DNA of 64,000 bases from an uncultured Rhizobiaceae bacterium. Its GTDB lineage: Bacteria > Pseudomonadota > Alphaproteobacteria > UBA828. A program made the position numbers and the translations under genes. Of this stretch, positions 1 through 64,000 are shown one piece after another. The stretch is taken from assembly GCA_964429775.1 (NCBI GenBank), contig CAYSDJ010000001.1:157615-221614 (forward strand). The letters are read 5' to 3'. The notes beneath the pieces are model-generated. The model saw only the letters and a list, made by a program, of their open reading frames with translations. It ran no database searches and was not told the origin of the DNA. Position 1 is the stretch's first letter. Each line of letters begins with the position of its first letter.

Positions 1-1
1 A

Positions 2-511
2 CCGGCCGAGACTTTCTTCCGCACCTGCGGCCTCCGCTTCGACGCCATTCTCAGCCGCGCCGTGATGGAGCATCTCTACGATCCGCTCGCCGCACTTGAC
101 GACATGGCGGCGTGCCTGGCGCCCGGCGGCATCATGATCCACCGCATCGACCTGCGCGACCATGGCATGTTCGCCGGCCATCACCCGCTGACGCTGCTCA
201 CCCTTGGCGACGGCCTGCATCGCCGCATGACGCAGGGCGGCGGGCGGCCCAACCGGGTGCTGATCAACGCCTACCGCGATTGGCTCGCGCGTTCCGGCCT
301 GAGCGGCGAATTGACCATCAGCCGCCTCGCCGGAATCGCCCAAGAAATCGAGCCCGCACCCTGGGCAACGCTCGATAAAAGCGCCACATCGCGCGCCCTC
401 GCTTGCGTACGCGCCATCCGCCCGAGTCTCGCCGGTAAATTCAAAGGCTTGGCGGATGAGGATTTGGCGGTCGCCGGGCTGGTGTTGGTGGCGCGCAAGA
501 ACAACGCCTAG
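2..511 (+). CDS. Class I SAM-dependent methyltransferase, C-terminal part (5' end outside the window)
   Basis: Frame is open from position 2: FDAILSRAVMEHLYDP...LAPGGIMIHRIDLRDH, typical motif II/III region. Its stop overlaps the convergent stop at CTAG 508-511. Confidence 0.8.
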   Translation, partial: PAETFFRTCGLRFDAILSRAVMEHLYDPLAALDDMAACLAPGGIMIHRIDLRDHGMFAGHHPLTLLTLGDGLHRRMTQGGGRPNRVLINAYRDWLARSGLSGELTISRLAGIAQEIEPAPWATLDKSATSRALACVRAIRPSLAGKFKGLADEDLAVAGLVLVARKNNA

Positions 512-1587
512 CATAATTGCCTGAGAATATTCTCGAAGCGCCGGGCAACAGCAGCGGGTTCATGACCGGGCGGCAACAGGCTCGGCCTCGGCTTGTCCTC
601 GCCGCTTTTGCCGAACTCAGCCATCGCTGCAGCGAAGCCCGCGCCCCATGGCGCCACCGTTACGGCGCTGGCGGGCGCAGCCTTGGCTATTTCGGCGATG
701 GCGCCCGATTCGGGCGTGGCGATCACCGGCGTGCCGCAGGCCAGCGCCTCCAATGCGGCATTGGGCATGCCTTCCCAGCGCGATGGCATCAGGAAAGCAT
801 CCGCCGCTGCATAATGCGGCCACGGCTTTTGCACAAAACCCGGCAAATGAACTTTGTCACTCAGCCCAAGATCGTAACGTTTGGACTCGAGCGCCTTTCG
901 TTCCGGGCCTTCGCCGAGAATTGTCAGGCGGTTCTCGCCAGGCAGGTTGGCGAACGCCTCTATCAAGCGATCAAAACCCTTTTGCCGGGTGAGGCGGCCG
1001 GCGGCGATAAAATGAACCGAGTTCACATCTTCCGCAGCCAGCGTACCGATCGCGGCGCGGAGCGCCGATGCGTCAACCGGGTTTGGCAACAGATGCAAAC
1101 GCGTGCGTGCCACGCCGATATCGCCCGACATTTCCCCCATCATCATATGCGAGGTACAGAGAACGGCATCGGCGCGCGGATAATAGCGCCGGTAGAGCCA
1201 GCGCATCAGGCCGGGCCGGGGTCCGCCCGGCAGGCTGAGCGTCGGCATGTTCGCCTCGCGCACAATGATCTTTGTTCGAAACGGCAGCAGGATACGGCAG
1301 GCAAGGAGGGCGATATTGACATAGCCGAGCGAGGAGACCACGGCGCGTGGGCGCACGCGGCGAATCGCGCCGAGAAGCGCCGGCAAGGCATGGCGCAGGC
1401 GCGGCCGCGCCAAATCGGTGAGCGGCACATCTCCGGGCAAAGAATCCGAAAGCGGCCCATCGCCGTTCATGACAATGAGGGAGGGTGAAAATTGCGAACG
1501 ATCGATGGCGGCGAGCAGTTGCAGCATCACCCGCTCGGCGCCACCGCCAGCGAAGGACGGTAAAACAAAAGCGACGCGTGTGCTCAC
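508..1587 (-). CDS. Glycosyltransferase, GT4 family
   Basis: N-terminal LPSFAGGGAERV, AGRLTRQKGFD, and PSRWEGMPNAALEALACGTPV (E-x7-E motif). Confidence 0.9.
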   Translation of the reverse strand: MSTRVAFVLPSFAGGGAERVMLQLLAAIDRSQFSPSLIVMNGDGPLSDSLPGDVPLTDLARPRLRHALPALLGAIRRVRPRAVVSSLGYVNIALLACRILLPFRTKIIVREANMPTLSLPGGPRPGLMRWLYRRYYPRADAVLCTSHMMMGEMSGDIGVARTRLHLLPNPVDASALRAAIGTLAAEDVNSVHFIAAGRLTRQKGFDRLIEAFANLPGENRLTILGEGPERKALESKRYDLGLSDKVHLPGFVQKPWPHYAAADAFLMPSRWEGMPNAALEALACGTPVIATPESGAIAEIAKAAPASAVTVAPWGAGFAAAMAEFGKSGEDKPRPSLLPPGHEPAAVARRFENILRQLC

Positions 1588-1624
1588 GCGAACGCGTTAT
1601 TCCCTCTGCGCGGCATGATCGGGA

Positions 1625-2686
1625 TCAATTTGACCACTGCCCATCCGCGGTGAAAAATATTTGGTCCATATGGCGCACCATGCGCCGGCCATACGGTATC
1701 TTTGCCTGATAGGCCCGGACCGCATCAGGCGAGATCAAACCAAGCGCCAATTTGATCGCCAACCAGGGCTCATTAAAATCCCGGTCGTAGATGAACGTAC
1801 TTGTACGGGGATTAATTTCGATAAGTTTTCCGCCGATGAACTGGATGCTGAGATTATAGGAAAGCGGTATCTTGGCAATAATCGCTGCGGTTTTTTGCAC
1901 CAGCTCCGGACGCTCGATCAACTCGCCCTTGTCGATCACGCCCCAGCGATGGCTCTCGCGCGATTTAACCGTGGTCAGCAGAGCCTCGCCCTGATAACCG
2001 ATCGTCATGACATCGCATTCCTCACCTTGCATGACTTCCATGAGGAGCAATTCAGGGAAATCCGCTGCATCGCGAAAAATTCCACTGAATTCTTCGAGCG
2101 TCATATAGCGCGCTGTCGGTTTCTGATTGAGCAGTTGGTCGCGCCGGTCGACATTCTGCGAAAGGATGCGGAATCCCCGGCTCCCTTTGCTGACATGGGG
2201 TTTGAAGCAGAGATCGCGCTCTGGATAGCCCATATCGTGCGCGCAAGCGATGAAGTCATTCAGGGTTTCGGGGCTTACATATTGCGGCGCCAATTCAGCG
2301 CCGATCTCCGCAACGGCGCCGTAAAGTCTGAATTTATTGTCGGCGAGTTCGATCAAGTCGGCGTCGGAACCGACAAGGGTAACGCCCAGGGCTTCGATCT
2401 CGTTGCGCATGGACATGACATGCCAGACATCGTTGCCTGAAACGTTCAATAGCGCATCGGGGCGTACGCGCTCCAGGCACTCAAGGAGTGAGTCGCGATA
2501 GCCTTCGCCGCCCGCTTGCGGAATTTGTTGAAAGCCGTCACAGAGAAAACGCCCACATGCCTCGCCATCCATATCGACGCCGAAGATACGGACCTCCCGT
2601 TCGCCATTGCCTTTGAGTTGGCGAATAAGGGTCGGACTTTGCGGTGCACCTGCGGCGGTAATGAAAATCGTTAGAGGTGCGCTCAC
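1625..2686 (-). CDS. ATP-grasp domain protein (amide/amino-acid ligase-like)
   Basis: ADNKF, CFKPHVSKGSRG, LLMEVMQGEE and IEINPR ATP-grasp motifs; coupled to the upstream gene. Confidence 0.8.
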   Translation of the reverse strand: MSAPLTIFITAAGAPQSPTLIRQLKGNGEREVRIFGVDMDGEACGRFLCDGFQQIPQAGGEGYRDSLLECLERVRPDALLNVSGNDVWHVMSMRNEIEALGVTLVGSDADLIELADNKFRLYGAVAEIGAELAPQYVSPETLNDFIACAHDMGYPERDLCFKPHVSKGSRGFRILSQNVDRRDQLLNQKPTARYMTLEEFSGIFRDAADFPELLLMEVMQGEECDVMTIGYQGEALLTTVKSRESHRWGVIDKGELIERPELVQKTAAIIAKIPLSYNLSIQFIGGKLIEINPRTSTFIYDRDFNEPWLAIKLALGLISPDAVRAYQAKIPYGRRMVRHMDQIFFTADGQWSN

Positions 2687-4218
2687 GCCGCCCCCAGTTT
2701 TGAGCTACCGCTGACAGGCGCGAGACGCACGCGCGCCTCCTCGGCGAGACGGATTTGGCGGATGCCGACGGCATCTTCACGCGCATTCATCGCGTTTGCC
2801 TCATTGTCCTTGGCTTGCGCCAAAACGTAACCGACGGGGCGATATTGCGTGCCGACCAATTCCAGGCTTGAACTTGCGAGGCGGCCCGCCGTCAGGCGCC
2901 GGCCTTCGGCCACGGCGCGGGCAATGCCATCGGTCACATCTTCCGCATTGATCAGCCGGCCATCCTTCAGCCAGCCGACGATCGGCCGGCTCATGACCGT
3001 GTGGTGCCGGATAAAGGAGGTCATGACGCGCACATCGAGATGTTCGCCCGAGCCAATTTCGGCAAAGATCAGCGGCGCGACCAGGCGATCGGTAAAGACA
3101 TAGTCACCGCGCCGGAGGTATCGCGTGCGTTCCATGAATTCCTGATAGATCGAGACGAGCCCATCACGGCCTTTTGGGGAATAAAGCGCCGGCATGAGGA
3201 TATCGGGGGTAAGCAAATTATCGTGCAGATCCTTCATCGCATCGTCACGGCGGCCGATAATGCAGCGATACTCATCGTCCGGGCCAATATGGGTGGGGCA
3301 GATATCGCAGGCAATGCACGGCCTGATTTTGCGGCCAACCGGGTTGAGCAGACTGACCTCGGCATTGGCCGCCGCGAGGAAGGGCTCCAACGCCGCCGCC
3401 ATTTCACCTTGCCGGTCCTGCAGCAGCCAAACGCCGAGCCGTGGCGGATCGGAAAGCTCGGCCAGTTTTCCGGCGCCAAGCTCGGCCGAGACGCGCGCGA
3501 TACGCTTACCGGTGCCGATACATGTGTTGATACCGTAGGAGTCCTTCGGCGATGTTCCGACATCCCCGGCATGGGTGGTTCCGCCATATTGGGAAGTTGT
3601 GTCGGAATCGTTGCCGACGGCAAGCAGGCCCATATCGATCATGTCGAGCATTTGATAGATCAGGGTCGTTTCCTGCCCGCCATTGCGTTTTGCGCCGACG
3701 GCAAGCCCGCCATAAATTTTTCCGGCAAGGGCAGTGCGTAGACTTTCATCGGCCCGGATCATTTCGATCAGCCGCTGGCTGAGCGAGCCGCGATCGCCAA
3801 AATAAACCGGCGTGCTGAGAAGAATGCCATCGGCCGCGACCAGTGCCGCTTTAAGCGCGTCCAGCTCAACACCCGTACCGTCGGCACGAAAATGATTGGA
3901 GAGCGCAATATGATCAATGTCGGCGCCCTGATCGCAGGCCCCCCAGAGCGCGGCGGAGAGACATATTTCACTATTGGACAGGCCGCGCAGCCCTTGGGTC
4001 TTTTGCAGTTGCCGGTATATTTGATCGAACGGCAGGCCGTCCTTTCGGCCGGCCTCGACAAATTGATCGAGATGAATTTTCGCCTGCTCGCCGAGAAACG
4101 CATCGAGGCGTTCGCGGTTCTCCAAGGCGGCGATTTCCTGGGTTAGAATTTCCGCACCGGACTTCGATCGCGCGGCGCGCAAACTGGCTGACAGACCGAG
4201 GATAATGGGCTTGCTCAT
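2683..4218 (-). CDS. Two-domain flavodoxin-like / iron-sulfur flavoprotein (NADPH-dependent FMN reductase family)
   Basis: ADGILLSTPVYFG and AVGAKRNGGQETTL in domain 1; IRPCIACDIC...C cysteine motif in domain 2. Confidence 0.7.
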   Translation of the reverse strand: MSKPIILGLSASLRAARSKSGAEILTQEIAALENRERLDAFLGEQAKIHLDQFVEAGRKDGLPFDQIYRQLQKTQGLRGLSNSEICLSAALWGACDQGADIDHIALSNHFRADGTGVELDALKAALVAADGILLSTPVYFGDRGSLSQRLIEMIRADESLRTALAGKIYGGLAVGAKRNGGQETTLIYQMLDMIDMGLLAVGNDSDTTSQYGGTTHAGDVGTSPKDSYGINTCIGTGKRIARVSAELGAGKLAELSDPPRLGVWLLQDRQGEMAAALEPFLAAANAEVSLLNPVGRKIRPCIACDICPTHIGPDDEYRCIIGRRDDAMKDLHDNLLTPDILMPALYSPKGRDGLVSIYQEFMERTRYLRRGDYVFTDRLVAPLIFAEIGSGEHLDVRVMTSFIRHHTVMSRPIVGWLKDGRLINAEDVTDGIARAVAEGRRLTAGRLASSSLELVGTQYRPVGYVLAQAKDNEANAMNAREDAVGIRQIRLAEEARVRLAPVSGSSKLGAA

Positions 4219-4281
4219 GATCTAACCTTCCATGACAGATTATGCGATTGTCTCATTCATGAATCGACATCACAAGTTTTA

Positions 4282-4298
4282 TGTTCAAAAATTGAACA
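4282..4298. promoter_or_regulatory. Palindromic operator-like site TGTTCA-N5-TGAACA
   Basis: tgttca aaaat tgaaca, just upstream of the 4218 start; same motif occurs three times at 46599-46678. Confidence 0.6.
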
Positions 4299-5340
4299 CT
4301 ACTGTTTTAGCGGTCTTTGGGCTTGGAAAGGCGCTTTCCACATCGCCGATACCGTGGTCATGCAAAGCGCCGCCATCGAGTTTCATATGACATTCGGCGG
4401 GTGGCTCGGCGAGCTTGTGAAAACCTGATATTTCGGCCGCGCTATCCAACTCCATGCGCCGATAAAGGCCGGCCTCCAAGTGATTTCCAAGCGCCGTCTG
4501 AACGCCGTTGCCAAACACCACGCCAAGGCCCAGGTCGCGCGCCAGGCGAGCCAGTGATACCGTTTCGGCCAGGCCGGCATGCTTGCACAGCTTGAGCTTG
4601 ACCAGGTCTGCCGATGGCGCGGCGCGCTCGATATCCCGCCGTGTCCATATCGATTCGTCGAGCATCAAAGGCAGAGGATTTTGCGCCGCAAAGCGCGCGT
4701 GCAGTTCCCATTCGGCGGGGGTAAAAGGCTGCTCGATGAGCGCCACCGGGCATTCCGCCACGGCGTGGCTCAGTTCCATCGCCGCCTCGAATGTGAGCGC
4801 CTGATTGGCATCAAGGCGAAGCCAGACGCCATCGGGAACAGCCTTGCCGACAGCGCGAATGCGCGCGATATCCCCTGCAACGCCATCGGCGCCGATTTTC
4901 AGTTTGAGTGTTTCGAATCCGGCGTCGGTCAGGCGCCGCGCGGCACGCGCCGCCGCTTCCGCCGTCTCGCCACTACACAGCACGGCAACGGGAATGGCGC
5001 CTTCAACCGGCGCGGCAAATGATTTCTCGACCCCTTCTTGCCAGGTTTCCCCGGCGCAAGCCAAGGCACTCGCCACCATCGGCGCGCGCCCGCAAAGTTC
5101 ATCCACCACCGTTTGGAAGGGAACGGAACGGCTTAGAGAATCCAGAGCGCCATCCAGCGCCGCCTGCACGGATTCGATTGTCTCATCGGAATAGCCGGGC
5201 AGCGGAGTCACTTCAGCAAAACCGATTCTTCCCGCGCCTTCAATTTTCACGAAGGCCGTGTCGAAGGCGTGCAATGTCGCAAAAGACAGATGGTAAGGCT
5301 GCTTGAGCGCATGGCGCCGGACCCAGTAGGACAAATTCAT
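4285..5340 (-). CDS. Enolase superfamily enzyme (muconate cycloisomerase / OSB synthase / racemase subgroup)
   Basis: KLKIG (KxK), LDANQ, IEQP, LDES metal ligands, and a second Lys in VKLKLCK. Confidence 0.8.
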   Translation of the reverse strand: MNLSYWVRRHALKQPYHLSFATLHAFDTAFVKIEGAGRIGFAEVTPLPGYSDETIESVQAALDGALDSLSRSVPFQTVVDELCGRAPMVASALACAGETWQEGVEKSFAAPVEGAIPVAVLCSGETAEAAARAARRLTDAGFETLKLKIGADGVAGDIARIRAVGKAVPDGVWLRLDANQALTFEAAMELSHAVAECPVALIEQPFTPAEWELHARFAAQNPLPLMLDESIWTRRDIERAAPSADLVKLKLCKHAGLAETVSLARLARDLGLGVVFGNGVQTALGNHLEAGLYRRMELDSAAEISGFHKLAEPPAECHMKLDGGALHDHGIGDVESAFPSPKTAKTVVFNF

Positions 5341-6527
5341 CTACCGAGCACCCGGTCATAGATTGCCGAAACCTCGGCGGCGCGCCCCGCACCATCAAAC
5401 AGCGCCGCCGCTTTTTCCCGGTTTGCCCGGGCAAATTTATCTCTCAGGCCGGGCTCATCGCGCAGCCGCACAAGATGATCCGCGATGCGCTCTGCATTAA
5501 ACTCAACATCCATAAACCCGTTCACACCATCTTCGATAAAGGTTTGGTAATCACCGAGGGTCACCACGCCGCGCCCGGCGGACATCGCCTCAATAATATC
5601 GCGCCCCCAGGGATTCGATTCACGAGTCAGCTTTATCAGGCAATCGGTCGCGATCAGTGCCCGGTCAGGTGGCGTCACATGCCCGGGAAGAAGTACCGTT
5701 TCGCCAAGGCCGCTTGCCGTGATACGGGCCAAGATATTGTCCAAATAGCGGTTGCGCGCAAACGGCAGGCGGCGCGTATTGGCCAGGCGGCCGCATAGAA
5801 AAAAAACAATGTCATCGCGCCCCCGGCGATGCAGAATTTCAGCCACATCGACCACCCGGTCGACGCCCCGGTTGGGCGAGAAATTGGTGAGCGACAGGAC
5901 GCGAAGGACATCGGCCGGCTCGCTCAGTTCCGCCAGCGGCACAAGGTCCTGCGGCACGGGCGGCGAGATATTGTAGACCGTGGATGTATTTTCGTCGCTA
6001 AATACCGCGCCGGCAAGTTCGCGAAAATGATCACGATTGCGCTCGGTAATAAAAATGACGTGCGCGGCATCGCGGGCAATGGCGCGATAAGCCCGGCGCG
6101 CAAAATAACCGGATATCAATTGTGTGCGCACATGGCACACCCAGGGAAGGCCCAATCGGCGGGCGATCTCCCGGCCAACCAGCGCTAAACTTTCATGATT
6201 GACATGGACAAGACGGATATTCTCGCGCGCCTTAATTTTCTGCAGGCGCACCATGACGTCGTTCAGTTTTCGGCAGCCCCAAAGATAGATCAGGTAGGCA
6301 AGGGCATTTTTCCGTTCGGCCGGACGAAAGGAGGGTATTTCCGGCAGCGTCATATGAGGAACGCCAATCTCGTCATAGCGCTCTGAAATCGGCCCGTCCC
6401 GGCGGGTCACCGCGAACGGGCGGTAGCGCCCGCGATCGAGATGCTCGATCAAATAAAACATCGAGCGCGAAGAGCCGCCCCAGCCACCTTCCAAATCGAG
6501 ATAAAGAATTCCGGGCGCCTCGCTCAC
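5337..6527 (-). CDS. Glycosyltransferase, GT4-like
   Basis: Likely GTG start at 6527 (VSEAPGILYLDLEGGWGGSSRS); NPWGRDIIEAMSAG C-terminal motif. Confidence 0.8.
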   Translation of the reverse strand: MSEAPGILYLDLEGGWGGSSRSMFYLIEHLDRGRYRPFAVTRRDGPISERYDEIGVPHMTLPEIPSFRPAERKNALAYLIYLWGCRKLNDVMVRLQKIKARENIRLVHVNHESLALVGREIARRLGLPWVCHVRTQLISGYFARRAYRAIARDAAHVIFITERNRDHFRELAGAVFSDENTSTVYNISPPVPQDLVPLAELSEPADVLRVLSLTNFSPNRGVDRVVDVAEILHRRGRDDIVFFLCGRLANTRRLPFARNRYLDNILARITASGLGETVLLPGHVTPPDRALIATDCLIKLTRESNPWGRDIIEAMSAGRGVVTLGDYQTFIEDGVNGFMDVEFNAERIADHLVRLRDEPGLRDKFARANREKAAALFDGAGRAAEVSAIYDRVLGR

Positions 6528-6531
6528 GGCC

Positions 6532-7473
6532 TCACCACAGCACCGGATCGTCGTCGCGGCAGACCTCGAGGCGCGCCCAACCACCAGACCCGTAGCGCCA
6601 CAAATCGCTGACATGTCCGTTTGGCCCTTCGCCGCCAAACAACCACAACTGATTGTCCGTCGAAGCGCAGGCGGCCTTGGCGTGATACCCCGGACCGGCA
6701 CCCGCCAGAGCCTTCCAGGCACCGTCGAATATCCAGCTATCGCTAAAATTCATTTTAGCATTGGTTTTGGAGCGCCCACCGAACAGGAGCAGCTTTCCAT
6801 CGCGCAAACCAAAAGCCGGACAGTAGCGAGCGGGCGGCCCGTCCGCCGTCAATTGACGCCAGCGGCTGGTGGCGAACTCAAAGCGCCATAAATCCGCCCG
6901 GTCCTGAATTCCGTCATAGCCGCCAAATACATAAAATCCCGTTTCATCCGCCACCCAGCCGAAGCCATAGCGCTCACCGGGCCCGCTCGATGCTTGCGCG
7001 ACCGGGCGCCAGCGGCATTGCTTGGGATCGAATGCCCACATGTCGTCAAAATACTGCGCCTGTTTGGTGCCAGGCGCCTGCGCCATGCCGCCATAGAGAA
7101 TCAAACGCGAGCCATCTGAAACCAGCGCGGCGGCGTAGCGCCGGGGCGGGCGAATTTCTCCCGCATCAATTTCCCGCCACACGCCGTCATAGCGCCAAAC
7201 ATGGTCGTAAAAGATAACGGCGCCATCTGAAACGCCGCAGCCGCCAAACAAATAAAGTGAATCATCATATACGCAGAGACTGGCATAGCGCGCCGCACCT
7301 GGCCCACCCTCCGCCAAACACTGCCAACTTCCATCGTAGCGCCAAAGCTCGGCGCTGACATCGGTCGGCGCGACCCCGCCGCCCGCGCCGAAGCCACCGA
7401 AGAAATGGAAATCGCCGCGCCACACGGCCGCCCCGGCGGAGCGCCGTGCACGCGGCGAGGTGTTATGCGTCAC
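6532..7473 (-). CDS. Kelch-repeat beta-propeller protein
   Basis: Six FGG/YGG...D-x-W repeats; likely GTG start at 7473, just after the wbpE stop; no obvious signal peptide. Confidence 0.8.
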   Translation of the reverse strand: MTHNTSPRARRSAGAAVWRGDFHFFGGFGAGGGVAPTDVSAELWRYDGSWQCLAEGGPGAARYASLCVYDDSLYLFGGCGVSDGAVIFYDHVWRYDGVWREIDAGEIRPPRRYAAALVSDGSRLILYGGMAQAPGTKQAQYFDDMWAFDPKQCRWRPVAQASSGPGERYGFGWVADETGFYVFGGYDGIQDRADLWRFEFATSRWRQLTADGPPARYCPAFGLRDGKLLLFGGRSKTNAKMNFSDSWIFDGAWKALAGAGPGYHAKAACASTDNQLWLFGGEGPNGHVSDLWRYGSGGWARLEVCRDDDPVLW

Positions 7474-7477
7474 GCGT

Positions 7478-8596
7478 TTAGAGATGACGCTCGATCGCCT
7501 CGCAGATTTGCCGGTTGGTGGCCTCATCCATATCGGGATGCATGGGCAGGCTCAGAACCCGGGCCGCCAAATTTTCACTCACCGGAAGCGACCCGGGACC
7601 ATCACCATAGCGGAGATAGGCGGGTTGCAAATGCAAGGGCCGGGGATAGTGAATCGCGGTCGGAATGCCGTCTTCGCGGAGCGCCGCCGCCAAATCGTCG
7701 CGATCCGCTACCTGGATAGTGTATTGCGCCCAGGCGCTCTGGCTGCCCGGCATGCGTCCCGGCCGCAAGGCGGCGGCGGGCAAATGCTGATCATAATATT
7801 GCGCCACCTTTTCGCGCGCTTCGATTTCAGCCGCGAAACCCGGCAGCTTGGCCAGCAGCACCGCCGCCTGAAGCGTATCCAGCCGCGAATTCATGCCGAT
7901 GCGCACAACATCATATTTAGCGTCGCCGGTGCCATGGCCGCGCAGCGAGCGCCACAGCGCGGCGCGCGGCGCATCATCGGTAAAGAGCGCGCCGCCATCG
8001 CCGTAACAGCCGAGCGGCTTGGCCGGAAAGAAACTGCTAACCGTCGCCGGCGCCAGCGCGCCAACGGCGCGGCCGCGATATTGCGCGCCCATGCTTTGCG
8101 CGGCATCGGCGAGCAGAAAGAGATCATGCGCGGCGGCAATCTTGCCAAGTTCCTCGTAATCCGCCGGCAGGCCAAAGAGATCGACCGGAATGACGGCGCG
8201 CGGCGTCAATCGTCCAGCTGCCTTCACTGCCGCGATCTTGCGCTCCAGATCAGCGTGATCGATGAGAAAATTCTCACCGTCGACATCGACAAACACAGGT
8301 TCGGCACCGACCATCAGCACCGTCTCGGCGGTCGCGGTAAAGGTGAAGCCGGGAATAAACACGGCATCGCCCGGGCCGATATTCTCGCCCATCAATGCCA
8401 AGGTAAGCGCGTCGGTGCCGTTGGCGCAGCTCACCACATGGGCGACACCGACATGCGCCGCCAACGCCGCTTCGAATTCGCCCACTTCGGGTCCGAGAAT
8501 AAACCGGCCATGCTCGAGCACACGCTCAATGCCGGCATCTATTTCCGGCTTGAGGCGCCCATACTGGGCCTTGAGATCAATAAACGGGATGTTCAC
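7478..8596 (-). CDS. wbpE: DegT/DnrJ aminotransferase, WbpE-like (UDP-3-oxo-GlcNAcA aminotransferase)
   Basis: IPFIDLKAQY, ADAAQS, SFFPAKPLGCYGDGG, NSRLDTLQAA; adjacent to wbpD/wbpB. Confidence 0.85.
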   Translation of the reverse strand: MNIPFIDLKAQYGRLKPEIDAGIERVLEHGRFILGPEVGEFEAALAAHVGVAHVVSCANGTDALTLALMGENIGPGDAVFIPGFTFTATAETVLMVGAEPVFVDVDGENFLIDHADLERKIAAVKAAGRLTPRAVIPVDLFGLPADYEELGKIAAAHDLFLLADAAQSMGAQYRGRAVGALAPATVSSFFPAKPLGCYGDGGALFTDDAPRAALWRSLRGHGTGDAKYDVVRIGMNSRLDTLQAAVLLAKLPGFAAEIEAREKVAQYYDQHLPAAALRPGRMPGSQSAWAQYTIQVADRDDLAAALREDGIPTAIHYPRPLHLQPAYLRYGDGPGSLPVSENLAARVLSLPMHPDMDEATNRQICEAIERHL

Positions 8597-8601
8597 TTGA
8601 G

Positions 8602-9168
8602 TTATCCTTTGAGAATGAGTTGGCCGTTCGTTTCTTCATATTGTTCGCCGCTGCGCGGGCACACCAGATCGCCGCCGAGCACTTCGCCGGTGCGCGAGAC
8701 CCAGCCCGTCCGGCGCGCGGGATTGCCGAGCACAAGGGCATGCGGGGAGACGTCCTTGGTGACCACCGCGCCAGCGCCGATCATGGCGAATTCACCGATC
8801 GTCACGCCGCAAATGATCACCGCGTTGGCGCCGATGGTGGCGCCCTTTTTCACCAGGATGGGAAGGAACTCGTCCTTTCTCTCGACAAAGGCGCGCGGTG
8901 TCAGAACATTGGTGAACACACAGGAGGGACCACAGAAAACATCCTCCTCCAAAGTGACGCCCTTATATATAGAGACATTGTTCTGAACCTTGCAGCCCGC
9001 GCCAATGGTGACATCGGGACCGACCATCACATTCTGACCAAGTATGCAATTGTCGCCGATGCGGCTACCGGAAAGCACATGCGAGAAATGCCAAACCTTG
9101 CAACCGGCACCAAGAATGGCGCCTTCGTCGACGACGGCAGAGGCGTGAATGAAAGCTGCGCCCGTCAT
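8602..9168 (-). CDS. wbpD: Hexapeptide-repeat N-acetyltransferase, WbpD-like
   Basis: FIHASAVVDEGA, WHFSHV, KVQNNVSIY, GPSCVFTNV; TGATG overlap with wbpB. Confidence 0.85.
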   Translation of the reverse strand: MTGAAFIHASAVVDEGAILGAGCKVWHFSHVLSGSRIGDNCILGQNVMVGPDVTIGAGCKVQNNVSIYKGVTLEEDVFCGPSCVFTNVLTPRAFVERKDEFLPILVKKGATIGANAVIICGVTIGEFAMIGAGAVVTKDVSPHALVLGNPARRTGWVSRTGEVLGGDLVCPRSGEQYEETNGQLILKG

Positions 9169-10166
9169 CAGAGCGGCAAATCCACAGCCTGGCCTTGCAA
9201 AATCGATTGTTGGCACGCATCCAGCACCTTGAGAACACGAATGCCTTCAGCCGCATCAGACGGCGGGGACGATATGCCGGCCACGGCATCTAGAAAAGCC
9301 TGGCACTCGTTGCGCAGCGGTTCACTCTCAGCGAAGGCCACTGGCTCGGGCGCAGCCTTGGAAACAATTGGAATTTCCCCTTTCCAGCCAACCTCGTGGC
9401 GGTACAGGAAAAGTTTTTCCGATGGTTTCTTTGTATCGTCGAATACAATCATTGCCTTGTCTCCCACCACGACAAGTTTCTGCTCTTTGAAAGGGTGGAG
9501 CCACGAAACGTAAATATGCGCCTGAAAATTATCGTTGAAAACCAAATGGGAGAGCGTGGTGTCCGCCACGCCATCGGTCAGATAGTGGGCACCATTGGCA
9601 ATCACACGCTGCGGCATACTTCCCGCCAATTGCAATATCATGGAAATATCGTGCGGCGCGAAGGACCACAGTGCATTCTCCTCACGTCGAATTTTACCCA
9701 GGCTCAAACGGTTGGAATAAACGTAACGCAGCTTGCCCAATTTCCCATCTTTTAGGGTCCCATATAGGATTTGAAAGGCGGGGTGATAAAGCAAGAGATG
9801 CCCGACCATGAGAACCAGCCCCCTATCATTGGCCATCTCTTTAAGTTTTTCGGCCTGGGCGACATCAAGGCAAAGTGGCTTTTCCACGAAAACATGTTTG
9901 CCGGCCTGGAGCCCCCGTTCCACTAGATCGCCATGGGTCGCCGCCGGCGTTGCGATCGCGACAGCCGATATGGCGGCATCAGCCAGCAACGCATCAAGGC
10001 TTTCAAAATTTTTGGCAGCGGGGAAAAGAGCTGCATACTGCGCCCGGTTTTCGGCCGAAATATCAAAAAACCCTGCCAACGCCGCCAAGTCTTCGAAGTT
10101 GCGCAACAGGTTCTTGCCCCAGTAGCCGGTGCCGATCAATCCAATACGGCATTTTGCGTTGCTCAT
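9168..10166 (-). CDS. wbpB: Gfo/Idh/MocA oxidoreductase, WbpB-like
   Basis: GTGYWGKN, HVFVEKP, ENALWSFAPHDIS; start at 10166 overlaps the upstream stop (ATGA). Confidence 0.8.
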   Translation of the reverse strand: MSNAKCRIGLIGTGYWGKNLLRNFEDLAALAGFFDISAENRAQYAALFPAAKNFESLDALLADAAISAVAIATPAATHGDLVERGLQAGKHVFVEKPLCLDVAQAEKLKEMANDRGLVLMVGHLLLYHPAFQILYGTLKDGKLGKLRYVYSNRLSLGKIRREENALWSFAPHDISMILQLAGSMPQRVIANGAHYLTDGVADTTLSHLVFNDNFQAHIYVSWLHPFKEQKLVVVGDKAMIVFDDTKKPSEKLFLYRHEVGWKGEIPIVSKAAPEPVAFAESEPLRNECQAFLDAVAGISSPPSDAAEGIRVLKVLDACQQSILQGQAVDLPL

Positions 10167-10894
10167 GTTCCCTCTTTGGTTAGGCGGGGCGTATAGGCAG
10201 CGCAATGCTCCGCTAATTCAGATTCCAGAAGTGATATGCGTCGATCAAGATAGGCGGTCAGTTTTTCCTGCGCCGGTGCGTGTTCCCCAATCCACCAGAT
10301 AGCGTGGGTTAAAAGCTGTAGCGCTCGGCACGCATTCAATGATTCATGATCCAGCGGATAGCCGTGGCGCCAACCGCCGCGCGAATCCGAGCAATAACCT
10401 ATCGCATCGAAATAACGCGGTTCATAAGTATTGCCGCGACCCGCCAAAACACGCTCAAAGGGAATTAGGCCAGGCGCGGGACGGTGAAAACTGATCATCT
10501 CCACTTTCCGCCCGATGATCATTTCCAGCATCGTGCATTCGCGCCCGGCGGCTATTTCCAGAGCCTCGGCATCACCACCATAGAGCGCCGCATCGAGGTG
10601 CAGGCCGATTTCATGGCCACCGGCGGAGATTGCTTCGAGTGCGCGCACACCTGCGGGACTAAATGGATTGTACAATTCACTCCGCATCAAAACAAAATAA
10701 CTGGCGTGCCAGCCTTGTTCGGCTTCAAATGTGGCAAGCCGCGCGGCGGCGTTGAGGCACTGGTCGATATCATGGCGCAATATCAAGTGCGGCCGTGCTG
10801 CATCCGCCTCGGCGAAACTTTTGATGTCATAGCCACGTGCGAGAATGGCCGCAATCATTTCTCGGTACCCAGCGAGGGTGAATTCAACCCTCAT
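10163..10894 (-). CDS. Polysaccharide deacetylase-like protein
   Basis: ILRHDID, GHEIGLHLD, ISFHRP, YCSDSRGGWR, LLTHAIWW motifs. Confidence 0.7.
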   Translation of the reverse strand: MRVEFTLAGYREMIAAILARGYDIKSFAEADAARPHLILRHDIDQCLNAAARLATFEAEQGWHASYFVLMRSELYNPFSPAGVRALEAISAGGHEIGLHLDAALYGGDAEALEIAAGRECTMLEMIIGRKVEMISFHRPAPGLIPFERVLAGRGNTYEPRYFDAIGYCSDSRGGWRHGYPLDHESLNACRALQLLTHAIWWIGEHAPAQEKLTAYLDRRISLLESELAEHCAAYTPRLTKEGT

Positions 10895-12737
10895 AAACCA
10901 CATCCGAATAGGAATGGCGTGTCAGCCAACTGGAAATAGTCAACAATTCGAGCAGGAGTTTACGGTGGCTGATACGCCCACTGAGATGTTGCTCGACGAT
11001 TTCCCGGAGGCCCCGCCGATCGAACAGGCCGCTATCCAGCAAGGCGGTGTTTTCCGCCAAACCGTTGAGGCGTTCCACAAAGAGAGAATCACGACGCAGC
11101 AATTCGTGTAGATTGCTCCAACTGCCATGCGTCCAGGTTACCTCCGCCGGGCGCGGCGGTCGGGCAACCAACCCGCTCCGCCGCGCCGCGCGCGCGAAAA
11201 GGAGCATGGTCTGGGTAGCGAATCCAAGGTTGGCGGACAATCTACTATTGGCATCAGGTAACGCCATCAAGTCGGGTGCCAAGCTTTTCATGGCCGCATG
11301 CGCCATGCGCCCGGAAGCACGCCAGGCCGGCTTCATGGAAAAGTAAATATCCAACACATCCGGATCAAAGGCGACGGCACGCTGCGCAATCACCGAGCTC
11401 ATTGCAACAAAGTCGCTGTAGGCGTAGTGACGGCCGAGACAATGCAACACAAACGCATCCCAGGCATTGTAGGGATCATCGATATCGGCGGACGAAAGCG
11501 CCAACGCCATGGCGCCGACGCGCCGTTCGTCCCACCCAGCACGCGCTTGCGGCGACAGCACGGCTTGCAAATCGTGTGCATTAATGCCGACGCGCAAACT
11601 GTCAGAAACGGTTTTTGGTTTGCCGTCAGCTATGGTGCGGAGTCTCGGCAGGCGGGTGGTCGAGCCGGCGATACGTACCATGCTGCAGGGCAGATAATAG
11701 CCGCGCAGCGTATAATCAAGACCGTGACCCGAAAGCATGACATCATGGCTGCGCGCAATTTCCGGAAGCATTCCGAAGAAATTGAGCGGCGCGGTAAATA
11801 AACCGTCGCTGGCATTAGCCGCGTCGTCGAAATGGGCCGACAACGCGCCCGGTGGATTCTCAATAAAGCGAAAAGGCATATTCGCTAATTTTGCACTTTT
11901 TCGGGCGATGCCGACCTCCAAATTATCGTGACTGGCAAGTGTCACGCAGGAAACCTCATGCCCGGCGGCGCGTGCACCGGCGAGCACCCAACGCGCATCC
12001 AGTCCACCTGACAAGAGCAAGCCATGGCGCGCATTATCGGCGGTACGCCGGTTGACGGCGCGCGAAATTCCTTCGGCGAGGCGTGCTGCCCCCTCCACCT
12101 GATCGAATTCGGGCGTATGCCACGCCAGTCGGCGCGTTTCCGCTTCGTGCCAACTTTCACCCTCAGCAGTCCAAATTTGCGCCGCTGGCATCGCACGAAT
12201 ATCGGCATATTGCGTATGGTCCGAAATCGTCCGCTGGTAAGAGAGAAGTTCTGTCAAGCCTTGCACACTGAGACGCTTCGGCACCCGCGCATCGGTAAGC
12301 AGTGCATCGAGCCGGGAGGCGACAGCCAATTGCCGACCCTGCCGCCATACGAACAACGTGCGGCTGCCCATACGATCTGTGGCAAGAACAATCCGGTTTT
12401 TTGCGGGATCGAACACAATTGCCGCGAAGCTTCCGTTGAGCCAGGCCAAGCGATCCAATGTGTCGACACTATAATGATCCGCGATTACCGCCGCCGGATC
12501 ATCAAGTGGCCCCGCCTGATCAAAAATTTCTCCATCTACCGCGACCATCAACCCATTGGGATTTTCCTGCAATGGCTTGTCTCCCGGCAAGCGGGCATGG
12601 CGCGCAGCACCGAGCACCACGCCCGATTCCGGCCCCAAAAACTCTTTCTCTTGGCCATTCCGGGCCATACAGGCAAGCATGGCGCTCACACTCTTGCCCG
12701 GGTCGGGGGCGCCGGCGACAAGGCAAATACCGCTCAT
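10884..12737 (-). CDS. Asparagine synthetase-like sugar amidotransferase
   Basis: MSGIC N-terminus, LNGSFA, DRMGSR, PP-loop LLSGGLDAR, LSGHGLD. Confidence 0.8.
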   Translation of the reverse strand: MSGICLVAGAPDPGKSVSAMLACMARNGQEKEFLGPESGVVLGAARHARLPGDKPLQENPNGLMVAVDGEIFDQAGPLDDPAAVIADHYSVDTLDRLAWLNGSFAAIVFDPAKNRIVLATDRMGSRTLFVWRQGRQLAVASRLDALLTDARVPKRLSVQGLTELLSYQRTISDHTQYADIRAMPAAQIWTAEGESWHEAETRRLAWHTPEFDQVEGAARLAEGISRAVNRRTADNARHGLLLSGGLDARWVLAGARAAGHEVSCVTLASHDNLEVGIARKSAKLANMPFRFIENPPGALSAHFDDAANASDGLFTAPLNFFGMLPEIARSHDVMLSGHGLDYTLRGYYLPCSMVRIAGSTTRLPRLRTIADGKPKTVSDSLRVGINAHDLQAVLSPQARAGWDERRVGAMALALSSADIDDPYNAWDAFVLHCLGRHYAYSDFVAMSSVIAQRAVAFDPDVLDIYFSMKPAWRASGRMAHAAMKSLAPDLMALPDANSRLSANLGFATQTMLLFARAARRSGLVARPPRPAEVTWTHGSWSNLHELLRRDSLFVERLNGLAENTALLDSGLFDRRGLREIVEQHLSGRISHRKLLLELLTISSWLTRHSYSDVVYEG

Positions 12738-14326
12738 GTCGACTCACCCATGAGCAGGGAGCGAAATTCGCTGGAATCGACCCGTTCAGACCCGCCGCAT
12801 AGCGCTTCTTGCAAGGCGTCCCAATCCACCAAGGGCCGGTTGCGGCTGTCAAAGCGAGCGCTGATGACATGACAGCGTCGCGCGATCATGTCTTTTGCAC
12901 GAAGGTTGAATATCGGATTTCCCATGTCTATGAAGATGATCGGACGGTCGGTACACAATGCTTCGGCGAAAGTGGTCGATTGGCCGTAATCGAATAGGAA
13001 GCGATCCGCCCAGGCAATTTCCGATTCAAAGGGCTGCGTGCTGGTCGGCGCGATGTCGGTCAAGGGATGGCGTTGCCCGCGCAGCAATCCCTCAGGATGC
13101 GGTTTGCACTTGAGACTGATGGGCATGGCTTGCATTGCCTCGACGAGGCGGAGCTGCCAATCAAGATAAACGACGTCGGGCAAGATAGGCGGTAGAAATT
13201 GTCTTTGACCGCGCAAAATAGTTGGCGCGTAGATCACCTGCGGCGGTGAGTTCGCACGCCCCGGGCGCTCAAGCTCAAGAGCGGCGAGGGCGGATGTGCC
13301 GGTATGTCCGATGATGTCAGCTACGGCACAATTCACCATGGCGCCATTTTCACTCGCGCTCTTCAAACAACTGGCGCCGGTCGGCGTTTCCACGACATAG
13401 CGGTCGCTCACGGCAAGCTCCGAAAACGCAATGCTATGTGTGACTCCTGCCATGCCTGCAAACCAGCCATGGGCAAAGCGCGTCACCTGCCCGCCCCGAC
13501 GGCGCACTTCAATGCCGACGGCGCGGGCGGGATAGTAGCCGCCCGAGCCCGACCACATTTTTTCCGGTAATTTCTTAAGCTGGCGCATGCCGGCCAAATC
13601 ATTGACCGCTTTCAAGAGCGCCGGCGTAATCAAGGGGTTGATCAATTGTTCCAGGCGCTCGCGATAATCCGGCGCTAGCCCCTCAATGTCAGCGAGGCGC
13701 GTGGACAAGCGAGCGGCAATTTCATCCAGCGCATCCAGCGGTACTTTTGCCGCCGCTGTGGATTGCGCCCGCGCTGTCCGGAGCAAGGCCTCGGCATGGT
13801 AGAATTTTACTGCCGCGCCGCTGTGGCGCGCCGCATCGCGCAGCATGCCATTGTGACTGACAGCGGTAATCTTCGGTGACAGAATCGCTGTAGGCAGCCG
13901 CCACGCTGGCGTCCAACTCGCGGTACGGGCGAACCTGCGCAGCGCCTCGCCACGCGGTGCGCTCATGGGTTTGAACAGGGCGGGGTCGTCCAAATCAGAG
14001 GATCGCTCGAGCCGCGCTTCGCCGTTCAGCACCGCCAACTCGGGTGGACCTCCCAGGAAGTGGATGCCCGATGTGTTTGCCGCCTGGGCGACAAAGGCGT
14101 TTTCCACCAAGCTACGCGATAGCGCCAGGACGGAGCCGAGGCCCAGCAACGCCGCCGGCCGCAACATTTCTTCATCCAACTGGTCAATAAGGCTGAGTGC
14201 CGCGCCGGTGGCCGCGCGGGTGACGCGAAACGCTTCCGCATAGGATAGCGGCCAAGCCATCGATTCACGCCAATCGGGTGTATCGCACGCCGCTCGATAG
14301 TCGAATGGCGTGGCAAGCCGCGTCAT
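12734..14326 (-). CDS. Uncharacterised protein with GT-B-like C-terminus (candidate nonulosonate transferase)
   Basis: CKPHPEG and DYGQSTTFAEALCTDRPII; directly downstream of pseI; likely start MTRLA at 14326. Confidence 0.55.
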   Translation of the reverse strand: MTRLATPFDYRAACDTPDWRESMAWPLSYAEAFRVTRAATGAALSLIDQLDEEMLRPAALLGLGSVLALSRSLVENAFVAQAANTSGIHFLGGPPELAVLNGEARLERSSDLDDPALFKPMSAPRGEALRRFARTASWTPAWRLPTAILSPKITAVSHNGMLRDAARHSGAAVKFYHAEALLRTARAQSTAAAKVPLDALDEIAARLSTRLADIEGLAPDYRERLEQLINPLITPALLKAVNDLAGMRQLKKLPEKMWSGSGGYYPARAVGIEVRRRGGQVTRFAHGWFAGMAGVTHSIAFSELAVSDRYVVETPTGASCLKSASENGAMVNCAVADIIGHTGTSALAALELERPGRANSPPQVIYAPTILRGQRQFLPPILPDVVYLDWQLRLVEAMQAMPISLKCKPHPEGLLRGQRHPLTDIAPTSTQPFESEIAWADRFLFDYGQSTTFAEALCTDRPIIFIDMGNPIFNLRAKDMIARRCHVISARFDSRNRPLVDWDALQEALCGGSERVDSSEFRSLLMGEST

Positions 14327-14360
14327 CGCGGTAGAATGAGAATGGGCCACAATGAATCCG

Positions 14361-15413
14361 CTATTCGGCCAAGTCCGACCAATCGAGAGGCGTTCCGCGT
14401 GATAGATCTCTGATGGTGCGGCGCCCAAGCAGGGCCGGTAAGTGTTTCGGCGACAATCCGTGGCCAGGACGAATGGAGCGAATATTTTTCGCTGTGAGCA
14501 CTTCGCCGGCCTTGATATCCGCTACCACATAGAGCGAACGGCGTAGCACGACATTGCCGGCTTCACTTGGCGCGCGCTGATAATCAGGTCGGCCGATTGC
14601 CTGCCACGCTGTCACGCAGGCCTTGGCCATTTCAGCCAATTCCTCCGGCTCAAGCGAAAAGGCGGAATCGAGACCGCCATCGGCGCGCCGCAGGGTCACA
14701 TGTTTTTCGATGATGGCGGCGCCGAGCGCCACCGCGCCGATCGGCACCGCGATGCCGAGCGTGTGATCCGAAAGGCCGGTCACCACATTGTACTGGCTAA
14801 GAGCGTCCAGCGCCGCCAGGTTGGAATCCTCCGGCGGGGTCGGATAGCCGCTGGTGCAATGGAGGAGCGCGATCTCACGGCAGCCGGCGCCACGTGCCGC
14901 CGCTACGGCTTCACCAATTTCCTCGGCGCTGGCCATGCCGGTCGATATGATGAGCGGCTTTCCGGTCGCCGCCATGCGCTCGATAAGAGGCAAATCGATG
15001 ATCTCGAAGGATGCGACCTTGTAGGCCGGCGCATCGAGCTGCTCGAGAAAATCCACCGCCGTCATATCGAACGGGCTGGAGAAGATTGTCATGTCGAGCT
15101 CACGCGCCTTGGCGAACAAATCTGCGTGCCACTCCCACGGCGTATAGGCTTCCTGATACAATTCGTAAAGTGTGCGGCCATGCCACAGTCCACCTTCGAT
15201 GGTGAAGCCCGGCCCGTCATGATCGATGGTGATGGTGTCGGCGGTATAGGTCTGAATCTTGACCGCATCGGCGCCAGCTTTCTTGGCCGCCGCCATGATC
15301 TCAAACGCCTGCTCGATATTACCACGGTGATTGGCCGATAGTTCGGCAACGATATAGGGCGGCTCGGCGGCACCGATCGCGCGCCCATCGATGGTTATTT
15401 GCGCACCCGCCAT
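14361..15413 (-). CDS. pseI: Pseudaminic acid synthase
   Basis: IVAELSANH, KIQTYTADTITID, AYTPWEWH, SDHTLG, IEKHVTL and a C-terminal SAF/AFP domain. Confidence 0.9.
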   Translation of the reverse strand: MAGAQITIDGRAIGAAEPPYIVAELSANHRGNIEQAFEIMAAAKKAGADAVKIQTYTADTITIDHDGPGFTIEGGLWHGRTLYELYQEAYTPWEWHADLFAKARELDMTIFSSPFDMTAVDFLEQLDAPAYKVASFEIIDLPLIERMAATGKPLIISTGMASAEEIGEAVAAARGAGCREIALLHCTSGYPTPPEDSNLAALDALSQYNVVTGLSDHTLGIAVPIGAVALGAAIIEKHVTLRRADGGLDSAFSLEPEELAEMAKACVTAWQAIGRPDYQRAPSEAGNVVLRRSLYVVADIKAGEVLTAKNIRSIRPGHGLSPKHLPALLGRRTIRDLSRGTPLDWSDLAE

Positions 15414-15414
15414 A

Positions 15415-16086
15415 TCAGCGCAACTCCCGGATAACGGTGAACGCCTCGGCGGCGGCGCAGCCGACACTGGCGCCACGATAGGCGGCAAGGGCACGAATCG
15501 CCTCGATAGAGCGCGCATGCGGCCACGGCCGCATCTCGCTTGCATAGACTTCGAGCGCCGTCATTTTCGCATCCATATAGCTGCCCACATCGACAAAGTG
15601 ATTGGGGCGAAAGGCGGCATGCGTATCGGCAACCGCCCATTCGGTGCTGGACATGGTCTCGAAGGCGTAGATGGCGCGCGTCGACGCGCCGGGTAGCGGC
15701 CGGCAGGCGGTCGCCACCGCCTCACAGGCAATGCGGTGGTCGATATTGAGATCGCCGCCATGATGGCTGTAGACAATTTCCGGCTGGACCGCTTCAACCA
15801 CCGCTTCTATGGCTTTGACAATATCCAACAGCTCCATACCGTCGAGGCGATTGTCAGCGAAACCGGCAAAGCGCGGCGCCTCAGCGCCAACTGCCTGCGC
15901 CGCCTGCCGGGCCGAGGCCTCGAGCGCTTCGATTCCGCCGGCCTTGACCGCACCGCGCGCGGCCAGGCCGGTGGCAAGGATAAGAATATGCACCCGGTCG
16001 CCAGCATCCGCGTGGCGCGCGAGCGTCGCACCGCAGCCGAGAATTTCGTCGTCCGGATGCGCCGCCACGACGAGGATTTCGCTCAT
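15415..16086 (-). CDS. PIG-L/LmbE family N-deacetylase
   Basis: AAHPDDEILG and HGGDLNIDH. Confidence 0.9.
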   Translation of the reverse strand: MSEILVVAAHPDDEILGCGATLARHADAGDRVHILILATGLAARGAVKAGGIEALEASARQAAQAVGAEAPRFAGFADNRLDGMELLDIVKAIEAVVEAVQPEIVYSHHGGDLNIDHRIACEAVATACRPLPGASTRAIYAFETMSSTEWAVADTHAAFRPNHFVDVGSYMDAKMTALEVYASEMRPWPHARSIEAIRALAAYRGASVGCAAAEAFTVIRELR

Positions 16087-16853
16087 GCCGTCCCCTTGCG
16101 GCCAATCGCCGCCATGACATGTTTCTCCAGAATGAATTCGCCATGGCGCTCGAAATGGGCGGCCAGGTCACGCGCCACTGCCGCCTCGTGCGGCGCGCTG
16201 AAAAATGTCGAATTGCGCCAATAGTTGAGCACCTCGTCCGGACCCGGATAGCGCACCGGATTGACGAAAGTTTGCGTCTCCAGGCGAAGGTCACGCGCGA
16301 TAACAGGCAAAACGGTTTCGGCCATGAAACTGGCCGCACTTGTCAGCACTGCCGGCGGAACCTCGAAATGACGCTGCAGAAGCTCGAACAGAGCCGAATT
16401 ATTGCTGCCGTGCGGGCCGACGATTAGCACCGCGCCGCTTTCGCTACATTGCGCGATCATTTGCGCCAAGGTGTGCGCCGCGTCCTCGGCATAGTAGAGA
16501 CCGTAAAAACATGACGCCAAATCGAATGCCTGGCCGTCTATGGCGGGATGGGCGAAGGCATCCTCCATCGGCGTCTCAATAAGTTCGCAGGCAACATCCA
16601 GCTCACCGAGCCGCGCCCGCGCTTTTTCCAGAGACTGCGCGGACACATCGACCCCGACCAAATGCGATACATCCGGACGCGCACCATAGAGCGCCAACTG
16701 ATTTCCGGTACCGCAACAAATATCGAGCACGCTGGTAAACGACAAATCATCCAAAATGCTGCTAACCCAGCCGTCAAAATCCGCCCCGGCGAAACGCTTA
16801 TTGCCCGCCGCGCGGGCGCTGAGAAAATCGCTATTGGTGGCGCGCTCGCTCAT
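16083..16853 (-). CDS. Class I SAM-dependent methyltransferase
   Basis: VLDICCGTG, GVDVS, FDLASCFYGLYY. Confidence 0.85.
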   Translation of the reverse strand: MSERATNSDFLSARAAGNKRFAGADFDGWVSSILDDLSFTSVLDICCGTGNQLALYGARPDVSHLVGVDVSAQSLEKARARLGELDVACELIETPMEDAFAHPAIDGQAFDLASCFYGLYYAEDAAHTLAQMIAQCSESGAVLIVGPHGSNNSALFELLQRHFEVPPAVLTSAASFMAETVLPVIARDLRLETQTFVNPVRYPGPDEVLNYWRNSTFFSAPHEAAVARDLAAHFERHGEFILEKHVMAAIGRKGTA

Positions 16854-18379
16854 TGTACTGCTTCCCTCGGTCCGTCACGTAAATCCGGTTCAATGCCGGG
16901 TCGGCTGATATACCAACTCCCCTCGGCGCGATAGCCGGCAGCGGCGAACAGCGCCTGCGACGCCTTATTATTCGCCTGCACTTCGGCCCGGAGTTCGGCT
17001 TCGGGCAACAAGCGGCGTGTCAGGACGAGCGCCACGCCAGCGATGCCGAGGCGCCAGCGCTCCGGCGCCACATAGATGGAAACTTCATAGGCATTGCCTC
17101 CGGCGCAGTATTCGAGGCGCAACACGCCGGCCGGCTCGCCGCCATGAAGAATAATATTGAAGATGCATTCAGGGTCATTAAGCCGGGCGGAAAACCAGGC
17201 ATTGTGCTCGTCCGCCTCGGGAGCCCGCGATGTGCGGAAATGCCGCCGTGTACGCGGATCACGCTGCCAGGCGAGCAAGCGCTCAGCATCCGCCGCGATA
17301 GCGGGGCGCAAATATATAGCCGCGCCGCCATGGGCATGGGGCGGATTGAGCGCCGCAACAAGGCGTTCTGCGCCGAGCCCGTCACACAGACAGGCGGCCG
17401 CGCGCGCCATGCCGCGCCGCGCCGTGCCGTCCTGGGTCAAATGATTTAGGGCATCGATCAAATCGCGATCGACGACATTTTCCGCATCGCCCAAGACCAA
17501 AGCCGCTCCTGCCGCGTGCAAGCTGTCCGCCACGCCATGCTGATTGTCGGCGGTACACATCACGACCGATGGCAGTCCGAGGCAGCAACGCTCCCAGGCG
17601 CCGCCACCACCGGCACCGACTGCCAAATCCGCGGCACTGAGAAGCCCAGCGACATCATCGATGGCGACATGAAGGGCCGCCTGAAAAGGCATTGCCGCCG
17701 CCCTGATGCGCACTGCCTCGAGATGGGGCGCGCCCGAGCCAAGCAGAATATCGACCGCCAACGGCCAATCGGCCCGCGCCAATATGTCGAGAACTGCCGA
17801 CGTAACATTGTCAGGGTCGGTGGCGCCAAAGGAAAGCAGCAGACGGCGCGGTTGCACCTCTTCGGCGCGCCGCGCCATGGCGGAGCGGCGCGCGGCGGCA
17901 AACGAAGCGCGCAACGGGAGATAGGCCGGACCCAGCAACAGCATGCAGCCTTCCGGTACGAGAGCCGCATGATCCGTAGCGCGCCGGCTGGCCGCCGGGT
18001 CGAGCAGGATATCGCAATCATGCCGCCGGTCGGCAAGATCATCGAGCACCAGTATGCGCCGCGCCCAGGGGCGGCACGCGTGCTCGAAATTTTCGTCCCG
18101 GTGATAATGGTCAACCACCAGAAGATCGGCGCCCTCGGGCCATCGGGTGGCTAGTTCGTCCGCTTCCGCCGCCGCGTCACCGGCGAGCTCGGTGGCCGCA
18201 ATATTTGCCGGCCAGGTCGACGGCAGCGCGTCATTGGCGCCGCGCCCGCTGACCAGCACGCACGACCATCCCGCCGCCGTGAGGCTACGCGCGAGGGAAA
18301 GACAGCGCACCACATGGCCCGCTCCGATCTCGGCGCTGGCATCGGCGCGGAATATGGCGAGGCGGGGCTCAGCCTTCAT
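16850..18379 (-). CDS. pseG: PseG-type UDP-sugar hydrolase fused to a C-terminal GNAT (PseH-like) domain
   Basis: FRADASAEIGAGHVVRC, VVDHY, DDLADRRHDCD, WERCCLGLP; GNAT tail YEVSIYV...NKASQALF. Confidence 0.85.
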   Translation of the reverse strand: MKAEPRLAIFRADASAEIGAGHVVRCLSLARSLTAAGWSCVLVSGRGANDALPSTWPANIAATELAGDAAAEADELATRWPEGADLLVVDHYHRDENFEHACRPWARRILVLDDLADRRHDCDILLDPAASRRATDHAALVPEGCMLLLGPAYLPLRASFAAARRSAMARRAEEVQPRRLLLSFGATDPDNVTSAVLDILARADWPLAVDILLGSGAPHLEAVRIRAAAMPFQAALHVAIDDVAGLLSAADLAVGAGGGGAWERCCLGLPSVVMCTADNQHGVADSLHAAGAALVLGDAENVVDRDLIDALNHLTQDGTARRGMARAAACLCDGLGAERLVAALNPPHAHGGAAIYLRPAIAADAERLLAWQRDPRTRRHFRTSRAPEADEHNAWFSARLNDPECIFNIILHGGEPAGVLRLEYCAGGNAYEVSIYVAPERWRLGIAGVALVLTRRLLPEAELRAEVQANNKASQALFAAAGYRAEGSWYISRPGIEPDLRDGPREAVQ

Positions 18380-19061
18380 CCGCGAGATCACCCTTGACGC
18401 AATAGGCTGTCGGCGTTGGGCTGGCAGCGAGAATCTTGAGCCGTGGCGGGTGTTCGAGGGTGGCAAAGACCTCGTCCACCGCATCCGATTCGCCCCAGCG
18501 TCCAACCGCATATTCATCGAACACGGCGATGCCGCCAGCCACGATGCGCGGCCAGGCAGCGGCAAGAAGTTTCGCCGTCGGCAAATACACATCTAAATCG
18601 CAGTGCAGCAGGTTGATGCGAAAACCCGGATTGTCGGCCAGGTAGCGTGGAAATTCGCTGACGATATCGCCCTTGATCAGCTCGACCCGATGGCTCAGGC
18701 CAAGGCGGTCGAGCGCCGCCACGAGATTGTCATAGGCACTGGCATCATAGCTGGTCTGGTGAATATCGACGGCGTCACGCTCGTCCGCCCGGGCATGGCT
18801 GAATTCTTCCTCAAAGGTATCGAAAGCAATGATTTTAGTGCGCGAATTGGGCTGGTAGGTTTCCAGCAAATGCGCCCATAGAATGGTACTCGTCCCTTTA
18901 TACACACCGGCATCGACGATATCGCCGGGCACATCCATGACCATGCGAAACAGATCGTAGCGGGCAAACATTTTCTGGAAGCGATGTTTGTCGCAATGAA
19001 AATAGAACTTGTGGTACACCTCCCACATATCCGTATCGAAGGGATCGGATTCCTTACTCAT
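18369..19061 (-). CDS. TylF/MycF/NovP-family O-methyltransferase
   Basis: GDIVDAGVYKG, FDTFE, LLHCDLDVY, GGIAVFDEY. Confidence 0.85.
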   Translation of the reverse strand: MSKESDPFDTDMWEVYHKFYFHCDKHRFQKMFARYDLFRMVMDVPGDIVDAGVYKGTSTILWAHLLETYQPNSRTKIIAFDTFEEEFSHARADERDAVDIHQTSYDASAYDNLVAALDRLGLSHRVELIKGDIVSEFPRYLADNPGFRINLLHCDLDVYLPTAKLLAAAWPRIVAGGIAVFDEYAVGRWGESDAVDEVFATLEHPPRLKILAASPTPTAYCVKGDLADEG

Positions 19062-20728
19062 ACTGTGTGTTCCATTCGTTCTGGCGCCCAATGCCCAATA
19101 TCATTCTGCTCATCATCGATACCCTGCGCTATGACCGTATGGGCATCTCCGGTTATCGTCCGGCGGTAACGCCGAATCTCGACGAGCTGGCGACCGGTGG
19201 AATCAATTGTTCCAATTATTTTTCCAATGGCTGCGTCACGAGTTTCGCCTTCCCCGGCATGTTCACTTCGTCCCTGCCGTTTGACTTCGGCGGCTATGAT
19301 GACGGTATCCGCCACCGCCCGGTTTCTTTCCCGGAGCTTCTCCAGCAAGACGGCTTCGAGACCTACGGCCTGGTGACCGGCCACCCGTGCTCGTCGCACT
19401 TCGGCTACGACCGTGGCTTCGAACATTTTCTCGACCTGATCGATCTTTACCAATGGTTCCGCTCGATCTATGTCGCCGCCCTCGACGAGCTCATATCCTC
19501 GTGGCAGGCGGGGGAAATCAGCGAAGCCGAATTGATGGCCATCTTCGTGCCCAAATTCAGCCGTGTTTTGGACGACACGGAAACATTTATCACCGCTCTT
19601 AACGCCGCCGGGGCGCCGCGCAGCGGCCGTCCCCGGATGCCGTTGTTGACGGCTGTGCGGGCCGAGCGCAAATTGCTCGAAACGGCCCCTGGCGCCTGCC
19701 TCGAAAAGATTGTCGCGCTCAAATCCGATTACCAATTTGCCCTCGGTGAGAACGGGCTGAGTCGCCGCACGGCGCGGCGCATCGAGCGGCGCAAAAAGCT
19801 GTTCAAACGCTTCAACAAACGCATTCACCTGCTTTCCAACCGGCGCGCTTTCGATGCGGGCACCGTCAACAGGCAGTTCAACAATTTTTTGACAAGACGT
19901 TCGGAGCGGCCGTTTTTCGCCCTGCTGCACTATTTCGATTTGCATGAGGCCAAGCTGCAGATCTCCAAATTGTTGGCCCACCCGACGCCGGGGCGGATCA
20001 GCGGCGGCATTTGCGCCTACCGTCGTATCACCAAGGGGCGCCCGACCGAACAGCGCGGCGTTCTTTACGATATGGGGCTCGCCCTGGTCGATGAGCAGCT
20101 CGGCGAACTGCGCCGTATTCTGACGCGGCACGACGTATCCGAGGATACCGCTATCGTCATCACCGGCGATCACGGCACCGAGGCCGGCGCACCGCATCGC
20201 GGCCTCGGCAGCAATCTGCCGCGCCTGTTCTATGACGAGCACCTTCATGTTCCGCTCATTGTGAACGGTCCTGGTATCGCACCGGAGACCATCGATGCGC
20301 TCTCGAGCCACCTCGACTTGGCGCCGACCATCCTCGATACCGCCGGCATCGCGACACCGGATGTCTTTCAGGGCTTGCCGATCCGGGCGCGGCGCGCACA
20401 CCCCGAAACGCTGGTGTGGAGCGAAAATGCCGGCCTCGGGCGCTGCAATATCGCCACCAAGCCGCTTTATATGAGCGTGCGCTCCGTCAATCACCGCAGC
20501 ATCGTGCGGGCGGAGAATTTCGTCCCGGAACTGCGCGAATTTTACGACCTGCAAAATGATCCTTTCGCTAAGGACAATCTCGCCGGCGGCGATAAATTCA
20601 TGGACGTCCGCGAGTCTCACTTGGCCGCTATCCGGAGCCGGTTGGAAAAGCTGCACGCCCAATCGGGCGAACAAAGCGCGGAATAATTCGTCAATCGCCT
20701 CATTCTGAAAATACTGCCTGCCCGGCAT
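19058..20728 (-). other. Candidate bridge ORF antisense to the sulfatase-like gene
   Basis: Stop-free frame; its TGA overlaps the TylF-like ATG (ATGA 19058-19061); an ATG at 20728 lies inside the end of the PK-Sat gene. No recognisable protein motifs. Confidence 0.3.
19091..20686 (+). CDS. Sulfatase-like hydrolase/transferase (alkaline phosphatase superfamily), inverted relative to its neighbours
   Basis: MPNIILLIIDTLRYD, TPNLD, HYFDLHE, TGDHG, HVPLIV, DLAPTILD, YDLQNDP; no C/S-x-P-x-R motif. Confidence 0.85.
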   Translation: MPNIILLIIDTLRYDRMGISGYRPAVTPNLDELATGGINCSNYFSNGCVTSFAFPGMFTSSLPFDFGGYDDGIRHRPVSFPELLQQDGFETYGLVTGHPCSSHFGYDRGFEHFLDLIDLYQWFRSIYVAALDELISSWQAGEISEAELMAIFVPKFSRVLDDTETFITALNAAGAPRSGRPRMPLLTAVRAERKLLETAPGACLEKIVALKSDYQFALGENGLSRRTARRIERRKKLFKRFNKRIHLLSNRRAFDAGTVNRQFNNFLTRRSERPFFALLHYFDLHEAKLQISKLLAHPTPGRISGGICAYRRITKGRPTEQRGVLYDMGLALVDEQLGELRRILTRHDVSEDTAIVITGDHGTEAGAPHRGLGSNLPRLFYDEHLHVPLIVNGPGIAPETIDALSSHLDLAPTILDTAGIATPDVFQGLPIRARRAHPETLVWSENAGLGRCNIATKPLYMSVRSVNHRSIVRAENFVPELREFYDLQNDPFAKDNLAGGDKFMDVRESHLAAIRSRLEKLHAQSGEQSAE

Positions 20729-22865
20729 TAAGCTCAGCCCGCAGCATGTCTTGAATAATGTCGCGCATGAACCAATCCGGCAGCGCCTGGCCGGCGCGAA
20801 GTGCTGCGCGCATATCGGTTCCGCTAATCGGTTCCAGCGTCTGCGCCGCGTCGAGTGCCACATAGGCCTTGCCTTTCGGGTCATAGCCGATGGCGTCAAA
20901 AAAGATCGGTGTGAGACCGATATCGCCCAGACTGTCGAACAGGGCAGGAATTTCCGCCGCCGCATAAAAATCGCCAACGCCGGTATGATCACGGCCGACG
21001 ATGAAATGTGAGCAACCCATATTCTTACGGCAGAGCGCCGTGAACACCGCCTCACGTGGCCCGGCATAGCGTGAATAGGTAGCGAAGCTGCCGAGCACTA
21101 CCTTACCTTCTGGATAGAGCCCCTGATCGAGCATCATCTGATAGCTGCGCATGATCGGCTCGGGCAGAAAATCACCCGCTTTCTTGGGGCCGATAACCGG
21201 GCTCACATAAAGGCCGTCGGCACCGCTACGCTCCAACGCGCTCAACTGAATATGTTCGTGGACCCGGTGGATGACATTGCGGGTATGAAAGCCGACAACC
21301 CGGTTCCAACCCTTGTGAGAAAAGACAAAACGGGTTTGCGCCGGGGTGAGTTCGAATTGGCGATAGGGCGACGGCAGGCGCGCAATCAAGGTAATGTCGC
21401 CGGCGATCAGAAAGCCGCCGCCGCTGGCCAAGCGTGCCACGCCGGGATGGTCCATCGAAGCGGTGCCGAACCACGGCTCAACCACGGTATCGAAATCGAG
21501 CGGATAGACCTCGGAGATATCGAGCAGCGCATGCGCGACACCTTCTTCGTTCTCAAGCACAATGCGCTCGCCGGGATGAATTTCCCGCGCCCGCGCAGCA
21601 TCGACCTGAAGCACAATTGGCAAGGTCCAGGCAGCGCCCTGCGGCATGCGGTTCTCACGCAACACCGATGTCAGCATTTCCTCAGTCATGAATCCGGTGA
21701 GCGGCGAATAGGTGCCGTGTGCGATCTGTTGGCAATCCATCAGCACATTGCGGTTGACCGTGAGGCGCGCGAGGCGCGCCAGTTCGTCCGCCGCCGGTGC
21801 CTCCTGCTCGCGGTGCACCAACCGGCCGCCATGCGGCTCGACCAGCAACGATGCCGATTCGAGATCATATCCGCCGGCCGCGGCCTCGGGTCCGGCCTCA
21901 TATTCGCGGATCAATTTGACAATCATACTGGCACAGCTGATGGGATGGGCACCGATCGCGGTTTCCGCCGCCAGCACCAGACCATCGACGCCATCGACGA
22001 GCGTGTTATAGACGTCATTGACTTCGGCGCGGGTCGGACCCGGCGCAGTGATCATCGATTCAAGCAAATTGGTCGCCACATATACCTTGCGCCCGGCCAC
22101 CTTGGCGACGCGCACGATATGTTTCTGCAGCGCCGGAATACGCTCAACCGGAAATTCGCGTGACAGGTCACCCCGGTCAATCAACAGGCCGTCGGATTTA
22201 TCAGCGATGGCGGACAGGTTCAGGAGTCCGTTGCGGCATTCGATTTTCGAAATCACGAATGTTTCGTCGCCGACGATTTCGCGGATGGCATCGACGTCCG
22301 ATGCCCTGTTGGCAAAGGATAAGGCGGCGTGTTTGAGGCCTTTCTCGCGACCGATACGGAGCGCTGCACAATCCTTTTCACTGAGTGGCGGCATGTCGAT
22401 CGGGCGCTCTACCGTGACCGCCTTGTTCTGGCCGATCATGCCACCGGTCAAAACCCGCATCATGGCGCCAGCCGCCGTTATCTCGATTACCTGCACCAGC
22501 ACTGCATTAAAATCGATGCTGACAAAATCACCGACTTCAAGCGAATCGACTATGCCATGGGGATAAAGGCTGAACGCCTGAGCATCGCCCGTCACCGCCT
22601 CGCGCCGGGCGCAGATCACAGCACTCTCCGGCACTGAGACACTGCCTTCCGAAAGGCTTCCGGTGCGAATTTGCGCGCCCTCGCTGTCGAGGCATACCGG
22701 CACGCTGCTGTGCGACTGAATAAAGTCGATGACTTCGGCTACATCCTCAACCCTGGTGTGCGAAAGATTTATGCGGAATAAAGTCGCACCCAGTTCTTCG
22801 AGGCGCGCCAAAACCCGTTTGTTCATCGAAGCGGGACCAATGGTGCAGAAAATTTCTTTAGGCAT
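20700..22865 (-). CDS. Pyruvate kinase-like domain fused to ATP sulfurylase (sulfate adenylyltransferase)
   Basis: PK part: CTIGPAS, RINLSH, ISKIE, RGDL, ATNLLESM...PTRAE. Sat part: PHGGRL, YSPLTGFM, FHTRNVIHRVHE, RYAGPREA, HFIVGRDH, ISGT. Confidence 0.85.
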   Translation of the reverse strand: MPKEIFCTIGPASMNKRVLARLEELGATLFRINLSHTRVEDVAEVIDFIQSHSSVPVCLDSEGAQIRTGSLSEGSVSVPESAVICARREAVTGDAQAFSLYPHGIVDSLEVGDFVSIDFNAVLVQVIEITAAGAMMRVLTGGMIGQNKAVTVERPIDMPPLSEKDCAALRIGREKGLKHAALSFANRASDVDAIREIVGDETFVISKIECRNGLLNLSAIADKSDGLLIDRGDLSREFPVERIPALQKHIVRVAKVAGRKVYVATNLLESMITAPGPTRAEVNDVYNTLVDGVDGLVLAAETAIGAHPISCASMIVKLIREYEAGPEAAAGGYDLESASLLVEPHGGRLVHREQEAPAADELARLARLTVNRNVLMDCQQIAHGTYSPLTGFMTEEMLTSVLRENRMPQGAAWTLPIVLQVDAARAREIHPGERIVLENEEGVAHALLDISEVYPLDFDTVVEPWFGTASMDHPGVARLASGGGFLIAGDITLIARLPSPYRQFELTPAQTRFVFSHKGWNRVVGFHTRNVIHRVHEHIQLSALERSGADGLYVSPVIGPKKAGDFLPEPIMRSYQMMLDQGLYPEGKVVLGSFATYSRYAGPREAVFTALCRKNMGCSHFIVGRDHTGVGDFYAAAEIPALFDSLGDIGLTPIFFDAIGYDPKGKAYVALDAAQTLEPISGTDMRAALRAGQALPDWFMRDIIQDMLRAELNAGQAVFSE

Positions 22866-23643
22866 ATTGCTCGCTTTTAGTCTTGGGTGGATTGATGAGA
22901 GCGCCAAAAGGAGCGCTTTTGGTGGCGCCGTGTCGGATATGGTTGATATTTCCGATTTCAGGATAAGCGGCGAGAACCGTGAGTACCGCGTCCATGGAAT
23001 AACCTATTGGACCGTGCGGAAGATGGACGAACAAGGCCTCAAAGAAGGCATAGTCCTCAGGATAGTCCAGGGTCCAGCGGCTGTGATCCGGAAGGCCAGG
23101 CGGCGCCTCCAGATTCACGCGGGAAAGATCTTCCTTCTCGCGCATCCAAGGCGAAACATGCTCGCGTTCAAAGGCGCGTTTTGCTTTGGCATCAGCGGCG
23201 CCCAATGCGGCTCGTGTAAAGGCTTCGCAATCCAGTCCGTGCGGCCACGAAGCGGGCATGTTGTTGGCCGCATAATTGGCGCCGGTTTGTGAGCGCAGAT
23301 CGAGTAGCGCGCCGCAAATTGCTGGATCAATTGCCGGGCAATCGCTCGTCACGCGCAGCACCACATCTGCGTTTGCCGCATGCGCCGCGCCGGCATAGCG
23401 CGCCAGTACATCCTCGGCCGAACCGCGATAAACCGAGGCGCCGTGGCGCTCCGCTTCCTCCGCCACAACATCGTCTTCCGTCAGATTCGTCGTCGCGCAA
23501 CACACGCCGCCAACACCCGGCACGGCGGCGAGGCGCGTCAGCACATGACCGAGCACGCTTTGCCCCGCCAGCGGCAGCAATATTTTTCCGGGCAGGCGCG
23601 TTGATCCCATGCGCGCCTGAACGATTGCGATCGTCCGGCCCAT
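22858..23643 (-). CDS. SpsF/PseF-like cytidylyltransferase
   Basis: IVQARMGSTRLPGK, RVTSDCP, REHV, RWTLDYPED. Confidence 0.85.
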   Translation of the reverse strand: MGRTIAIVQARMGSTRLPGKILLPLAGQSVLGHVLTRLAAVPGVGGVCCATTNLTEDDVVAEEAERHGASVYRGSAEDVLARYAGAAHAANADVVLRVTSDCPAIDPAICGALLDLRSQTGANYAANNMPASWPHGLDCEAFTRAALGAADAKAKRAFEREHVSPWMREKEDLSRVNLEAPPGLPDHSRWTLDYPEDYAFFEALFVHLPHGPIGYSMDAVLTVLAAYPEIGNINHIRHGATKSAPFGALINPPKTKSEQYA

Positions 23644-24845
23644 CAGATTACGCAAGCAAGCACAGCATCGATCACCCGATCGCAATCGGCATCGCTCATC
23701 GCCGGAAAAAGCGGAATGGTCAGCGCGGCATCGTAATAGGCTTCGGATTGAGGAAAATCGCCGCGTTTGTAGCCAAATTTATCACGATAATAAGGCTGCA
23801 GATGAAGCGGGATATAATGCACATGCACGCCGATCCTGCGGGTACGAATTTCCTCAAATATCTGGCGCCGGCTTTTGCTCAATTTGTCGAGCCTGAGACG
23901 CAACATATAGAGATGCCAGGCGCTCTCCCGGTCGCCCTCTTGATGCGGCGGAACAAGCAGTTCCGATTGGCCAAAGGCGGCGCTGTAACGCGCCGCGATC
24001 TCGCGCCGCCGTGCGAGAAAGCCGTCGAGCTTGGTCAATTGGCTGAGACCAAGCGCGCATTGAATATCGGTGATGCGGTAATTGAAGCCAAGCTCCTGCA
24101 TCTCGTAATACCACGGCGCGCGGTCCGCCGCGTTGGCTTCGCCGTGCCCCACATTGTCCCTGTCCGCCGCCTGATCGGAGAGACGCATGGCGGCATCGTT
24201 ATTGGTGATGCCGTGGGTGCGGAAGAGGCGCAGCGCCGCCGCAAGTTCGTCGTCGTCGGTGGCGATCAAGCCGCCCTCGCCCATCGCCACATGCTTGACC
24301 GGGTGAAAGGAAAAAATACTCATCGCGGCCAGGGAGCCAACAGGACGGTTCTTGTAAGTCGCGCCGAGTGCGTGGGCGGAATCCTCGATAACCGCGATGC
24401 CGTGGCGCGCGGCAATTTCGTTTATCTCATCCATGTCCGCCGGCTGACCGGTATAATCGATCGGTATGATCGCCTTGGTCCGGGGCGTGATGGCGGCTTC
24501 GAGCTTGGCCGGATCGAGGCAATAGGTGTCGGCGCGGATATCGACAAATTTGACGTCGGCGCCGAGATAAAGCGCACAATTTCCGCTCGCGGCAAAGGTG
24601 ATCGGCGCGGTAATAATTTCATCGCCCGGACCAACGCCGGCGGCATAACAGGCACAATGCAGCGCCGCCGTGCCGGTGGCAACGGCAACGCCGTGCCTGG
24701 CGCCAACCCGCTCGGCAACAGCCGCTTCAAAGGCGGAAATATTTGGCCCCTGTGTCAGCCAATCGCCGCGCAACACCTCCACCACCGCCGCGATATCGTC
24801 CTCGTCAAGGCTTTGACGGGCATAGGGAATAAAAGCTTCGCTCAT
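23643..24845 (-). CDS. pseC: PseC-type sugar aminotransferase
   Basis: IPYARQ, WLTQGP, FSFHPVKH, WYYEMQELGFNYRITDIQCALG. Confidence 0.85.
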   Translation of the reverse strand: MSEAFIPYARQSLDEDDIAAVVEVLRGDWLTQGPNISAFEAAVAERVGARHGVAVATGTAALHCACYAAGVGPGDEIITAPITFAASGNCALYLGADVKFVDIRADTYCLDPAKLEAAITPRTKAIIPIDYTGQPADMDEINEIAARHGIAVIEDSAHALGATYKNRPVGSLAAMSIFSFHPVKHVAMGEGGLIATDDDELAAALRLFRTHGITNNDAAMRLSDQAADRDNVGHGEANAADRAPWYYEMQELGFNYRITDIQCALGLSQLTKLDGFLARRREIAARYSAAFGQSELLVPPHQEGDRESAWHLYMLRLRLDKLSKSRRQIFEEIRTRRIGVHVHYIPLHLQPYYRDKFGYKRGDFPQSEAYYDAALTIPLFPAMSDADCDRVIDAVLACVI

Positions 24846-24867
24846 TTTTCTCTCACACTTCCGGGCT

Positions 24868-26292
24868 TCAATCGAAAGCCAAATCCCGCACGGTCAGCAG
24901 GTTGCTATAGCCCGGTTGATCGAGATCACCGAGATCGCCGGATTCAAGCGCCGCCTTCAATTCTTTTACGCCGGCTGCCACAGTCGTTTCGATTTCATAG
25001 TTGAGGGTGTCGCGCAGCTTGGCGCAATCGACCCGATAATTTCTCGGGTCAACCGAGCTGTTCATCCGGTTGACGGTCATCTCAGGGTACGCCTCGGCGA
25101 CAAGATCGCCGATCGCATTGATGGTGTAGTTCTGCTCGCTGTCGCCTACATTAAAAATCTCGGCCCGCACCGAATCGAGCGGCGCGTCAAGCACGCTGAC
25201 AATGGCGCGCGCCACGTCGCCGACATGAACATGCGGGCGCCACTGCTCTCCGCCAAAGAGATCGATGGCGCCGCGCGTCGCCGCGTGTTTGGTCAAGGTG
25301 TTGACGACGAGATCGAAGCGCGCCCGCGGCGAACAGCCATAAACGGTGCCGAGCCTGAGAATGGTCGGCGCAAACAATTGATTGGGCCGGCGCGCCATGG
25401 ACAGCACCGCTTCCTCAACCATCAGCTTGATCTTGCCATAGAGACTCACCGGCGCTGTGGCCGAGAGCTCGGTCAGGAATTCGTCGGGATTGGCGCTGGC
25501 GCCGTAAACGCTGCACGAGGAGGTGTAAACGAAGCGGTTGATATTGAGATATTCGCACAGCTGGGCGAGCGCCGTGACGGCGAGATAATTCGTCTTAAGC
25601 GCCGTTTGCGGCGCCTCCGCCACCGCCGGATCGCCGACCAGTTCAGCCAAATAGACAACCGCGTCAACACCTTCAACGGCATCAACCAGCGTATCTATAT
25701 TCTTGGCGTCACCGGTCACGATATCAATCTTATCTTCCAGACCAGCGAGGGATTGGCGGCCATAAAGAAAGAGGTCGAGCACCCGCACCGCCCAGCCGTC
25801 AGCGAGCAATTTGCGCACCAAAACCGAGCCGATATAACCGGCGCCGCCAACCACAAGCGCAGTGCGCCGATGCGGTGAAAAATCATTGCCAGGTGCGCGC
25901 ATTAACAGCGACTGGACATCGATCATGCCGAGCGGGCGGCGCGCGCCATCGACCACTGGAACCATGACATGCATCTGTTCGGTGGCATAAAGCGCCTTCA
26001 GGCGGGCAAGCGCCTTATTGACGCTTTGTTCGCTCTCAAGCTCGGCCTGGACGATGGTTACGGGCTCGCTGTTCATCACCTCACCGAGCGGTGCTGAACG
26101 CACCCGGCCATTGAGAATGGCGCGGCGTAAATCGCCAGCAGAAACGATGCCGGCAAGGCGCCCGTCCTCCCCGACAACGGCGGCAATCGCGCCATAGCGA
26201 TCGCCCAGATTTTCAAGCGCAGTCGATATGGGATCGTCCGGGTCGAGCGCAGGCAGTGGCGCGAGGCGGTTGGCTTCGGAATTTTCTGTCAT
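24868..26292 (-). CDS. CBS-pair domain fused to an NAD-dependent epimerase/dehydratase
   Basis: N-terminal GIVSAGDLRRA CBS pair; GGAGYIGS, SSCSVYG, YGKIK (YxxxK), RFDLVVN. Confidence 0.85.
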   Translation of the reverse strand: MTENSEANRLAPLPALDPDDPISTALENLGDRYGAIAAVVGEDGRLAGIVSAGDLRRAILNGRVRSAPLGEVMNSEPVTIVQAELESEQSVNKALARLKALYATEQMHVMVPVVDGARRPLGMIDVQSLLMRAPGNDFSPHRRTALVVGGAGYIGSVLVRKLLADGWAVRVLDLFLYGRQSLAGLEDKIDIVTGDAKNIDTLVDAVEGVDAVVYLAELVGDPAVAEAPQTALKTNYLAVTALAQLCEYLNINRFVYTSSCSVYGASANPDEFLTELSATAPVSLYGKIKLMVEEAVLSMARRPNQLFAPTILRLGTVYGCSPRARFDLVVNTLTKHAATRGAIDLFGGEQWRPHVHVGDVARAIVSVLDAPLDSVRAEIFNVGDSEQNYTINAIGDLVAEAYPEMTVNRMNSSVDPRNYRVDCAKLRDTLNYEIETTVAAGVKELKAALESGDLGDLDQPGYSNLLTVRDLAFD

Positions 26293-26322
26293 AATTTCAG
26301 GAGCACGGCGGCACGGAGCGGA

Positions 26323-26766
26323 TTAACGCGGCACCACCGTCCACGGGTTCCAATAATCGTAAGGGTAACGCACATCGTCATCGAGGCTCTCGCCGAGCGC
26401 CACGGTGGAAAAGAAAAACAGCCGCGTATCCGGCCGCAGAGTCATGAAGCCGTGGGCATAGCCGCCGGGCACATAGAGAACGCCCGGCTTATCCTCGGCA
26501 AGCACGAATTTGCTGACTTCGAGCGCCGGGTCGGGCGACGCCCAATCATCGACCTTGACGGCGGCGAGAAGCGCGGCACCGCTCGCCACATAAACATATT
26601 TCGCTTCCTGTTTATGGGCGTGCCAAGCACGGACGAAACGCGTTTCATGGTTGGAAACGACATAAAAGCGACGCACCGCCGCCATGTCGAATTCATTGCA
26701 AAATTGCAGCTTGCCGCGATCGTCCACGGCGCTGCCACCGGCGATAAAATCGAGATCGCTGTTCAT
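26323..26766 (-). CDS. Cupin sugar epimerase/isomerase (RmlC/FdtA-like)
   Basis: DDRG, VRAWHAH, LYVPGGYAHGF. Confidence 0.8.
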   Translation of the reverse strand: MNSDLDFIAGGSAVDDRGKLQFCNEFDMAAVRRFYVVSNHETRFVRAWHAHKQEAKYVYVASGAALLAAVKVDDWASPDPALEVSKFVLAEDKPGVLYVPGGYAHGFMTLRPDTRLFFFSTVALGESLDDDVRYPYDYWNPWTVVPR

Positions 26767-28631
26767 CCCGCCCTTCCAATGTCCGTATTATTCCAGTTCG
26801 CGTCTTCGGCCGGGTCTGAACCCGCACCAATATCCACCGGCCCTTGTTGCTTGGCAAAGGCCGAGGCGTACCAGCCGCCGCGCGCCAATAATTCTGTATG
26901 ACTTCCCGTATCGCTGATACGGCCCGCCTCCATAATCACGATTTGATCAGCGATCGCAACCGTCGAAAGCCGATGGCCAACGACAATAATCGTCATATCG
27001 GTATCGTGCCGAATACGCTCCAAGGCGGCGCGAAATGCCTCTTCCGCGTCGGCGTCTAAATTACTCGTTGGCTCGTCAAGAACAAGAATCGGCGCGCCAC
27101 GCACCAGGGTACGGGCGAGATCAAGGCGCTGACGCTGGCCGCCCGAAAGCCGCACGCCGTCTTCACCTACCGGTGAATCATAGCCCTGTGGCAAAGCCTC
27201 GATAAAATCATCGGCACCGGCAAGGCGGGCGGCGGTCTCAATATCTTGCCGCGTCACGCCCACCCCGCCATAAGCGATATGCGCCGCAGCGCTCGCATTA
27301 AACACTTGTGGTGTCTGCGGCGCATAGGCGATGGCGGCGCGCAGGCTTTTCAATTCGAATTCTGACTGTGCCGTTCCGTCGAACAGTATTTGCCCGGCGC
27401 TGGGTTCACGCAACAATGGCAGGAGGTCAATCAAAGTCGATTTCCCGGCCCCGGACGGCCCCACCAGAGCGGTAATGCGACCGCTCGGAATGTTGAGGTC
27501 TATGCTCTTCAGCGCAGCCGTGTTGGCATCGCCATAGGCGAAGCTGACAGCGCGAAATTCGATGCCTGTTTGCAATTTCGAAAGGAGATGGTCGCCGGAT
27601 CCGCTTTCACGCGCCTGTTCCATCTCTTCAAAACGGCGACGCAGAGCCTTGAGACTGCCAACAAACGACACCAGAGATTGACGTGTTCCCATAACCGTAC
27701 GCAGTCGCGGCATAAGCCGAAGAATGGCAGCAAGAAAGAGACCGATTTCGCCAAGTGACAAATCGAATACGGCGAAGCCTAAATAGAGAAATCCCAGTAT
27801 CGCGACAGCACCAAGAACCTCTACCACGGCCGCCACTCGCGCTCCGAGAGCCAGAACATGTACGTAGCGGCCATATTGGCGCCATGCGATCTGCTTCATT
27901 GCGTCGGCTTCCGCTTCTTCGGTACCGGACAGGCGAATGAAACGATGCGATTTAAGACGCTCTAGCAAAAACGTGCCGAGCGCCTGATTGGATTGGGTGA
28001 GCTCTTCGCCGACGTCACGGCTCTTACGAATCATGCTGCGCACGCCGAGCGTGGCAACAGCCACAACAGGAATAACGGCAAGCGCCATTGGCGCCGAAAC
28101 CGTCAGAATAAGACCAAAATATGCCAGAATTAGAATCAGCCCGCCAATCAGGGTCAGAACCTGAAACACACAACTTGACGCCCGCTCTGCCTCGGTTGTG
28201 AAGTCATTAACCGCTTGGCCGAGCTCATCCTCTTCACTATAGGAGAGGCGCGTATCAAGATAGCGGCGAAAGGCATTTTCGCGCATGTTACGTATCACCG
28301 CAAAACGGGCGGCACCCGAATAAACCGTGCGGCCATACACAAAGCCAATGCCAATCGCTAAAAATATTAGCGAAGACAGCAATAACGACGGCAGGGATAT
28401 GCCGATACCAATTTCGTTAAATACCGTGACGAGCCATTTCCACAACACCGACTGAGAAGCCAACGCGCCAACATCACCTCCGCCTTCAAGATAATCGAGG
28501 ACCGGCAAAATCATTCCTATGCCAATGCCTTCGAACACGACACTGAGGAGATCAAGACAGAGGATCGTGAGCGCCGTCGATCGCGCCAAACCAATTAGGC
28601 GGCATGTGTCGAAAAAAACTTTAGGGGACAT
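26763..28631 (-). CDS. ABC transporter, fused permease/ATPase (PglK/MsbA-like glycan flippase)
   Basis: N-terminal TM helices, GPSGAGKST, LSGGQRQR, LVLDEPTSNLD, HRLST. Confidence 0.9.
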   Translation of the reverse strand: MSPKVFFDTCRLIGLARSTALTILCLDLLSVVFEGIGIGMILPVLDYLEGGGDVGALASQSVLWKWLVTVFNEIGIGISLPSLLLSSLIFLAIGIGFVYGRTVYSGAARFAVIRNMRENAFRRYLDTRLSYSEEDELGQAVNDFTTEAERASSCVFQVLTLIGGLILILAYFGLILTVSAPMALAVIPVVAVATLGVRSMIRKSRDVGEELTQSNQALGTFLLERLKSHRFIRLSGTEEAEADAMKQIAWRQYGRYVHVLALGARVAAVVEVLGAVAILGFLYLGFAVFDLSLGEIGLFLAAILRLMPRLRTVMGTRQSLVSFVGSLKALRRRFEEMEQARESGSGDHLLSKLQTGIEFRAVSFAYGDANTAALKSIDLNIPSGRITALVGPSGAGKSTLIDLLPLLREPSAGQILFDGTAQSEFELKSLRAAIAYAPQTPQVFNASAAAHIAYGGVGVTRQDIETAARLAGADDFIEALPQGYDSPVGEDGVRLSGGQRQRLDLARTLVRGAPILVLDEPTSNLDADAEEAFRAALERIRHDTDMTIIVVGHRLSTVAIADQIVIMEAGRISDTGSHTELLARGGWYASAFAKQQGPVDIGAGSDPAEDANWNNTDIGRAG

Positions 28632-28702
28632 TGTTATTGGTTATTGCGCGTTGGGTTTATGACGTCGCACCGATAGATAATGATACTCGAACGTCCGGGA
28701 AC

Positions 28703-28864
28703 TCATCGACTCAGCTCGAGTAACTTAAAGGGCCTATCTTTTTGCAGCACACAATTGTCGCACAGCGTGTTCTCGATACGTCGCTCTATGTGGCGCTGGC
28801 GAAATTCCTGAAAATCAACCGAATGCCACGCAGGCGGCAAGCAAAAAGATCGTTGAATACTCAT
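28703..28864 (-). pseudogene. Remnant of a radical SAM/SPASM gene (C-terminal end only)
   Basis: Hand translation: MSIQRSFCLPPAWHSVDFQEFRQRHIERRIENTLCDNCVLQKDRPFKLLELSR*. The AWHSxxFxxxRxxH...CxxC pattern matches SPASM/twitch termini. Confidence 0.6.
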
Positions 28865-28902
28865 ATGGCGAGAAGCGGTTTGTATGCGCCGCGTGTAATG
28901 GC

Positions 28903-30396
28903 TTAAGCCTGCTTTTTTTGTTGTTCGATCATGTCTGGGTCGAGACTGTTTATCAGCGCCGTGGTCGCATTATCTACCACTCTGTCATCATATTTCTTAA
29001 GATCGATATAGTCATAGTCCCCGAGGTTGAAAGAAGTTTTGACGATCGCATCGAGAAATCTTCTTCCGTTAACCTGAGCGGACTGCCGGTCAAAATCAGC
29101 ACTGAGCAGCGGCTCAAGATGTTCACGGAGTCGCGACAAGTCAGGAACGTATGCGACATGAGGCAAGAAATTATAGTGGTTGTGTGCGCCAAAGGTGATT
29201 ACAGGCGTGCCATGAGCAGCCGCTTCAAATCCGCTTGTTCCCGTAATCGTCGCCACCATCGTCGCCTGCTGGGCAATATGGATACCCTGCTCAGCCATAT
29301 TGAGCCAAACGACATTCTTTAGTTCGGCAACCTGTTTGTAAAAATCGGCCGGGCGCCGCCCAACGGCCCACACCGCCTCTTTCACGGCCAATTTCATACC
29401 GGCCGGTAAGTCGCGCGATAGAGCCGCGATTGCGGCGTGCTGAAAGAAAAATTCCGGTGAATACTGACCAATGGAACTTTCGGGCTCGGTCGCAAGCGGG
29501 AAAAAAACAAACGGCGTATCCGCCAGATCAGATAGTTTCGCCATGTTCGGCCGCGTCATACGCCGCGCGTCGCGCCACTGGCGAATAAACAACAAGAGTT
29601 CGTCCCGGGCATAATAATTCTTAGCCTTTTCATAACCGCGAAGACGCCAATATGCGCGCCTTGCCGCGTGCACGCCGGTACGCCACGCGGTTCTCGAAAA
29701 CGATAAATCGCGCAGAAATTTTGGCGTGTGAATTTCAGCCAGTTTGTAGGCCTCGTCTTGTCCGTGCTGTTGCGGACGATCGTCTTTTAGCGTGTGGTAG
29801 ACGGCTTCAATATTTGGATTGCTAATGTATTCGTCGTGTGCCCAGTAATGAAAATTCTTATGGCGCGATCCGACCAGCATACGGAACGGCACGCTATTGG
29901 CTCTCGCGATACACGGGGTTTCGCCCGGCCCTCCCAGAATTAGGGTCAAACGTTTATCATCGATTTCCCGTTGCCAGCGATCGAAATGCTCATTGTAACT
30001 ATGAACCAGCGCTGGATAATCAGACTCCGTTGCCATACGCGAACGTGGGTGTCCACTGCCGGCAAGGGCATAGCCGCGGCCGAGATGCCGGTTTCCGACG
30101 GCGAGCGAGTTGTAAGTTCGCCCGATTCGTTGTTCATACACCCGCGCCTTTGCAAACAACGCGCCAAAGTCGCCATCCGGCCCGCTGGTGAGATTGACGA
30201 GTCCCATACCACCGGTGATGCTTGTGAATACGCCATCGGTGTTCTGGGATTCATAGTGGCGTTGAATTTGTTTGTTTGTGCAGTAAAGATGAATCGTGCT
30301 GCCAAAACGTTCTTGAAGCGCCCGAGCAATATCCACCATCAAAAAACGCAATGGCGCGCTGGCGACAAGACCTATGCGTTCGGTTACAGCGCTCAC
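28903..30396 (-). CDS. Capsule_synth/KpsS-like protein (candidate ulosonic acid transferase)
   Basis: FFPLATEPES, LAVKE, TITGTSGFEAAAHGTPVITFG; GTG start overlaps the upstream stop (GTGA). Confidence 0.7.
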   Translation of the reverse strand: MSAVTERIGLVASAPLRFLMVDIARALQERFGSTIHLYCTNKQIQRHYESQNTDGVFTSITGGMGLVNLTSGPDGDFGALFAKARVYEQRIGRTYNSLAVGNRHLGRGYALAGSGHPRSRMATESDYPALVHSYNEHFDRWQREIDDKRLTLILGGPGETPCIARANSVPFRMLVGSRHKNFHYWAHDEYISNPNIEAVYHTLKDDRPQQHGQDEAYKLAEIHTPKFLRDLSFSRTAWRTGVHAARRAYWRLRGYEKAKNYYARDELLLFIRQWRDARRMTRPNMAKLSDLADTPFVFFPLATEPESSIGQYSPEFFFQHAAIAALSRDLPAGMKLAVKEAVWAVGRRPADFYKQVAELKNVVWLNMAEQGIHIAQQATMVATITGTSGFEAAAHGTPVITFGAHNHYNFLPHVAYVPDLSRLREHLEPLLSADFDRQSAQVNGRRFLDAIVKTSFNLGDYDYIDLKKYDDRVVDNATTALINSLDPDMIEQQKKQA

Positions 30397-30992
30397 GATC
30401 CGGCTTCCCGGCAAATAGGTTGATCGGCGGCCGGCGGCAGCAATTGGGCCACATGCTGGCGAAACGCATCGCGACCCTGCGCGAGACGGGTGTAATCCAT
30501 CATTTTCCCGCCAATGCGTACATGTGCCCGCGTAACATCCTCTGTCCTCCAACCTAGTTTTTCGACTGTGCGTATGAATGCCGGGTTGCATGTGCCGGCT
30601 TCTACCCTGACCAGGCCCCTCTCGCCAAACAAATACCGGCTGACCAGATATATCGCCTCGCTGCCGATACCCTGTCCCCAGCACTTCCGTTCGCCGATCA
30701 GAATACTGATGTCGGCTGATTTGTTCGCCGGGTCTATTGGGCCATACTTTATGTTGCCGACATGGCCGTGCGCTGCATGGCGAATAGCGAGCACAACCTC
30801 ATCTGGCGCCAGACCTGCCAGGTAATTCTCCGCATCCGCTCGCGAAACCGGCCCCTCGGCGGCGCGGCGTGAATAACGGTTGACCTCGGGATCGCTTAAC
30901 CAGGCCAAGTAGGCGGCACTAATATCCCGGGCGCCAAACTGCTCCAGGCGAACGGTGCGCCCAACAAGCACAGGATGCGATTGCATACTCAT
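30393..30992 (-). CDS. GNAT (RimJ/RimL-like) N-acyltransferase
   Basis: YLAWLSDPEVNRY, HVGNIK, ADISILIGERKCWGQGIG. Confidence 0.85.
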   Translation of the reverse strand: MSMQSHPVLVGRTVRLEQFGARDISAAYLAWLSDPEVNRYSRRAAEGPVSRADAENYLAGLAPDEVVLAIRHAAHGHVGNIKYGPIDPANKSADISILIGERKCWGQGIGSEAIYLVSRYLFGERGLVRVEAGTCNPAFIRTVEKLGWRTEDVTRAHVRIGGKMMDYTRLAQGRDAFRQHVAQLLPPAADQPICREAGS

Positions 30993-32383
30993 GCCGCCGC
31001 CAAACCGCTCAGAAGCTCGGCGAAGCTGAGCAATAAGAGGTCATTATAACGACGCGCCACGATCTGCACGCCGACCGGCAGGCCACTGCTTCCCGTCAAC
31101 ATCGGCAGGGACATTGTCGGCAGGCCGCACATCGTCCAAATCAGGCAATGGTCGGGCTGGTCCTGGCCCTTCAGACCGAGCGGCGCCTCATCGGCGGTTG
31201 CCAGGCCGATGAGGATGTCAAAGCGCTCGCTATCCCGCTCGATCAAGCGCGCCAGATCGCGCTGGGTAGCGATATCCCGGCGATATTGCTGCGCCGATAT
31301 GGCGTTGCCGCTTTCGATCATACGCTGCAGAACCGGGCTGAAACGGTGGCTGTCGGCCTGCCATTCGAGATTAAAATAATAGGCCAGGGCGGAACGGTAT
31401 ATGCGCTCATGCGCGTCATGCGCGGCATCAAATTCTGGCGCCAAGCTATATTCAAAGGCCTCGCAACCCGCCTGTTCCAGTTTGCCGATGAGCGCGTCGA
31501 GATCGGCGCGCGGCGCGGCCGCCTCGTCCTTTGTCTTCGGCCCACGCACCACGCCGACGCGCCATGGCCGGCCCGCTACTGTCTGGCGGTCAACGTCATC
31601 AAGCGCCGCCGCGCTAACCGGATAATTGTGCCCCTGCACACAGCATACTTCAAATATCAGGCCCAAATCCTCAACCGACCGGGCCATGAATCCCAGGCTG
31701 TCAAGCGTGTCGGTGGTCTTCAGCACGCCGGTGCGCGGCAACAGGCCAAAGGACGGCTTGAAGCCGTATACGCCGCAATAGCTGGCCGGGCGGATGGTCG
31801 ACCCACCGGTCTGGCTCGACAAAGCCAAGGGCGCCATGCGCGCCGCCACGGCCGCCGCCGAGCCGCTCGACGAGGTGCCGGGAGAGCGCTCAAGGTCATG
31901 CGGATTGCGCGTCGGCCCCGGATGATGCACGGCGAACTCCGCCGTCACCGCCTTGCCCATAATGATGCCTTGCGCCAGACGCACGTCGCTCACAAGGCGC
32001 GCGTCATTGCCCGGCGTGTAATTGTCCATGATCGGGCTGCCCATGCCGGTCGGATAATCATAGGTATTGAAGATATCCTTGACCGCGACCGGTGCACCGG
32101 CAAGTGCCCGCCTCGATGCCCCTCCGGCCAGCGCATCGTCAAGCGCGCGCGCCCGCGTGCGCACCATTTCGCCATCGAATTTGTGCCAGGCGCGCACCGA
32201 TCCATCCGACTGCTCAATGCGTTGGGCGCACGCATCGACATATTCAAACACTGAAATTTGCCCGTTTTTTTGTTGGCGCAGGAATTCACTTGCCGTCATT
32301 TCGGCCAGCGTATTGCACTCTACCAACGCACCGCCGGAGAGCGGCTGTTTTTGCCCGGACGCCTGTTGAGCTGAGCGCGTCAT
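30989..32383 (-). CDS. Amidase-signature enzyme (GatA-like)
   Basis: VAVKDIF, PGTSSSGSAAAVA, QTGGSTIRPASYCG, GLPVGVQ. Confidence 0.9.
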   Translation of the reverse strand: MTRSAQQASGQKQPLSGGALVECNTLAEMTASEFLRQQKNGQISVFEYVDACAQRIEQSDGSVRAWHKFDGEMVRTRARALDDALAGGASRRALAGAPVAVKDIFNTYDYPTGMGSPIMDNYTPGNDARLVSDVRLAQGIIMGKAVTAEFAVHHPGPTRNPHDLERSPGTSSSGSAAAVAARMAPLALSSQTGGSTIRPASYCGVYGFKPSFGLLPRTGVLKTTDTLDSLGFMARSVEDLGLIFEVCCVQGHNYPVSAAALDDVDRQTVAGRPWRVGVVRGPKTKDEAAAPRADLDALIGKLEQAGCEAFEYSLAPEFDAAHDAHERIYRSALAYYFNLEWQADSHRFSPVLQRMIESGNAISAQQYRRDIATQRDLARLIERDSERFDILIGLATADEAPLGLKGQDQPDHCLIWTMCGLPTMSLPMLTGSSGLPVGVQIVARRYNDLLLLSFAELLSGLAAA

Positions 32384-33561
32384 GGCAAACCCACAGCCTT
32401 GCCGGCTCTTTTTTCTTTGAGAATTTTATAGAACTCCTCTTCGCTATAGCCGGTTATTTTGAGGTAATAGTCGAGTGTTTCCGGCCGCTCGGCATCAACT
32501 TCAGCGGCCAGATCGAAAGCTTCCTCGCGCGTCAACAAGCCGGCGCGCACATCCTGGCTGGCAAAGTCCGTACCACGGCCGAAGCCGCGTTTGACGTATT
32601 TAGCGTAGTCGTGCACGCCGGCCATGCGGCACTCGACGCTCTTGTACCATTTGTACGATCCTTCCATTGGGGTCTCGCGCCAGTCATATTCATCAATCAG
32701 AAATTCTGTCTGGCGCTCATGATCCCAGAATATGTAATCCCCGAGAAAGGCGCCGTATACGCCGGCCGCGTCCAATTCCTCCGGCGAGGGTGGGAAGAAC
32801 AGGTTTAAATCCTTGCGTGACACATCGCCGCCGACCATCTCTTCGGCCCCCACCTTCATCGATTCCTTGAGGCCGACTTTGACGAAATCCTTTTTGTCCG
32901 GAAGCTCCTGATCCCAATAGGTGGTGCGGCCGGAAAATTCGGCTGGTGATTCGCCATATATAATGAGCGAAATGCCAAACTTTGCCGCCACATGAAATGG
33001 GTAGGACCACACCCCGGCATGACAATGCCAACAGGCATCGCCGATCATCGGCAATGATTTGCGCGCCAGCTTGTCGACCAGACCGCGCTTGGGTGTGTAC
33101 ATCATGTGATCGACATTGAGCCGCTCAAGAATATTCTCGAGATTGTAACGCCCGGCTTCGGTGAACCAATTGTGGCTGAAGGTTACGGCGAGCGGCGTCA
33201 TGCCAAATATCTTGACCAGAATATGAAGCTGAAAGGCGCTGTCCTTGCCGCCGCTGATCGGCACCACACAATCATAATTATTGCCTGATTCCGCCTTGGC
33301 TTTGTGAAGCAGCTCGGCCAGCGCCTGCTGGCGGTCGTGCCAGTTGATGCGCATTTTCTGTTCCGACGAGCGGCAAGCCATGCAAATGCCGAAATCATCG
33401 AACGCATTACCTTCATTGGTCTCGGGCATGCAGCAGCGAACACAGTAGGAAATATTTCTGAATGGCGGATCGCCTTGTGCCCGATCCTTATCGGCGGTTG
33501 GCGCTTCCGCGTGCGACGGCCGTTGGTTCCCGGTCATCCCGCCGCCCTCGTTTGTTGCCAT
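32380..33561 (-). CDS. N-acetyl sugar amidotransferase (WbuX/PseA/PtmG family; acetamidino-forming)
   Basis: CVRCCMP...CMAC, YDCVVPISGGKDS PP-loop, CWHC, HDYAKYVKRGFGR. Confidence 0.85.
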   Translation of the reverse strand: MATNEGGGMTGNQRPSHAEAPTADKDRAQGDPPFRNISYCVRCCMPETNEGNAFDDFGICMACRSSEQKMRINWHDRQQALAELLHKAKAESGNNYDCVVPISGGKDSAFQLHILVKIFGMTPLAVTFSHNWFTEAGRYNLENILERLNVDHMMYTPKRGLVDKLARKSLPMIGDACWHCHAGVWSYPFHVAAKFGISLIIYGESPAEFSGRTTYWDQELPDKKDFVKVGLKESMKVGAEEMVGGDVSRKDLNLFFPPSPEELDAAGVYGAFLGDYIFWDHERQTEFLIDEYDWRETPMEGSYKWYKSVECRMAGVHDYAKYVKRGFGRGTDFASQDVRAGLLTREEAFDLAAEVDAERPETLDYYLKITGYSEEEFYKILKEKRAGKAVGLP

Positions 33562-33574
33562 GAGCTCGATTCCT

Positions 33575-34324
33575 TCAATTTTTTCTCATTTTCCTGGGAT
33601 TAATCTCGTGCCCTTCTTGGGGCAATAATGAAAAGCCGTGCTGTGCGCCCATTGCTTCGGCGATAAGCCAATCTTCCGGCTCATCCAGATCGACCGAGCG
33701 AGCCGCATCCATGATGACCAGGCGCGCCGGATCGGAAATGATCCGGCCCTGGGCGCGGAAGGCGGAAACCCGCGTCGCATAGGCGCCACCGTTCGGCAGA
33801 TAGCAGGTGGGCAGCGATTGGAACACGCCGCGCTCGCCTTCAACCGCACCGTCCATCAAGGGCGTCGCAGCACCGCCATCGTCGAGGGTGAACATCCATT
33901 GCGGCGGCTGGCTGGCGCGCTGGGCGGTAAAACAACATGCCGCGTCGCTGGCCGCGACGCTCTCAACGCAAGCATCGATATGTTCGGGCAGGATGAACGG
34001 CGTGGTCGGCTGTAGCGTCACGACAATGTCATACGCCTGACCTTCGTCGGCCTCGGCCCAATCGAGCGCGTGGCGCGTGACATGCTCGGTCGGCACATCC
34101 TCGGCAAGTTCAGCCGGCCGTCGAAACGGCACATCGACACCATATTGCCGAGCGGCGGTGGCAATCTCATCGTCATCGGTGGAGAGAATGACGCGGCTTA
34201 ATCCGCTTGCCAGGGCGGCGCGGCCGCCATAAGCGATCAACGGGTGGCCCAATAGAGATTTCACATTCTTGCCCGGAATTCGGGTCGATCCGCCACGCGC
34301 CAGCAATATTCCAAGACTGCGCAT
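33575..34324 (-). CDS. neuA: CMP-nonulosonic acid synthetase (NeuA/LegF)
   Basis: LARGGSTRIPGKN, STDD, VPFRRP, LQPTTP, NGGAY, SVDLD. Confidence 0.9.
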   Translation of the reverse strand: MRSLGILLARGGSTRIPGKNVKSLLGHPLIAYGGRAALASGLSRVILSTDDDEIATAARQYGVDVPFRRPAELAEDVPTEHVTRHALDWAEADEGQAYDIVVTLQPTTPFILPEHIDACVESVAASDAACCFTAQRASQPPQWMFTLDDGGAATPLMDGAVEGERGVFQSLPTCYLPNGGAYATRVSAFRAQGRIISDPARLVIMDAARSVDLDEPEDWLIAEAMGAQHGFSLLPQEGHEINPRKMRKN

Positions 34325-35775
34325 TATCTGCCGCGCCCCTCGCGCGCGCTTGGTTGCGCGACGCCAACGCGGCCCTGGCTGTGGCCGGAATGTTCGTTAA
34401 AAACAGCTTCGGGCGCGGCGGCAAGCGCGTCACGGGCGGCCACCGTCTTGCGCACGGCCCGGCCGATATCGCGCATATCCTCGGCCGTCGACGCATGGGC
34501 AATATGATAAAACCAGATAAAGCGCTCATAGAGCAGCGCCTCGGCAACCGGGCACATGCCGGGCGCATAGGCCGCGCCGCCGCGATAGAAATCCGAGGTC
34601 CACGGGCAGCCTTCATCGCCATAGGCGATTTGTTTCATGAAGATCGGATTTTCATAAAGCGTGCGCGGATAGCCGGTGCCGACCGGCACGCCCTCGGCGC
34701 GCAGCGCCGCAACAAAGCGGTCGCGCGATATGCCCATGGCGGCATCATCAAACAGTGCGGCAAAGACATGCGGCACCTCGCGCGCCAGGCCGCCCTCGGC
34801 GCGCTGGCTTGGGGCAGCGGTGAGGCCGGGCAGATTGGCCAGCTCCTGGCGCAGGATATCGGCATTTTGGGTGCGCCACTCATTGACCAAATCGAGCTTG
34901 GCCAACTGCGCCCGGCCGAGCGCCGCCGAAAGCTCCGGCAGGCGCGCATTGAGGCCGATAATGTTGGCTATATCCTGCGCACTCGCCGCATCGTCAAAAG
35001 CCACCTCGCCATGATTGAGAATGAGACGTGCGCGGCGCGCGATCTCGCTGTCGTGGGTGACGATCATGCCGCCTTCGCCGGTCATGATATTCTTCGATTG
35101 CTGAAAGCTGAACACACCGGCATCACCCAGAGTGCCCGCCTTGGCATCCCGCCAGTGCGCGCCCGGTGCCTGCGCCGCATCCTCGATCACTATCAAGCCG
35201 TGCCGTTTGGCGATATCCAGAAGCGCATCCATATTGGCCACATTGCCAAGCAGGTGAACCGGAAGGATGGCTTTGGTGGCGGGCGTAATGGCTGCTTCCA
35301 CCGCCGCCGGGTCGAGACAAAAGCTCAACGGATCGACATCGGCAAATACCGGAATGGCGTTGAACAGAAGAATTGCGCTTGCTGTCGCGCTAAACGAAAT
35401 GGCGGGCAAAATCACTTCATCGCCGGGCTGAATGCCGGCGGCACCGAGAGCGACCGAAAGTCCGGTGGTGGCCGAGCTCACCGGCACAGCAAACGGGACG
35501 TCAAAATAGGCGGCAAATTCAGCCGCGAAGGTGCGCACATTGGGACCGCCAAGAAAATGCCAGTCGGCCTCGATCTCTGCCGCTTCGGCACTGGACAGGC
35601 GCAAGGCGGTTTCGAGATCGGGCGAATGGGAGCCGATGTAGCGCGAAAAATTCTTTTCGCGGATCGCCGCCAGGACAAGACGCTCCTCATTTTCATCAAT
35701 CATCGGCTCGACCACAAAGGGACGGGTGCGCTCCGGCGTACCGCCGAGAATGGCCGGCAGCGGGTTGTTGCTCAT
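34324..35775 (-). CDS. DegT/DnrJ PLP aminotransferase (additional, substrate unknown)
   Basis: IEDAAQA, FSFQQSKNIMTGEGG, NHGE. Confidence 0.85.
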   Translation of the reverse strand: MSNNPLPAILGGTPERTRPFVVEPMIDENEERLVLAAIREKNFSRYIGSHSPDLETALRLSSAEAAEIEADWHFLGGPNVRTFAAEFAAYFDVPFAVPVSSATTGLSVALGAAGIQPGDEVILPAISFSATASAILLFNAIPVFADVDPLSFCLDPAAVEAAITPATKAILPVHLLGNVANMDALLDIAKRHGLIVIEDAAQAPGAHWRDAKAGTLGDAGVFSFQQSKNIMTGEGGMIVTHDSEIARRARLILNHGEVAFDDAASAQDIANIIGLNARLPELSAALGRAQLAKLDLVNEWRTQNADILRQELANLPGLTAAPSQRAEGGLAREVPHVFAALFDDAAMGISRDRFVAALRAEGVPVGTGYPRTLYENPIFMKQIAYGDEGCPWTSDFYRGGAAYAPGMCPVAEALLYERFIWFYHIAHASTAEDMRDIGRAVRKTVAARDALAAAPEAVFNEHSGHSQGRVGVAQPSAREGRGR

Positions 35776-36794
35776 GCCGATTGCCTTGCGCCGGCGGCCG
35801 CTATCCCGCCCTGCGCCATCTCTTCGAGCACGCGCTGGGTGGCGAGCGCATCGACGCCGCTACAGGTTATTTTTGTATCCGCCTGGCGCGGCAGCGCAGC
35901 GATCTCATCGCAAATTGCGGCGAAATGGGAGCTGTCGGAAAGCGCGCCATGATGCGTCACGCCTTCAAGCGCAAGCTCCTGATAGCCGGCAAAATTTTCG
36001 CTCTCCACAAAGCGCTCGTGGCGGATTGTGCCGGCGGATTCATTCGCCACCAAGCGCCCCGCCGCACCGATCGCCTCGGCCTCGACGAGCAACGCATTTT
36101 TCATTCCGGTAATTTGTATGATTCCGTAGGCGCCGTTCCGGAAGCGCAGGAAAGCCGCCTTGGCCGGCTCGTCATCCTGCTCAAGTCCGGGCAGGTCGAA
36201 GCTTTGCACATTGCTCACGGGCCCGGCGAGCATAAGCGCCAAATCGACGGCGTGGCTGGTGACGGACCACAGACGGTTGGGCATGGCGATGCGCAGGCTG
36301 ACCAGCTCACCCACGGCACCTTCAGCAAGCATTTGCGAAAAATGCTGCCACAGCGGAAGCCAGCGGCGTCCGTGCGAGACCACCAGGCGAACATCCCGCG
36401 CCACGCAGGCATCAACCATGCCTTGCCCCTCGGCCAACGAGGCCGCCATCGGCTTTTCGCACCATATGGTTTGCAATGTGGGCATACTTAAAATGCGCTG
36501 CAGAACCGTGGCGTGTGACTCCGCCGGCGTACAAATGCTGGCAATGTCAGGATGCGTGTTTTGAATGAGGTCATCCAGGGTTTCAAACAGCGGGACGGAC
36601 GGGCATCGCTGGGCAAAGGCGGCGCGGGCATCGCTTTCCGGATCACACGCACCGACAATTTCAAACACATCTTCGCGTCCGAGATAAGCTCCGGCGTGGG
36701 ACCAAACGACGCCACGCCCCGGTTCTTCATCAAAGCGTGAGCCGGCACGGCCCAACCCGACGATGATGGTTTTCAAGTGCTCAGGCTGCTGCAT
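35772..36794 (-). CDS. Gfo/Idh/MocA oxidoreductase
   Basis: IVGLGRAG, ICTP, IWCEKP, SHAVD. Confidence 0.8.
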   Translation of the reverse strand: MQQPEHLKTIIVGLGRAGSRFDEEPGRGVVWSHAGAYLGREDVFEIVGACDPESDARAAFAQRCPSVPLFETLDDLIQNTHPDIASICTPAESHATVLQRILSMPTLQTIWCEKPMAASLAEGQGMVDACVARDVRLVVSHGRRWLPLWQHFSQMLAEGAVGELVSLRIAMPNRLWSVTSHAVDLALMLAGPVSNVQSFDLPGLEQDDEPAKAAFLRFRNGAYGIIQITGMKNALLVEAEAIGAAGRLVANESAGTIRHERFVESENFAGYQELALEGVTHHGALSDSSHFAAICDEIAALPRQADTKITCSGVDALATQRVLEEMAQGGIAAAGARQSA

Positions 36795-37959
36795 GTTTCG
36801 CCCAGGGAGCTGTAAACTCTGCGCCCTCATCGGAATATCTTTTGATCAGAAGTTTATCGCGCGCCGGCATATTTTGAATCACTCTTGCAATACGGGGCGC
36901 AGCGCAACCGTCACCATAGTGGGAGACCTTGGCCGAGCGCGGCCCCGATGGCGCTTCATCGAGTTGCGCCAGCAGGCCCCGTACCGCATCCGCATCGGCG
37001 GCACAGTGGCGCACATTATCGCCGCAAGCGCGCCCCCGCTGACGGCCACCGACATCTATTACCGGCAGGTCAAACAACCCCGCCTCAACAATGCCGCTCG
37101 AGGAATTGCCGAGCATGACGGCGGCATGGCGCATGGCGTTGGCATAAAGGCGAGCGCCAAGGGTATCGCGGAACAGCACCCACGGGCGCGCCGCGGCAAA
37201 TTCTTCTATTCGGGCGCGCATCTCAGCGCCGCCCGGATCGGCGTTCGGCGCGGTGATCACGGTAGCACGCGGTGCACCGTCAAGCGCGGCGAGAACCGCA
37301 TCGAGCGGGCCGAAAGGATGGCTCGCATTGGTCTCGGGATGAACCGTCGCCAGAATGAATTTACTGGCGGCAGTCAGGCCAAGCTCGGCGGCCATTTCGT
37401 CAGCGCTCAATTGCGGCGCCGCCCGCAGGCTATCCAGCCCCGGCGCGCCGGTGACATGTATACGCCATGGTTCCTCGCCCATCCGGTTGAGGCGCATGGC
37501 GGCGTCGACGCTGGCGGCGCAGTGGAGATGGGCGAGCTTGCTGATGGCATGGCGGATGCGTTCATCGACCGCGCCCTCCGAGCTTTCGCCGCCATGCAGA
37601 TGAATGAGCGGAAGATTGTAGGTCAGCGTGGCCATTGCGGCGGGCAGCATGTCGAGCCGGTCACCGATCACCAACACAGTATCCGGGGCGATCCGGTCGA
37701 TCAGCCGTACCATCGCCGCGGCGATCTCCGGCACCGCCGCCGCCGCCTCGGGCGCCGCCTGTCCGGCAAGATCGGCGCCGCCACGATGCACCTCGACCCC
37801 CTCCGGTACGGCACCCGCAGCAGACGCCGCGTCGCTCACATGTGCGCCGGTTAAGAATATGTGCAGTTCCACACCCGGTTCGGCGGCGAGCTCATGCCAC
37901 ACCGGCGCCAGGATGCCAACATCGGCGCGGCTGCTGGAAACGGAGAGAACAATATTCAC
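36781..37959 (-). CDS. neuC: Hydrolysing NDP-sugar 2-epimerase (NeuC/LegG)
   Basis: SSRADVG, GDRLD, HLHGGE, RHAISKLAH, HPET, GNSSSGIVEA, RQRGR. Confidence 0.9.
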   Translation of the reverse strand: MNIVLSVSSSRADVGILAPVWHELAAEPGVELHIFLTGAHVSDAASAAGAVPEGVEVHRGGADLAGQAAPEAAAAVPEIAAAMVRLIDRIAPDTVLVIGDRLDMLPAAMATLTYNLPLIHLHGGESSEGAVDERIRHAISKLAHLHCAASVDAAMRLNRMGEEPWRIHVTGAPGLDSLRAAPQLSADEMAAELGLTAASKFILATVHPETNASHPFGPLDAVLAALDGAPRATVITAPNADPGGAEMRARIEEFAAARPWVLFRDTLGARLYANAMRHAAVMLGNSSSGIVEAGLFDLPVIDVGGRQRGRACGDNVRHCAADADAVRGLLAQLDEAPSGPRSAKVSHYGDGCAAPRIARVIQNMPARDKLLIKRYSDEGAEFTAPWAKHAAA

Positions 37960-38975
37960 GCCGAGCGCTCCGCCGCCATGATATCGGCCTCGCGGATCGG
38001 CTCGTCCGCCGCACGCGCGACCTTGAGGCGTTGGCCGATCGGCGATTGCGCAGCGGAAAGCCCCGTCGCCGGGCGCTTGAGGCATACATCGCCGGCTGCC
38101 AACACGGCGCCCGCCTCCAGATCCGCCACCGCGTGCCAACTCTTGCGCGCCACGGCGGCAACTTCCAGTTCCGCCGCGCTCGGCGCCTTCACGCCATCGC
38201 CAAGCGCCAGCGCCGTGGCGCGCAGCCGCGCGCTCATGGCGGCAAATTCCGCCGGCTCCAAGGACGCCGCATGGTCGGGGCCGGGAAGGCTGCGGTCCAT
38301 TGTCAGATGCTTCTCGATCACCGAGGCGCCGAGCGCCACGGCAGCGACCGCCACGTGATCGCCGAGGGTGTGATCGGAATAGCCGACCGCAACATCGAAA
38401 CTATCGCGCAAAGTTTGCATGGCGCGGAGATTGACGCTTTCCATCGGCGCCGGATAAAGCGAGGTGCAATGCAGCAATGTGATGTCGCCGGCGCCGTTTT
38501 GGCGCAGTGTCTCAACGGCAAGGCGTACTTCTTCGAGCGTCGCCATGCCGGTCGACAACAGCACCGGTAGGCCGCTCGCCGCGACATGCGCCAGGGCCGG
38601 CAAATTGTTGAGCTCCCCCGACGCCACCTTGATGCGCCGCATGCCCATTTCCACCAGCGCATCGATCATCGCCGGGTCGAACGCCGTGCAGAGAAATTCG
38701 ATATCGCGCGCATGGCAATGCTCGGCGAGCCCGGCCAATTGATCGAACGATAACTCAAGGCGCTCGAGCATCGCGCGTTGCTCGCCAAGGCCGGTATTTT
38801 GTTTTTGATAAGCGGCGGTCGGCGCGTCATCGGCGACCAGGTCACGGCTGCGGAAGGCCTGGAATTTGACGATATCGGCACCCGCTTCGGCTGCCGCGTC
38901 GACCAACGCCATGGCGCGGCCAAATTCACCATTATGATTGACGCCCGCCTCGGCGATAATTTGCACGGCCCTCAT
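37956..38975 (-). CDS. neuB: Nonulosonic acid synthase (NeuB/LegI)
   Basis: IIAEAGVNHNG, VKFQ, LSTGMA, GYSDHTLG, IEKHLT, GPDHAASLEP. Confidence 0.9.
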   Translation of the reverse strand: MRAVQIIAEAGVNHNGEFGRAMALVDAAAEAGADIVKFQAFRSRDLVADDAPTAAYQKQNTGLGEQRAMLERLELSFDQLAGLAEHCHARDIEFLCTAFDPAMIDALVEMGMRRIKVASGELNNLPALAHVAASGLPVLLSTGMATLEEVRLAVETLRQNGAGDITLLHCTSLYPAPMESVNLRAMQTLRDSFDVAVGYSDHTLGDHVAVAAVALGASVIEKHLTMDRSLPGPDHAASLEPAEFAAMSARLRATALALGDGVKAPSAAELEVAAVARKSWHAVADLEAGAVLAAGDVCLKRPATGLSAAQSPIGQRLKVARAADEPIREADIMAAERSA

Positions 38976-39559
38976 GCCGTCCCGCCGCTCGCCTGAGAGA
39001 GACTGTTCGCCGCCAGCAATTCGCCGTCGCCAACCTCGACTTGCGGCAACACGATCGCACCGGCGCCGATCATGGCGCAGCGGCCGACCGTAACGCCGCC
39101 GAGAAGCACCGCGCGCGGCGCCAGGTGGCTGCCGGCGCCGAGATGTGAATCATGCTCGACAATGGCGCCGCTATTGACGATGGCGGCACGCCCGATCACA
39201 GCGCCGGGCTGGACAACCGCGCCGGCAAGAATAATCGCGCCTTCCTCGATTTGCGCCGACGGGCTGACATGGGCCGCGGGATGGCGCACCGGCGGCGCCG
39301 TGCGGCCCGAGGCGAGATAGCGCTCGAACAGCGAAAAGCGGCACTTAAGCGCGTCGGACGTGACGCCTCCCACACCCAAGACGAAACTTGCTGGCTCGGC
39401 CGATTGCAGCGCTGTCTCATCATCGTCAATGCGCTGGGCAGCCAGCCACGGTGCTGCCGCGCTGTCGACATAAGCCATCAGCGCATGGCTTTCCAGCGCC
39501 TCGACAATCGCTTTGGCATGGCCGCCGGCACCGACCAACAGAATGTCGCTGTCACTCAT
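38972..39559 (-). CDS. neuD: NeuD/PglD/LegH-family acetyltransferase
   Basis: GAGGHAK, HPAAHVS, IVNSGAIVEHD hexapeptide repeats. Confidence 0.85.
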   Translation of the reverse strand: MSDSDILLVGAGGHAKAIVEALESHALMAYVDSAAAPWLAAQRIDDDETALQSAEPASFVLGVGGVTSDALKCRFSLFERYLASGRTAPPVRHPAAHVSPSAQIEEGAIILAGAVVQPGAVIGRAAIVNSGAIVEHDSHLGAGSHLAPRAVLLGGVTVGRCAMIGAGAIVLPQVEVGDGELLAANSLSQASGGTA

Positions 39560-40667
39560 TTCGCCACGCACCAAGCGCCGCAATAACCCGGGCCTGATCT
39601 TCGGATGACAACGAGCTTGACGACGGCAAGACGACAACACGGCCCGAGATAGCGCGCGAGACGCCGCTTAATTGCCGCGGGCAATCGGCATAAGGTGTTT
39701 GGCCAGAGAGTGACAGCCAAAAAATCGACGAATCGATCGCCTGCGCGGCAAGATGGGCAACCAGACTGTCGGCGGCATCGGCGGAGGGACACAGAACGGC
39801 ATAGAGCCAATAGCTACTGAGCGCCCAGTCGCAGCGCGGCATGGGCATGAGGTCGCCGCGCCCGGCCAGCGCCTGGTCATAGGCCATGGCCAAGCTGCGC
39901 TTGGCGGCGAGCATATCACCAAGCCGTTCGAGTTGGGCCAAGCCGACGGCGGCATTGAGATTTGTCATGCGATAATTGAACGCCACTTCATCATGGCGGT
40001 AGGCCGAGGTCTCACGCGCCTGCGCGCTAAGCCGGCGCATACGCGCCGCCGCCGTGCCATCATCGGTAACGATCATGCCGCCACCGCCGGCGGTAACCGT
40101 CTTGTTGCCGTTAAAGCTAAACACGGCGAAATCGCCAAACCCGCCCACCGGGCGCCCTTGATAACAAGCGCCAAGCGCGCCTGCCGCATCTTCAATCAGT
40201 GCAACGCCGGCCTCGTGACAGATGGCGACAAGTGGCGTCATTTCTGCCGGATGGCCGAGTGCATGGACCGCGATGACAGCGCGAATGCGGTGCTCCGGCT
40301 GCTGCAATAATTGGCGCACCGCCGTCGTATCGAGGGTCCAGCTGTCGTCTGTGATATCGGCGAAGTATGGCTCCGCGCCGGCATGGAAAACGGCGTTGGC
40401 ACTGGCGGCAAAGGTCCAATCCGGCAGCAACACCCGGTCGCCCGGGCCGACGCCGGCGGCGAGCAGCGCCAGATGCAGGCCCGCCGTGCCATTGACTGTC
40501 GCGACGCCATGGGCGGTGCCGGTAATTTCAGCCACGCGGCGTTCCATGTCGCTCACAAACGGCCCCGCCGAGGAGACCCAATTGTCGGCCACACAGCGCG
40601 CCAGATAGGCCGCTTCATTGCCGCGTAAATCGGGTACGGCAAGAGGAATAGGGGCGATAGCGCTCAA
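39552..40667 (-). CDS. legC: LegC-type aminotransferase
   Basis: WVSSAG, NGTAGLH, EDAAGALG, SFNGNKTVTAGGGG, NYRMTNLNAA. Confidence 0.8.
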   Translation of the reverse strand: MSAIAPIPLAVPDLRGNEAAYLARCVADNWVSSAGPFVSDMERRVAEITGTAHGVATVNGTAGLHLALLAAGVGPGDRVLLPDWTFAASANAVFHAGAEPYFADITDDSWTLDTTAVRQLLQQPEHRIRAVIAVHALGHPAEMTPLVAICHEAGVALIEDAAGALGACYQGRPVGGFGDFAVFSFNGNKTVTAGGGGMIVTDDGTAAARMRRLSAQARETSAYRHDEVAFNYRMTNLNAAVGLAQLERLGDMLAAKRSLAMAYDQALAGRGDLMPMPRCDWALSSYWLYAVLCPSADAADSLVAHLAAQAIDSSIFWLSLSGQTPYADCPRQLSGVSRAISGRVVVLPSSSSLSSEDQARVIAALGAWRNE

Positions 40668-41695
40668 GCGCCGTTCTCCGCATTGGCCCGGACCAGATCA
40701 TCGGGCTGACCAACATCGCGCCAATATTCATGCAGGGGAAAGAGACCGACCCGGAGGCCTTCGCGGCGTCCGGCCTCGAGAAGTTCCGGCATGTCGACCG
40801 CGCGGCCACGCGGTGTCAAGGCAACAAATTCTGGCGACAGCATGTAAATGCCGGCGGCGACAAAATAGGAATTTGTCGGCTTTTCCTCGATGCCGGAAAA
40901 TAAGCCGTCTTCGCCGAGGCGCAACACACCAAAAGGTATGTGGACGTTATAGCGTGATACCGCGACGGTACCGTCATGGTCATGCTCGGCATGAAAATTG
41001 CGCAGATGGGCGAAATCCACGCGCGACACCACATCGCCATTGACGACAATTGTCGTTTCATCCGCCGCGCCGGGCATCAATGTCAGTGCGCCGACCGTGC
41101 CAAGCGGCTCCGGCTCATGGATGAAATTAATGTCAGCCCGGTTGGCGCGCGCCGCGACGAACGCCTCCACCTGCTCGGCGCGATAATGCACAGCGATGGT
41201 GATGGCCTCGACGCCACCATCCTCGAGTTGAGCCAACAGGCGATCGAGAATGGGCCGTTCGCCGACAGGCAAAAGGGGTTTCGGAACATCACGGGTCTGG
41301 GCGCCGAGGCGCTTGCCGAAACCGCCGGCCATCACCAGGGCACGGCTCGCCAAGGGCGCACGAGCCTGAATAAGTACCTGTTGAATACGCCCTTCAGCAT
41401 CAACGATGGGCAGGAATTCGGCACCCCGCAGCTTATCGCGGTTGGCGGCGGTATCTCCGGACTGGCCGACGATAGGCGCCCCGTTCATGCAATTTTTCAC
41501 ACTGTCTTCGAGCGTGACTTCCTTCAGCATGGCGCGGCGCACGTCACCATCGGTCACGGTACCGACCACCCGGCGGTCGGTGTCGATAACGATCTGAAAG
41601 ACATGCGAGCGGTCATTATTAAGCCGGCTCAACGCCTCGCGAATCGTTGTCTCCGGCGCGCAGACGAGATAATCCAGGTCGCTAACCCGTATCAT
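40664..41695 (-). CDS. CBS-domain sugar-1-phosphate nucleotidyltransferase (PtmE-like)
   Basis: GTVTDGDVRR CBS pair, MAGGFGKRL...PKPLL, EPLGTVG, YWRDVG. Confidence 0.85.
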   Translation of the reverse strand: MIRVSDLDYLVCAPETTIREALSRLNNDRSHVFQIVIDTDRRVVGTVTDGDVRRAMLKEVTLEDSVKNCMNGAPIVGQSGDTAANRDKLRGAEFLPIVDAEGRIQQVLIQARAPLASRALVMAGGFGKRLGAQTRDVPKPLLPVGERPILDRLLAQLEDGGVEAITIAVHYRAEQVEAFVAARANRADINFIHEPEPLGTVGALTLMPGAADETTIVVNGDVVSRVDFAHLRNFHAEHDHDGTVAVSRYNVHIPFGVLRLGEDGLFSGIEEKPTNSYFVAAGIYMLSPEFVALTPRGRAVDMPELLEAGRREGLRVGLFPLHEYWRDVGQPDDLVRANAENGA

Positions 41696-41740
41696 GACCG
41701 GCTTTCGAAACGCTTTTGAGGGAGTGCGGTAGACATCAAA

Positions 41741-42304
41741 TTAGAACGACGAGTTGGGCTCGCTCAGGAAGGCAATTTCCTCGGCCGTGCTGTCGCGGCC
41801 GAGTACCGCGTTGCGATGCGGAAAGCGGCCGAAGCGGACGATGATTTCCTGATGGCGCAGGGTGTATTCGAAGGTCTTGTCATCTTCGAGCGTGCGGAAC
41901 AGTTCGACCGAGCGCGCTTGGTCCGCAAGGTTTTCGCTGTGCTGCAGGGGCATATAGAGGAAGCGCCGCTCGTCCGCATTCATGCCGCTATCGAAGCCGC
42001 GCGCCAGCGCGTGATCCATAACCTCGCGCGCCTGGTTGTCCGCAGCAAAGGCGCGCGCATCATCGCGAAAGAGATTGCGCGAGAATTGATCGAGCAGGAT
42101 GATCTCAGCGAGACAACCGCCCGGCGTCTCGCGCCACTCAGAGAGCGCACCGGCCACCGCCCTTTCGTGCAAAGCCGAAAATCTGCCGCGAATCTCATCG
42201 TCCAAGTCATCATCGCGCACGAACCATTTATCGGGGCCGACCTGCAAAAGCCAGAAATCGAGCACGGCGCGAATTTCGGTGTTTTCGGCTGATGAATGGC
42301 TCAT
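41741..42304 (-). CDS. DUF924 family protein
   Basis: LAEIILLDQFSRNLFR, FLYMPLQHSE, RFGRFPHRNAVLGR. Confidence 0.9.
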   Translation of the reverse strand: MSHSSAENTEIRAVLDFWLLQVGPDKWFVRDDDLDDEIRGRFSALHERAVAGALSEWRETPGGCLAEIILLDQFSRNLFRDDARAFAADNQAREVMDHALARGFDSGMNADERRFLYMPLQHSENLADQARSVELFRTLEDDKTFEYTLRHQEIIVRFGRFPHRNAVLGRDSTAEEIAFLSEPNSSF

Positions 42305-42654
42305 GCCGTGTGCCCGGAGCGAATAGAAAGGGTTTCGAGCAAAGCGAAATGGCGCCGTAGTGCGCCGGCAATTAAGCCAATCAACGGCAAGGCGATTATC
42401 GTCGAGATCAAGCGGCGCAATCTGAACGAGCCGTCATAATAGCTCGGATTGGTCACCGATTTCAGCCGCTCCAAGGTCAAATCCTGGCAGCTGCCGATGT
42501 GCCGTTTGAGCGCGCGGCGATGGAACCATGGCCAGCGCAAGCGGAGGTGGTCGGGAATTGGCGCGCCGAACAGACCACCCAACGCGCGGTGCAGCGGCCC
42601 GTCGCCCACTTCACGCGGCCTTTTGTTGGCTGCATTGATCTCCGCCCAGCTCAT
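42301..42654 (-). CDS. Hypothetical protein, possibly a gene remnant
   Basis: 117 aa, ATGA-coupled at both ends, one hydrophobic segment, no recognised family. Confidence 0.45.
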   Translation of the reverse strand: MSWAEINAANKRPREVGDGPLHRALGGLFGAPIPDHLRLRWPWFHRRALKRHIGSCQDLTLERLKSVTNPSYYDGSFRLRRLISTIIALPLIGLIAGALRRHFALLETLSIRSGHTA

Positions 42655-43745
42655 CCCGACACGAGCCCAGTGGACGGATTGGAAGCAGGTGTGATATGAG
42701 CGCGGCCATGATCGGGACCAATAACGGCCTTGACGGCAAGCGCGTGTTTCTCACCGGCGCCGATGGGTTCATCGGCTCGCATCTGGCGGAGGCGCTGGTG
42801 CGGAGCGGCGCCAAGGTGACGGCGCTGGCGCTTTACAACTCCTTCGGCACTTGCGGCTGGCTCGACGAGGTCGGCGAAGATGTGCGCGCCGAAATGCATA
42901 TCGAACTCGGCGATGTGCGCGACGGCGCGCAGATGCGCAGCTTCGCCGAAGGCAGCGATATCATCTTTCACCTCGCTGCCCTGATCGCCATTCCCTATTC
43001 CTACGTCGCTGCTGCTTCCTGCGTCGATGTCAATGTTCACGGCACGCTCAATATGCTCGAGGCGGCGCGCGCCGGCACCGCCGGTCGCTTCATCCACACT
43101 TCGACGAGCGAGGTTTACGGCTCTGCGCTTCAACGGCCGATCAGCGAGGACCATCCCCTGCACGGGCAATCGCCCTATGCCGCGAGCAAGATCGGCGCCG
43201 ACCAGATGGTCGAGGCTTTCGCCCGCTCGCACGACACACCCGCCGTCACGCTGCGGCCGTTCAACACCTTCGGGCCGCGCCAAAGCGAGCGCGCGATCAT
43301 CCCGACTGCGATCCGCCAGATGCTCGACCCGGCCTGCGCCGAGATCCGCCTCGGCGATCTCAGCACGACGCGTGATTTCACCTTTGTCGGCGATACGGTG
43401 CGTGCCTTCATGGCGCTTGGTGCGGCTGAGGATGCGGAGTTCGGCACCGTCTACAATGCCGGCACCGGCGTCGAAACCGAGATCGGCGCGGTCATCAACT
43501 TGCTCAATGAGTTGACCGGCAACAACAAAGCGATCGTTGCCGAGAGCGCCCGCCTGCGCCCGGAAAATTCCGAGGTGCGCGCCCTGGTCGCCGATGCGAC
43601 GCGCCTCGGCGCGCTCTCCGGCTGGCGCCCCGAGACCGACCTTCATGCCGGTCTCGGCCATTGCGTCGACTGGTGGCGCGAGCGCATCGCGAGCGGCCGG
43701 CAACGCCGCGACACGGATTTCGCGCGTTAAATTCTTGGCCTTCAT
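42651..43745 (-). other. Candidate bridge ORF antisense to legB
   Basis: ATG overlaps the rmlA stop (43742-43745); TGA overlaps the next ATG (42651-42654); no protein motifs. Confidence 0.35.
42696..43730 (+). CDS. legB: NDP-GlcNAc 4,6-dehydratase, LegB-type, inverted relative to its neighbours
   Basis: TGADGFIGSHL, YNSFG, HLAALIAIPYSY, TSTSEVYG, QSPYAASK, RPFNTFGPRQSERA. Confidence 0.88.
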   Translation: MSAAMIGTNNGLDGKRVFLTGADGFIGSHLAEALVRSGAKVTALALYNSFGTCGWLDEVGEDVRAEMHIELGDVRDGAQMRSFAEGSDIIFHLAALIAIPYSYVAAASCVDVNVHGTLNMLEAARAGTAGRFIHTSTSEVYGSALQRPISEDHPLHGQSPYAASKIGADQMVEAFARSHDTPAVTLRPFNTFGPRQSERAIIPTAIRQMLDPACAEIRLGDLSTTRDFTFVGDTVRAFMALGAAEDAEFGTVYNAGTGVETEIGAVINLLNELTGNNKAIVAESARLRPENSEVRALVADATRLGALSGWRPETDLHAGLGHCVDWWRERIASGRQRRDTDFAR

Positions 43746-44683
43746 TCCGGCCCCTTGCCGGCAACGTCGCGCGGCGATGCCTGCACGTCGTCGCTGAGAT
43801 AGGCGCTTGCGCCGTCGCCGAGAGAAGCGAGATAGCGGCCATAATCGCTGCCCGACATTTCCGCCGCCAACTCGGCAAGCCGCGCGGCATCGATCAAACC
43901 GCGGCGGAAGGCAATTTCCTCCGGACAGGCAATCTTGAGGCCCTGCCGGTTTTCAACCGTGGCAACGAAATTACCGGCTTCGAGCAGTGATTCATGGGTG
44001 CCCATGTCGAGCCAGGCGACGCCCCGGCCGAGCACATTGACACGCAATCCGCCTTCTTCGAGATAGGCCTGATTGATGCTGGTGATTTCCAATTCACCAC
44101 GCGCCGAGGGTTCGATGCTGCGCACCATGTCGCACACCCGGCTGTCGTAATAATAGAGCCCGGTCACGGCATAGGATGAGCGCGGCGCCTCGGGTTTTTC
44201 CTCGATGCTGACCACGGCGCCCGATTCGTCAAATTCAACAACGCCATAGGCTTCCGGCTGCTTGACGTAATAGGCAAAGAGATTGGCGGTGGCATATTCC
44301 ATGCGCGCCGCCTGACGCAGCATACGGCCAAAACCTTCGCCATAATAAATATTGTCGCCGAGGATGAGGGCGACCGATTCGCCGGCGATGAAATCCTCGC
44401 CGATAATGAAGGCCTCGGCGATGCCGCGCGGCGCGGCCTGGGTCGCGTAGCGCAGCGAGATTCCCCATTGGGAGCCGTCGCCGAGCAAGGACTCGAACAA
44501 TTGCCGCTCCTCGGGCCGGGTGATGATCAGAATGTCGGCGATGTCGGCCAGCATCAAGGTGCTGAGCGGGTAATAGATCATCGGTTTGTCATATACCGGC
44601 AGCAATTGTTTGCTGACACTGCGCGTGGTCGGCGCCAGGCGGGTGCCGCTGCCGCCGGCCAAAATGATGCCTTTTCTGATCAT
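43742..44683 (-). CDS. rmlA: Glucose-1-phosphate thymidylyltransferase
   Basis: [44 protein letters not shown]. Confidence 0.95.
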
Positions 44684-45786
44684 CCGCTGCCCCCCACGTC
44701 GCCGATCAAGCCGAGCCGTTCGCCGCGATAGCTGCCGTCGCGCACGCGTCCGCACCATGCGCTATTCTCAAGATACCACCGCACGGTTTTTTCCAGGCCG
44801 GTCTCAAAACTCTCGGCCGGCCGCCAGTTCAGCTCCCCGGCAATGCTTGCGATATCGATGGCATAGCGCCGGTCATGTCCGGGCCGGTCTGCAACGAAGG
44901 TGATGAGATCGCGGTAGGATCCTGCGCCCTTGCCCGGCGCCATGCGGTCCAACAGATTGCAAATGCGTTCGACCACGGCGATATTGGCGTGCTCGGCCTC
45001 GCCGCCGATGCAGTAAACCCGGCCCGGCGTACCGTCTTGCAGCACCCGCCAAAGTGCTGTCGCATGATCATCGACATAGAGCCAGTCGCGCACCTGCTGG
45101 CCGTCGCCATAAACCGGCAGCGGTTTGCCTTCAAGCGCGTTTAATATACACAGCGGAATCAGCTTCTCGGGAAACTGGCAGGGGCCGTAATTATTGCTGC
45201 AATTAGTCGTCAGCACCGGCAATTCAAAGGTGCGCTGCCAGGCGCGGGCGAGATGATCCGCCGCCGCCTTGCTCGCGGCGTAGGGCGAATTGGGGCGGTA
45301 AGGGTGATCGGCGGCGAAAGGCGGCGCGTCCGGCGTGAGCGCGCCATATACCTCATCGGTCGAGACCTGGAGAAAGCGGAAGCCGCCTTGGCCGAGCGGT
45401 CGCATTGCGTCGCCAACATGTTCGCCGCAATAGGCGCGGGCGCATTCGAGCAATGTGTAGCTGCCAAGAATATTGGTCGCGATAAATTCCGCCGGGCCGT
45501 CGATCGAGCGATCGACATGCGATTCGGCGGCGAGATGCATGACCGCATCGGGGCGGTGGCTCTCGAACAGGCGCGCCATCGCCGGTGCGTCGCAAATATC
45601 GGCCTGTTCGAAGCGGTAGTTAGGCGCCGAGATGGCGTCGCCAAGCGATTCGAGATTTCCGGCATAGGTCAGCTTGTCGATATTGACCACCAGATGATCC
45701 GTCCCGCGCACCAATTGGCGCACCAGGGCCGAGCCGATAAAGCCGGCCCCGCCGCTGACCAAAATCGTCAAGGGCCGGGCCGTCAT
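44680..45786 (-). CDS. rmlB: dTDP-glucose 4,6-dehydratase
   Basis: [53 protein letters not shown]. Confidence 0.95.
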
Positions 45787-46403
45787 GTGCCGCTCTCCGG
45801 CGAGCGCTCGACATGCAGCAAATGCGGCGTCAAGACGCGCGCCGGCGGCAGGATTTCGATGAGCCCGTCATAGACCGCCTGCGGTTCATTGAAATCGGTA
45901 ACGATGACGGCGTCGGGGCGCTCGAGCGCGCCGAACTCAGCCACCACCGGCAAATCTAGGATGTGCTCGCCATTCTCGGCGCCGGCGATTACGCCTTGCA
46001 GCACGATATCATGTTCGCGCGCCGACAGGATGGCGATCTCGGCCAGCTCGCCGGCGCCGGCCAGGGCCAAGTGCCGCCAGCCATTGGCAACGCAATGCTC
46101 GTAAATCTCGCCATATTGGTTGCGCGAACGGCGGAAGAATGTGAGCGAATCGGAGAGATATTCGGCCGTCAGGCGCGTCTTTTCGGTGAAACCCTGCGGC
46201 GTGAGGTAATAGGCGTAGCGATTGGGCGGAATTTCGCTGATTTTGATCAAACCCTTGCGCACGCAGCGGCGCACATAAGTGTTGGTCATGCCAAGCGCAA
46301 TGCCCAGTTCCTTGGCCAAAGTGCGCTGATTGACATGCTCCGATTCGCCGACGCGAACCAGAATATCGCGCATGATCTCGTCTTCGCGCGCCTTACGGCT
46401 CAT
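45783..46403 (-). CDS. EPS-associated MarR/winged-helix regulator with C-terminal Rossmann-like domain
   Basis: [38 protein letters not shown]. Confidence 0.85.
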
Positions 46404-46592
46404 TTCAGGAACCTAGGTGAGCGATCATGCACGACTCTTCTGTGCGTGCGCTTATGATTCATTAACATATTGATATAATTGGAATTTCCAGACGCTACCG
46501 CCGTTCCGGGTGCAGCCATAACAGCCCGGTCGGAAGCGCTTCAGGGTGCCAAATTCCGGCCCTCACTTAGGCCCGGCGGAAGCTTCTTTTTC

Positions 46593-46678
46593 ACCGGCGT
46601 TCAAACTGTGAACGCCGGTAGTGAGCCTATCGTTCATGGATTGAACAGCGAATCAAGAAGTTTGTTCAAATATTGAAC
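46593..46678. promoter_or_regulatory. Three phased GTTCA-N5-TGAAC palindromes in the divergent marR/pepM intergenic region
   Basis: Sites at 46599-46613, 46632-46646 and 46664-46678; the first extends to an 11-bp-arm inverted repeat (46593-46619). Confidence 0.75.
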
Positions 46679-46788
46679 GCCGTGGGAAAATCACAACATA
46701 ATCGGCGCCACCGCATGCTTCGGGCATTTTCTCGCCAGATTCGGCGTGTTACGATTCCGAATCGGGTCAGACTTATAGAATTGAGCAA

Positions 46789-48477
46789 TTGATGGCGACG
46801 AAATTGGACGGCGTGCCAGGCGGAGAAGCGCCCGCGGCGGAAGCGCCGCGCTCGAAAGCGCAAATGCTGAAGCATGCGCTCGAAAAAGCGGAGCTCGCCT
46901 TCATCATGGAGGCGCATAACGGCCTCTCGGCGAAAGTGGTCGAGGAAGCCGGATTCGAAGGCATTTGGGCCTCAGGCCTCTCCATGTCGGCGGCACTCGG
47001 CGTGCGCGACAATAACGAAGCCTCCTGGACCCAGGTGCTCGAACAGCTCGAATTCATGGCCGATGCCACCGCCATCCCGATTTTGGTTGATGGCGACACG
47101 GGATATGGCAATTTCAACAATGTCCGCCGCCTGGTGAAAAAACTGTGCCAGCGCGGTATTGCCGGCGTGTGCATCGAGGACAAGCTCTTTCCCAAAACCA
47201 ACTCCTTCATCGGCGAAGGTCAACCGCTCGCCGATATGGAGGAATTTTCCGGCCGTATCAAAGCCGGCAAGGACAGCCAGGACGACGCCGATTTTCAGCT
47301 CATCGCCCGTGTCGAGGCGCTGATATCGGGATGGGGCATGGACGAGGCACTGCGCCGCGCCGAGGCCTATCACGCCGCCGGCGCCGACGGCATCCTGATC
47401 CACTCGAAAAAAGCCGACGCCGACGAAATCCTCGCCTTCAGCAAGGAATGGGCCGGGCGGGCGCCGCTGGTGATCGTACCCACCATGTATTACAGCACCC
47501 CGACCGATGCTTTCCGCCAGGCCGATATTTCGCTGGTGATCTGGGCCAACCATAATTTACGCGCGTCCTTGAGCGCCATGCGCGACACCAGCCGGCGCAT
47601 CATGGAAGAACAATCGCTGGGTTCGGTCGAGGGTGCTGTCGCCAGCGTCAAGGAAGTGTTCAATATTGTCGGCCAGGGCGAATTAGCCGCCGCCGAAGCG
47701 CGCTACCTGAAGCCCAAGGGCGGCGATCACAAGGCCATCGTACTCGCCGCCTCGCGCGGCTCGGCGCTCGGGCCGCTGACCGAACGCCTGCCCAAATGCA
47801 TGCTCGATATTCGCGGCCAGCCGCTGCTGCACCGCCTCATCACCACGCTCGGCGAAGGCGGCATCAGCGACATCAGCGTGGTGCGCGGCTACAAGAAGGA
47901 AACAATCGATCTGGCCAAGGTGCGCAACCTCGACAATGACGATTTCGCCGACAGCGGCGAAGCGGCCTCATTGGCCTGCGCGGCCGAGCAATTGGACGGC
48001 CCCGCTATCCTCTCTTACGGCGATATCCTGTTTCGCGGCCATATTCTGGAAAACCTGCTCAGCGCCGAAAGCGATATTTGCGTTGTCGTCGATGCCCGTT
48101 GGCGCGGCGGCGAAAGCCGCGCGGCGGAACGCACGGTCGATCTGGTGCAGTGCAGCCGACCCTTCACCGGCGATTATCTCGACGAAGAACCGGTGCGACT
48201 GAACGCCATCCTTTCCGGCGGCGACAGTGCGGATAATATCGGCGAGCCGTCCGGCGAATTTATCGGCTTGATAAAACTTAGCGCGCGCGGCGCCGAGCTC
48301 GTGCGGCGAGAGCTGGACGAAATGGCAGCGGACGGATCGCTCAACAAGGCCGACCTGCCGACCCTGCTCAACCGCCTGATCGCGCGCGGCGAACAGATCG
48401 AGGCGCTCTATATCACCGGCCATTGGCTGGACGTGGACGATGCCTTCGACCTGGCCAAGGCGCGCAATCTGGTCTGA
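46789..48477 (+). CDS. pepM: Phosphoenolpyruvate mutase fused to a C-terminal nucleotidyltransferase
   Basis: PepM signature [25 protein letters not shown]; C-terminal IVLAAS...PKCML, YGDILF, WLDVD. Confidence 0.93.
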
Positions 48478-48490
48478 TCCGGCACAGCGC

Positions 48491-49627
48491 ATGATTTCAG
48501 CAGACGATTTTCTAAGGCCGGCGAGCGCACGCGGATTCGATTTTTATTGCGGCGTGCCATGCTCTTTTCTCACGCCGCTCATTAACCGGGTCATTTCGGA
48601 CCCGAAGCTCGACTATGTCGGCGCCGCGAGCGAAGGCGAGGCGGTGGCGATCGCCGCCGGCGCCTGGCTGGCCGGACGCAAAAGCGTGGCGATGTGCCAG
48701 AATTCCGGTCTCGGCAATATGATCAATCCGCTGACCTCGCTCAATTGGCCGTTCCGCATCCCGGGCCTGATCATCGTCACCTGGCGCGGCCAGGCCGGAC
48801 TCAAGGACGAGCCGCAGCATGAGTTGATGGGCGAGATTACCGCCGGGATGCTGGACGTCATCCGCGTCCCGCACGCGCCCTTCCCGACGGAGGTAAGCCA
48901 GATTGAGGCCACCCTGGAGAACGCCGAAAACAGCATGGCGAAGACCGGCCTGCCATATGCCCTGATCATGGAGAAGGGTTCGGTGGCGGCGGAAACGCTC
49001 GATCAACCGCCGCCGCCGGCGCCACCCTCGGGCGAACTCGAGGACCGCAGCGGTGGCGGCGAACGCCCGGCCCGCGCGGCGGCGCTAGAGGCCGTGCTCG
49101 CATCCGCCCCCGATGAGGCCGCCATCATCGCCACCACGGGAAAAACCGGGCGCGAATTGTTCACCCTCAACGACCGTCCCCAACAAATCTATCAGGTCGG
49201 CTCGATGGGCTGCGCCGGTGCCATGGGATTGGGCGTGGCGCTCAACAGCACACGCCCGGTGATCGTCATCGACGGCGACGGTGCGGCGCTGATGAAAATG
49301 GGCGCGCTCGCCACCATCGGCGCTTACGCGCCGGAGAATCTTGTGCATCTCATTTTCGACAATGGCGTGCATGATTCGACCGGTGGCCAGGCCACGGTCT
49401 CGCCCGGCGTCTCCTTTGCCGCCGCCGCCCAGGCCTGCGGCTACCGGACAAGCTATCTGTGCGATTCACTGGCCGGCTTTGAAGAGAGCTTGCGCGATGC
49501 CCTGGCGGCAGCGAAACCGGCCCTCATTCACCTCCGCACCGCGCCCGGCGCGATGAGCCCGCTCGGCCGCCCAACGGTCAAGCCGGCCGATGTGGCGCGC
49601 CGGTTTCAGAAATTCCTCGCCTCATGA
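48491..49627 (+). CDS. ppd: Phosphonopyruvate decarboxylase (single chain)
   Basis: GVPCS, EGEAVA, QNSGLGN, DEPQH, GSMG, DGDGAALM...N (TPP motif), STGGQ. Confidence 0.92.
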   Translation: MISADDFLRPASARGFDFYCGVPCSFLTPLINRVISDPKLDYVGAASEGEAVAIAAGAWLAGRKSVAMCQNSGLGNMINPLTSLNWPFRIPGLIIVTWRGQAGLKDEPQHELMGEITAGMLDVIRVPHAPFPTEVSQIEATLENAENSMAKTGLPYALIMEKGSVAAETLDQPPPPAPPSGELEDRSGGGERPARAAALEAVLASAPDEAAIIATTGKTGRELFTLNDRPQQIYQVGSMGCAGAMGLGVALNSTRPVIVIDGDGAALMKMGALATIGAYAPENLVHLIFDNGVHDSTGGQATVSPGVSFAAAAQACGYRTSYLCDSLAGFEESLRDALAAAKPALIHLRTAPGAMSPLGRPTVKPADVARRFQKFLAS

Positions 49628-50247
49628 CCGGTTCAGATCGGCTCGACATCGCCGCCTTCGACGGACACACGCACCTCGCGGCCCATCAGTTTCAACAGGA
49701 TCAGCACCCGGTCGGAATCAAGCTCGGCCTGAAACACGCCCTCAAGATCGGCCATCGGCCCGCTCTGAATACGCACCTGATCGCCCGGCTCCATGGCGCT
49801 CTGCATAATGTCGAAAACGCCGTCATCGCCGGCTCGGGCAACAAGCCCGGCAATGATATCGTCGCCGATGGCGACAGGGCCATCGGCGCCGGAAACGATG
49901 TTGTGGACGCCGAATGTCGAGAGGATGGGCCGCCACGGCTGACTGTCGAGATCGACGCGGACGAACAGATAGCGCGGAAAAAGCGGCCGCAACACGCTTT
50001 CGACGCGGCGCGCATGACGCCGGGTCTTGCGGTACATCGGCAACCAGACCTCATATTCCTGGCGCAACAGATTGGTCTCGGCGCGTTTCTCCGAACCGAC
50101 ACGGCAATGGACCACGTACCATTGTCTCATAAAGCTGCCAATCCGCCTTTCCCTCTCCATAGCCGCCATCGCGGCGACATGTTATCTAGCTTGCACAGCC
50201 TGATCCGAGTAAACTCCGCTGGGCGCGCAATCAAGTTATATTCATGA
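49624..50247 (+). other. Candidate bridge ORF antisense to rfaH
   Basis: ATG overlaps the ppd stop (49624-49627); TGA overlaps the next ATG (50244-50247); stays open through a 113-bp spacer. Confidence 0.35.
49633..50130 (-). CDS. rfaH: NusG-paralog transcription antiterminator (RfaH-like), inverted relative to its neighbours
   Basis: WYVVH, NLLRQEYEVWLP, PLFPRYLFV, STFGV, KOW motif GDQVRIQSGP. Confidence 0.85.
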   Translation of the reverse strand: MRQWYVVHCRVGSEKRAETNLLRQEYEVWLPMYRKTRRHARRVESVLRPLFPRYLFVRVDLDSQPWRPILSTFGVHNIVSGADGPVAIGDDIIAGLVARAGDDGVFDIMQSAMEPGDQVRIQSGPMADLEGVFQAELDSDRVLILLKLMGREVRVSVEGGDVEPI

Positions 50248-51269
50248 CCGCAGCACAAATAACCCCAAAATCCAAAGGCCCCGCGAAGCGGTTGATTCTG
50301 ATCACGCTAAAGCTCGCTGTCACCGGAGCGTTGGCCTGGTATTTGTGGGACAAGCACAAGGAAGATTTGCTGAAAATCGATCAGCATTTGGCAAGTTTCG
50401 ATATCGCGTGGGGTGTGCTCGCGCTTGCCTTGATCACCTTGCTGTTCTTTATCGCCGCCGGCCGCTGGTTGATATATACGCGCGCGCTGAATATCCCGCT
50501 CGGCATCGGCGCGGCTTTTCGCCTTTACCTCATCGGTCAATTCTTCGGCCAGGTGCTGCCGGCCGGCGTCGGCGGAGACGCGGTGCGCATATGGTTGCTG
50601 TCGCGCCGTCGCGTCGCTGTCGGGGCGGGTGCCGCGAGTGTCGTGCTGGAACGCATGACCGGCTTGATCGGCCTTCTCATTCTTATGGCCGTACTGCTCC
50701 CTCTCACCTTCTCCTATGTCGATGATACTGCGGCGCGTTTGACCATCATCTTTTTGATCGCCGCCGGCGGCGGCGCAATTTGCGCCATCGTTGCGCTTTC
50801 CTTCCTACCGCGCCTGATCGAAAAATGGCGCAACGTTGCGCTGGTTTCAAAACTAGCCGACGCGGCGAGCGATGCGCGGCGCGCCGGCTTCATGCTCAAA
50901 CCGGCACTGAGCGTTTTGTTACTGTCCCTGTCGATGCATCTCATGGCGATCCTCTCCGCCTATATTTTGGCGCGCGGTTTAGGCATGGATATAACGGCGC
51001 TTGAATGCCTTGCCCTGGTGCCTGTTGTCCTGCTGATCTCCACCTTGCCGATTTCGTTGGCCGGGTGGGGCATGCGCGAAGGCGCCATGGTAGCGGCGCT
51101 AAGCTTCACCGGCGTGGAAAATAGCGAGGCGTTGGCACTCTCGATTTTGTTCGGCCTCGCCATCCTGGCGGTCAGCCTACTCGGTGCTATTTTTTGGCTT
51201 GTCCAAGGACGCCATCCGGCGCCCGGCACGGTGAGCGAGAAAAGCGCCGCCGAGGCCGCGCTGCAATGA
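50244..51269 (+). CDS. Lysylphosphatidylglycerol-synthase TM-domain (UPF0104) flippase-like membrane protein
   Basis: RW, FFGQVLPAGVGGDAVR, LERMTG, LPISLAGWGMREG. Confidence 0.85.
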   Translation: MTAAQITPKSKGPAKRLILITLKLAVTGALAWYLWDKHKEDLLKIDQHLASFDIAWGVLALALITLLFFIAAGRWLIYTRALNIPLGIGAAFRLYLIGQFFGQVLPAGVGGDAVRIWLLSRRRVAVGAGAASVVLERMTGLIGLLILMAVLLPLTFSYVDDTAARLTIIFLIAAGGGAICAIVALSFLPRLIEKWRNVALVSKLADAASDARRAGFMLKPALSVLLLSLSMHLMAILSAYILARGLGMDITALECLALVPVVLLISTLPISLAGWGMREGAMVAALSFTGVENSEALALSILFGLAILAVSLLGAIFWLVQGRHPAPGTVSEKSAAEAALQ

Positions 51270-52762
51270 ACCCGAAACCCCAGGCGCTTCACCTCGTGAC
51301 AGATTCACCGGCTGAAGACGGACGCAGCCGGCGCAAGAAATCGGTCAGCGAATATTATGACCGCGCCGCGCCGGGGCGCGATAAGTGGATCGCGCGCAAT
51401 GAATATTTCCACGAGGAGGATCGCCGCTTCACACGCTTTCTCGTGCCACCGGGGCTCAAGATATTGGACCTCGGATGCGGCACCGGCAATATGCTGGCGA
51501 GCCTTGAGCCGTCCGAAGGCGTCGGCCTCGACATCAGCCCGAAAATGGTTGAGATGGCGCGGCAAAATTATCCTGAAGAGCGCCATCCCAATCTGACCTT
51601 CCATGTTGCCGACATCGAAGACCTCGAATCGCTTGAGGCGCTGGACGGGCCGTTCGACGTTATTCTGCTCTCCGATACGGTCGGCCTGTTGGAAGACGTC
51701 GAGGCGACCCTGGCCAGCCTGCACCGCCTGTCCTCGAACGAAACGCGCATTGTCGTCGCCTATTATTCCTGGTTGTGGACCCCGATTATTGCCATGGCGG
51801 AATTGTTCGGCGCCAAGATGCGGCAAATTCCGCTCAATCGGCTCGGGCCTGAGGATATCACCGCCCTTTTGGAGCTCGCGGATTTTGATGTCATCAAACG
51901 GGATTGGCGCCAGCTCGTACCCAAGCGTCTGTTCGGCTTGGGCCCGATCATTAACCGCTCGCTCGCGACGCTGCCGATTGTGCGCAGATTCTGCGTGCGC
52001 CACTATGCTGTCGCGCGCTCAAAGCGCCATGCCGGGCTCGACAATCCGTCCACCACGGTGGTCATCCCATGCCGCAATGAGCGCGGCAATATTGCGCCGG
52101 CGGTCGAGCGCATGCCGCCTTTTTGTGACGATATGGAAATTCTTTTTGTCGAGGGCCACAGCAGCGACGGCACGGGCGAGGAAATCGAGCGCGTTATCGC
52201 GCACCATCCGGAGCATGATATTAAGTTTCTCGTCCAGGACGGTGAAGGCAAGGGCAACGCGGTCCATATGGCGTTCGAAGCGGCGCGTGGCGATGTCCTG
52301 ATGATTCTCGATGCCGATTTGACCGTCCCGCCCGAAGCCTTGCCCAAATTTTACAACGCGCTGGTGGCCGGCAAGGGAGAATTCATCAACGGCACGCGTC
52401 TGGTCTATCCAATGGAGAAGCGCGCCATGCGGCCGCTCAATCTGATCGCTAATTTTTGCTTCTCCATCGTCTTCTCCTGGCTCTTGAATCAGCGCTTCAC
52501 CGATACGCTGTGCGGCACCAAGGTGTTGACCAAGGCGCATTATCTCGATATCGCGCGCAACCGCGCCTATTTCGGGGATTTCGATCCGTTCGGCGATTTC
52601 GACCTGATTTTCGGCGCCTCCAAGCTCAATCTGAAAGTGATTGAAATCCCGATCCGCTACGCCGAGCGAACCTATGGCAGCACCCAGATATCGCGCTTCC
52701 GCCACGGTGTCCTGTTGCTGCGCATGGTCGTCTTCGCGTTTCGCAAACTAAAAGCCTTCTGA
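51266..52762 (+). CDS. SAM methyltransferase fused to a GT2 (polyprenyl-phosphate glycosyltransferase-like) domain
   Basis: ILDLGCGTG; VVIPCRNE, GKGNAV, ILDADL, DTLCGTK, DPFGDFDL. Confidence 0.88.
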   Translation: MNPKPQALHLVTDSPAEDGRSRRKKSVSEYYDRAAPGRDKWIARNEYFHEEDRRFTRFLVPPGLKILDLGCGTGNMLASLEPSEGVGLDISPKMVEMARQNYPEERHPNLTFHVADIEDLESLEALDGPFDVILLSDTVGLLEDVEATLASLHRLSSNETRIVVAYYSWLWTPIIAMAELFGAKMRQIPLNRLGPEDITALLELADFDVIKRDWRQLVPKRLFGLGPIINRSLATLPIVRRFCVRHYAVARSKRHAGLDNPSTTVVIPCRNERGNIAPAVERMPPFCDDMEILFVEGHSSDGTGEEIERVIAHHPEHDIKFLVQDGEGKGNAVHMAFEAARGDVLMILDADLTVPPEALPKFYNALVAGKGEFINGTRLVYPMEKRAMRPLNLIANFCFSIVFSWLLNQRFTDTLCGTKVLTKAHYLDIARNRAYFGDFDPFGDFDLIFGASKLNLKVIEIPIRYAERTYGSTQISRFRHGVLLLRMVVFAFRKLKAF

Positions 52763-53499
52763 TGGCCGGCGCCGCACCGGCGACGCAACTCGATTCATAC
52801 CGCGAAACCTGGCGCAGCAAACCGGTATTGCGTGCTCTCTATGCCGATTATTACCGCCGTATGGTCAAACTTATGAAACCCGGCAAGACGCTCGAATTGG
52901 GCGCGGGCAGCGGCCACTTGCGCGCCCATTCAACGGATGCCGTACTCACCGATATACAGCCGGCGCCGTGGCTCGATGCCGCCGCCGATGCCCAGGCCCT
53001 GCCGTTCCGCGATGGCTGCTTTGACAATATTGTCCTCCTCGATGTTCTCCACCATGTCGAGAACCCGGCGCTGTTTTTTACCGAGGCCGCGCGCGTGCTC
53101 AAGCCCGGCGGGCGGGTGGTCATGTTGGAGCCCGCGATTACGCCGCTGAGCGCCGTGTTTTACCGCTATTTCCATCCCGAGCCGGTCAACATGCAGCAGG
53201 ACCCGTTCGCCGATGTGCCCGCCAGTCCGGCACGCGATCCTTATGACGCCAATCAGGCGATCCCGACACTGTTGTTCCGCCGCCACCGGGCTGCGTTCAG
53301 CCAACATTATCCAAGCTTCCGTCTCACCAGGGTGCGCAATTTGAGCCTTTTCGCTTTTCCACTCTCCGGCGGATTTCGCCGCTGGAGCCTGATGCCCGCC
53401 TTTCTTGTCCGCCCGCTTCTTATGCTTGAAGATGGCCTCCTTGTGTTGGTTGGCCCAGCGATGGCCTTTCGCCTCCTTGTTATGCTGGAGCGGCGCTAG
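52762..53499 (+). CDS. Class I SAM-dependent methyltransferase
   Basis: LELGAGSG, DAQALPF, DVLHH, RVLKPGG. Confidence 0.88.
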   Translation: MAGAAPATQLDSYRETWRSKPVLRALYADYYRRMVKLMKPGKTLELGAGSGHLRAHSTDAVLTDIQPAPWLDAAADAQALPFRDGCFDNIVLLDVLHHVENPALFFTEAARVLKPGGRVVMLEPAITPLSAVFYRYFHPEPVNMQQDPFADVPASPARDPYDANQAIPTLLFRRHRAAFSQHYPSFRLTRVRNLSLFAFPLSGGFRRWSLMPAFLVRPLLMLEDGLLVLVGPAMAFRLLVMLERR

Positions 53500-53502
53500 A
53501 CA

Positions 53503-54891
53503 ATGACGCAATCGCGAGCCCTTTGGCTGATATTCACCGCCGCAATTTTGGCTCGCTTCGCCTATACAATCGGCCTTTACATCGCCATGGGCGCCGAGGG
53601 GTTACAGGCCGAGGATTCACTGCTCTATTTCCAACTGAGCCAGGCATTCGTCGCCGAGGGCGATTTCGTGCGCGCGCTCGGCGTTGGCGCCGGATTTGTG
53701 CCCGAGACAGAGCGCATGCCGCTCTATACGATTTGGCTCGCCCTCCATCAATTTGTCAGCGGTGTATCGGAGCCACTGTTCCCGGCCTTGACGCAAGGCG
53801 TGCTCGATGCCTTCGCCTGCGTGCTGATCGCGCGAACCGCAATGATTTTGAGTCCGCGCCTGGTTCTTCCCGCTGGCCTGTTTGCTGCCTTCAATCCAAC
53901 GCAAATTGTCGTCGGCGCCATGATTCTAACGGATTCGCTATTTTTCTTTCTCGTCTGCCTGATGCTCTATGCCGCTGTGCAATGGCTCCGTCAACCAGCC
54001 TGGCGGTGGGCGCTACTCCTCGGCCTGGCGCTTGGCCTTGGCATCTCCACCCGTGTCATGCTGATACCGGCGGCGGGAGTGTTGGCAATTTTACTCCCGC
54101 TTGCGGCAATCCGGCTGCGCCGCTTCCGCCTTCAAAATCTCGCCCATATACTGCTCTTCGTCGCGATTTGTGCCGCATTGCAGGCGCCGATCCTGGCGCG
54201 CAATATCAGCCACTACGGCAGCGCTCAATTGACCAGCCAGGGTGGCGCGCACACCCTGCTGTGGGTGTTGCCCTTAGTCTTGGAAGCGCGCGACGGCACG
54301 CCGCATGCCGAAGGAGCGCGGCTCATGCGGGACCGATATAAACAGGAAATCGGCGGGATCGAGCCGGACAATCCGTTCGAACGCTCGCGTTTGATGTCGG
54401 CCACGGCAGGGCGCGCCATCGCCGAATTGGGCTTCGGCGCCGCCGCCAAAGCCTGGCTGATCGGCGGCGCGATCAATCTTTTTTCGCCCGCCGCGATTCT
54501 CTCGCCGCCGGTCAGCACGCTGCCGCGCACCGGGTTCTACGACATGGCGGGCGACAGCAAGGTGGCGAAACTATCCGCTTTCCTGTTCGACAATGACAAT
54601 CCAACCTACGCCTGGGTATTGCTGCTCAGCTTTCTCGCCCTCCTGGGTCTGCGGGCCGCCCAGCTCTGGGGCCTAGGTGCCGGCCTGATAGGCCGGACGA
54701 GCCGAGAGACACGCCTTATCCTCGCCCTCTTATTGCTCTGGACATTCTATATTTTATTGGTGAACGGCCCCATCGCCTCGCCAAAATACCGCCTGCCGAT
54801 CGAGCCCCTAAGTGCCATTTTAGCCGCCTTTGCCTGGCTTACGGTGCAGGGCTGGTTTCAGCGTCGCGCGCCGCGGCGGCGAGAACAATAG
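53503..54891 (+). CDS. Multi-pass GT-C (ArnT/PMT-like) glycosyltransferase
   Basis: EDSxxY after the first TM helix, RMPLY, ILTDSLF, RN, terminal PKYRLP. Confidence 0.7.
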   Translation: MTQSRALWLIFTAAILARFAYTIGLYIAMGAEGLQAEDSLLYFQLSQAFVAEGDFVRALGVGAGFVPETERMPLYTIWLALHQFVSGVSEPLFPALTQGVLDAFACVLIARTAMILSPRLVLPAGLFAAFNPTQIVVGAMILTDSLFFFLVCLMLYAAVQWLRQPAWRWALLLGLALGLGISTRVMLIPAAGVLAILLPLAAIRLRRFRLQNLAHILLFVAICAALQAPILARNISHYGSAQLTSQGGAHTLLWVLPLVLEARDGTPHAEGARLMRDRYKQEIGGIEPDNPFERSRLMSATAGRAIAELGFGAAAKAWLIGGAINLFSPAAILSPPVSTLPRTGFYDMAGDSKVAKLSAFLFDNDNPTYAWVLLLSFLALLGLRAAQLWGLGAGLIGRTSRETRLILALLLLWTFYILLVNGPIASPKYRLPIEPLSAILAAFAWLTVQGWFQRRAPRRREQ

Positions 54892-56212
54892 CGCTGAGGA
54901 CGAGAAAAACGCCCTGCCACCAGGCCGCCCAAATCGAAAAATTGAGCATTGAGGACGACCAGAAGGCGACGAAAACGGCGATGCCGCAGGCCGCCGTCCC
55001 AGGTGAGGTATTGCCGACCCTGAGCCACAGCCTGAGCAGCAGAACCAATGTCATCAACAGCATCACCAAGCCGACCGCTCCGGTCTCGAGAAATACTTCC
55101 AGCAACCAGCTATGCGGATGGGACGGGATAAAGGTCTGATTGAATTTTTCAATCAGCACGGAAGCGCCGGGCAGATAATTGCTGACATCGATGCCATGCC
55201 CGAAGAACGGCGCCTCCAATCCCTTGTTGAAAGCAAAACCCCAAATATGTTGGCGATGGGCGTCGATCAGGGAAACCGGCAGGCTGGTATCGACCGGACC
55301 ATGATAGATACCGTCAACAATCTGTCCGGCCTCGGGCGGCGGCGGCAAGTGAGCGAGAACCCAGGCGAAGGCCAAAATCAACAACAGCGCCAACAAGCCG
55401 AGAAAGAGCGCCGCGGCGCGGCCGCGCAGCACTTGCCAGCACTGGCACACGCCAACGATGGCCCCCACCGCCGCACCGGCGACAAGGCCAAAGAGACCCG
55501 CCAGACTGTCGACCGCGAAGATCAGCACAATTGCGGCCGGCACATAAACCAGCCCGGCGATACGCCAGCGCCCACCGAGGCGGAAACCGGCCCAGAGCAC
55601 CACCGGTGTGAGACAAGCCAGGGCAGAGCCATAATATTTGAGAATTTGCGCCGCGTTGATATCGACCCAGCCCTTGCCGCGAAAGAGACCATAGATTGGG
55701 CTCGCCGCATAGAGGCCCAAAAGGGCAATCAATGCACAAACCAGGCTGGCCACGATCAAAGCGCGCAGACAGCTATCGAGAGCGCCGCGTGACAGAAAAT
55801 GATAAATCAACGCGGCGACGACAACGAATCCGGCCATCCGTCCCCAAACGCCGATCGAACGGCCGAAATCGGGCGAATCGATCACGCCAGGCAGCCACAG
55901 AATAAATGTTAGCAGAATTGCCAGGCCAAGCGGTGCGCGTCCGCCGCGTGCGAAATCCGCCACCAAGTGACGGCGTCCCGGCGCCGCCAGCAGGAGAATG
56001 AGGGCGAGCGCCAGGGCGACGCCGGATACCGCCGGGCTCGACGCCAGCAACGGAATGCCGATGCCGGCAAAGATCGCGGCGGCGAGCGTCAACACAGGCG
56101 CACGCGGCGCGATCGGCGTATTCCCTTCCTGGCTCGCAACGGACAAAGGCTCGGCCTCCCAAAATTTGGCAGCCTTGTCATGTAACACCGCAATCAAGGC
56201 GCGGCAAACCAC
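54839..56212 (-). CDS. O-antigen ligase/polymerase (Wzy_C) family membrane protein
   Basis: Many TM helices; RQHIW, PFFGHG, HPHSWLLEVFLETGAVG. Start uncertain. Confidence 0.8.
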   Translation of the reverse strand: MVCRALIAVLHDKAAKFWEAEPLSVASQEGNTPIAPRAPVLTLAAAIFAGIGIPLLASSPAVSGVALALALILLLAAPGRRHLVADFARGGRAPLGLAILLTFILWLPGVIDSPDFGRSIGVWGRMAGFVVVAALIYHFLSRGALDSCLRALIVASLVCALIALLGLYAASPIYGLFRGKGWVDINAAQILKYYGSALACLTPVVLWAGFRLGGRWRIAGLVYVPAAIVLIFAVDSLAGLFGLVAGAAVGAIVGVCQCWQVLRGRAAALFLGLLALLLILAFAWVLAHLPPPPEAGQIVDGIYHGPVDTSLPVSLIDAHRQHIWGFAFNKGLEAPFFGHGIDVSNYLPGASVLIEKFNQTFIPSHPHSWLLEVFLETGAVGLVMLLMTLVLLLRLWLRVGNTSPGTAACGIAVFVAFWSSSMLNFSIWAAWWQGVFLVLSAIVLAAAARDAETSPAP

Positions 56213-56323
56213 CGTTTTTGCACCACTTCAGAGGCAAGCGCCGGGCCGGCGATTGACGTGCGGCGGGGGCGGGCGGTAGGTTCGGCCTCGAGCCCTTCAA
56301 ACCCCTCTGAGCCCGCGACGCGC

Positions 56324-58048
56324 ATGATAATTCTCGGTGTCCACCCCGGATATCACGAGGCCGCAGCTTGCCTGTTCGACGATTATCGAATGGTTGCGGC
56401 GGTCTCGCTCGAACGCCTGACCCGGCGCAAGATCGACGGCGGGCGCATACCGGATGAAGCGATCGACGAATGCCTCGCCATCGCCGGCCTGGCGCGGCGC
56501 GATGTCGATACGGTGGTGCTTGGGCGCGGCGCGTTTCCATGGCGCTATTACAAACATTTTCGCGGCGCGCGCCTGATCGAGGGCAAAGTCCGCCAGGCGC
56601 TCGGCAAGGAGAAGCACAAAAGCATGGAGCGCGAGCTTGTGCGCGCCGGGCACAGCGATTCGGAGGCCTTGTTCGATGCGGCGAAATTTCTCGACGCCGC
56701 CGGATTCGGTAAAACCACCCAACTAAAATTCTTCAACCATCATTACGCCCACGCGCTGCCGACCCTGTTCCACACCGATTGGCCGGATGCGCTGCTCTAT
56801 ACTTCGGACGGCGGCGGCGACAATGTGCAATACAGCCAGCGCGTCTTCCATGGCGACAAACTGCACCACCTCTATGGCGGTGACGAATGTTTCACCGCCC
56901 CGGCGCGGATCGACAGCCTCGGCCTTGCCTATGGCTACGCTACCCAGGCGCTCGGCTGGCGCATCAACCGCCACGAAGGCAAGCTCACCGGCCTCGCAGC
57001 GCTCGGCCAGCCATCCGCCTCTGACGCCATCGCCGATCATTTCGAGGTCGATGAAGACGGCCAGATCCGGAGCGATTTCGCCACCAATCCCGATCTCCGG
57101 CGCTTCATGTTCGAGACGGCCGAGAATATCCCGCGCGAAGACATGGCGGCATCGATCCAGCAAGTGCTCGAACAGGTCACGCTGACCTCCGTCCGCCGTT
57201 TGCTTGAGCGCCACCCGGTGCGCCATCTTGGCCTTTCCGGCGGCGTGTTCGGTAATGTGCGCCTCAACCGCTTGCTGGCCGAAGAAACCGATATCGATGA
57301 GGTTTTCGTCTATCCGGCGATGAGCGACCAAGGCCTGCCGGCAGGCGGCGTGCTGCAATTTCTCCTCGAACGCGACGGCATGGATGCCTGGCTGAAGGCG
57401 CGCTATGCGCTTGAGACGCTTTATCTCGGGCGCGACTGGAGCACGGACGCGGATAACGTGCTGAGCCAAACACCCGGCCTGAAAGCGATATCCGACAAGC
57501 CGGTGGAGAAGACGGCCGAACTGTTGCAGAACGGCAAGGCGGTAGCGATTTTTACCCAGGGCATGGAATTCGGCCCGCGTGCGCTGGGTGCGCGCAGCAT
57601 CCTTGCCTCGCCCGCCGATGCCGGCATCAACGATGCCTTGAATGCGCGTCTGTCGCGCTCCGAATTCATGCCCTTCGCACCGGTTGTCAGCGAGGAAGAC
57701 GCCGGCGAATTGTTCGATATCGGCCGGCCGAGCCAATATGCCGCGCGCTTCATGACCATCACGTGCAACGTCAAGCAATCGTGGCGCGATCGCATCCCGG
57801 CCGTGGTTCATGTCGACGGCACGGCGCGGCCGCAAATCATCCGCCGCGCGCACAATCCGCTCTATTACGATATTCTGGCCGCCTTCAAACAAAAGAGCGG
57901 CCTGCCGACGATGATCAACACCAGCTTCAATGTGCATGAAGAGCCGATCGTCAACCGCCCCGAGGAATGCGCCCAGGCGCTGCTCGATGACCGCGTCGAT
58001 TATGTTGTTACGGAAGGTGCGGTATATGGGCGCGACGGCACGGCATGA
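56324..58048 (+). CDS. O-carbamoyltransferase (NodU/CmcH family)
   Basis: HEAAAC, ERLTRRK, HHYAHA, DGGGD, EGKLTGLA, EFGPRALGARS, HVDGTARPQ, NTSFNVHEEPIV. Confidence 0.92.
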   Translation: MIILGVHPGYHEAAACLFDDYRMVAAVSLERLTRRKIDGGRIPDEAIDECLAIAGLARRDVDTVVLGRGAFPWRYYKHFRGARLIEGKVRQALGKEKHKSMERELVRAGHSDSEALFDAAKFLDAAGFGKTTQLKFFNHHYAHALPTLFHTDWPDALLYTSDGGGDNVQYSQRVFHGDKLHHLYGGDECFTAPARIDSLGLAYGYATQALGWRINRHEGKLTGLAALGQPSASDAIADHFEVDEDGQIRSDFATNPDLRRFMFETAENIPREDMAASIQQVLEQVTLTSVRRLLERHPVRHLGLSGGVFGNVRLNRLLAEETDIDEVFVYPAMSDQGLPAGGVLQFLLERDGMDAWLKARYALETLYLGRDWSTDADNVLSQTPGLKAISDKPVEKTAELLQNGKAVAIFTQGMEFGPRALGARSILASPADAGINDALNARLSRSEFMPFAPVVSEEDAGELFDIGRPSQYAARFMTITCNVKQSWRDRIPAVVHVDGTARPQIIRRAHNPLYYDILAAFKQKSGLPTMINTSFNVHEEPIVNRPEECAQALLDDRVDYVVTEGAVYGRDGTA

Positions 58049-59070
58049 ATATTCTCGTCGCAATTTATAGTGCGCTGGCCGCCGGTGCGGCGAGTTGGCT
58101 GGCGACCGGCGGCGTGTTGCGCATACTGCGCCGCCGGGGCGTCCTCGACATCCCGAATGAGCGCTCGAGTCATAGCGCGCCAACACCGCGCGGTGGCGGC
58201 ATTGCCGTGACCGGCGTCTTGCTCATCGCCTGGCTCGTGCTGTGGCTGGCCGGCGAAGGCAGCGCCGCACCGGGCAATTTTTGGCTCGTGCTCGGCGCCG
58301 GCGCGGCGCTGGCGCTGATCTCCTGGTTCGACGATGTGCTGGGCGGCCTGCCGGCGGTTCTGCGCTTTGCCGCGCAAGCCATCGCGGTTGCCGCCGGCCT
58401 GTTTGCCCTGCCGGAGGGCGGTGTTTTTCAGGGCGCGCTACCGCCAGCGCTCGATCTCGCTCTGAGCGGCCTGATCTGGCTGTGGTTCCTCAACCTGTTC
58501 AATTTCATGGACGGCATCGACGGCATTGCCGGTAGCCAGACGGCAAGCGCCGGGCTCGGCCTGTTTGCCCTGGCGATCGTTGCCCCCGCCGCCGCCGGTC
58601 TCGGCCCCTATGGCCTGATGGCGGCGGCGGCCGCGATCGGCTTCCTGCCGTGGAACTGGCAGCCGGCGCGCATCTTCCTCGGCGATGTCGGCAGCGTACC
58701 GCTTGGCTATGTCATTGGCTGGCTGTTGCTCGCGCTCGCCAGTTCCGGCCTGTGGCAGGCGGCGCTGCTGTTGGTGCTCTATTTTGTCGCCGATGCCAGC
58801 TTCACCCTGCTGCGAAGACTGCTGCGCGGCGAGGCCATCTGGCGCGCCCATCATCAGCATTATTATCAATTCGCCGTCGCTGCCGGATGCAGCCACGCGC
58901 ATGTGGTTTTGGTCATTACCGGTGTAAATATCCTGCTCGTCGGACTGGCGCTGGCAACCACGCTGTCTTCGGTCTCGGCCTGGAGTGCCCTGGTCGCGGG
59001 AATGCTGCTCACCATCTGCCTTTTATGGTATCTTCGAGTCGGCCATAGCAGAACGACCCATGCAGACTAG
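58045..59070 (+). CDS. MraY/WecA-family polyprenyl-phosphate HexNAc-1-phosphate transferase (WbpL-like)
   Basis: DIPNERSSH, TPRGGG, DD, NLFNFMDGIDG, FLGDVGS, AHHQHYYQ. Confidence 0.9.
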   Translation: MNILVAIYSALAAGAASWLATGGVLRILRRRGVLDIPNERSSHSAPTPRGGGIAVTGVLLIAWLVLWLAGEGSAAPGNFWLVLGAGAALALISWFDDVLGGLPAVLRFAAQAIAVAAGLFALPEGGVFQGALPPALDLALSGLIWLWFLNLFNFMDGIDGIAGSQTASAGLGLFALAIVAPAAAGLGPYGLMAAAAAIGFLPWNWQPARIFLGDVGSVPLGYVIGWLLLALASSGLWQAALLLVLYFVADASFTLLRRLLRGEAIWRAHHQHYYQFAVAAGCSHAHVVLVITGVNILLVGLALATTLSSVSAWSALVAGMLLTICLLWYLRVGHSRTTHAD

Positions 59071-60997
59071 ATTTCGCATCAACAGGACATACGCGGTCGC
59101 CACCTTCGATGTGGCGATGGCGGCAATTTCGTTTGCGGTGGCGCTGCTGTTGCGCCGTGGCATCGGCAATTTTTGGCATGAATCGAGCGGCTTTTTCATC
59201 GAAGGCATCGTCGCTTTCTGCGTCATTTCGGCGATTGTTTTCTGGCGCATGCGCATCTATCGCGGCTTTTGGCGCTACACTTCATCGCGTGACGTCGCCA
59301 AGATCGGCTGGGCCGCCGGCATTGTCGTTCTGATATTTGTCGCCCTGCTGTTTGTCGCGACGCGCCTTGAGGCCTATCCGCGCTCGGCCCTGCCGATCAA
59401 TTTTCTTGTCCTTGTCGCGCTTCTCGCCGGCCCGCGCATCCTCTATCGCAGCTTCATGGAGCGCGGCCTGAGCGGCTTCTTCCAGCGCAGCAATGGCGAG
59501 CACCGCATTCCGGTTCTGCTCTTGGGCGCGGGCGACGATGCCGAACTGTTCATGCGCGCCAGCCTGAGCGGCAGCGCGGCGAACTACCGTGTGGTCGGAT
59601 TGATCGACGATGAGGAAGGCAAAATCGGCAGCCATATTCACGGTGTGCGGGTCTATGGCCCGGCGCGCGATTTGACCACCATCGTGCGCGCCCTCAAACA
59701 TCGCGGCATGCAGCCGCAGCGCCTGATTCTGACCTCCGACAGTTTCGATCCCGACCGCCTGCGCGAGACACTTGATGCGGCGGAAGATCTCGCCCTGCCG
59801 CTCTCACGCCTGCCGCGCATGACAGATTTTCATGCTGAGGATGGCTCCACGATCAATATCAAGCCGGTGGCGATTGAAGATTTGCTTGGCCGCCCGCAGG
59901 CGGCACTCGACGGCAAGGAAATGGCCGCTCTGATCCGTGGGCGGCGGGTTTGCGTCACCGGCGCCGGCGGCTCGATCGGCTCGGAGCTGTGCCGCCAGAT
60001 CGCCGGCCACGAGCCGGCCCATATGACGCTGATCGATAGTTCGGAATTCAACCTCTACACCATCGATATGGAGCTTGCCGAAAGCCACCCGCATATTTCG
60101 CGCACCATGGTGCTCGGCGATGTGCGCGATATGGGGCGCCTCAACTCGACCTTCGAGACGGCGCGCCCGCAATTGGTATTTCATGCCGCGGCGCTTAAAC
60201 ATGTGCATATGGTCGAGGCGAATCCCAATGAAGGGGTGCTCACCAATGTCCTCGGCACGCGCAATGTCGCCGATTGCTGCGTCGCGCACGGCGTTGCCGT
60301 GATGGTGCTGATTTCGAGCGACAAGGCGGTCAACCCGACCAACGTCATGGGCGCGACAAAACGCATTGCCGAGAGCTACTGCCAGGCGCTTGGCCTGTCG
60401 CTCGCCGCCGAGGGCGATGCGCACACCCGCCTGGTGACGGTGCGCTTCGGCAATGTCCTCGCTTCGTCCGGCTCGGTGGTGCCGCTGTTTCAGCGCCAAA
60501 TCGCTGCGGGCGGCCCGGTCACCGTGACCGATCCCGAGGTCAGCCGCTATTTCATGACCACGCGCGAAGCGGTGCAGCTTGTGTTGCAGGCCTCGGCGCT
60601 CGGTGCGCGCGGTGCCGGCGGCGAGATATTCGTGCTCGATATGGGCGAGCCGGTGCTGATCAAGGATTTGGCCAGCCAGATGATCCGCCTCGCCGGTTTG
60701 AAACCGGGCAAGAATATCGACATCGTATATACCGGTCTGCGGCCGGGCGAAAAATTGGCTGAAGAACTCTTTCATGAGAAGGAACCGCTGCGCGAGACTT
60801 CGGTCGCCGGCCTGCAGCGCGCGACTTCGCGCCCGACCGATCTCAGCCAACTGCAAACGCAAATCGAACGCCTGTGCGCGGCGGCAAACGCGCGCAACAG
60901 CGAAGCCACCCGTACGGAAATCGGTGTTATCGTTCCCGAATTCCATGCCAGCGAAACAAAATCCGACAGCGCCACCGGCCAACGCGCCGCCCAGTGA
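59060..60997 (+). CDS. Membrane-bound UDP-GlcNAc 4,6-dehydratase (WbpM/PglF/CapD family)
   Basis: N-terminal TMs, EDLLGR, TGAGGSIGSEL, HAAALKHV, SSDKAVNPTNVMGATK, VRFGNVL, GLRPGEKL. Confidence 0.92.
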   Translation: MQTRFRINRTYAVATFDVAMAAISFAVALLLRRGIGNFWHESSGFFIEGIVAFCVISAIVFWRMRIYRGFWRYTSSRDVAKIGWAAGIVVLIFVALLFVATRLEAYPRSALPINFLVLVALLAGPRILYRSFMERGLSGFFQRSNGEHRIPVLLLGAGDDAELFMRASLSGSAANYRVVGLIDDEEGKIGSHIHGVRVYGPARDLTTIVRALKHRGMQPQRLILTSDSFDPDRLRETLDAAEDLALPLSRLPRMTDFHAEDGSTINIKPVAIEDLLGRPQAALDGKEMAALIRGRRVCVTGAGGSIGSELCRQIAGHEPAHMTLIDSSEFNLYTIDMELAESHPHISRTMVLGDVRDMGRLNSTFETARPQLVFHAAALKHVHMVEANPNEGVLTNVLGTRNVADCCVAHGVAVMVLISSDKAVNPTNVMGATKRIAESYCQALGLSLAAEGDAHTRLVTVRFGNVLASSGSVVPLFQRQIAAGGPVTVTDPEVSRYFMTTREAVQLVLQASALGARGAGGEIFVLDMGEPVLIKDLASQMIRLAGLKPGKNIDIVYTGLRPGEKLAEELFHEKEPLRETSVAGLQRATSRPTDLSQLQTQIERLCAAANARNSEATRTEIGVIVPEFHASETKSDSATGQRAAQ

Positions 60998-61026
60998 GCG
61001 CCCCGCAGCCAGCATAGAGAAACCAA

Positions 61027-62628
61027 ATGACAAAAAAAGAAGACGACCCCCGTGATCAACGCCCCATTACCCGCGCTCTTCTCTCGGTATCCGATAAATC
61101 GGGCCTGACGGAATTTGGAAAATTCCTGAGCGCCCAGGGTGTTGAAATCCTTTCCACCGGCGGCACCGCGCAGACGCTACGCGACGCCGGCATCGATGTG
61201 AAAGATGTTTCCGAACATACGCAATTTCCCGAAATGCTCGACGGCCGGGTAAAAACCCTACACCCGAAAGTGCATGGCGGCATCCTCGGCATGCGCGCCA
61301 ACCCGGCGCATCAGGAAGCCATGCAGGCGCATGACATCCAGCCGATCGATCTGGTGGTGGTCAATCTCTACCCGTTCGAACAGACGGTGGCCGGCGGCGG
61401 CGATTTCGATGACTGCATCGAGAATATCGATATCGGCGGCCCCGCCCTGATCCGCGCCGCGGCCAAAAACCACCGCGACGTGGCGGTCGTGGTCGAGAGT
61501 GCCGACTATCAAAAAATCATCGACGAAATGAGCGAATTTGACGGCGCGACATCGGCCGGCTTGCGCCGCTCGCTCGCGGCCAAGGCCTATGCGCGCACGG
61601 GCGCCTATGATTCCGCCATCGCTGCCTGGTTTGCCGGCCAGGAGGGCGAGCGCTTTCCCGAGCGCTTGTCTTTTTCAGCCGAGCGCCGGCAAATGCTGCG
61701 CTACGGCGAGAATCCGCATCTCGGGGCCGCTTTCTATGGCGGCGGCGCGGATCGCCCGGGCGTCGCCAGCGCCAAGCAAATCCAGGGCAAGGAGCTGAGC
61801 TACAACAATCTCAACGACACCGACGCCGCCTTCGAGCTGGTGGCGGAATTCGATACCCCGGCGATTGCCATCATCAAGCATGCCAATCCGTGCGGCACGG
61901 CGCTTGGCGCCGATCTGAAGGAGGCCTATCTGAAAGCGCTGGCCTGCGATCCGGTTAGTGCGTTCGGCGGTATCGTCGCCGCCAACCGGCCACTCGATGG
62001 CGCCGTCGCCGAAGAAATCGCCAAGCTGTTCGCCGAAGTGGTGATCGCACCGGATGCCGACGCGGCGGCGATGGAAGCGCTCGCGGCGAAGAAGAATCTG
62101 CGCGTGCTCATAACCGGCGCCATGCCCGATCCCGCCTCACCCGGCATCGCGATCCGGCAGTTGAGCGGCGGCTATCTGGCCCAGGAGCGCGACAATGGCC
62201 GCATCCAGCGCGATGAATTAAAGACGGTGACCAAGCGGAGCCCCAGCGCGGCCGAGCTTGAAGACCTGATCTTCGCCTTCCGCATCTGCAAGCATGTCAA
62301 ATCCAACGCCATTATTTACGTCAAGGACGGCGCCACGGTCGGCGTCGGCGCGGGCCAGATGAGCCGCGTTGATTCATCCCGCATCGCTGCGTTGAAGGCG
62401 GCCGAAGCCGGCCAGGCGGCTGGCCTCGAGCAATCGCCGGCGATCGGCTCGGTGGTCGCATCGGACGCCTTTTTTCCTTTCGCCGACGGTCTCCTCGCCG
62501 CCGCCGAAGCCGGCGCCACGGCGATCATCCAACCGGGCGGCTCGATGCGCGATGATGAAGTCATCGCGGCGGCGGATGAAAAAGGCCTGGCCATGGTCTT
62601 CACCGGCATGCGCCACTTCCGCCACTAA
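61027..62628 (+). CDS. purH: Bifunctional AICAR formyltransferase / IMP cyclohydrolase
   Basis: [52 protein letters not shown]. Confidence 0.97.
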
Positions 62629-62682
62629 CACGTCTGACTGAATTAAGTATACTGTCCCCATAATTACAGGCGGCACCACCAA

Positions 62683-62705
62683 CCGGAATGCACTGTGCAT
62701 TCCGG
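62683..62705. repeat. Perfect palindrome (11-bp arms) between convergent purH and gdh; possible terminator or REP-like element
   Basis: ccggaatgcac-t-gtgcattccgg; no U-tract on either side. Confidence 0.6.
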
Positions 62706-62786
62706 CAAGGGCGACTGCCCGCCCGAGTTAATACGAGGTAGCCAAGGGAGCGGACGCGACCGTCCGGCGTCTGAGGGACATACCAA

Positions 62787-64000
62787 CTAAGCGACGATCA
62801 GCTCGCGCATGTGGCGGTTGGCGAGGGCGAGTTTGGCGAGATCGAGCGGGCCGGCGCTGCGCAGATCTTCGAACAATGCCGTCGCACGCTCGAACACACC
62901 GTGATTATCGCCGACCCATTTTTCCACAGCGTCTTCCGGCGCTGTGCCATCACATGCCACCAGCACGGTGCGGCAGAGGGCGCGCTGCTGCGAGTATAGA
63001 TCCTCGATAATGGCAGCGACGGCGCGGTACTGCCAGTGATCGCCGGCAAGCAGGGGCTGGGCGCCATCGCGCAGCCATTCGAGATTGAAACGCGCGCCGA
63101 GTTGAAAATAGATCGCCGCCGTGGTCGGCACGGAAAGCTCGGACTGACGCGCGACCTCGACGATATCGCAAGCCGGGATCATCGCCTCGACGGAAGCCAC
63201 AAGGCGGGCCAGCTTGTCGGGAACGCCGGTCTTGCCGAAATTGGTCTGGCGCGCGCCCATCGTGGCCAGCCCCGCCGGCGAGAGAACGGTTTCAATCACG
63301 CCCTCCAACTCGGCAATGCCGGCGCCGAAATCGGCGATGGCGCGCGAGATATCGAGCGGGCGCGGCCGGTTGCTCAACAGCCACATGGTGTGGTGCGTCA
63401 GCAGCTTGTGAAATTCGCCAAACATGTCGAGCTGCACGTTGCTGGCAATCTTGTTGTCGAGCGCCTCAATCGCCTGCCAACTACGGCGCAATTGATTGAC
63501 GTTGCGCGCCGCCAAATAGGCGCGCGCCACATCGCCCTGACCACAGAGCCGTTCCTCGGCCACCTCGGTGACGAAGCAAACACCGGCCCGGTTAACCAGG
63601 CTGTTGGCAACCGATGTGGCGATGATCTCACGCCGCAATCGATGGCCCTCAATACCGCCGACATGCTCCGCGCGCAGCGGGGCGGGAAAATAGAGCATCA
63701 GGTCGTCGCCGAGATGAGAATCCTCCGGCACATCGCATTCCAGCAGGCCATCGTTGAGCGACAATTTGGCGTGCGCCAAAAGCACGGAGATTTCCGGCCG
63801 GGTCATGCCCTGCCCGGCGCTCGTCCGCTCAATCAGCTCGTCCTCACTCGGCAGGCCCTCGACTTCGCGGTCAAGCTGGCCTCGGCGCTCGAGCGTGCGC
63901 ATCAGCCGGGCATGCGAATCGAGGCGTTCGGGCGCATGGGCGGCCTCCGCACTCACCGCCTGGCTTTGCAGATAATTATTGCGCAGCACCAGCGCCGCAA
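62787..64000 (-). CDS. gdh: Large NAD-specific glutamate dehydrogenase, C-terminal part (5' end outside the window)
   Basis: LRNNYLQSQA, LDREVEGLP, TRPEISVLLAHAK, YFP, HRLRREIIAT...VNRAG. Confidence 0.9.
   Translation of the reverse strand, partial: AALVLRNNYLQSQAVSAEAAHAPERLDSHARLMRTLERRGQLDREVEGLPSEDELIERTSAGQGMTRPEISVLLAHAKLSLNDGLLECDVPEDSHLGDDLMLYFPAPLRAEHVGGIEGHRLRREIIATSVANSLVNRAGVCFVTEVAEERLCGQGDVARAYLAARNVNQLRRSWQAIEALDNKIASNVQLDMFGEFHKLLTHHTMWLLSNRPRPLDISRAIADFGAGIAELEGVIETVLSPAGLATMGARQTNFGKTGVPDKLARLVASVEAMIPACDIVEVARQSELSVPTTAAIYFQLGARFNLEWLRDGAQPLLAGDHWQYRAVAAIIEDLYSQQRALCRTVLVACDGTAPEDAVEKWVGDNHGVFERATALFEDLRSAGPLDLAKLALANRHMRELIVA

Follow-up and report, generated by a model that had tools for sequence, protein, structure and literature searches.

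Antisense stop codons are avoided in specific singly inverted genes of a Rhizobiaceae bacterium

Judged from codon usage in an uncultured Rhizobiaceae bacterium and its relatives, selection is keeping the codon-aligned antisense frame of singly inverted genes open at specific loci, not genome-wide. Comparison across these genomes demonstrates, at the level of sequence, stop avoidance, conservation of register, and conservation of both junctions with the neighbouring operon genes.

Bridges across inverted genes

The window is the whole 64,000-nt stretch that was analysed (contig CAYSDJ010000001.1, positions 157,615 to 221,614); it holds a sugar-coat gene cluster, and the host is a marine bacterium. 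Protein families were assigned by Pfam and NCBIfam profile matches. A preliminary description had placed three inverted genes, sulfatase, legB and rfaH, beneath stop-free, codon-aligned ORFs on the operon strand (here termed bridges; Table 1), and had listed five in-register ATGA junctions. All three ORFs are present, the covered genes are real by their family matches, and each junction is read in the sequence (19058-61, 42651-54, 43742-45, 49624-27, 50244-47), with the same spacers (29, 41, 11, 5 and 113 nt) and convergent gaps (13, 11 and 5 nt). The remaining junction, upstream of the sulfatase (20700-03), likewise reads ATGA, yet out of register with bridge ORF 1; candidate starts for this bridge are a conserved in-frame GTG/ATG ~66 nt inside the sulfatase 3′ end, and ATGs inside U1.

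Table 1. Inverted genes, bridges and neighbouring operon genes in the window.
Feature	Position	Strand	Remarks
Methyltransferase, fifth inverted gene (3′ part)	1..511	+	L180:1137-2087; Methyltransf_23, 36.9 bits (Pfam)
Bridge ORF 4 (5′ part)	1..514	-	L180:1107-2090; 327 aa in all
D1, downstream operon gene: TylF-like methyltransferase	18369..19061	-	start ATG within ATGA
Bridge ORF 1	19058..21067	-	longest form 669 aa; TGA overlaps ATG of next gene (ATGA 19058-19061)
Sulfatase, inverted gene 1	19091..20686	+	531 codons, 0 TTA/CTA/TCA; Pfam Sulfatase, 132.9 bits
U1, upstream operon gene: pyruvate-kinase-barrel/ATP-sulfurylase fusion	20700..22865	-	stop = ATGA
DUF924 gene, continuing the ATGA chain	41741..42304	-	profile assignment
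117-aa ORF, left by an in-frame deletion in a methyltransferase gene	42301..42654	-	ATGA links at both ends
Bridge ORF 2	42651..43745	-	364 aa; ATG on U2 stop (ATGA 43742-45), TGA on next ATG (ATGA 42651-54)
legB, inverted gene 2: LegB-like NAD-dependent 4,6-dehydratase (SDR)	42696..43730	+	344 codons, 0 TTA/CTA/TCA; best match LegB TIGR04180, 386 bits, under model cut-off 475
U2, upstream operon gene: sugar-phosphate nucleotidyltransferase	43742..44683	-	NTP_transferase, 247 bits
U3: phosphonopyruvate-decarboxylase-like TPP enzyme	48491..49627	+	profile assignment
Bridge ORF 3	49624..50247	+	207 aa; ATGA at each end
rfaH, inverted gene 3: RfaH-like NusG paralogue (NusG family)	49633..50130	-	165 codons; best match RfaH TIGR01955, 131.3 bits, under cut-off 144.5
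D3: LPG_synthase_TM-family membrane protein	50244..51269	+	113 nt from rfaH start
Wzy/O-antigen-ligase-like, fourth singly inverted gene	54839..56212	-	no bridge; 5 antisense stops

Further inverted genes, not picked in the preliminary description, enlarge the set. The gene of the left-edge methyltransferase starts 439 nt left of the window; the ATG of its bridge (512-514) overlaps the end of a GT4 gene at 508-1527 (ATGCTAG), and the bridge ends in ATGA at another GT4 gene left of the window. Elsewhere in the genome, cobD is inverted between cobQ and cbiX. At the legB locus, the remnant that follows the bridge has a full-length counterpart, a 285-aa methyltransferase, intact in relatives, while in G004 and G016 the DUF924 gene follows the bridge directly.

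Stop avoidance and conserved register

TTA, CTA and TCA on the strand of the inverted gene were scored as antisense-stop codons in relatives (coded G001 and so on, and L225 and L228); expected counts derive from gene calls made within this analysis and Poisson models, the relatives being partly non-independent. The earlier caveat that such frames are often open in GC-rich genes applies to legB and rfaH, whose openness in this genome alone is unremarkable (P0 about 0.42 each), and does not extend to the sulfatase, for which 4.0 antisense stops were expected (P0 0.018; P about 0.02-0.03), so that its openness is unusual. Depletion of the three codons, predicted for all the inverted genes, was found in relatives for legB and sulfatase, which rank as the top two among 44 gene families with orthologues, and was missing for rfaH. 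Specifically, legB has a single antisense stop in five same-genus genomes (11.7 expected, P 1e-4) and a single one in seven genomes from which the closest relative and a non-inverted case were left out (18.4 expected, overdispersion-corrected P 3.5e-6). In G009, G001, G016 and G004, the legB counts are 0/13 for TTA, 0/94 for CTA and 1/54 for TCA, against 20%, 8.5% and 16.4% in control genes of the same genomes, with other A-ending codons at ~0.7x the control rate. The sulfatase orthologues have CTA 0/204 and TCA 0/78, together 0/282 against ~11 expected, and other A-ending codons at the control level. Left-edge methyltransferases of five genomes contain three antisense stops where 15.9 were expected, and cobD has none in 15/16 genomes, with stop-generating codons at 0/514 (23.3 expected) and then 2/290 (13.3 expected).

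The surrounding genes behave differently. Flanking and co-directional genes show normal codon behaviour at the depleted loci, and 143 control orthologue entries contain 459 stops against 478 expected. Co-directional genes with zero stops in this genome regain expectation where two or three relatives are available (four genes: 5 vs 3.3, 3 vs 3.2, 6 vs 5.8 and 4 vs 2.4); a further such gene, 34324-35775, gave 0 vs 0.95 in a single relative only. The Wzy/O-antigen-ligase-like gene provides an internal negative case (14 antisense stops in orthologues vs 18.4 expected). Seven inverted genes besides the depleted ones, rfaH and six more, show no depletion in relatives. Four-fold sites in distant relatives are near saturation (control identity 0.42-0.49), so codon choices in those genomes are nearly independent.

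Junctions and register persist as spacers change. As the preliminary description had anticipated, spacer indels at orthologous legB and sulfatase loci are multiples of 3: legB convergent gaps of 11, 5, 32 and 8 and divergent gaps of 41, 47, 68 and 44 leave the junctions in place, and sulfatase divergent gaps of 29, 65, 80 and 47 keep the register. Bridge ORF 2 is retained in G006, G002, G007, G016 and others. The sulfatase downstream junction is ATGA in 7/8 and GTGA in 1/8 assessable sequences, although its second codon varies (AGT/AAC/AGA/ACC). In 13/16 genomes, an in-frame start for the cobD bridge lies 8 nt upstream of the cobQ stop codon, the start codon persisting where the cobQ residue differs, and register is kept across gaps of 1, 4, 7, 13, 16 and 34 nt. 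At both cobD and the left-edge methyltransferase, the ORF start stays at the upstream end and the stop on the downstream ATG despite spacer changes.

Genome-wide, the proposal that bridges are a general device was not upheld: the antisense frame is open in 50/366 singly inverted genes, where 61-64 would be expected, and low-GC members of the family carry legB still inverted but with 8, 12 and 11 antisense stops. At divergent gaps of ≤70 nt, 8 of 34 inverted genes are open against 6.0 expected, so a short gap is not by itself predictive of a bridge. In-register stop/start overlap with the downstream operon gene occurs in 8/50 open aligned frames, 17/316 closed aligned frames and 51/729 other frames, which counts in favour of a ribosome relay of the kind considered below.

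Possible roles of the open frames

We put slightly better than even chances on a relay at legB, sulfatase, cobD and the left-edge methyltransferase, in which transcription of the operon would continue across the inverted gene and ribosomes would translate the bridge. They would start at a codon that shares bases with the upstream gene's end or directly adjoins it (ATGA at legB, ATGyTAG at the methyltransferase, GGAG-N6-GTG at cobD). Selection against TTA, CTA and TCA in the inverted gene leaves the codon-aligned antisense frame free of stops, and ribosomes would terminate on a TGA that shares bases with the start ATG of the operon gene that follows. In this genome, that gene has no clear Shine-Dalgarno, as is the case at the D1 start, and handover could proceed by termination-reinitiation. 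The antisense RNA would thereby stay covered by ribosomes and may be protected from Rho or RNases; translation of the bridge would matter, rather than its protein product. The relay as first proposed for three loci is supported at legB and sulfatase, where the three codons are avoided and the frame ends on the next start, and not at rfaH.

Several observations weigh against a relay. A search for RNA sequencing runs containing this sequence listed none. Some lineages do without a bridge: the low-GC legB genes carry antisense stops, G009 legB has one, and the sulfatase antisense frame is interrupted mid-gene in G028, L225 and L228. The DUF924 gene has a good Shine-Dalgarno of its own in G016 and G004, and the gene downstream of legB in G020 more likely starts 18 nt past the ATGA. 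For the sulfatase, per-genome calibration reduces the depletion to 3 stops against 9.8 expected (P 0.012-0.028). Another inverted gene (C61) combines an ATGA junction with a 41-nt gap, yet lacks depletion. Depleted and undepleted loci are not told apart by the C/G skew of their antisense RNA. The operon leader of the cluster contains an ops-like element, and the cluster also encodes the RfaH-like factor; together these could suppress Rho without any bridge.

That the bridges are shadow ORFs arising by chance ('pseudo-ambigrams'), with high GC3 making TTA, CTA and TCA rare and register falling out accidentally in an ATGA-rich cluster, is unlikely as an account of the whole set. The expected openness of legB and rfaH agrees with it, as do the share of open frames among inverted genes, no higher than among co-directional ones (13.7% vs 16.3%), the abundance of ATGA overlaps in the window (~13 of ~44 same-strand pairs vs 285/2536 genome-wide), the very many windows scanned, and a published paper on GC3-driven pseudo-ambigrams (PMC13262655). 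Codon-specific tests, however, already contradict it for legB and cobD: stop-generating codons number 1/161 in legB of lower-GC relatives with normal GTA, ACA, GCA and ATA usage, and chance explains neither the cobD frames free of stops, nor the return of co-directional genes to expectation, nor register preserved over at least five gap lengths. For rfaH, chance is the best reading. The orthologues show no depletion in three comparisons (11 antisense stops vs 7.3, 12 vs 9.5 and 16 vs 13.1 expected), and the bridge occurs in 3/10 syntenic genomes, close ones only; GC-rich codon usage together with chance most likely produced it, and bridge ORF 3 is probably coincidental or very young.

It is likewise improbable that the antisense ORFs are genuine overlapping genes with functional products. 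They reach lengths of 207-669 aa, and their openness is conserved, as is where they start and stop; four-fold identity lies somewhat above the flanks at legB and, in 3/5 genomes, at the methyltransferase; and examples of this kind have been published (PMC8850804, PMC9927249). Against this, none of the bridges scanned, including those outside the original three loci, matches a Pfam family, and bridge ORFs 1-3 have no NCBIfam match either. Synonymous constraint in the cobD and sulfatase genes does not exceed that in their flanks, which fits selection for openness only, and the four host genes are unrelated, with only the architecture in common. Each bridge spans exactly from the upstream end to the next start, as a free-standing gene need not, and in some lineages the frames are broken while the arrangement is retained.

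Rather doubtful, too, is a role for the translated bridge in blocking pairing with the mRNA of the inverted gene (RNase III, mutual exclusion) or Rho loading, without handover. It would predict stop avoidance equally with the relay, has a counterpart in the proposal that ribosomes cover the RNA of ambigrammatic narnaviruses (PMC8316113, PMC8155312), and suits the downstream genes that have their own Shine-Dalgarno; but coverage alone needs no bridge stop placed exactly on the next start codon, as in most lineages, and no sign of special Rho sites emerges from the C/G skew.

Very improbable, finally, is that the junctions are functionless remains of co-directional ATGA-coupled operons in which a gene was later inserted or turned around: ATGA does end all three upstream genes at the original loci (vs 9/366 genome-wide), the 9-bp direct repeat TCATGACCG lies on both sides of rfaH, and cobQ adjoins cbiX with cobD absent in G030, but the arrangements at rfaH, legB and cobD are of old standing and common to several genera, the repeat is not retained in G003, neither the register nor a third-position A ahead of TGA would survive near-saturated synonymous divergence unless selected, and the continued avoidance of antisense stops would be left unexplained.

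Relation to known systems

Four-nucleotide ATGA overlaps in operons give translational coupling. The stop-on-start overlap is the same here, with downstream starts that have no clear Shine-Dalgarno in this genome; the upstream partner, however, is no conventional gene but the antisense frame of an opposite-strand gene. RfaH and ops provide anti-polarity in long polysaccharide operons. Both RfaH/ops and bridges would help RNA polymerase and ribosomes to traverse a long operon while avoiding Rho-dependent polarity, RfaH by acting on the elongation complex and a bridge via the codon usage of the embedded gene.

Noncontiguous operons, or excludons (S. aureus menE-menC-MW1733-ytkD-MW1731; PMC11034616, PMC7154746), likewise have a lone opposite-strand gene in a co-directional run, spacers too short for terminators, and an operon transcript presumed to run antisense across the gene. 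Their description concerns transcription and RNase III-mediated mutual regulation, whereas the evidence here is codon-level selection; an ORF that crosses the inverted gene without stops and is coupled at its junctions, the feature of the loci here, is absent from those descriptions in the portions available to us. Antisense overlapping genes (P. aeruginosa olg1/olg2, PMC8850804; E. coli O157:H7, PMC9927249) share long antisense ORFs, GC-rich DNA and signs of selection. They are proposed to be protein-coding genes with promoters and products of their own, whereas the bridges show no sign of product constraint and, unlike them, have boundaries that coincide with neighbouring operon genes.

The proposed relay can be seen as resembling ambigrammatic narnaviruses, in which a codon-aligned reverse ORF lies over the RdRp gene and stop complements are avoided, as here (PMC8316113, PMC6884476, PMC8155312). 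That reverse ORF is described as seemingly non-functional as a protein, translation itself appearing key (PMC8155312), and we propose the same for the bridges. Narnaviruses are RNA virus genomes with whole-genome ORFs, whereas the loci here belong to bacterial chromosomal operons, in which a bridge spans one gene and start and stop overlaps tie both of its ends to the neighbours.

Antisense frames and junctions in the window

The host of the window (G000 below) has a draft genome of 4.19 Mb at 60% GC, and the window forms a single large cluster of polysaccharide, nonulosonic-acid and phosphonate genes. The preliminary description had claimed that three genes lying singly backward within co-directional runs are each spanned, on the operon strand, by a codon-aligned, stop-free ORF (a bridge) running from the end of the upstream operon gene to the start of the downstream one. 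All three ORFs exist, none of them matches a Pfam or NCBIfam family, and profile matches identify the genes beneath as real, namely a sulfatase, a LegB-like SDR dehydratase and an RfaH-like NusG paralogue. The latter two are named "-like" because they score below the equivalog cut-offs (386.3 bits against 475 for LegB model TIGR04180, and 131.3 against 144.5 for RfaH model TIGR01955); the SDR dehydratase domains are clearly present in the one, and the Pfam NusG N-terminal domain in the other (82 bits). Reading the sequence confirmed each of the five claimed ATGA junctions, and the sixth (20700-03) is ATGA too, yet out of register. The three genes are embedded between co-directional neighbors with convergent/divergent gaps of 13/29, 11/41 and 5/113 nt, and overlap of the ORF stop with the next start codon was found both in the window and in relatives. 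By eye, no clear Shine-Dalgarno sequence precedes the four downstream ATGs in G000. Our home-made gene caller, which gave 3691 genes in G000 and reproduced the gene boundaries of the preliminary description in the window, places two further singly inverted genes there: a left-edge methyltransferase that straddles the boundary, and a gene with five antisense stops (TTA, CTA or TCA codons, read as stops on the opposite strand).

Several neighboring features were recorded in passing. A fusion gene adjoining the sulfatase-family gene joins ATP sulfurylase to a pyruvate-kinase barrel and a PUA-like domain. The cluster further contains two NeuB genes as well as a PEP mutase/decarboxylase pair, and the glycan suggested by this gene set is a nonulosonic-acid one that is both sulfated and phosphonylated. 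In addition, a 117-aa ORF is the remnant, after internal in-frame deletion of 168 codons, of a 285-aa class I methyltransferase, whose full-length form is found in relatives G006, G002 and G007. ATGA overlaps are retained at both of its ends, as though it had been preserved solely to link the coupled chain.

Features and inverted loci, with positions in the window unless another sequence is named
Feature	Position	Strand	Antisense stops, observed versus expected	Remark
Sulfatase gene	19091-20686	+		
LegB-like gene (legB)	42696-43730	+		
RfaH-like gene (rfaH)	49633-50130	-	11 versus 7.3	Not depleted
Bridge over sulfatase	19058-21067	-		
Bridge over legB	42651-43745	-		
Bridge over rfaH	49624-50247	+		
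Left-edge methyltransferase	1-511	+		
Further inverted gene	54839-56212	-		
Fusion gene	20700-22865	-		
Methyltransferase remnant	42301-42654	-		
DegT/DnrJ/EryC1 paralogue 1	7478-8596	-		
DegT/DnrJ/EryC1 paralogue 2	23643-24845	-		
DegT/DnrJ/EryC1 paralogue 3	34324-35775	-		
Direct repeat TCATGACCG	49622-49630 and 50242-50250			
ops-like element GGCGGTAGCGTc	46491-46502	-		Leader, transcribed strand
ops-like element GGCGGTAGGTTc	56272-56283	+		Leader, transcribed strand
Pseudogene upstream of legB in G004	L018, 1295-2714	operon strand		
Candidate bridge	G000 contig C50, 7451-7951	operon-oriented		Open aligned frame; stop overlaps GTG/TTG in frame with downstream gene
Candidate bridge	G000 contig C30, 8300-9082	operon-oriented		Open aligned frame; stop overlaps GTG/TTG in frame with downstream gene
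Candidate bridge	G000 contig C19, 33940-34692	operon-oriented		Open aligned frame; stop overlaps GTG/TTG in frame with downstream gene
Wzy-like gene (the further inverted gene at 54839-56212)			14 versus 18.4	Not depleted
C61			18 versus 16.1	ATGA junction, 41-nt gap; not depleted
AspRS			34 versus 33.3	Not depleted
Protoglobin			11 versus 11.0	Not depleted
GST			2 versus 1.0	Not depleted
SDR			0 versus 0.4	One relative; not depleted

Genome-wide frequency and chance

The suggestion that bridging is a general device did not hold for G000 as a whole, in which the aligned antisense frame is open in 50 of 366 singly inverted genes (13.7%), compared to 61-64 expected under codon models and to 296 of 1815 co-directional genes (16.3%). 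Restricting the count to the 34 inverted genes with divergent gaps of ≤70 nt gave 8 open frames versus 6.0 expected, and 70 antisense stops versus 74 expected. In-register junctions, determined with home-made gene starts, number only two upstream and four downstream genome-wide; they belong to five loci, three of them within the window. The excess of junctions predicted against a frame null did emerge, on the scale of about five loci: among open aligned frames, 8 of 50 have a stop that overlaps the downstream start in register, against 17 of 316 where the aligned frame is closed and 51 of 729 for other frames, with the other reading frames serving as null (Fisher P 0.012-0.018). An apparent genome-wide excess of 3n+2 convergent gaps was discarded as an artefact of shared stop overlaps, by which 101 of the 512 convergent pairs in G000 overlap by 4 nt (CTAG, TTAA, CTAA, TTAG) and which bias every mod-3 statistic computed on such gaps; between 0 and 30 nt, the 3n+2 class is the rarest (55/218).

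Taken within G000 alone, the open legB and rfaH frames are unremarkable (P0 0.42 each), because both genes use few A-ending codons. The open legB frame, with 1 of 165 four-fold codons ending in A, was therefore rejected as evidence, and the case for this gene comes only from lower-GC relatives. The sulfatase frame is unusual in G000 itself (4.0 stops expected, P0 0.018). Shadow ORFs from one genome mean little: three DegT/DnrJ/EryC1 aminotransferase paralogues of the window have antisense frames open in G000 over 372, 400 and 483 codons, and their orthologues are not open, the third paralogue being represented by one relative with 0 stops versus 0.95 expected. The observation was itself picked from a very large scan, and the relatives, controls and out-of-sample loci described below are free of that selection effect.

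Codon use and locus architecture in relatives

Expected numbers of TTA, CTA and TCA were modeled from the leucine and serine codons of each gene and from how often it uses the remaining A-ending four-fold codons. Scoring the orthologues of every gene of the window in nine relatives gave 492 antisense stops observed versus 540 expected overall. The two strongest outliers among 44 families were legB (4 versus 19.7) and sulfatase (3 versus 15.5), and three of the four legB stops occur in the G028 copy, which is not inverted. Co-directional genes with zero stops in G000 regressed to expectation where two or three relatives were available (5 versus 3.3, 3 versus 3.2, 6 versus 5.8 and 4 versus 2.4), with a fifth assessed in one relative (0 versus 0.95). 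The own-genome Poisson model proved miscalibrated per genome when carried over to relatives (ratios 0.29-1.64, dispersion 1.46), and was replaced by per-genome codon-family expectations. After this correction, and with expectations that are home-made and relatives that are not fully independent, legB remained depleted at 1 versus 18.4 (P 3.5e-6, G006 and G028 left out), and sulfatase more weakly at 3 versus 9.8 (P 0.012-0.028).

The clearest evidence is provided by the direct codon tables. In legB of G009, G001, G016 and G004, TTA occurs in 0/13, CTA in 0/94 and TCA in 1/54 codons, compared to control rates in these genomes of 20%, 8.5% and 16.4%, respectively; GTA (8/109), ACA (13/102), GCA (17/162) and ATA (3/71) remain near control rates. 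Similarly, sulfatase genes of four genomes have CTA in 0/204, TCA in 0/78 and TTA in 3/37 codons, and their remaining A-ending codons do not depart from control level. In distant relatives, four-fold sites approach saturation (control identity 0.42-0.49), so that these counts are close to independent. The depletion that the preliminary description had anticipated for inverted genes thus stood for legB and, more weakly, sulfatase, and failed for rfaH, whose orthologues gave 16 versus 13.1, 12 versus 9.5 and 11 versus 7.3 stops in successive comparisons and so do not bear out its bridge as a relay.

The analysis was extended beyond the picks of the preliminary description to other junction-positive loci of G000 and to intended negative controls. 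On contig C3, cobD/cbiB is a real gene (322 bits) inverted between cobQ and cbiX and covered by a 469-aa antisense ORF without family. Across 10 relatives, 0 of 514 Leu/Ser-family codons are TTA, CTA or TCA, versus 23.3 expected from flanks; six more distant genomes gave 2/290 versus 13.3, both in G027, which also lacks the junction. The frame is fully open in 15 of 16 genomes, several complete ones such as G010 and G018 among them, down to 51% protein identity, and in most genomes it ends with ATGA, GTGA or TTGA on the cbiX start or ≤5 nt away. At the other end, 13 of 16 genomes have an in-frame start codon 8 nt ahead of the cobQ stop, preceded by GGAG at a distance of 7 nt, and it survives changes of the overlapping cobQ codon (ATG with CAT, TTG with GTT). 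The convergent gap takes values of 1, 4, 7, 13, 16 and 34 nt, with register preserved in each. In G030 (region L218 on its contig C51), cobQ and cbiX neighbor each other in the same orientation, separated by ~56 nt without an intervening cobD, which fits a single cobQ-cbiX operon in which cobD is embedded elsewhere.

The left-edge methyltransferase, chosen as a negative control, came out positive, with 3 stops versus 15.9 expected in five genomes, an ATGA end of the antisense frame in 4/5 relatives, and an ATG or TTG 4 nt before the upstream stop in 6/6 genomes. The undepleted inverted loci are all real genes by a Pfam-type profile check, and both rfaH and C61 failed the depletion test despite their junctions. 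Observed/expected ratios across the tested loci are bimodal, being either near 1 or ≤0.2. Divergent gaps measure 26-59 nt at depleted loci and >110 nt at most undepleted ones, as well as at bridge-less low-GC legB loci. Specifically, legB in low-GC G014, G021 and G017 is singly inverted yet has 8, 12 and 11 antisense stops, with divergent gaps of ~120-135 nt; in G028 and G025, where it is not singly inverted, it has 3 and 2-4 such codons.

Elsewhere among relatives, the legB bridge recurs widely. Both of its ends are ATGA in G006; in G002 the stop of the upstream gene reads GTGA and the gap is 5 nt rather than 11; in G007 the upstream junction is ATGA and the bridge stop shares one base with the next ATG. 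G016, of another genus, has its gaps at 32 and 44 nt, an ATGA at each end and another downstream gene; G020, of a third genus, has other flanking genes and an upstream overlap of one base, and a likelier start for its downstream gene lies 18 nt further on. In G004 a decaying remnant stands in place of the upstream gene; its frame continues directly as the antisense frame and stops at the ATGA of a DUF924 gene. Good Shine-Dalgarno sequences of their own precede the downstream genes of G016 and G004. These, with the later start in G020 and the stop-bearing low-GC copies, weigh against a relay at legB. The decaying gene, a nucleotidyltransferase pseudogene (region L018), consists of a 10-codon stub followed by an ATGA-linked 462-aa ORF that joins gene remnants in frame with the antisense frame of legB.

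Among 48 other order-level genomes, only 3 yielded further sulfatase orthologues, and a metagenome scan added more copies, 5 of them close and 3 distant. In every assessable sequence the antisense frame terminates at the ATG of a TylF-like gene (L228 stops at its contig edge and was left aside here); the junction is ATGA in G000, G007, G002, G028, L224, L225 and L226 and GTGA in L227, and the second TylF codon varies (AGT, AAC, AGA, ACC) with A always as first base. The proposal that spacers change only in frame held at this locus (29, 65, 65, 80, 29, 65, 29 and 47 nt, all 3n+2). Nine sequences hold 11 antisense stops in total, six of them at codons 512-522, the bridge entry end, and five mid-gene in G028, L225 and L228; the L227 gene (GC3 0.65) has 0 versus 5.9 expected from flanks. 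No in-register start was found at the upstream stop, and an in-frame GTG or ATG ~66 nt inside the sulfatase 3′ end is conserved in G000, G007 and G002. Together, support for a relay at this locus is moderate.

At rfaH, the order Ppd-rfaH-LPG_synthase_TM gene, with rfaH inverted, is retained in 10 loci, and a bridge with both ATGA junctions occurs only in G000, G006 (89% DNA identity) and G003 (82%). In the other seven, the upstream stop is TAA or TAG, and the aligned frame is broken in five and ends early in two. The divergent spacer of 113 nt leaves space for promoters, and indels of +6 and -3 in G003 preserve the frame, which is a weak hint only. This bridge is probably a product of chance or very young. 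A 9-bp direct repeat at both junctions (containing the palindrome TCATGA) is retained in G006 and reduced to TCATGA in G003; insertion of rfaH with target-site duplication was rejected as its origin, given synteny common to 10 genomes and loss of the repeat in G003. Two ops-like elements, GGCGGTAGCGTc and GGCGGTAGGTTc, were also noted, one 88 nt before the first gene of a long minus-strand operon and the other before the gene at 56324. Each has one mismatch to the E. coli ops consensus, and such hits number 7 overall versus 4.1 expected at random. In a cluster that also encodes an RfaH-like protein, these elements suggest RfaH-dependent operons.

A proposed, limited ribosome relay and its known likenesses

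Judged from codons and junctions, selection clearly acts on bridge openness and on both ORF ends. Selection on the bridge protein sequence is not visible in four-fold identity relative to flanks, which is equal for cobD and sulfatase and slightly higher for legB and methyltransferase, possibly because of stronger codon bias. The most economical reading is a ribosome relay limited to a few loci, in which the translated ORF would pass ribosomes from the upstream to the downstream gene and would also keep the antisense RNA covered. The relay originally proposed is thereby retained, from depletion and junctions, for legB and moderately for sulfatase, extended to cobD and methyltransferase, and given up for rfaH and as a genome-wide device. 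Its benefit may be coupling, Rho protection, or prevention of sense-antisense pairing. A rationale specific to Rho was rejected, as C/G skew of the antisense RNA did not separate depleted from undepleted loci, and promoter and terminator scans gave counts at shuffle level, as expected by chance. Several downstream starts are uncertain, and the bridge is dispensable in some lineages.

We tentatively propose, while leaning against it on present odds, a class of bacterial "ambigrammatic" genes: backward operon genes that leave no promoter room for the next gene, and whose codons are shaped for a product-less ribosome-relay ORF. If such a class exists, synonymous changes in these genes can be polar on neighbors, so that substitutions in one gene could silence the next, and annotation pipelines systematically drop these ORFs as shadows. 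By the same token, some shadow ORFs of GC-rich genomes would be functional operon parts, and the needs of the opposite strand could constrain the codon usage of a gene. Genome surveys could use a computable signature, combining depletion of TTA/CTA/TCA relative to other A-ending codons with a start at the end of the upstream gene and a stop on the ATG of the downstream gene.

In searches of openly accessible literature, we found no description of a junction-coupled, stop-free, translated relay ORF over an inverted gene; its components have known likenesses. The bridge junctions are ordinary ATGA couplings, and the bridge ORFs themselves are similar to antisense overlapping genes described in Pseudomonas and E. 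coli. Noncontiguous operons share the architecture, and the window loci have the embedded gene that defines them; if the relay is real, such operons would be translated, not just transcribed, over the embedded gene. The depleted bacterial loci also carry the codon signature of ambigrammatic narnaviruses, stop avoidance beyond composition, which was found for legB, cobD and methyltransferase, more weakly for sulfatase, and not for rfaH. The narnavirus reverse ORF belongs to an RNA virus and covers nearly the whole segment, whereas the bridge lies on a bacterial chromosome and covers one gene; for these reasons it works like an ambigram without being a member of that group. If the relay reading is true, it would tie bacterial operons to ambigrammatic RNA viruses and their unexplained reverse ORFs.
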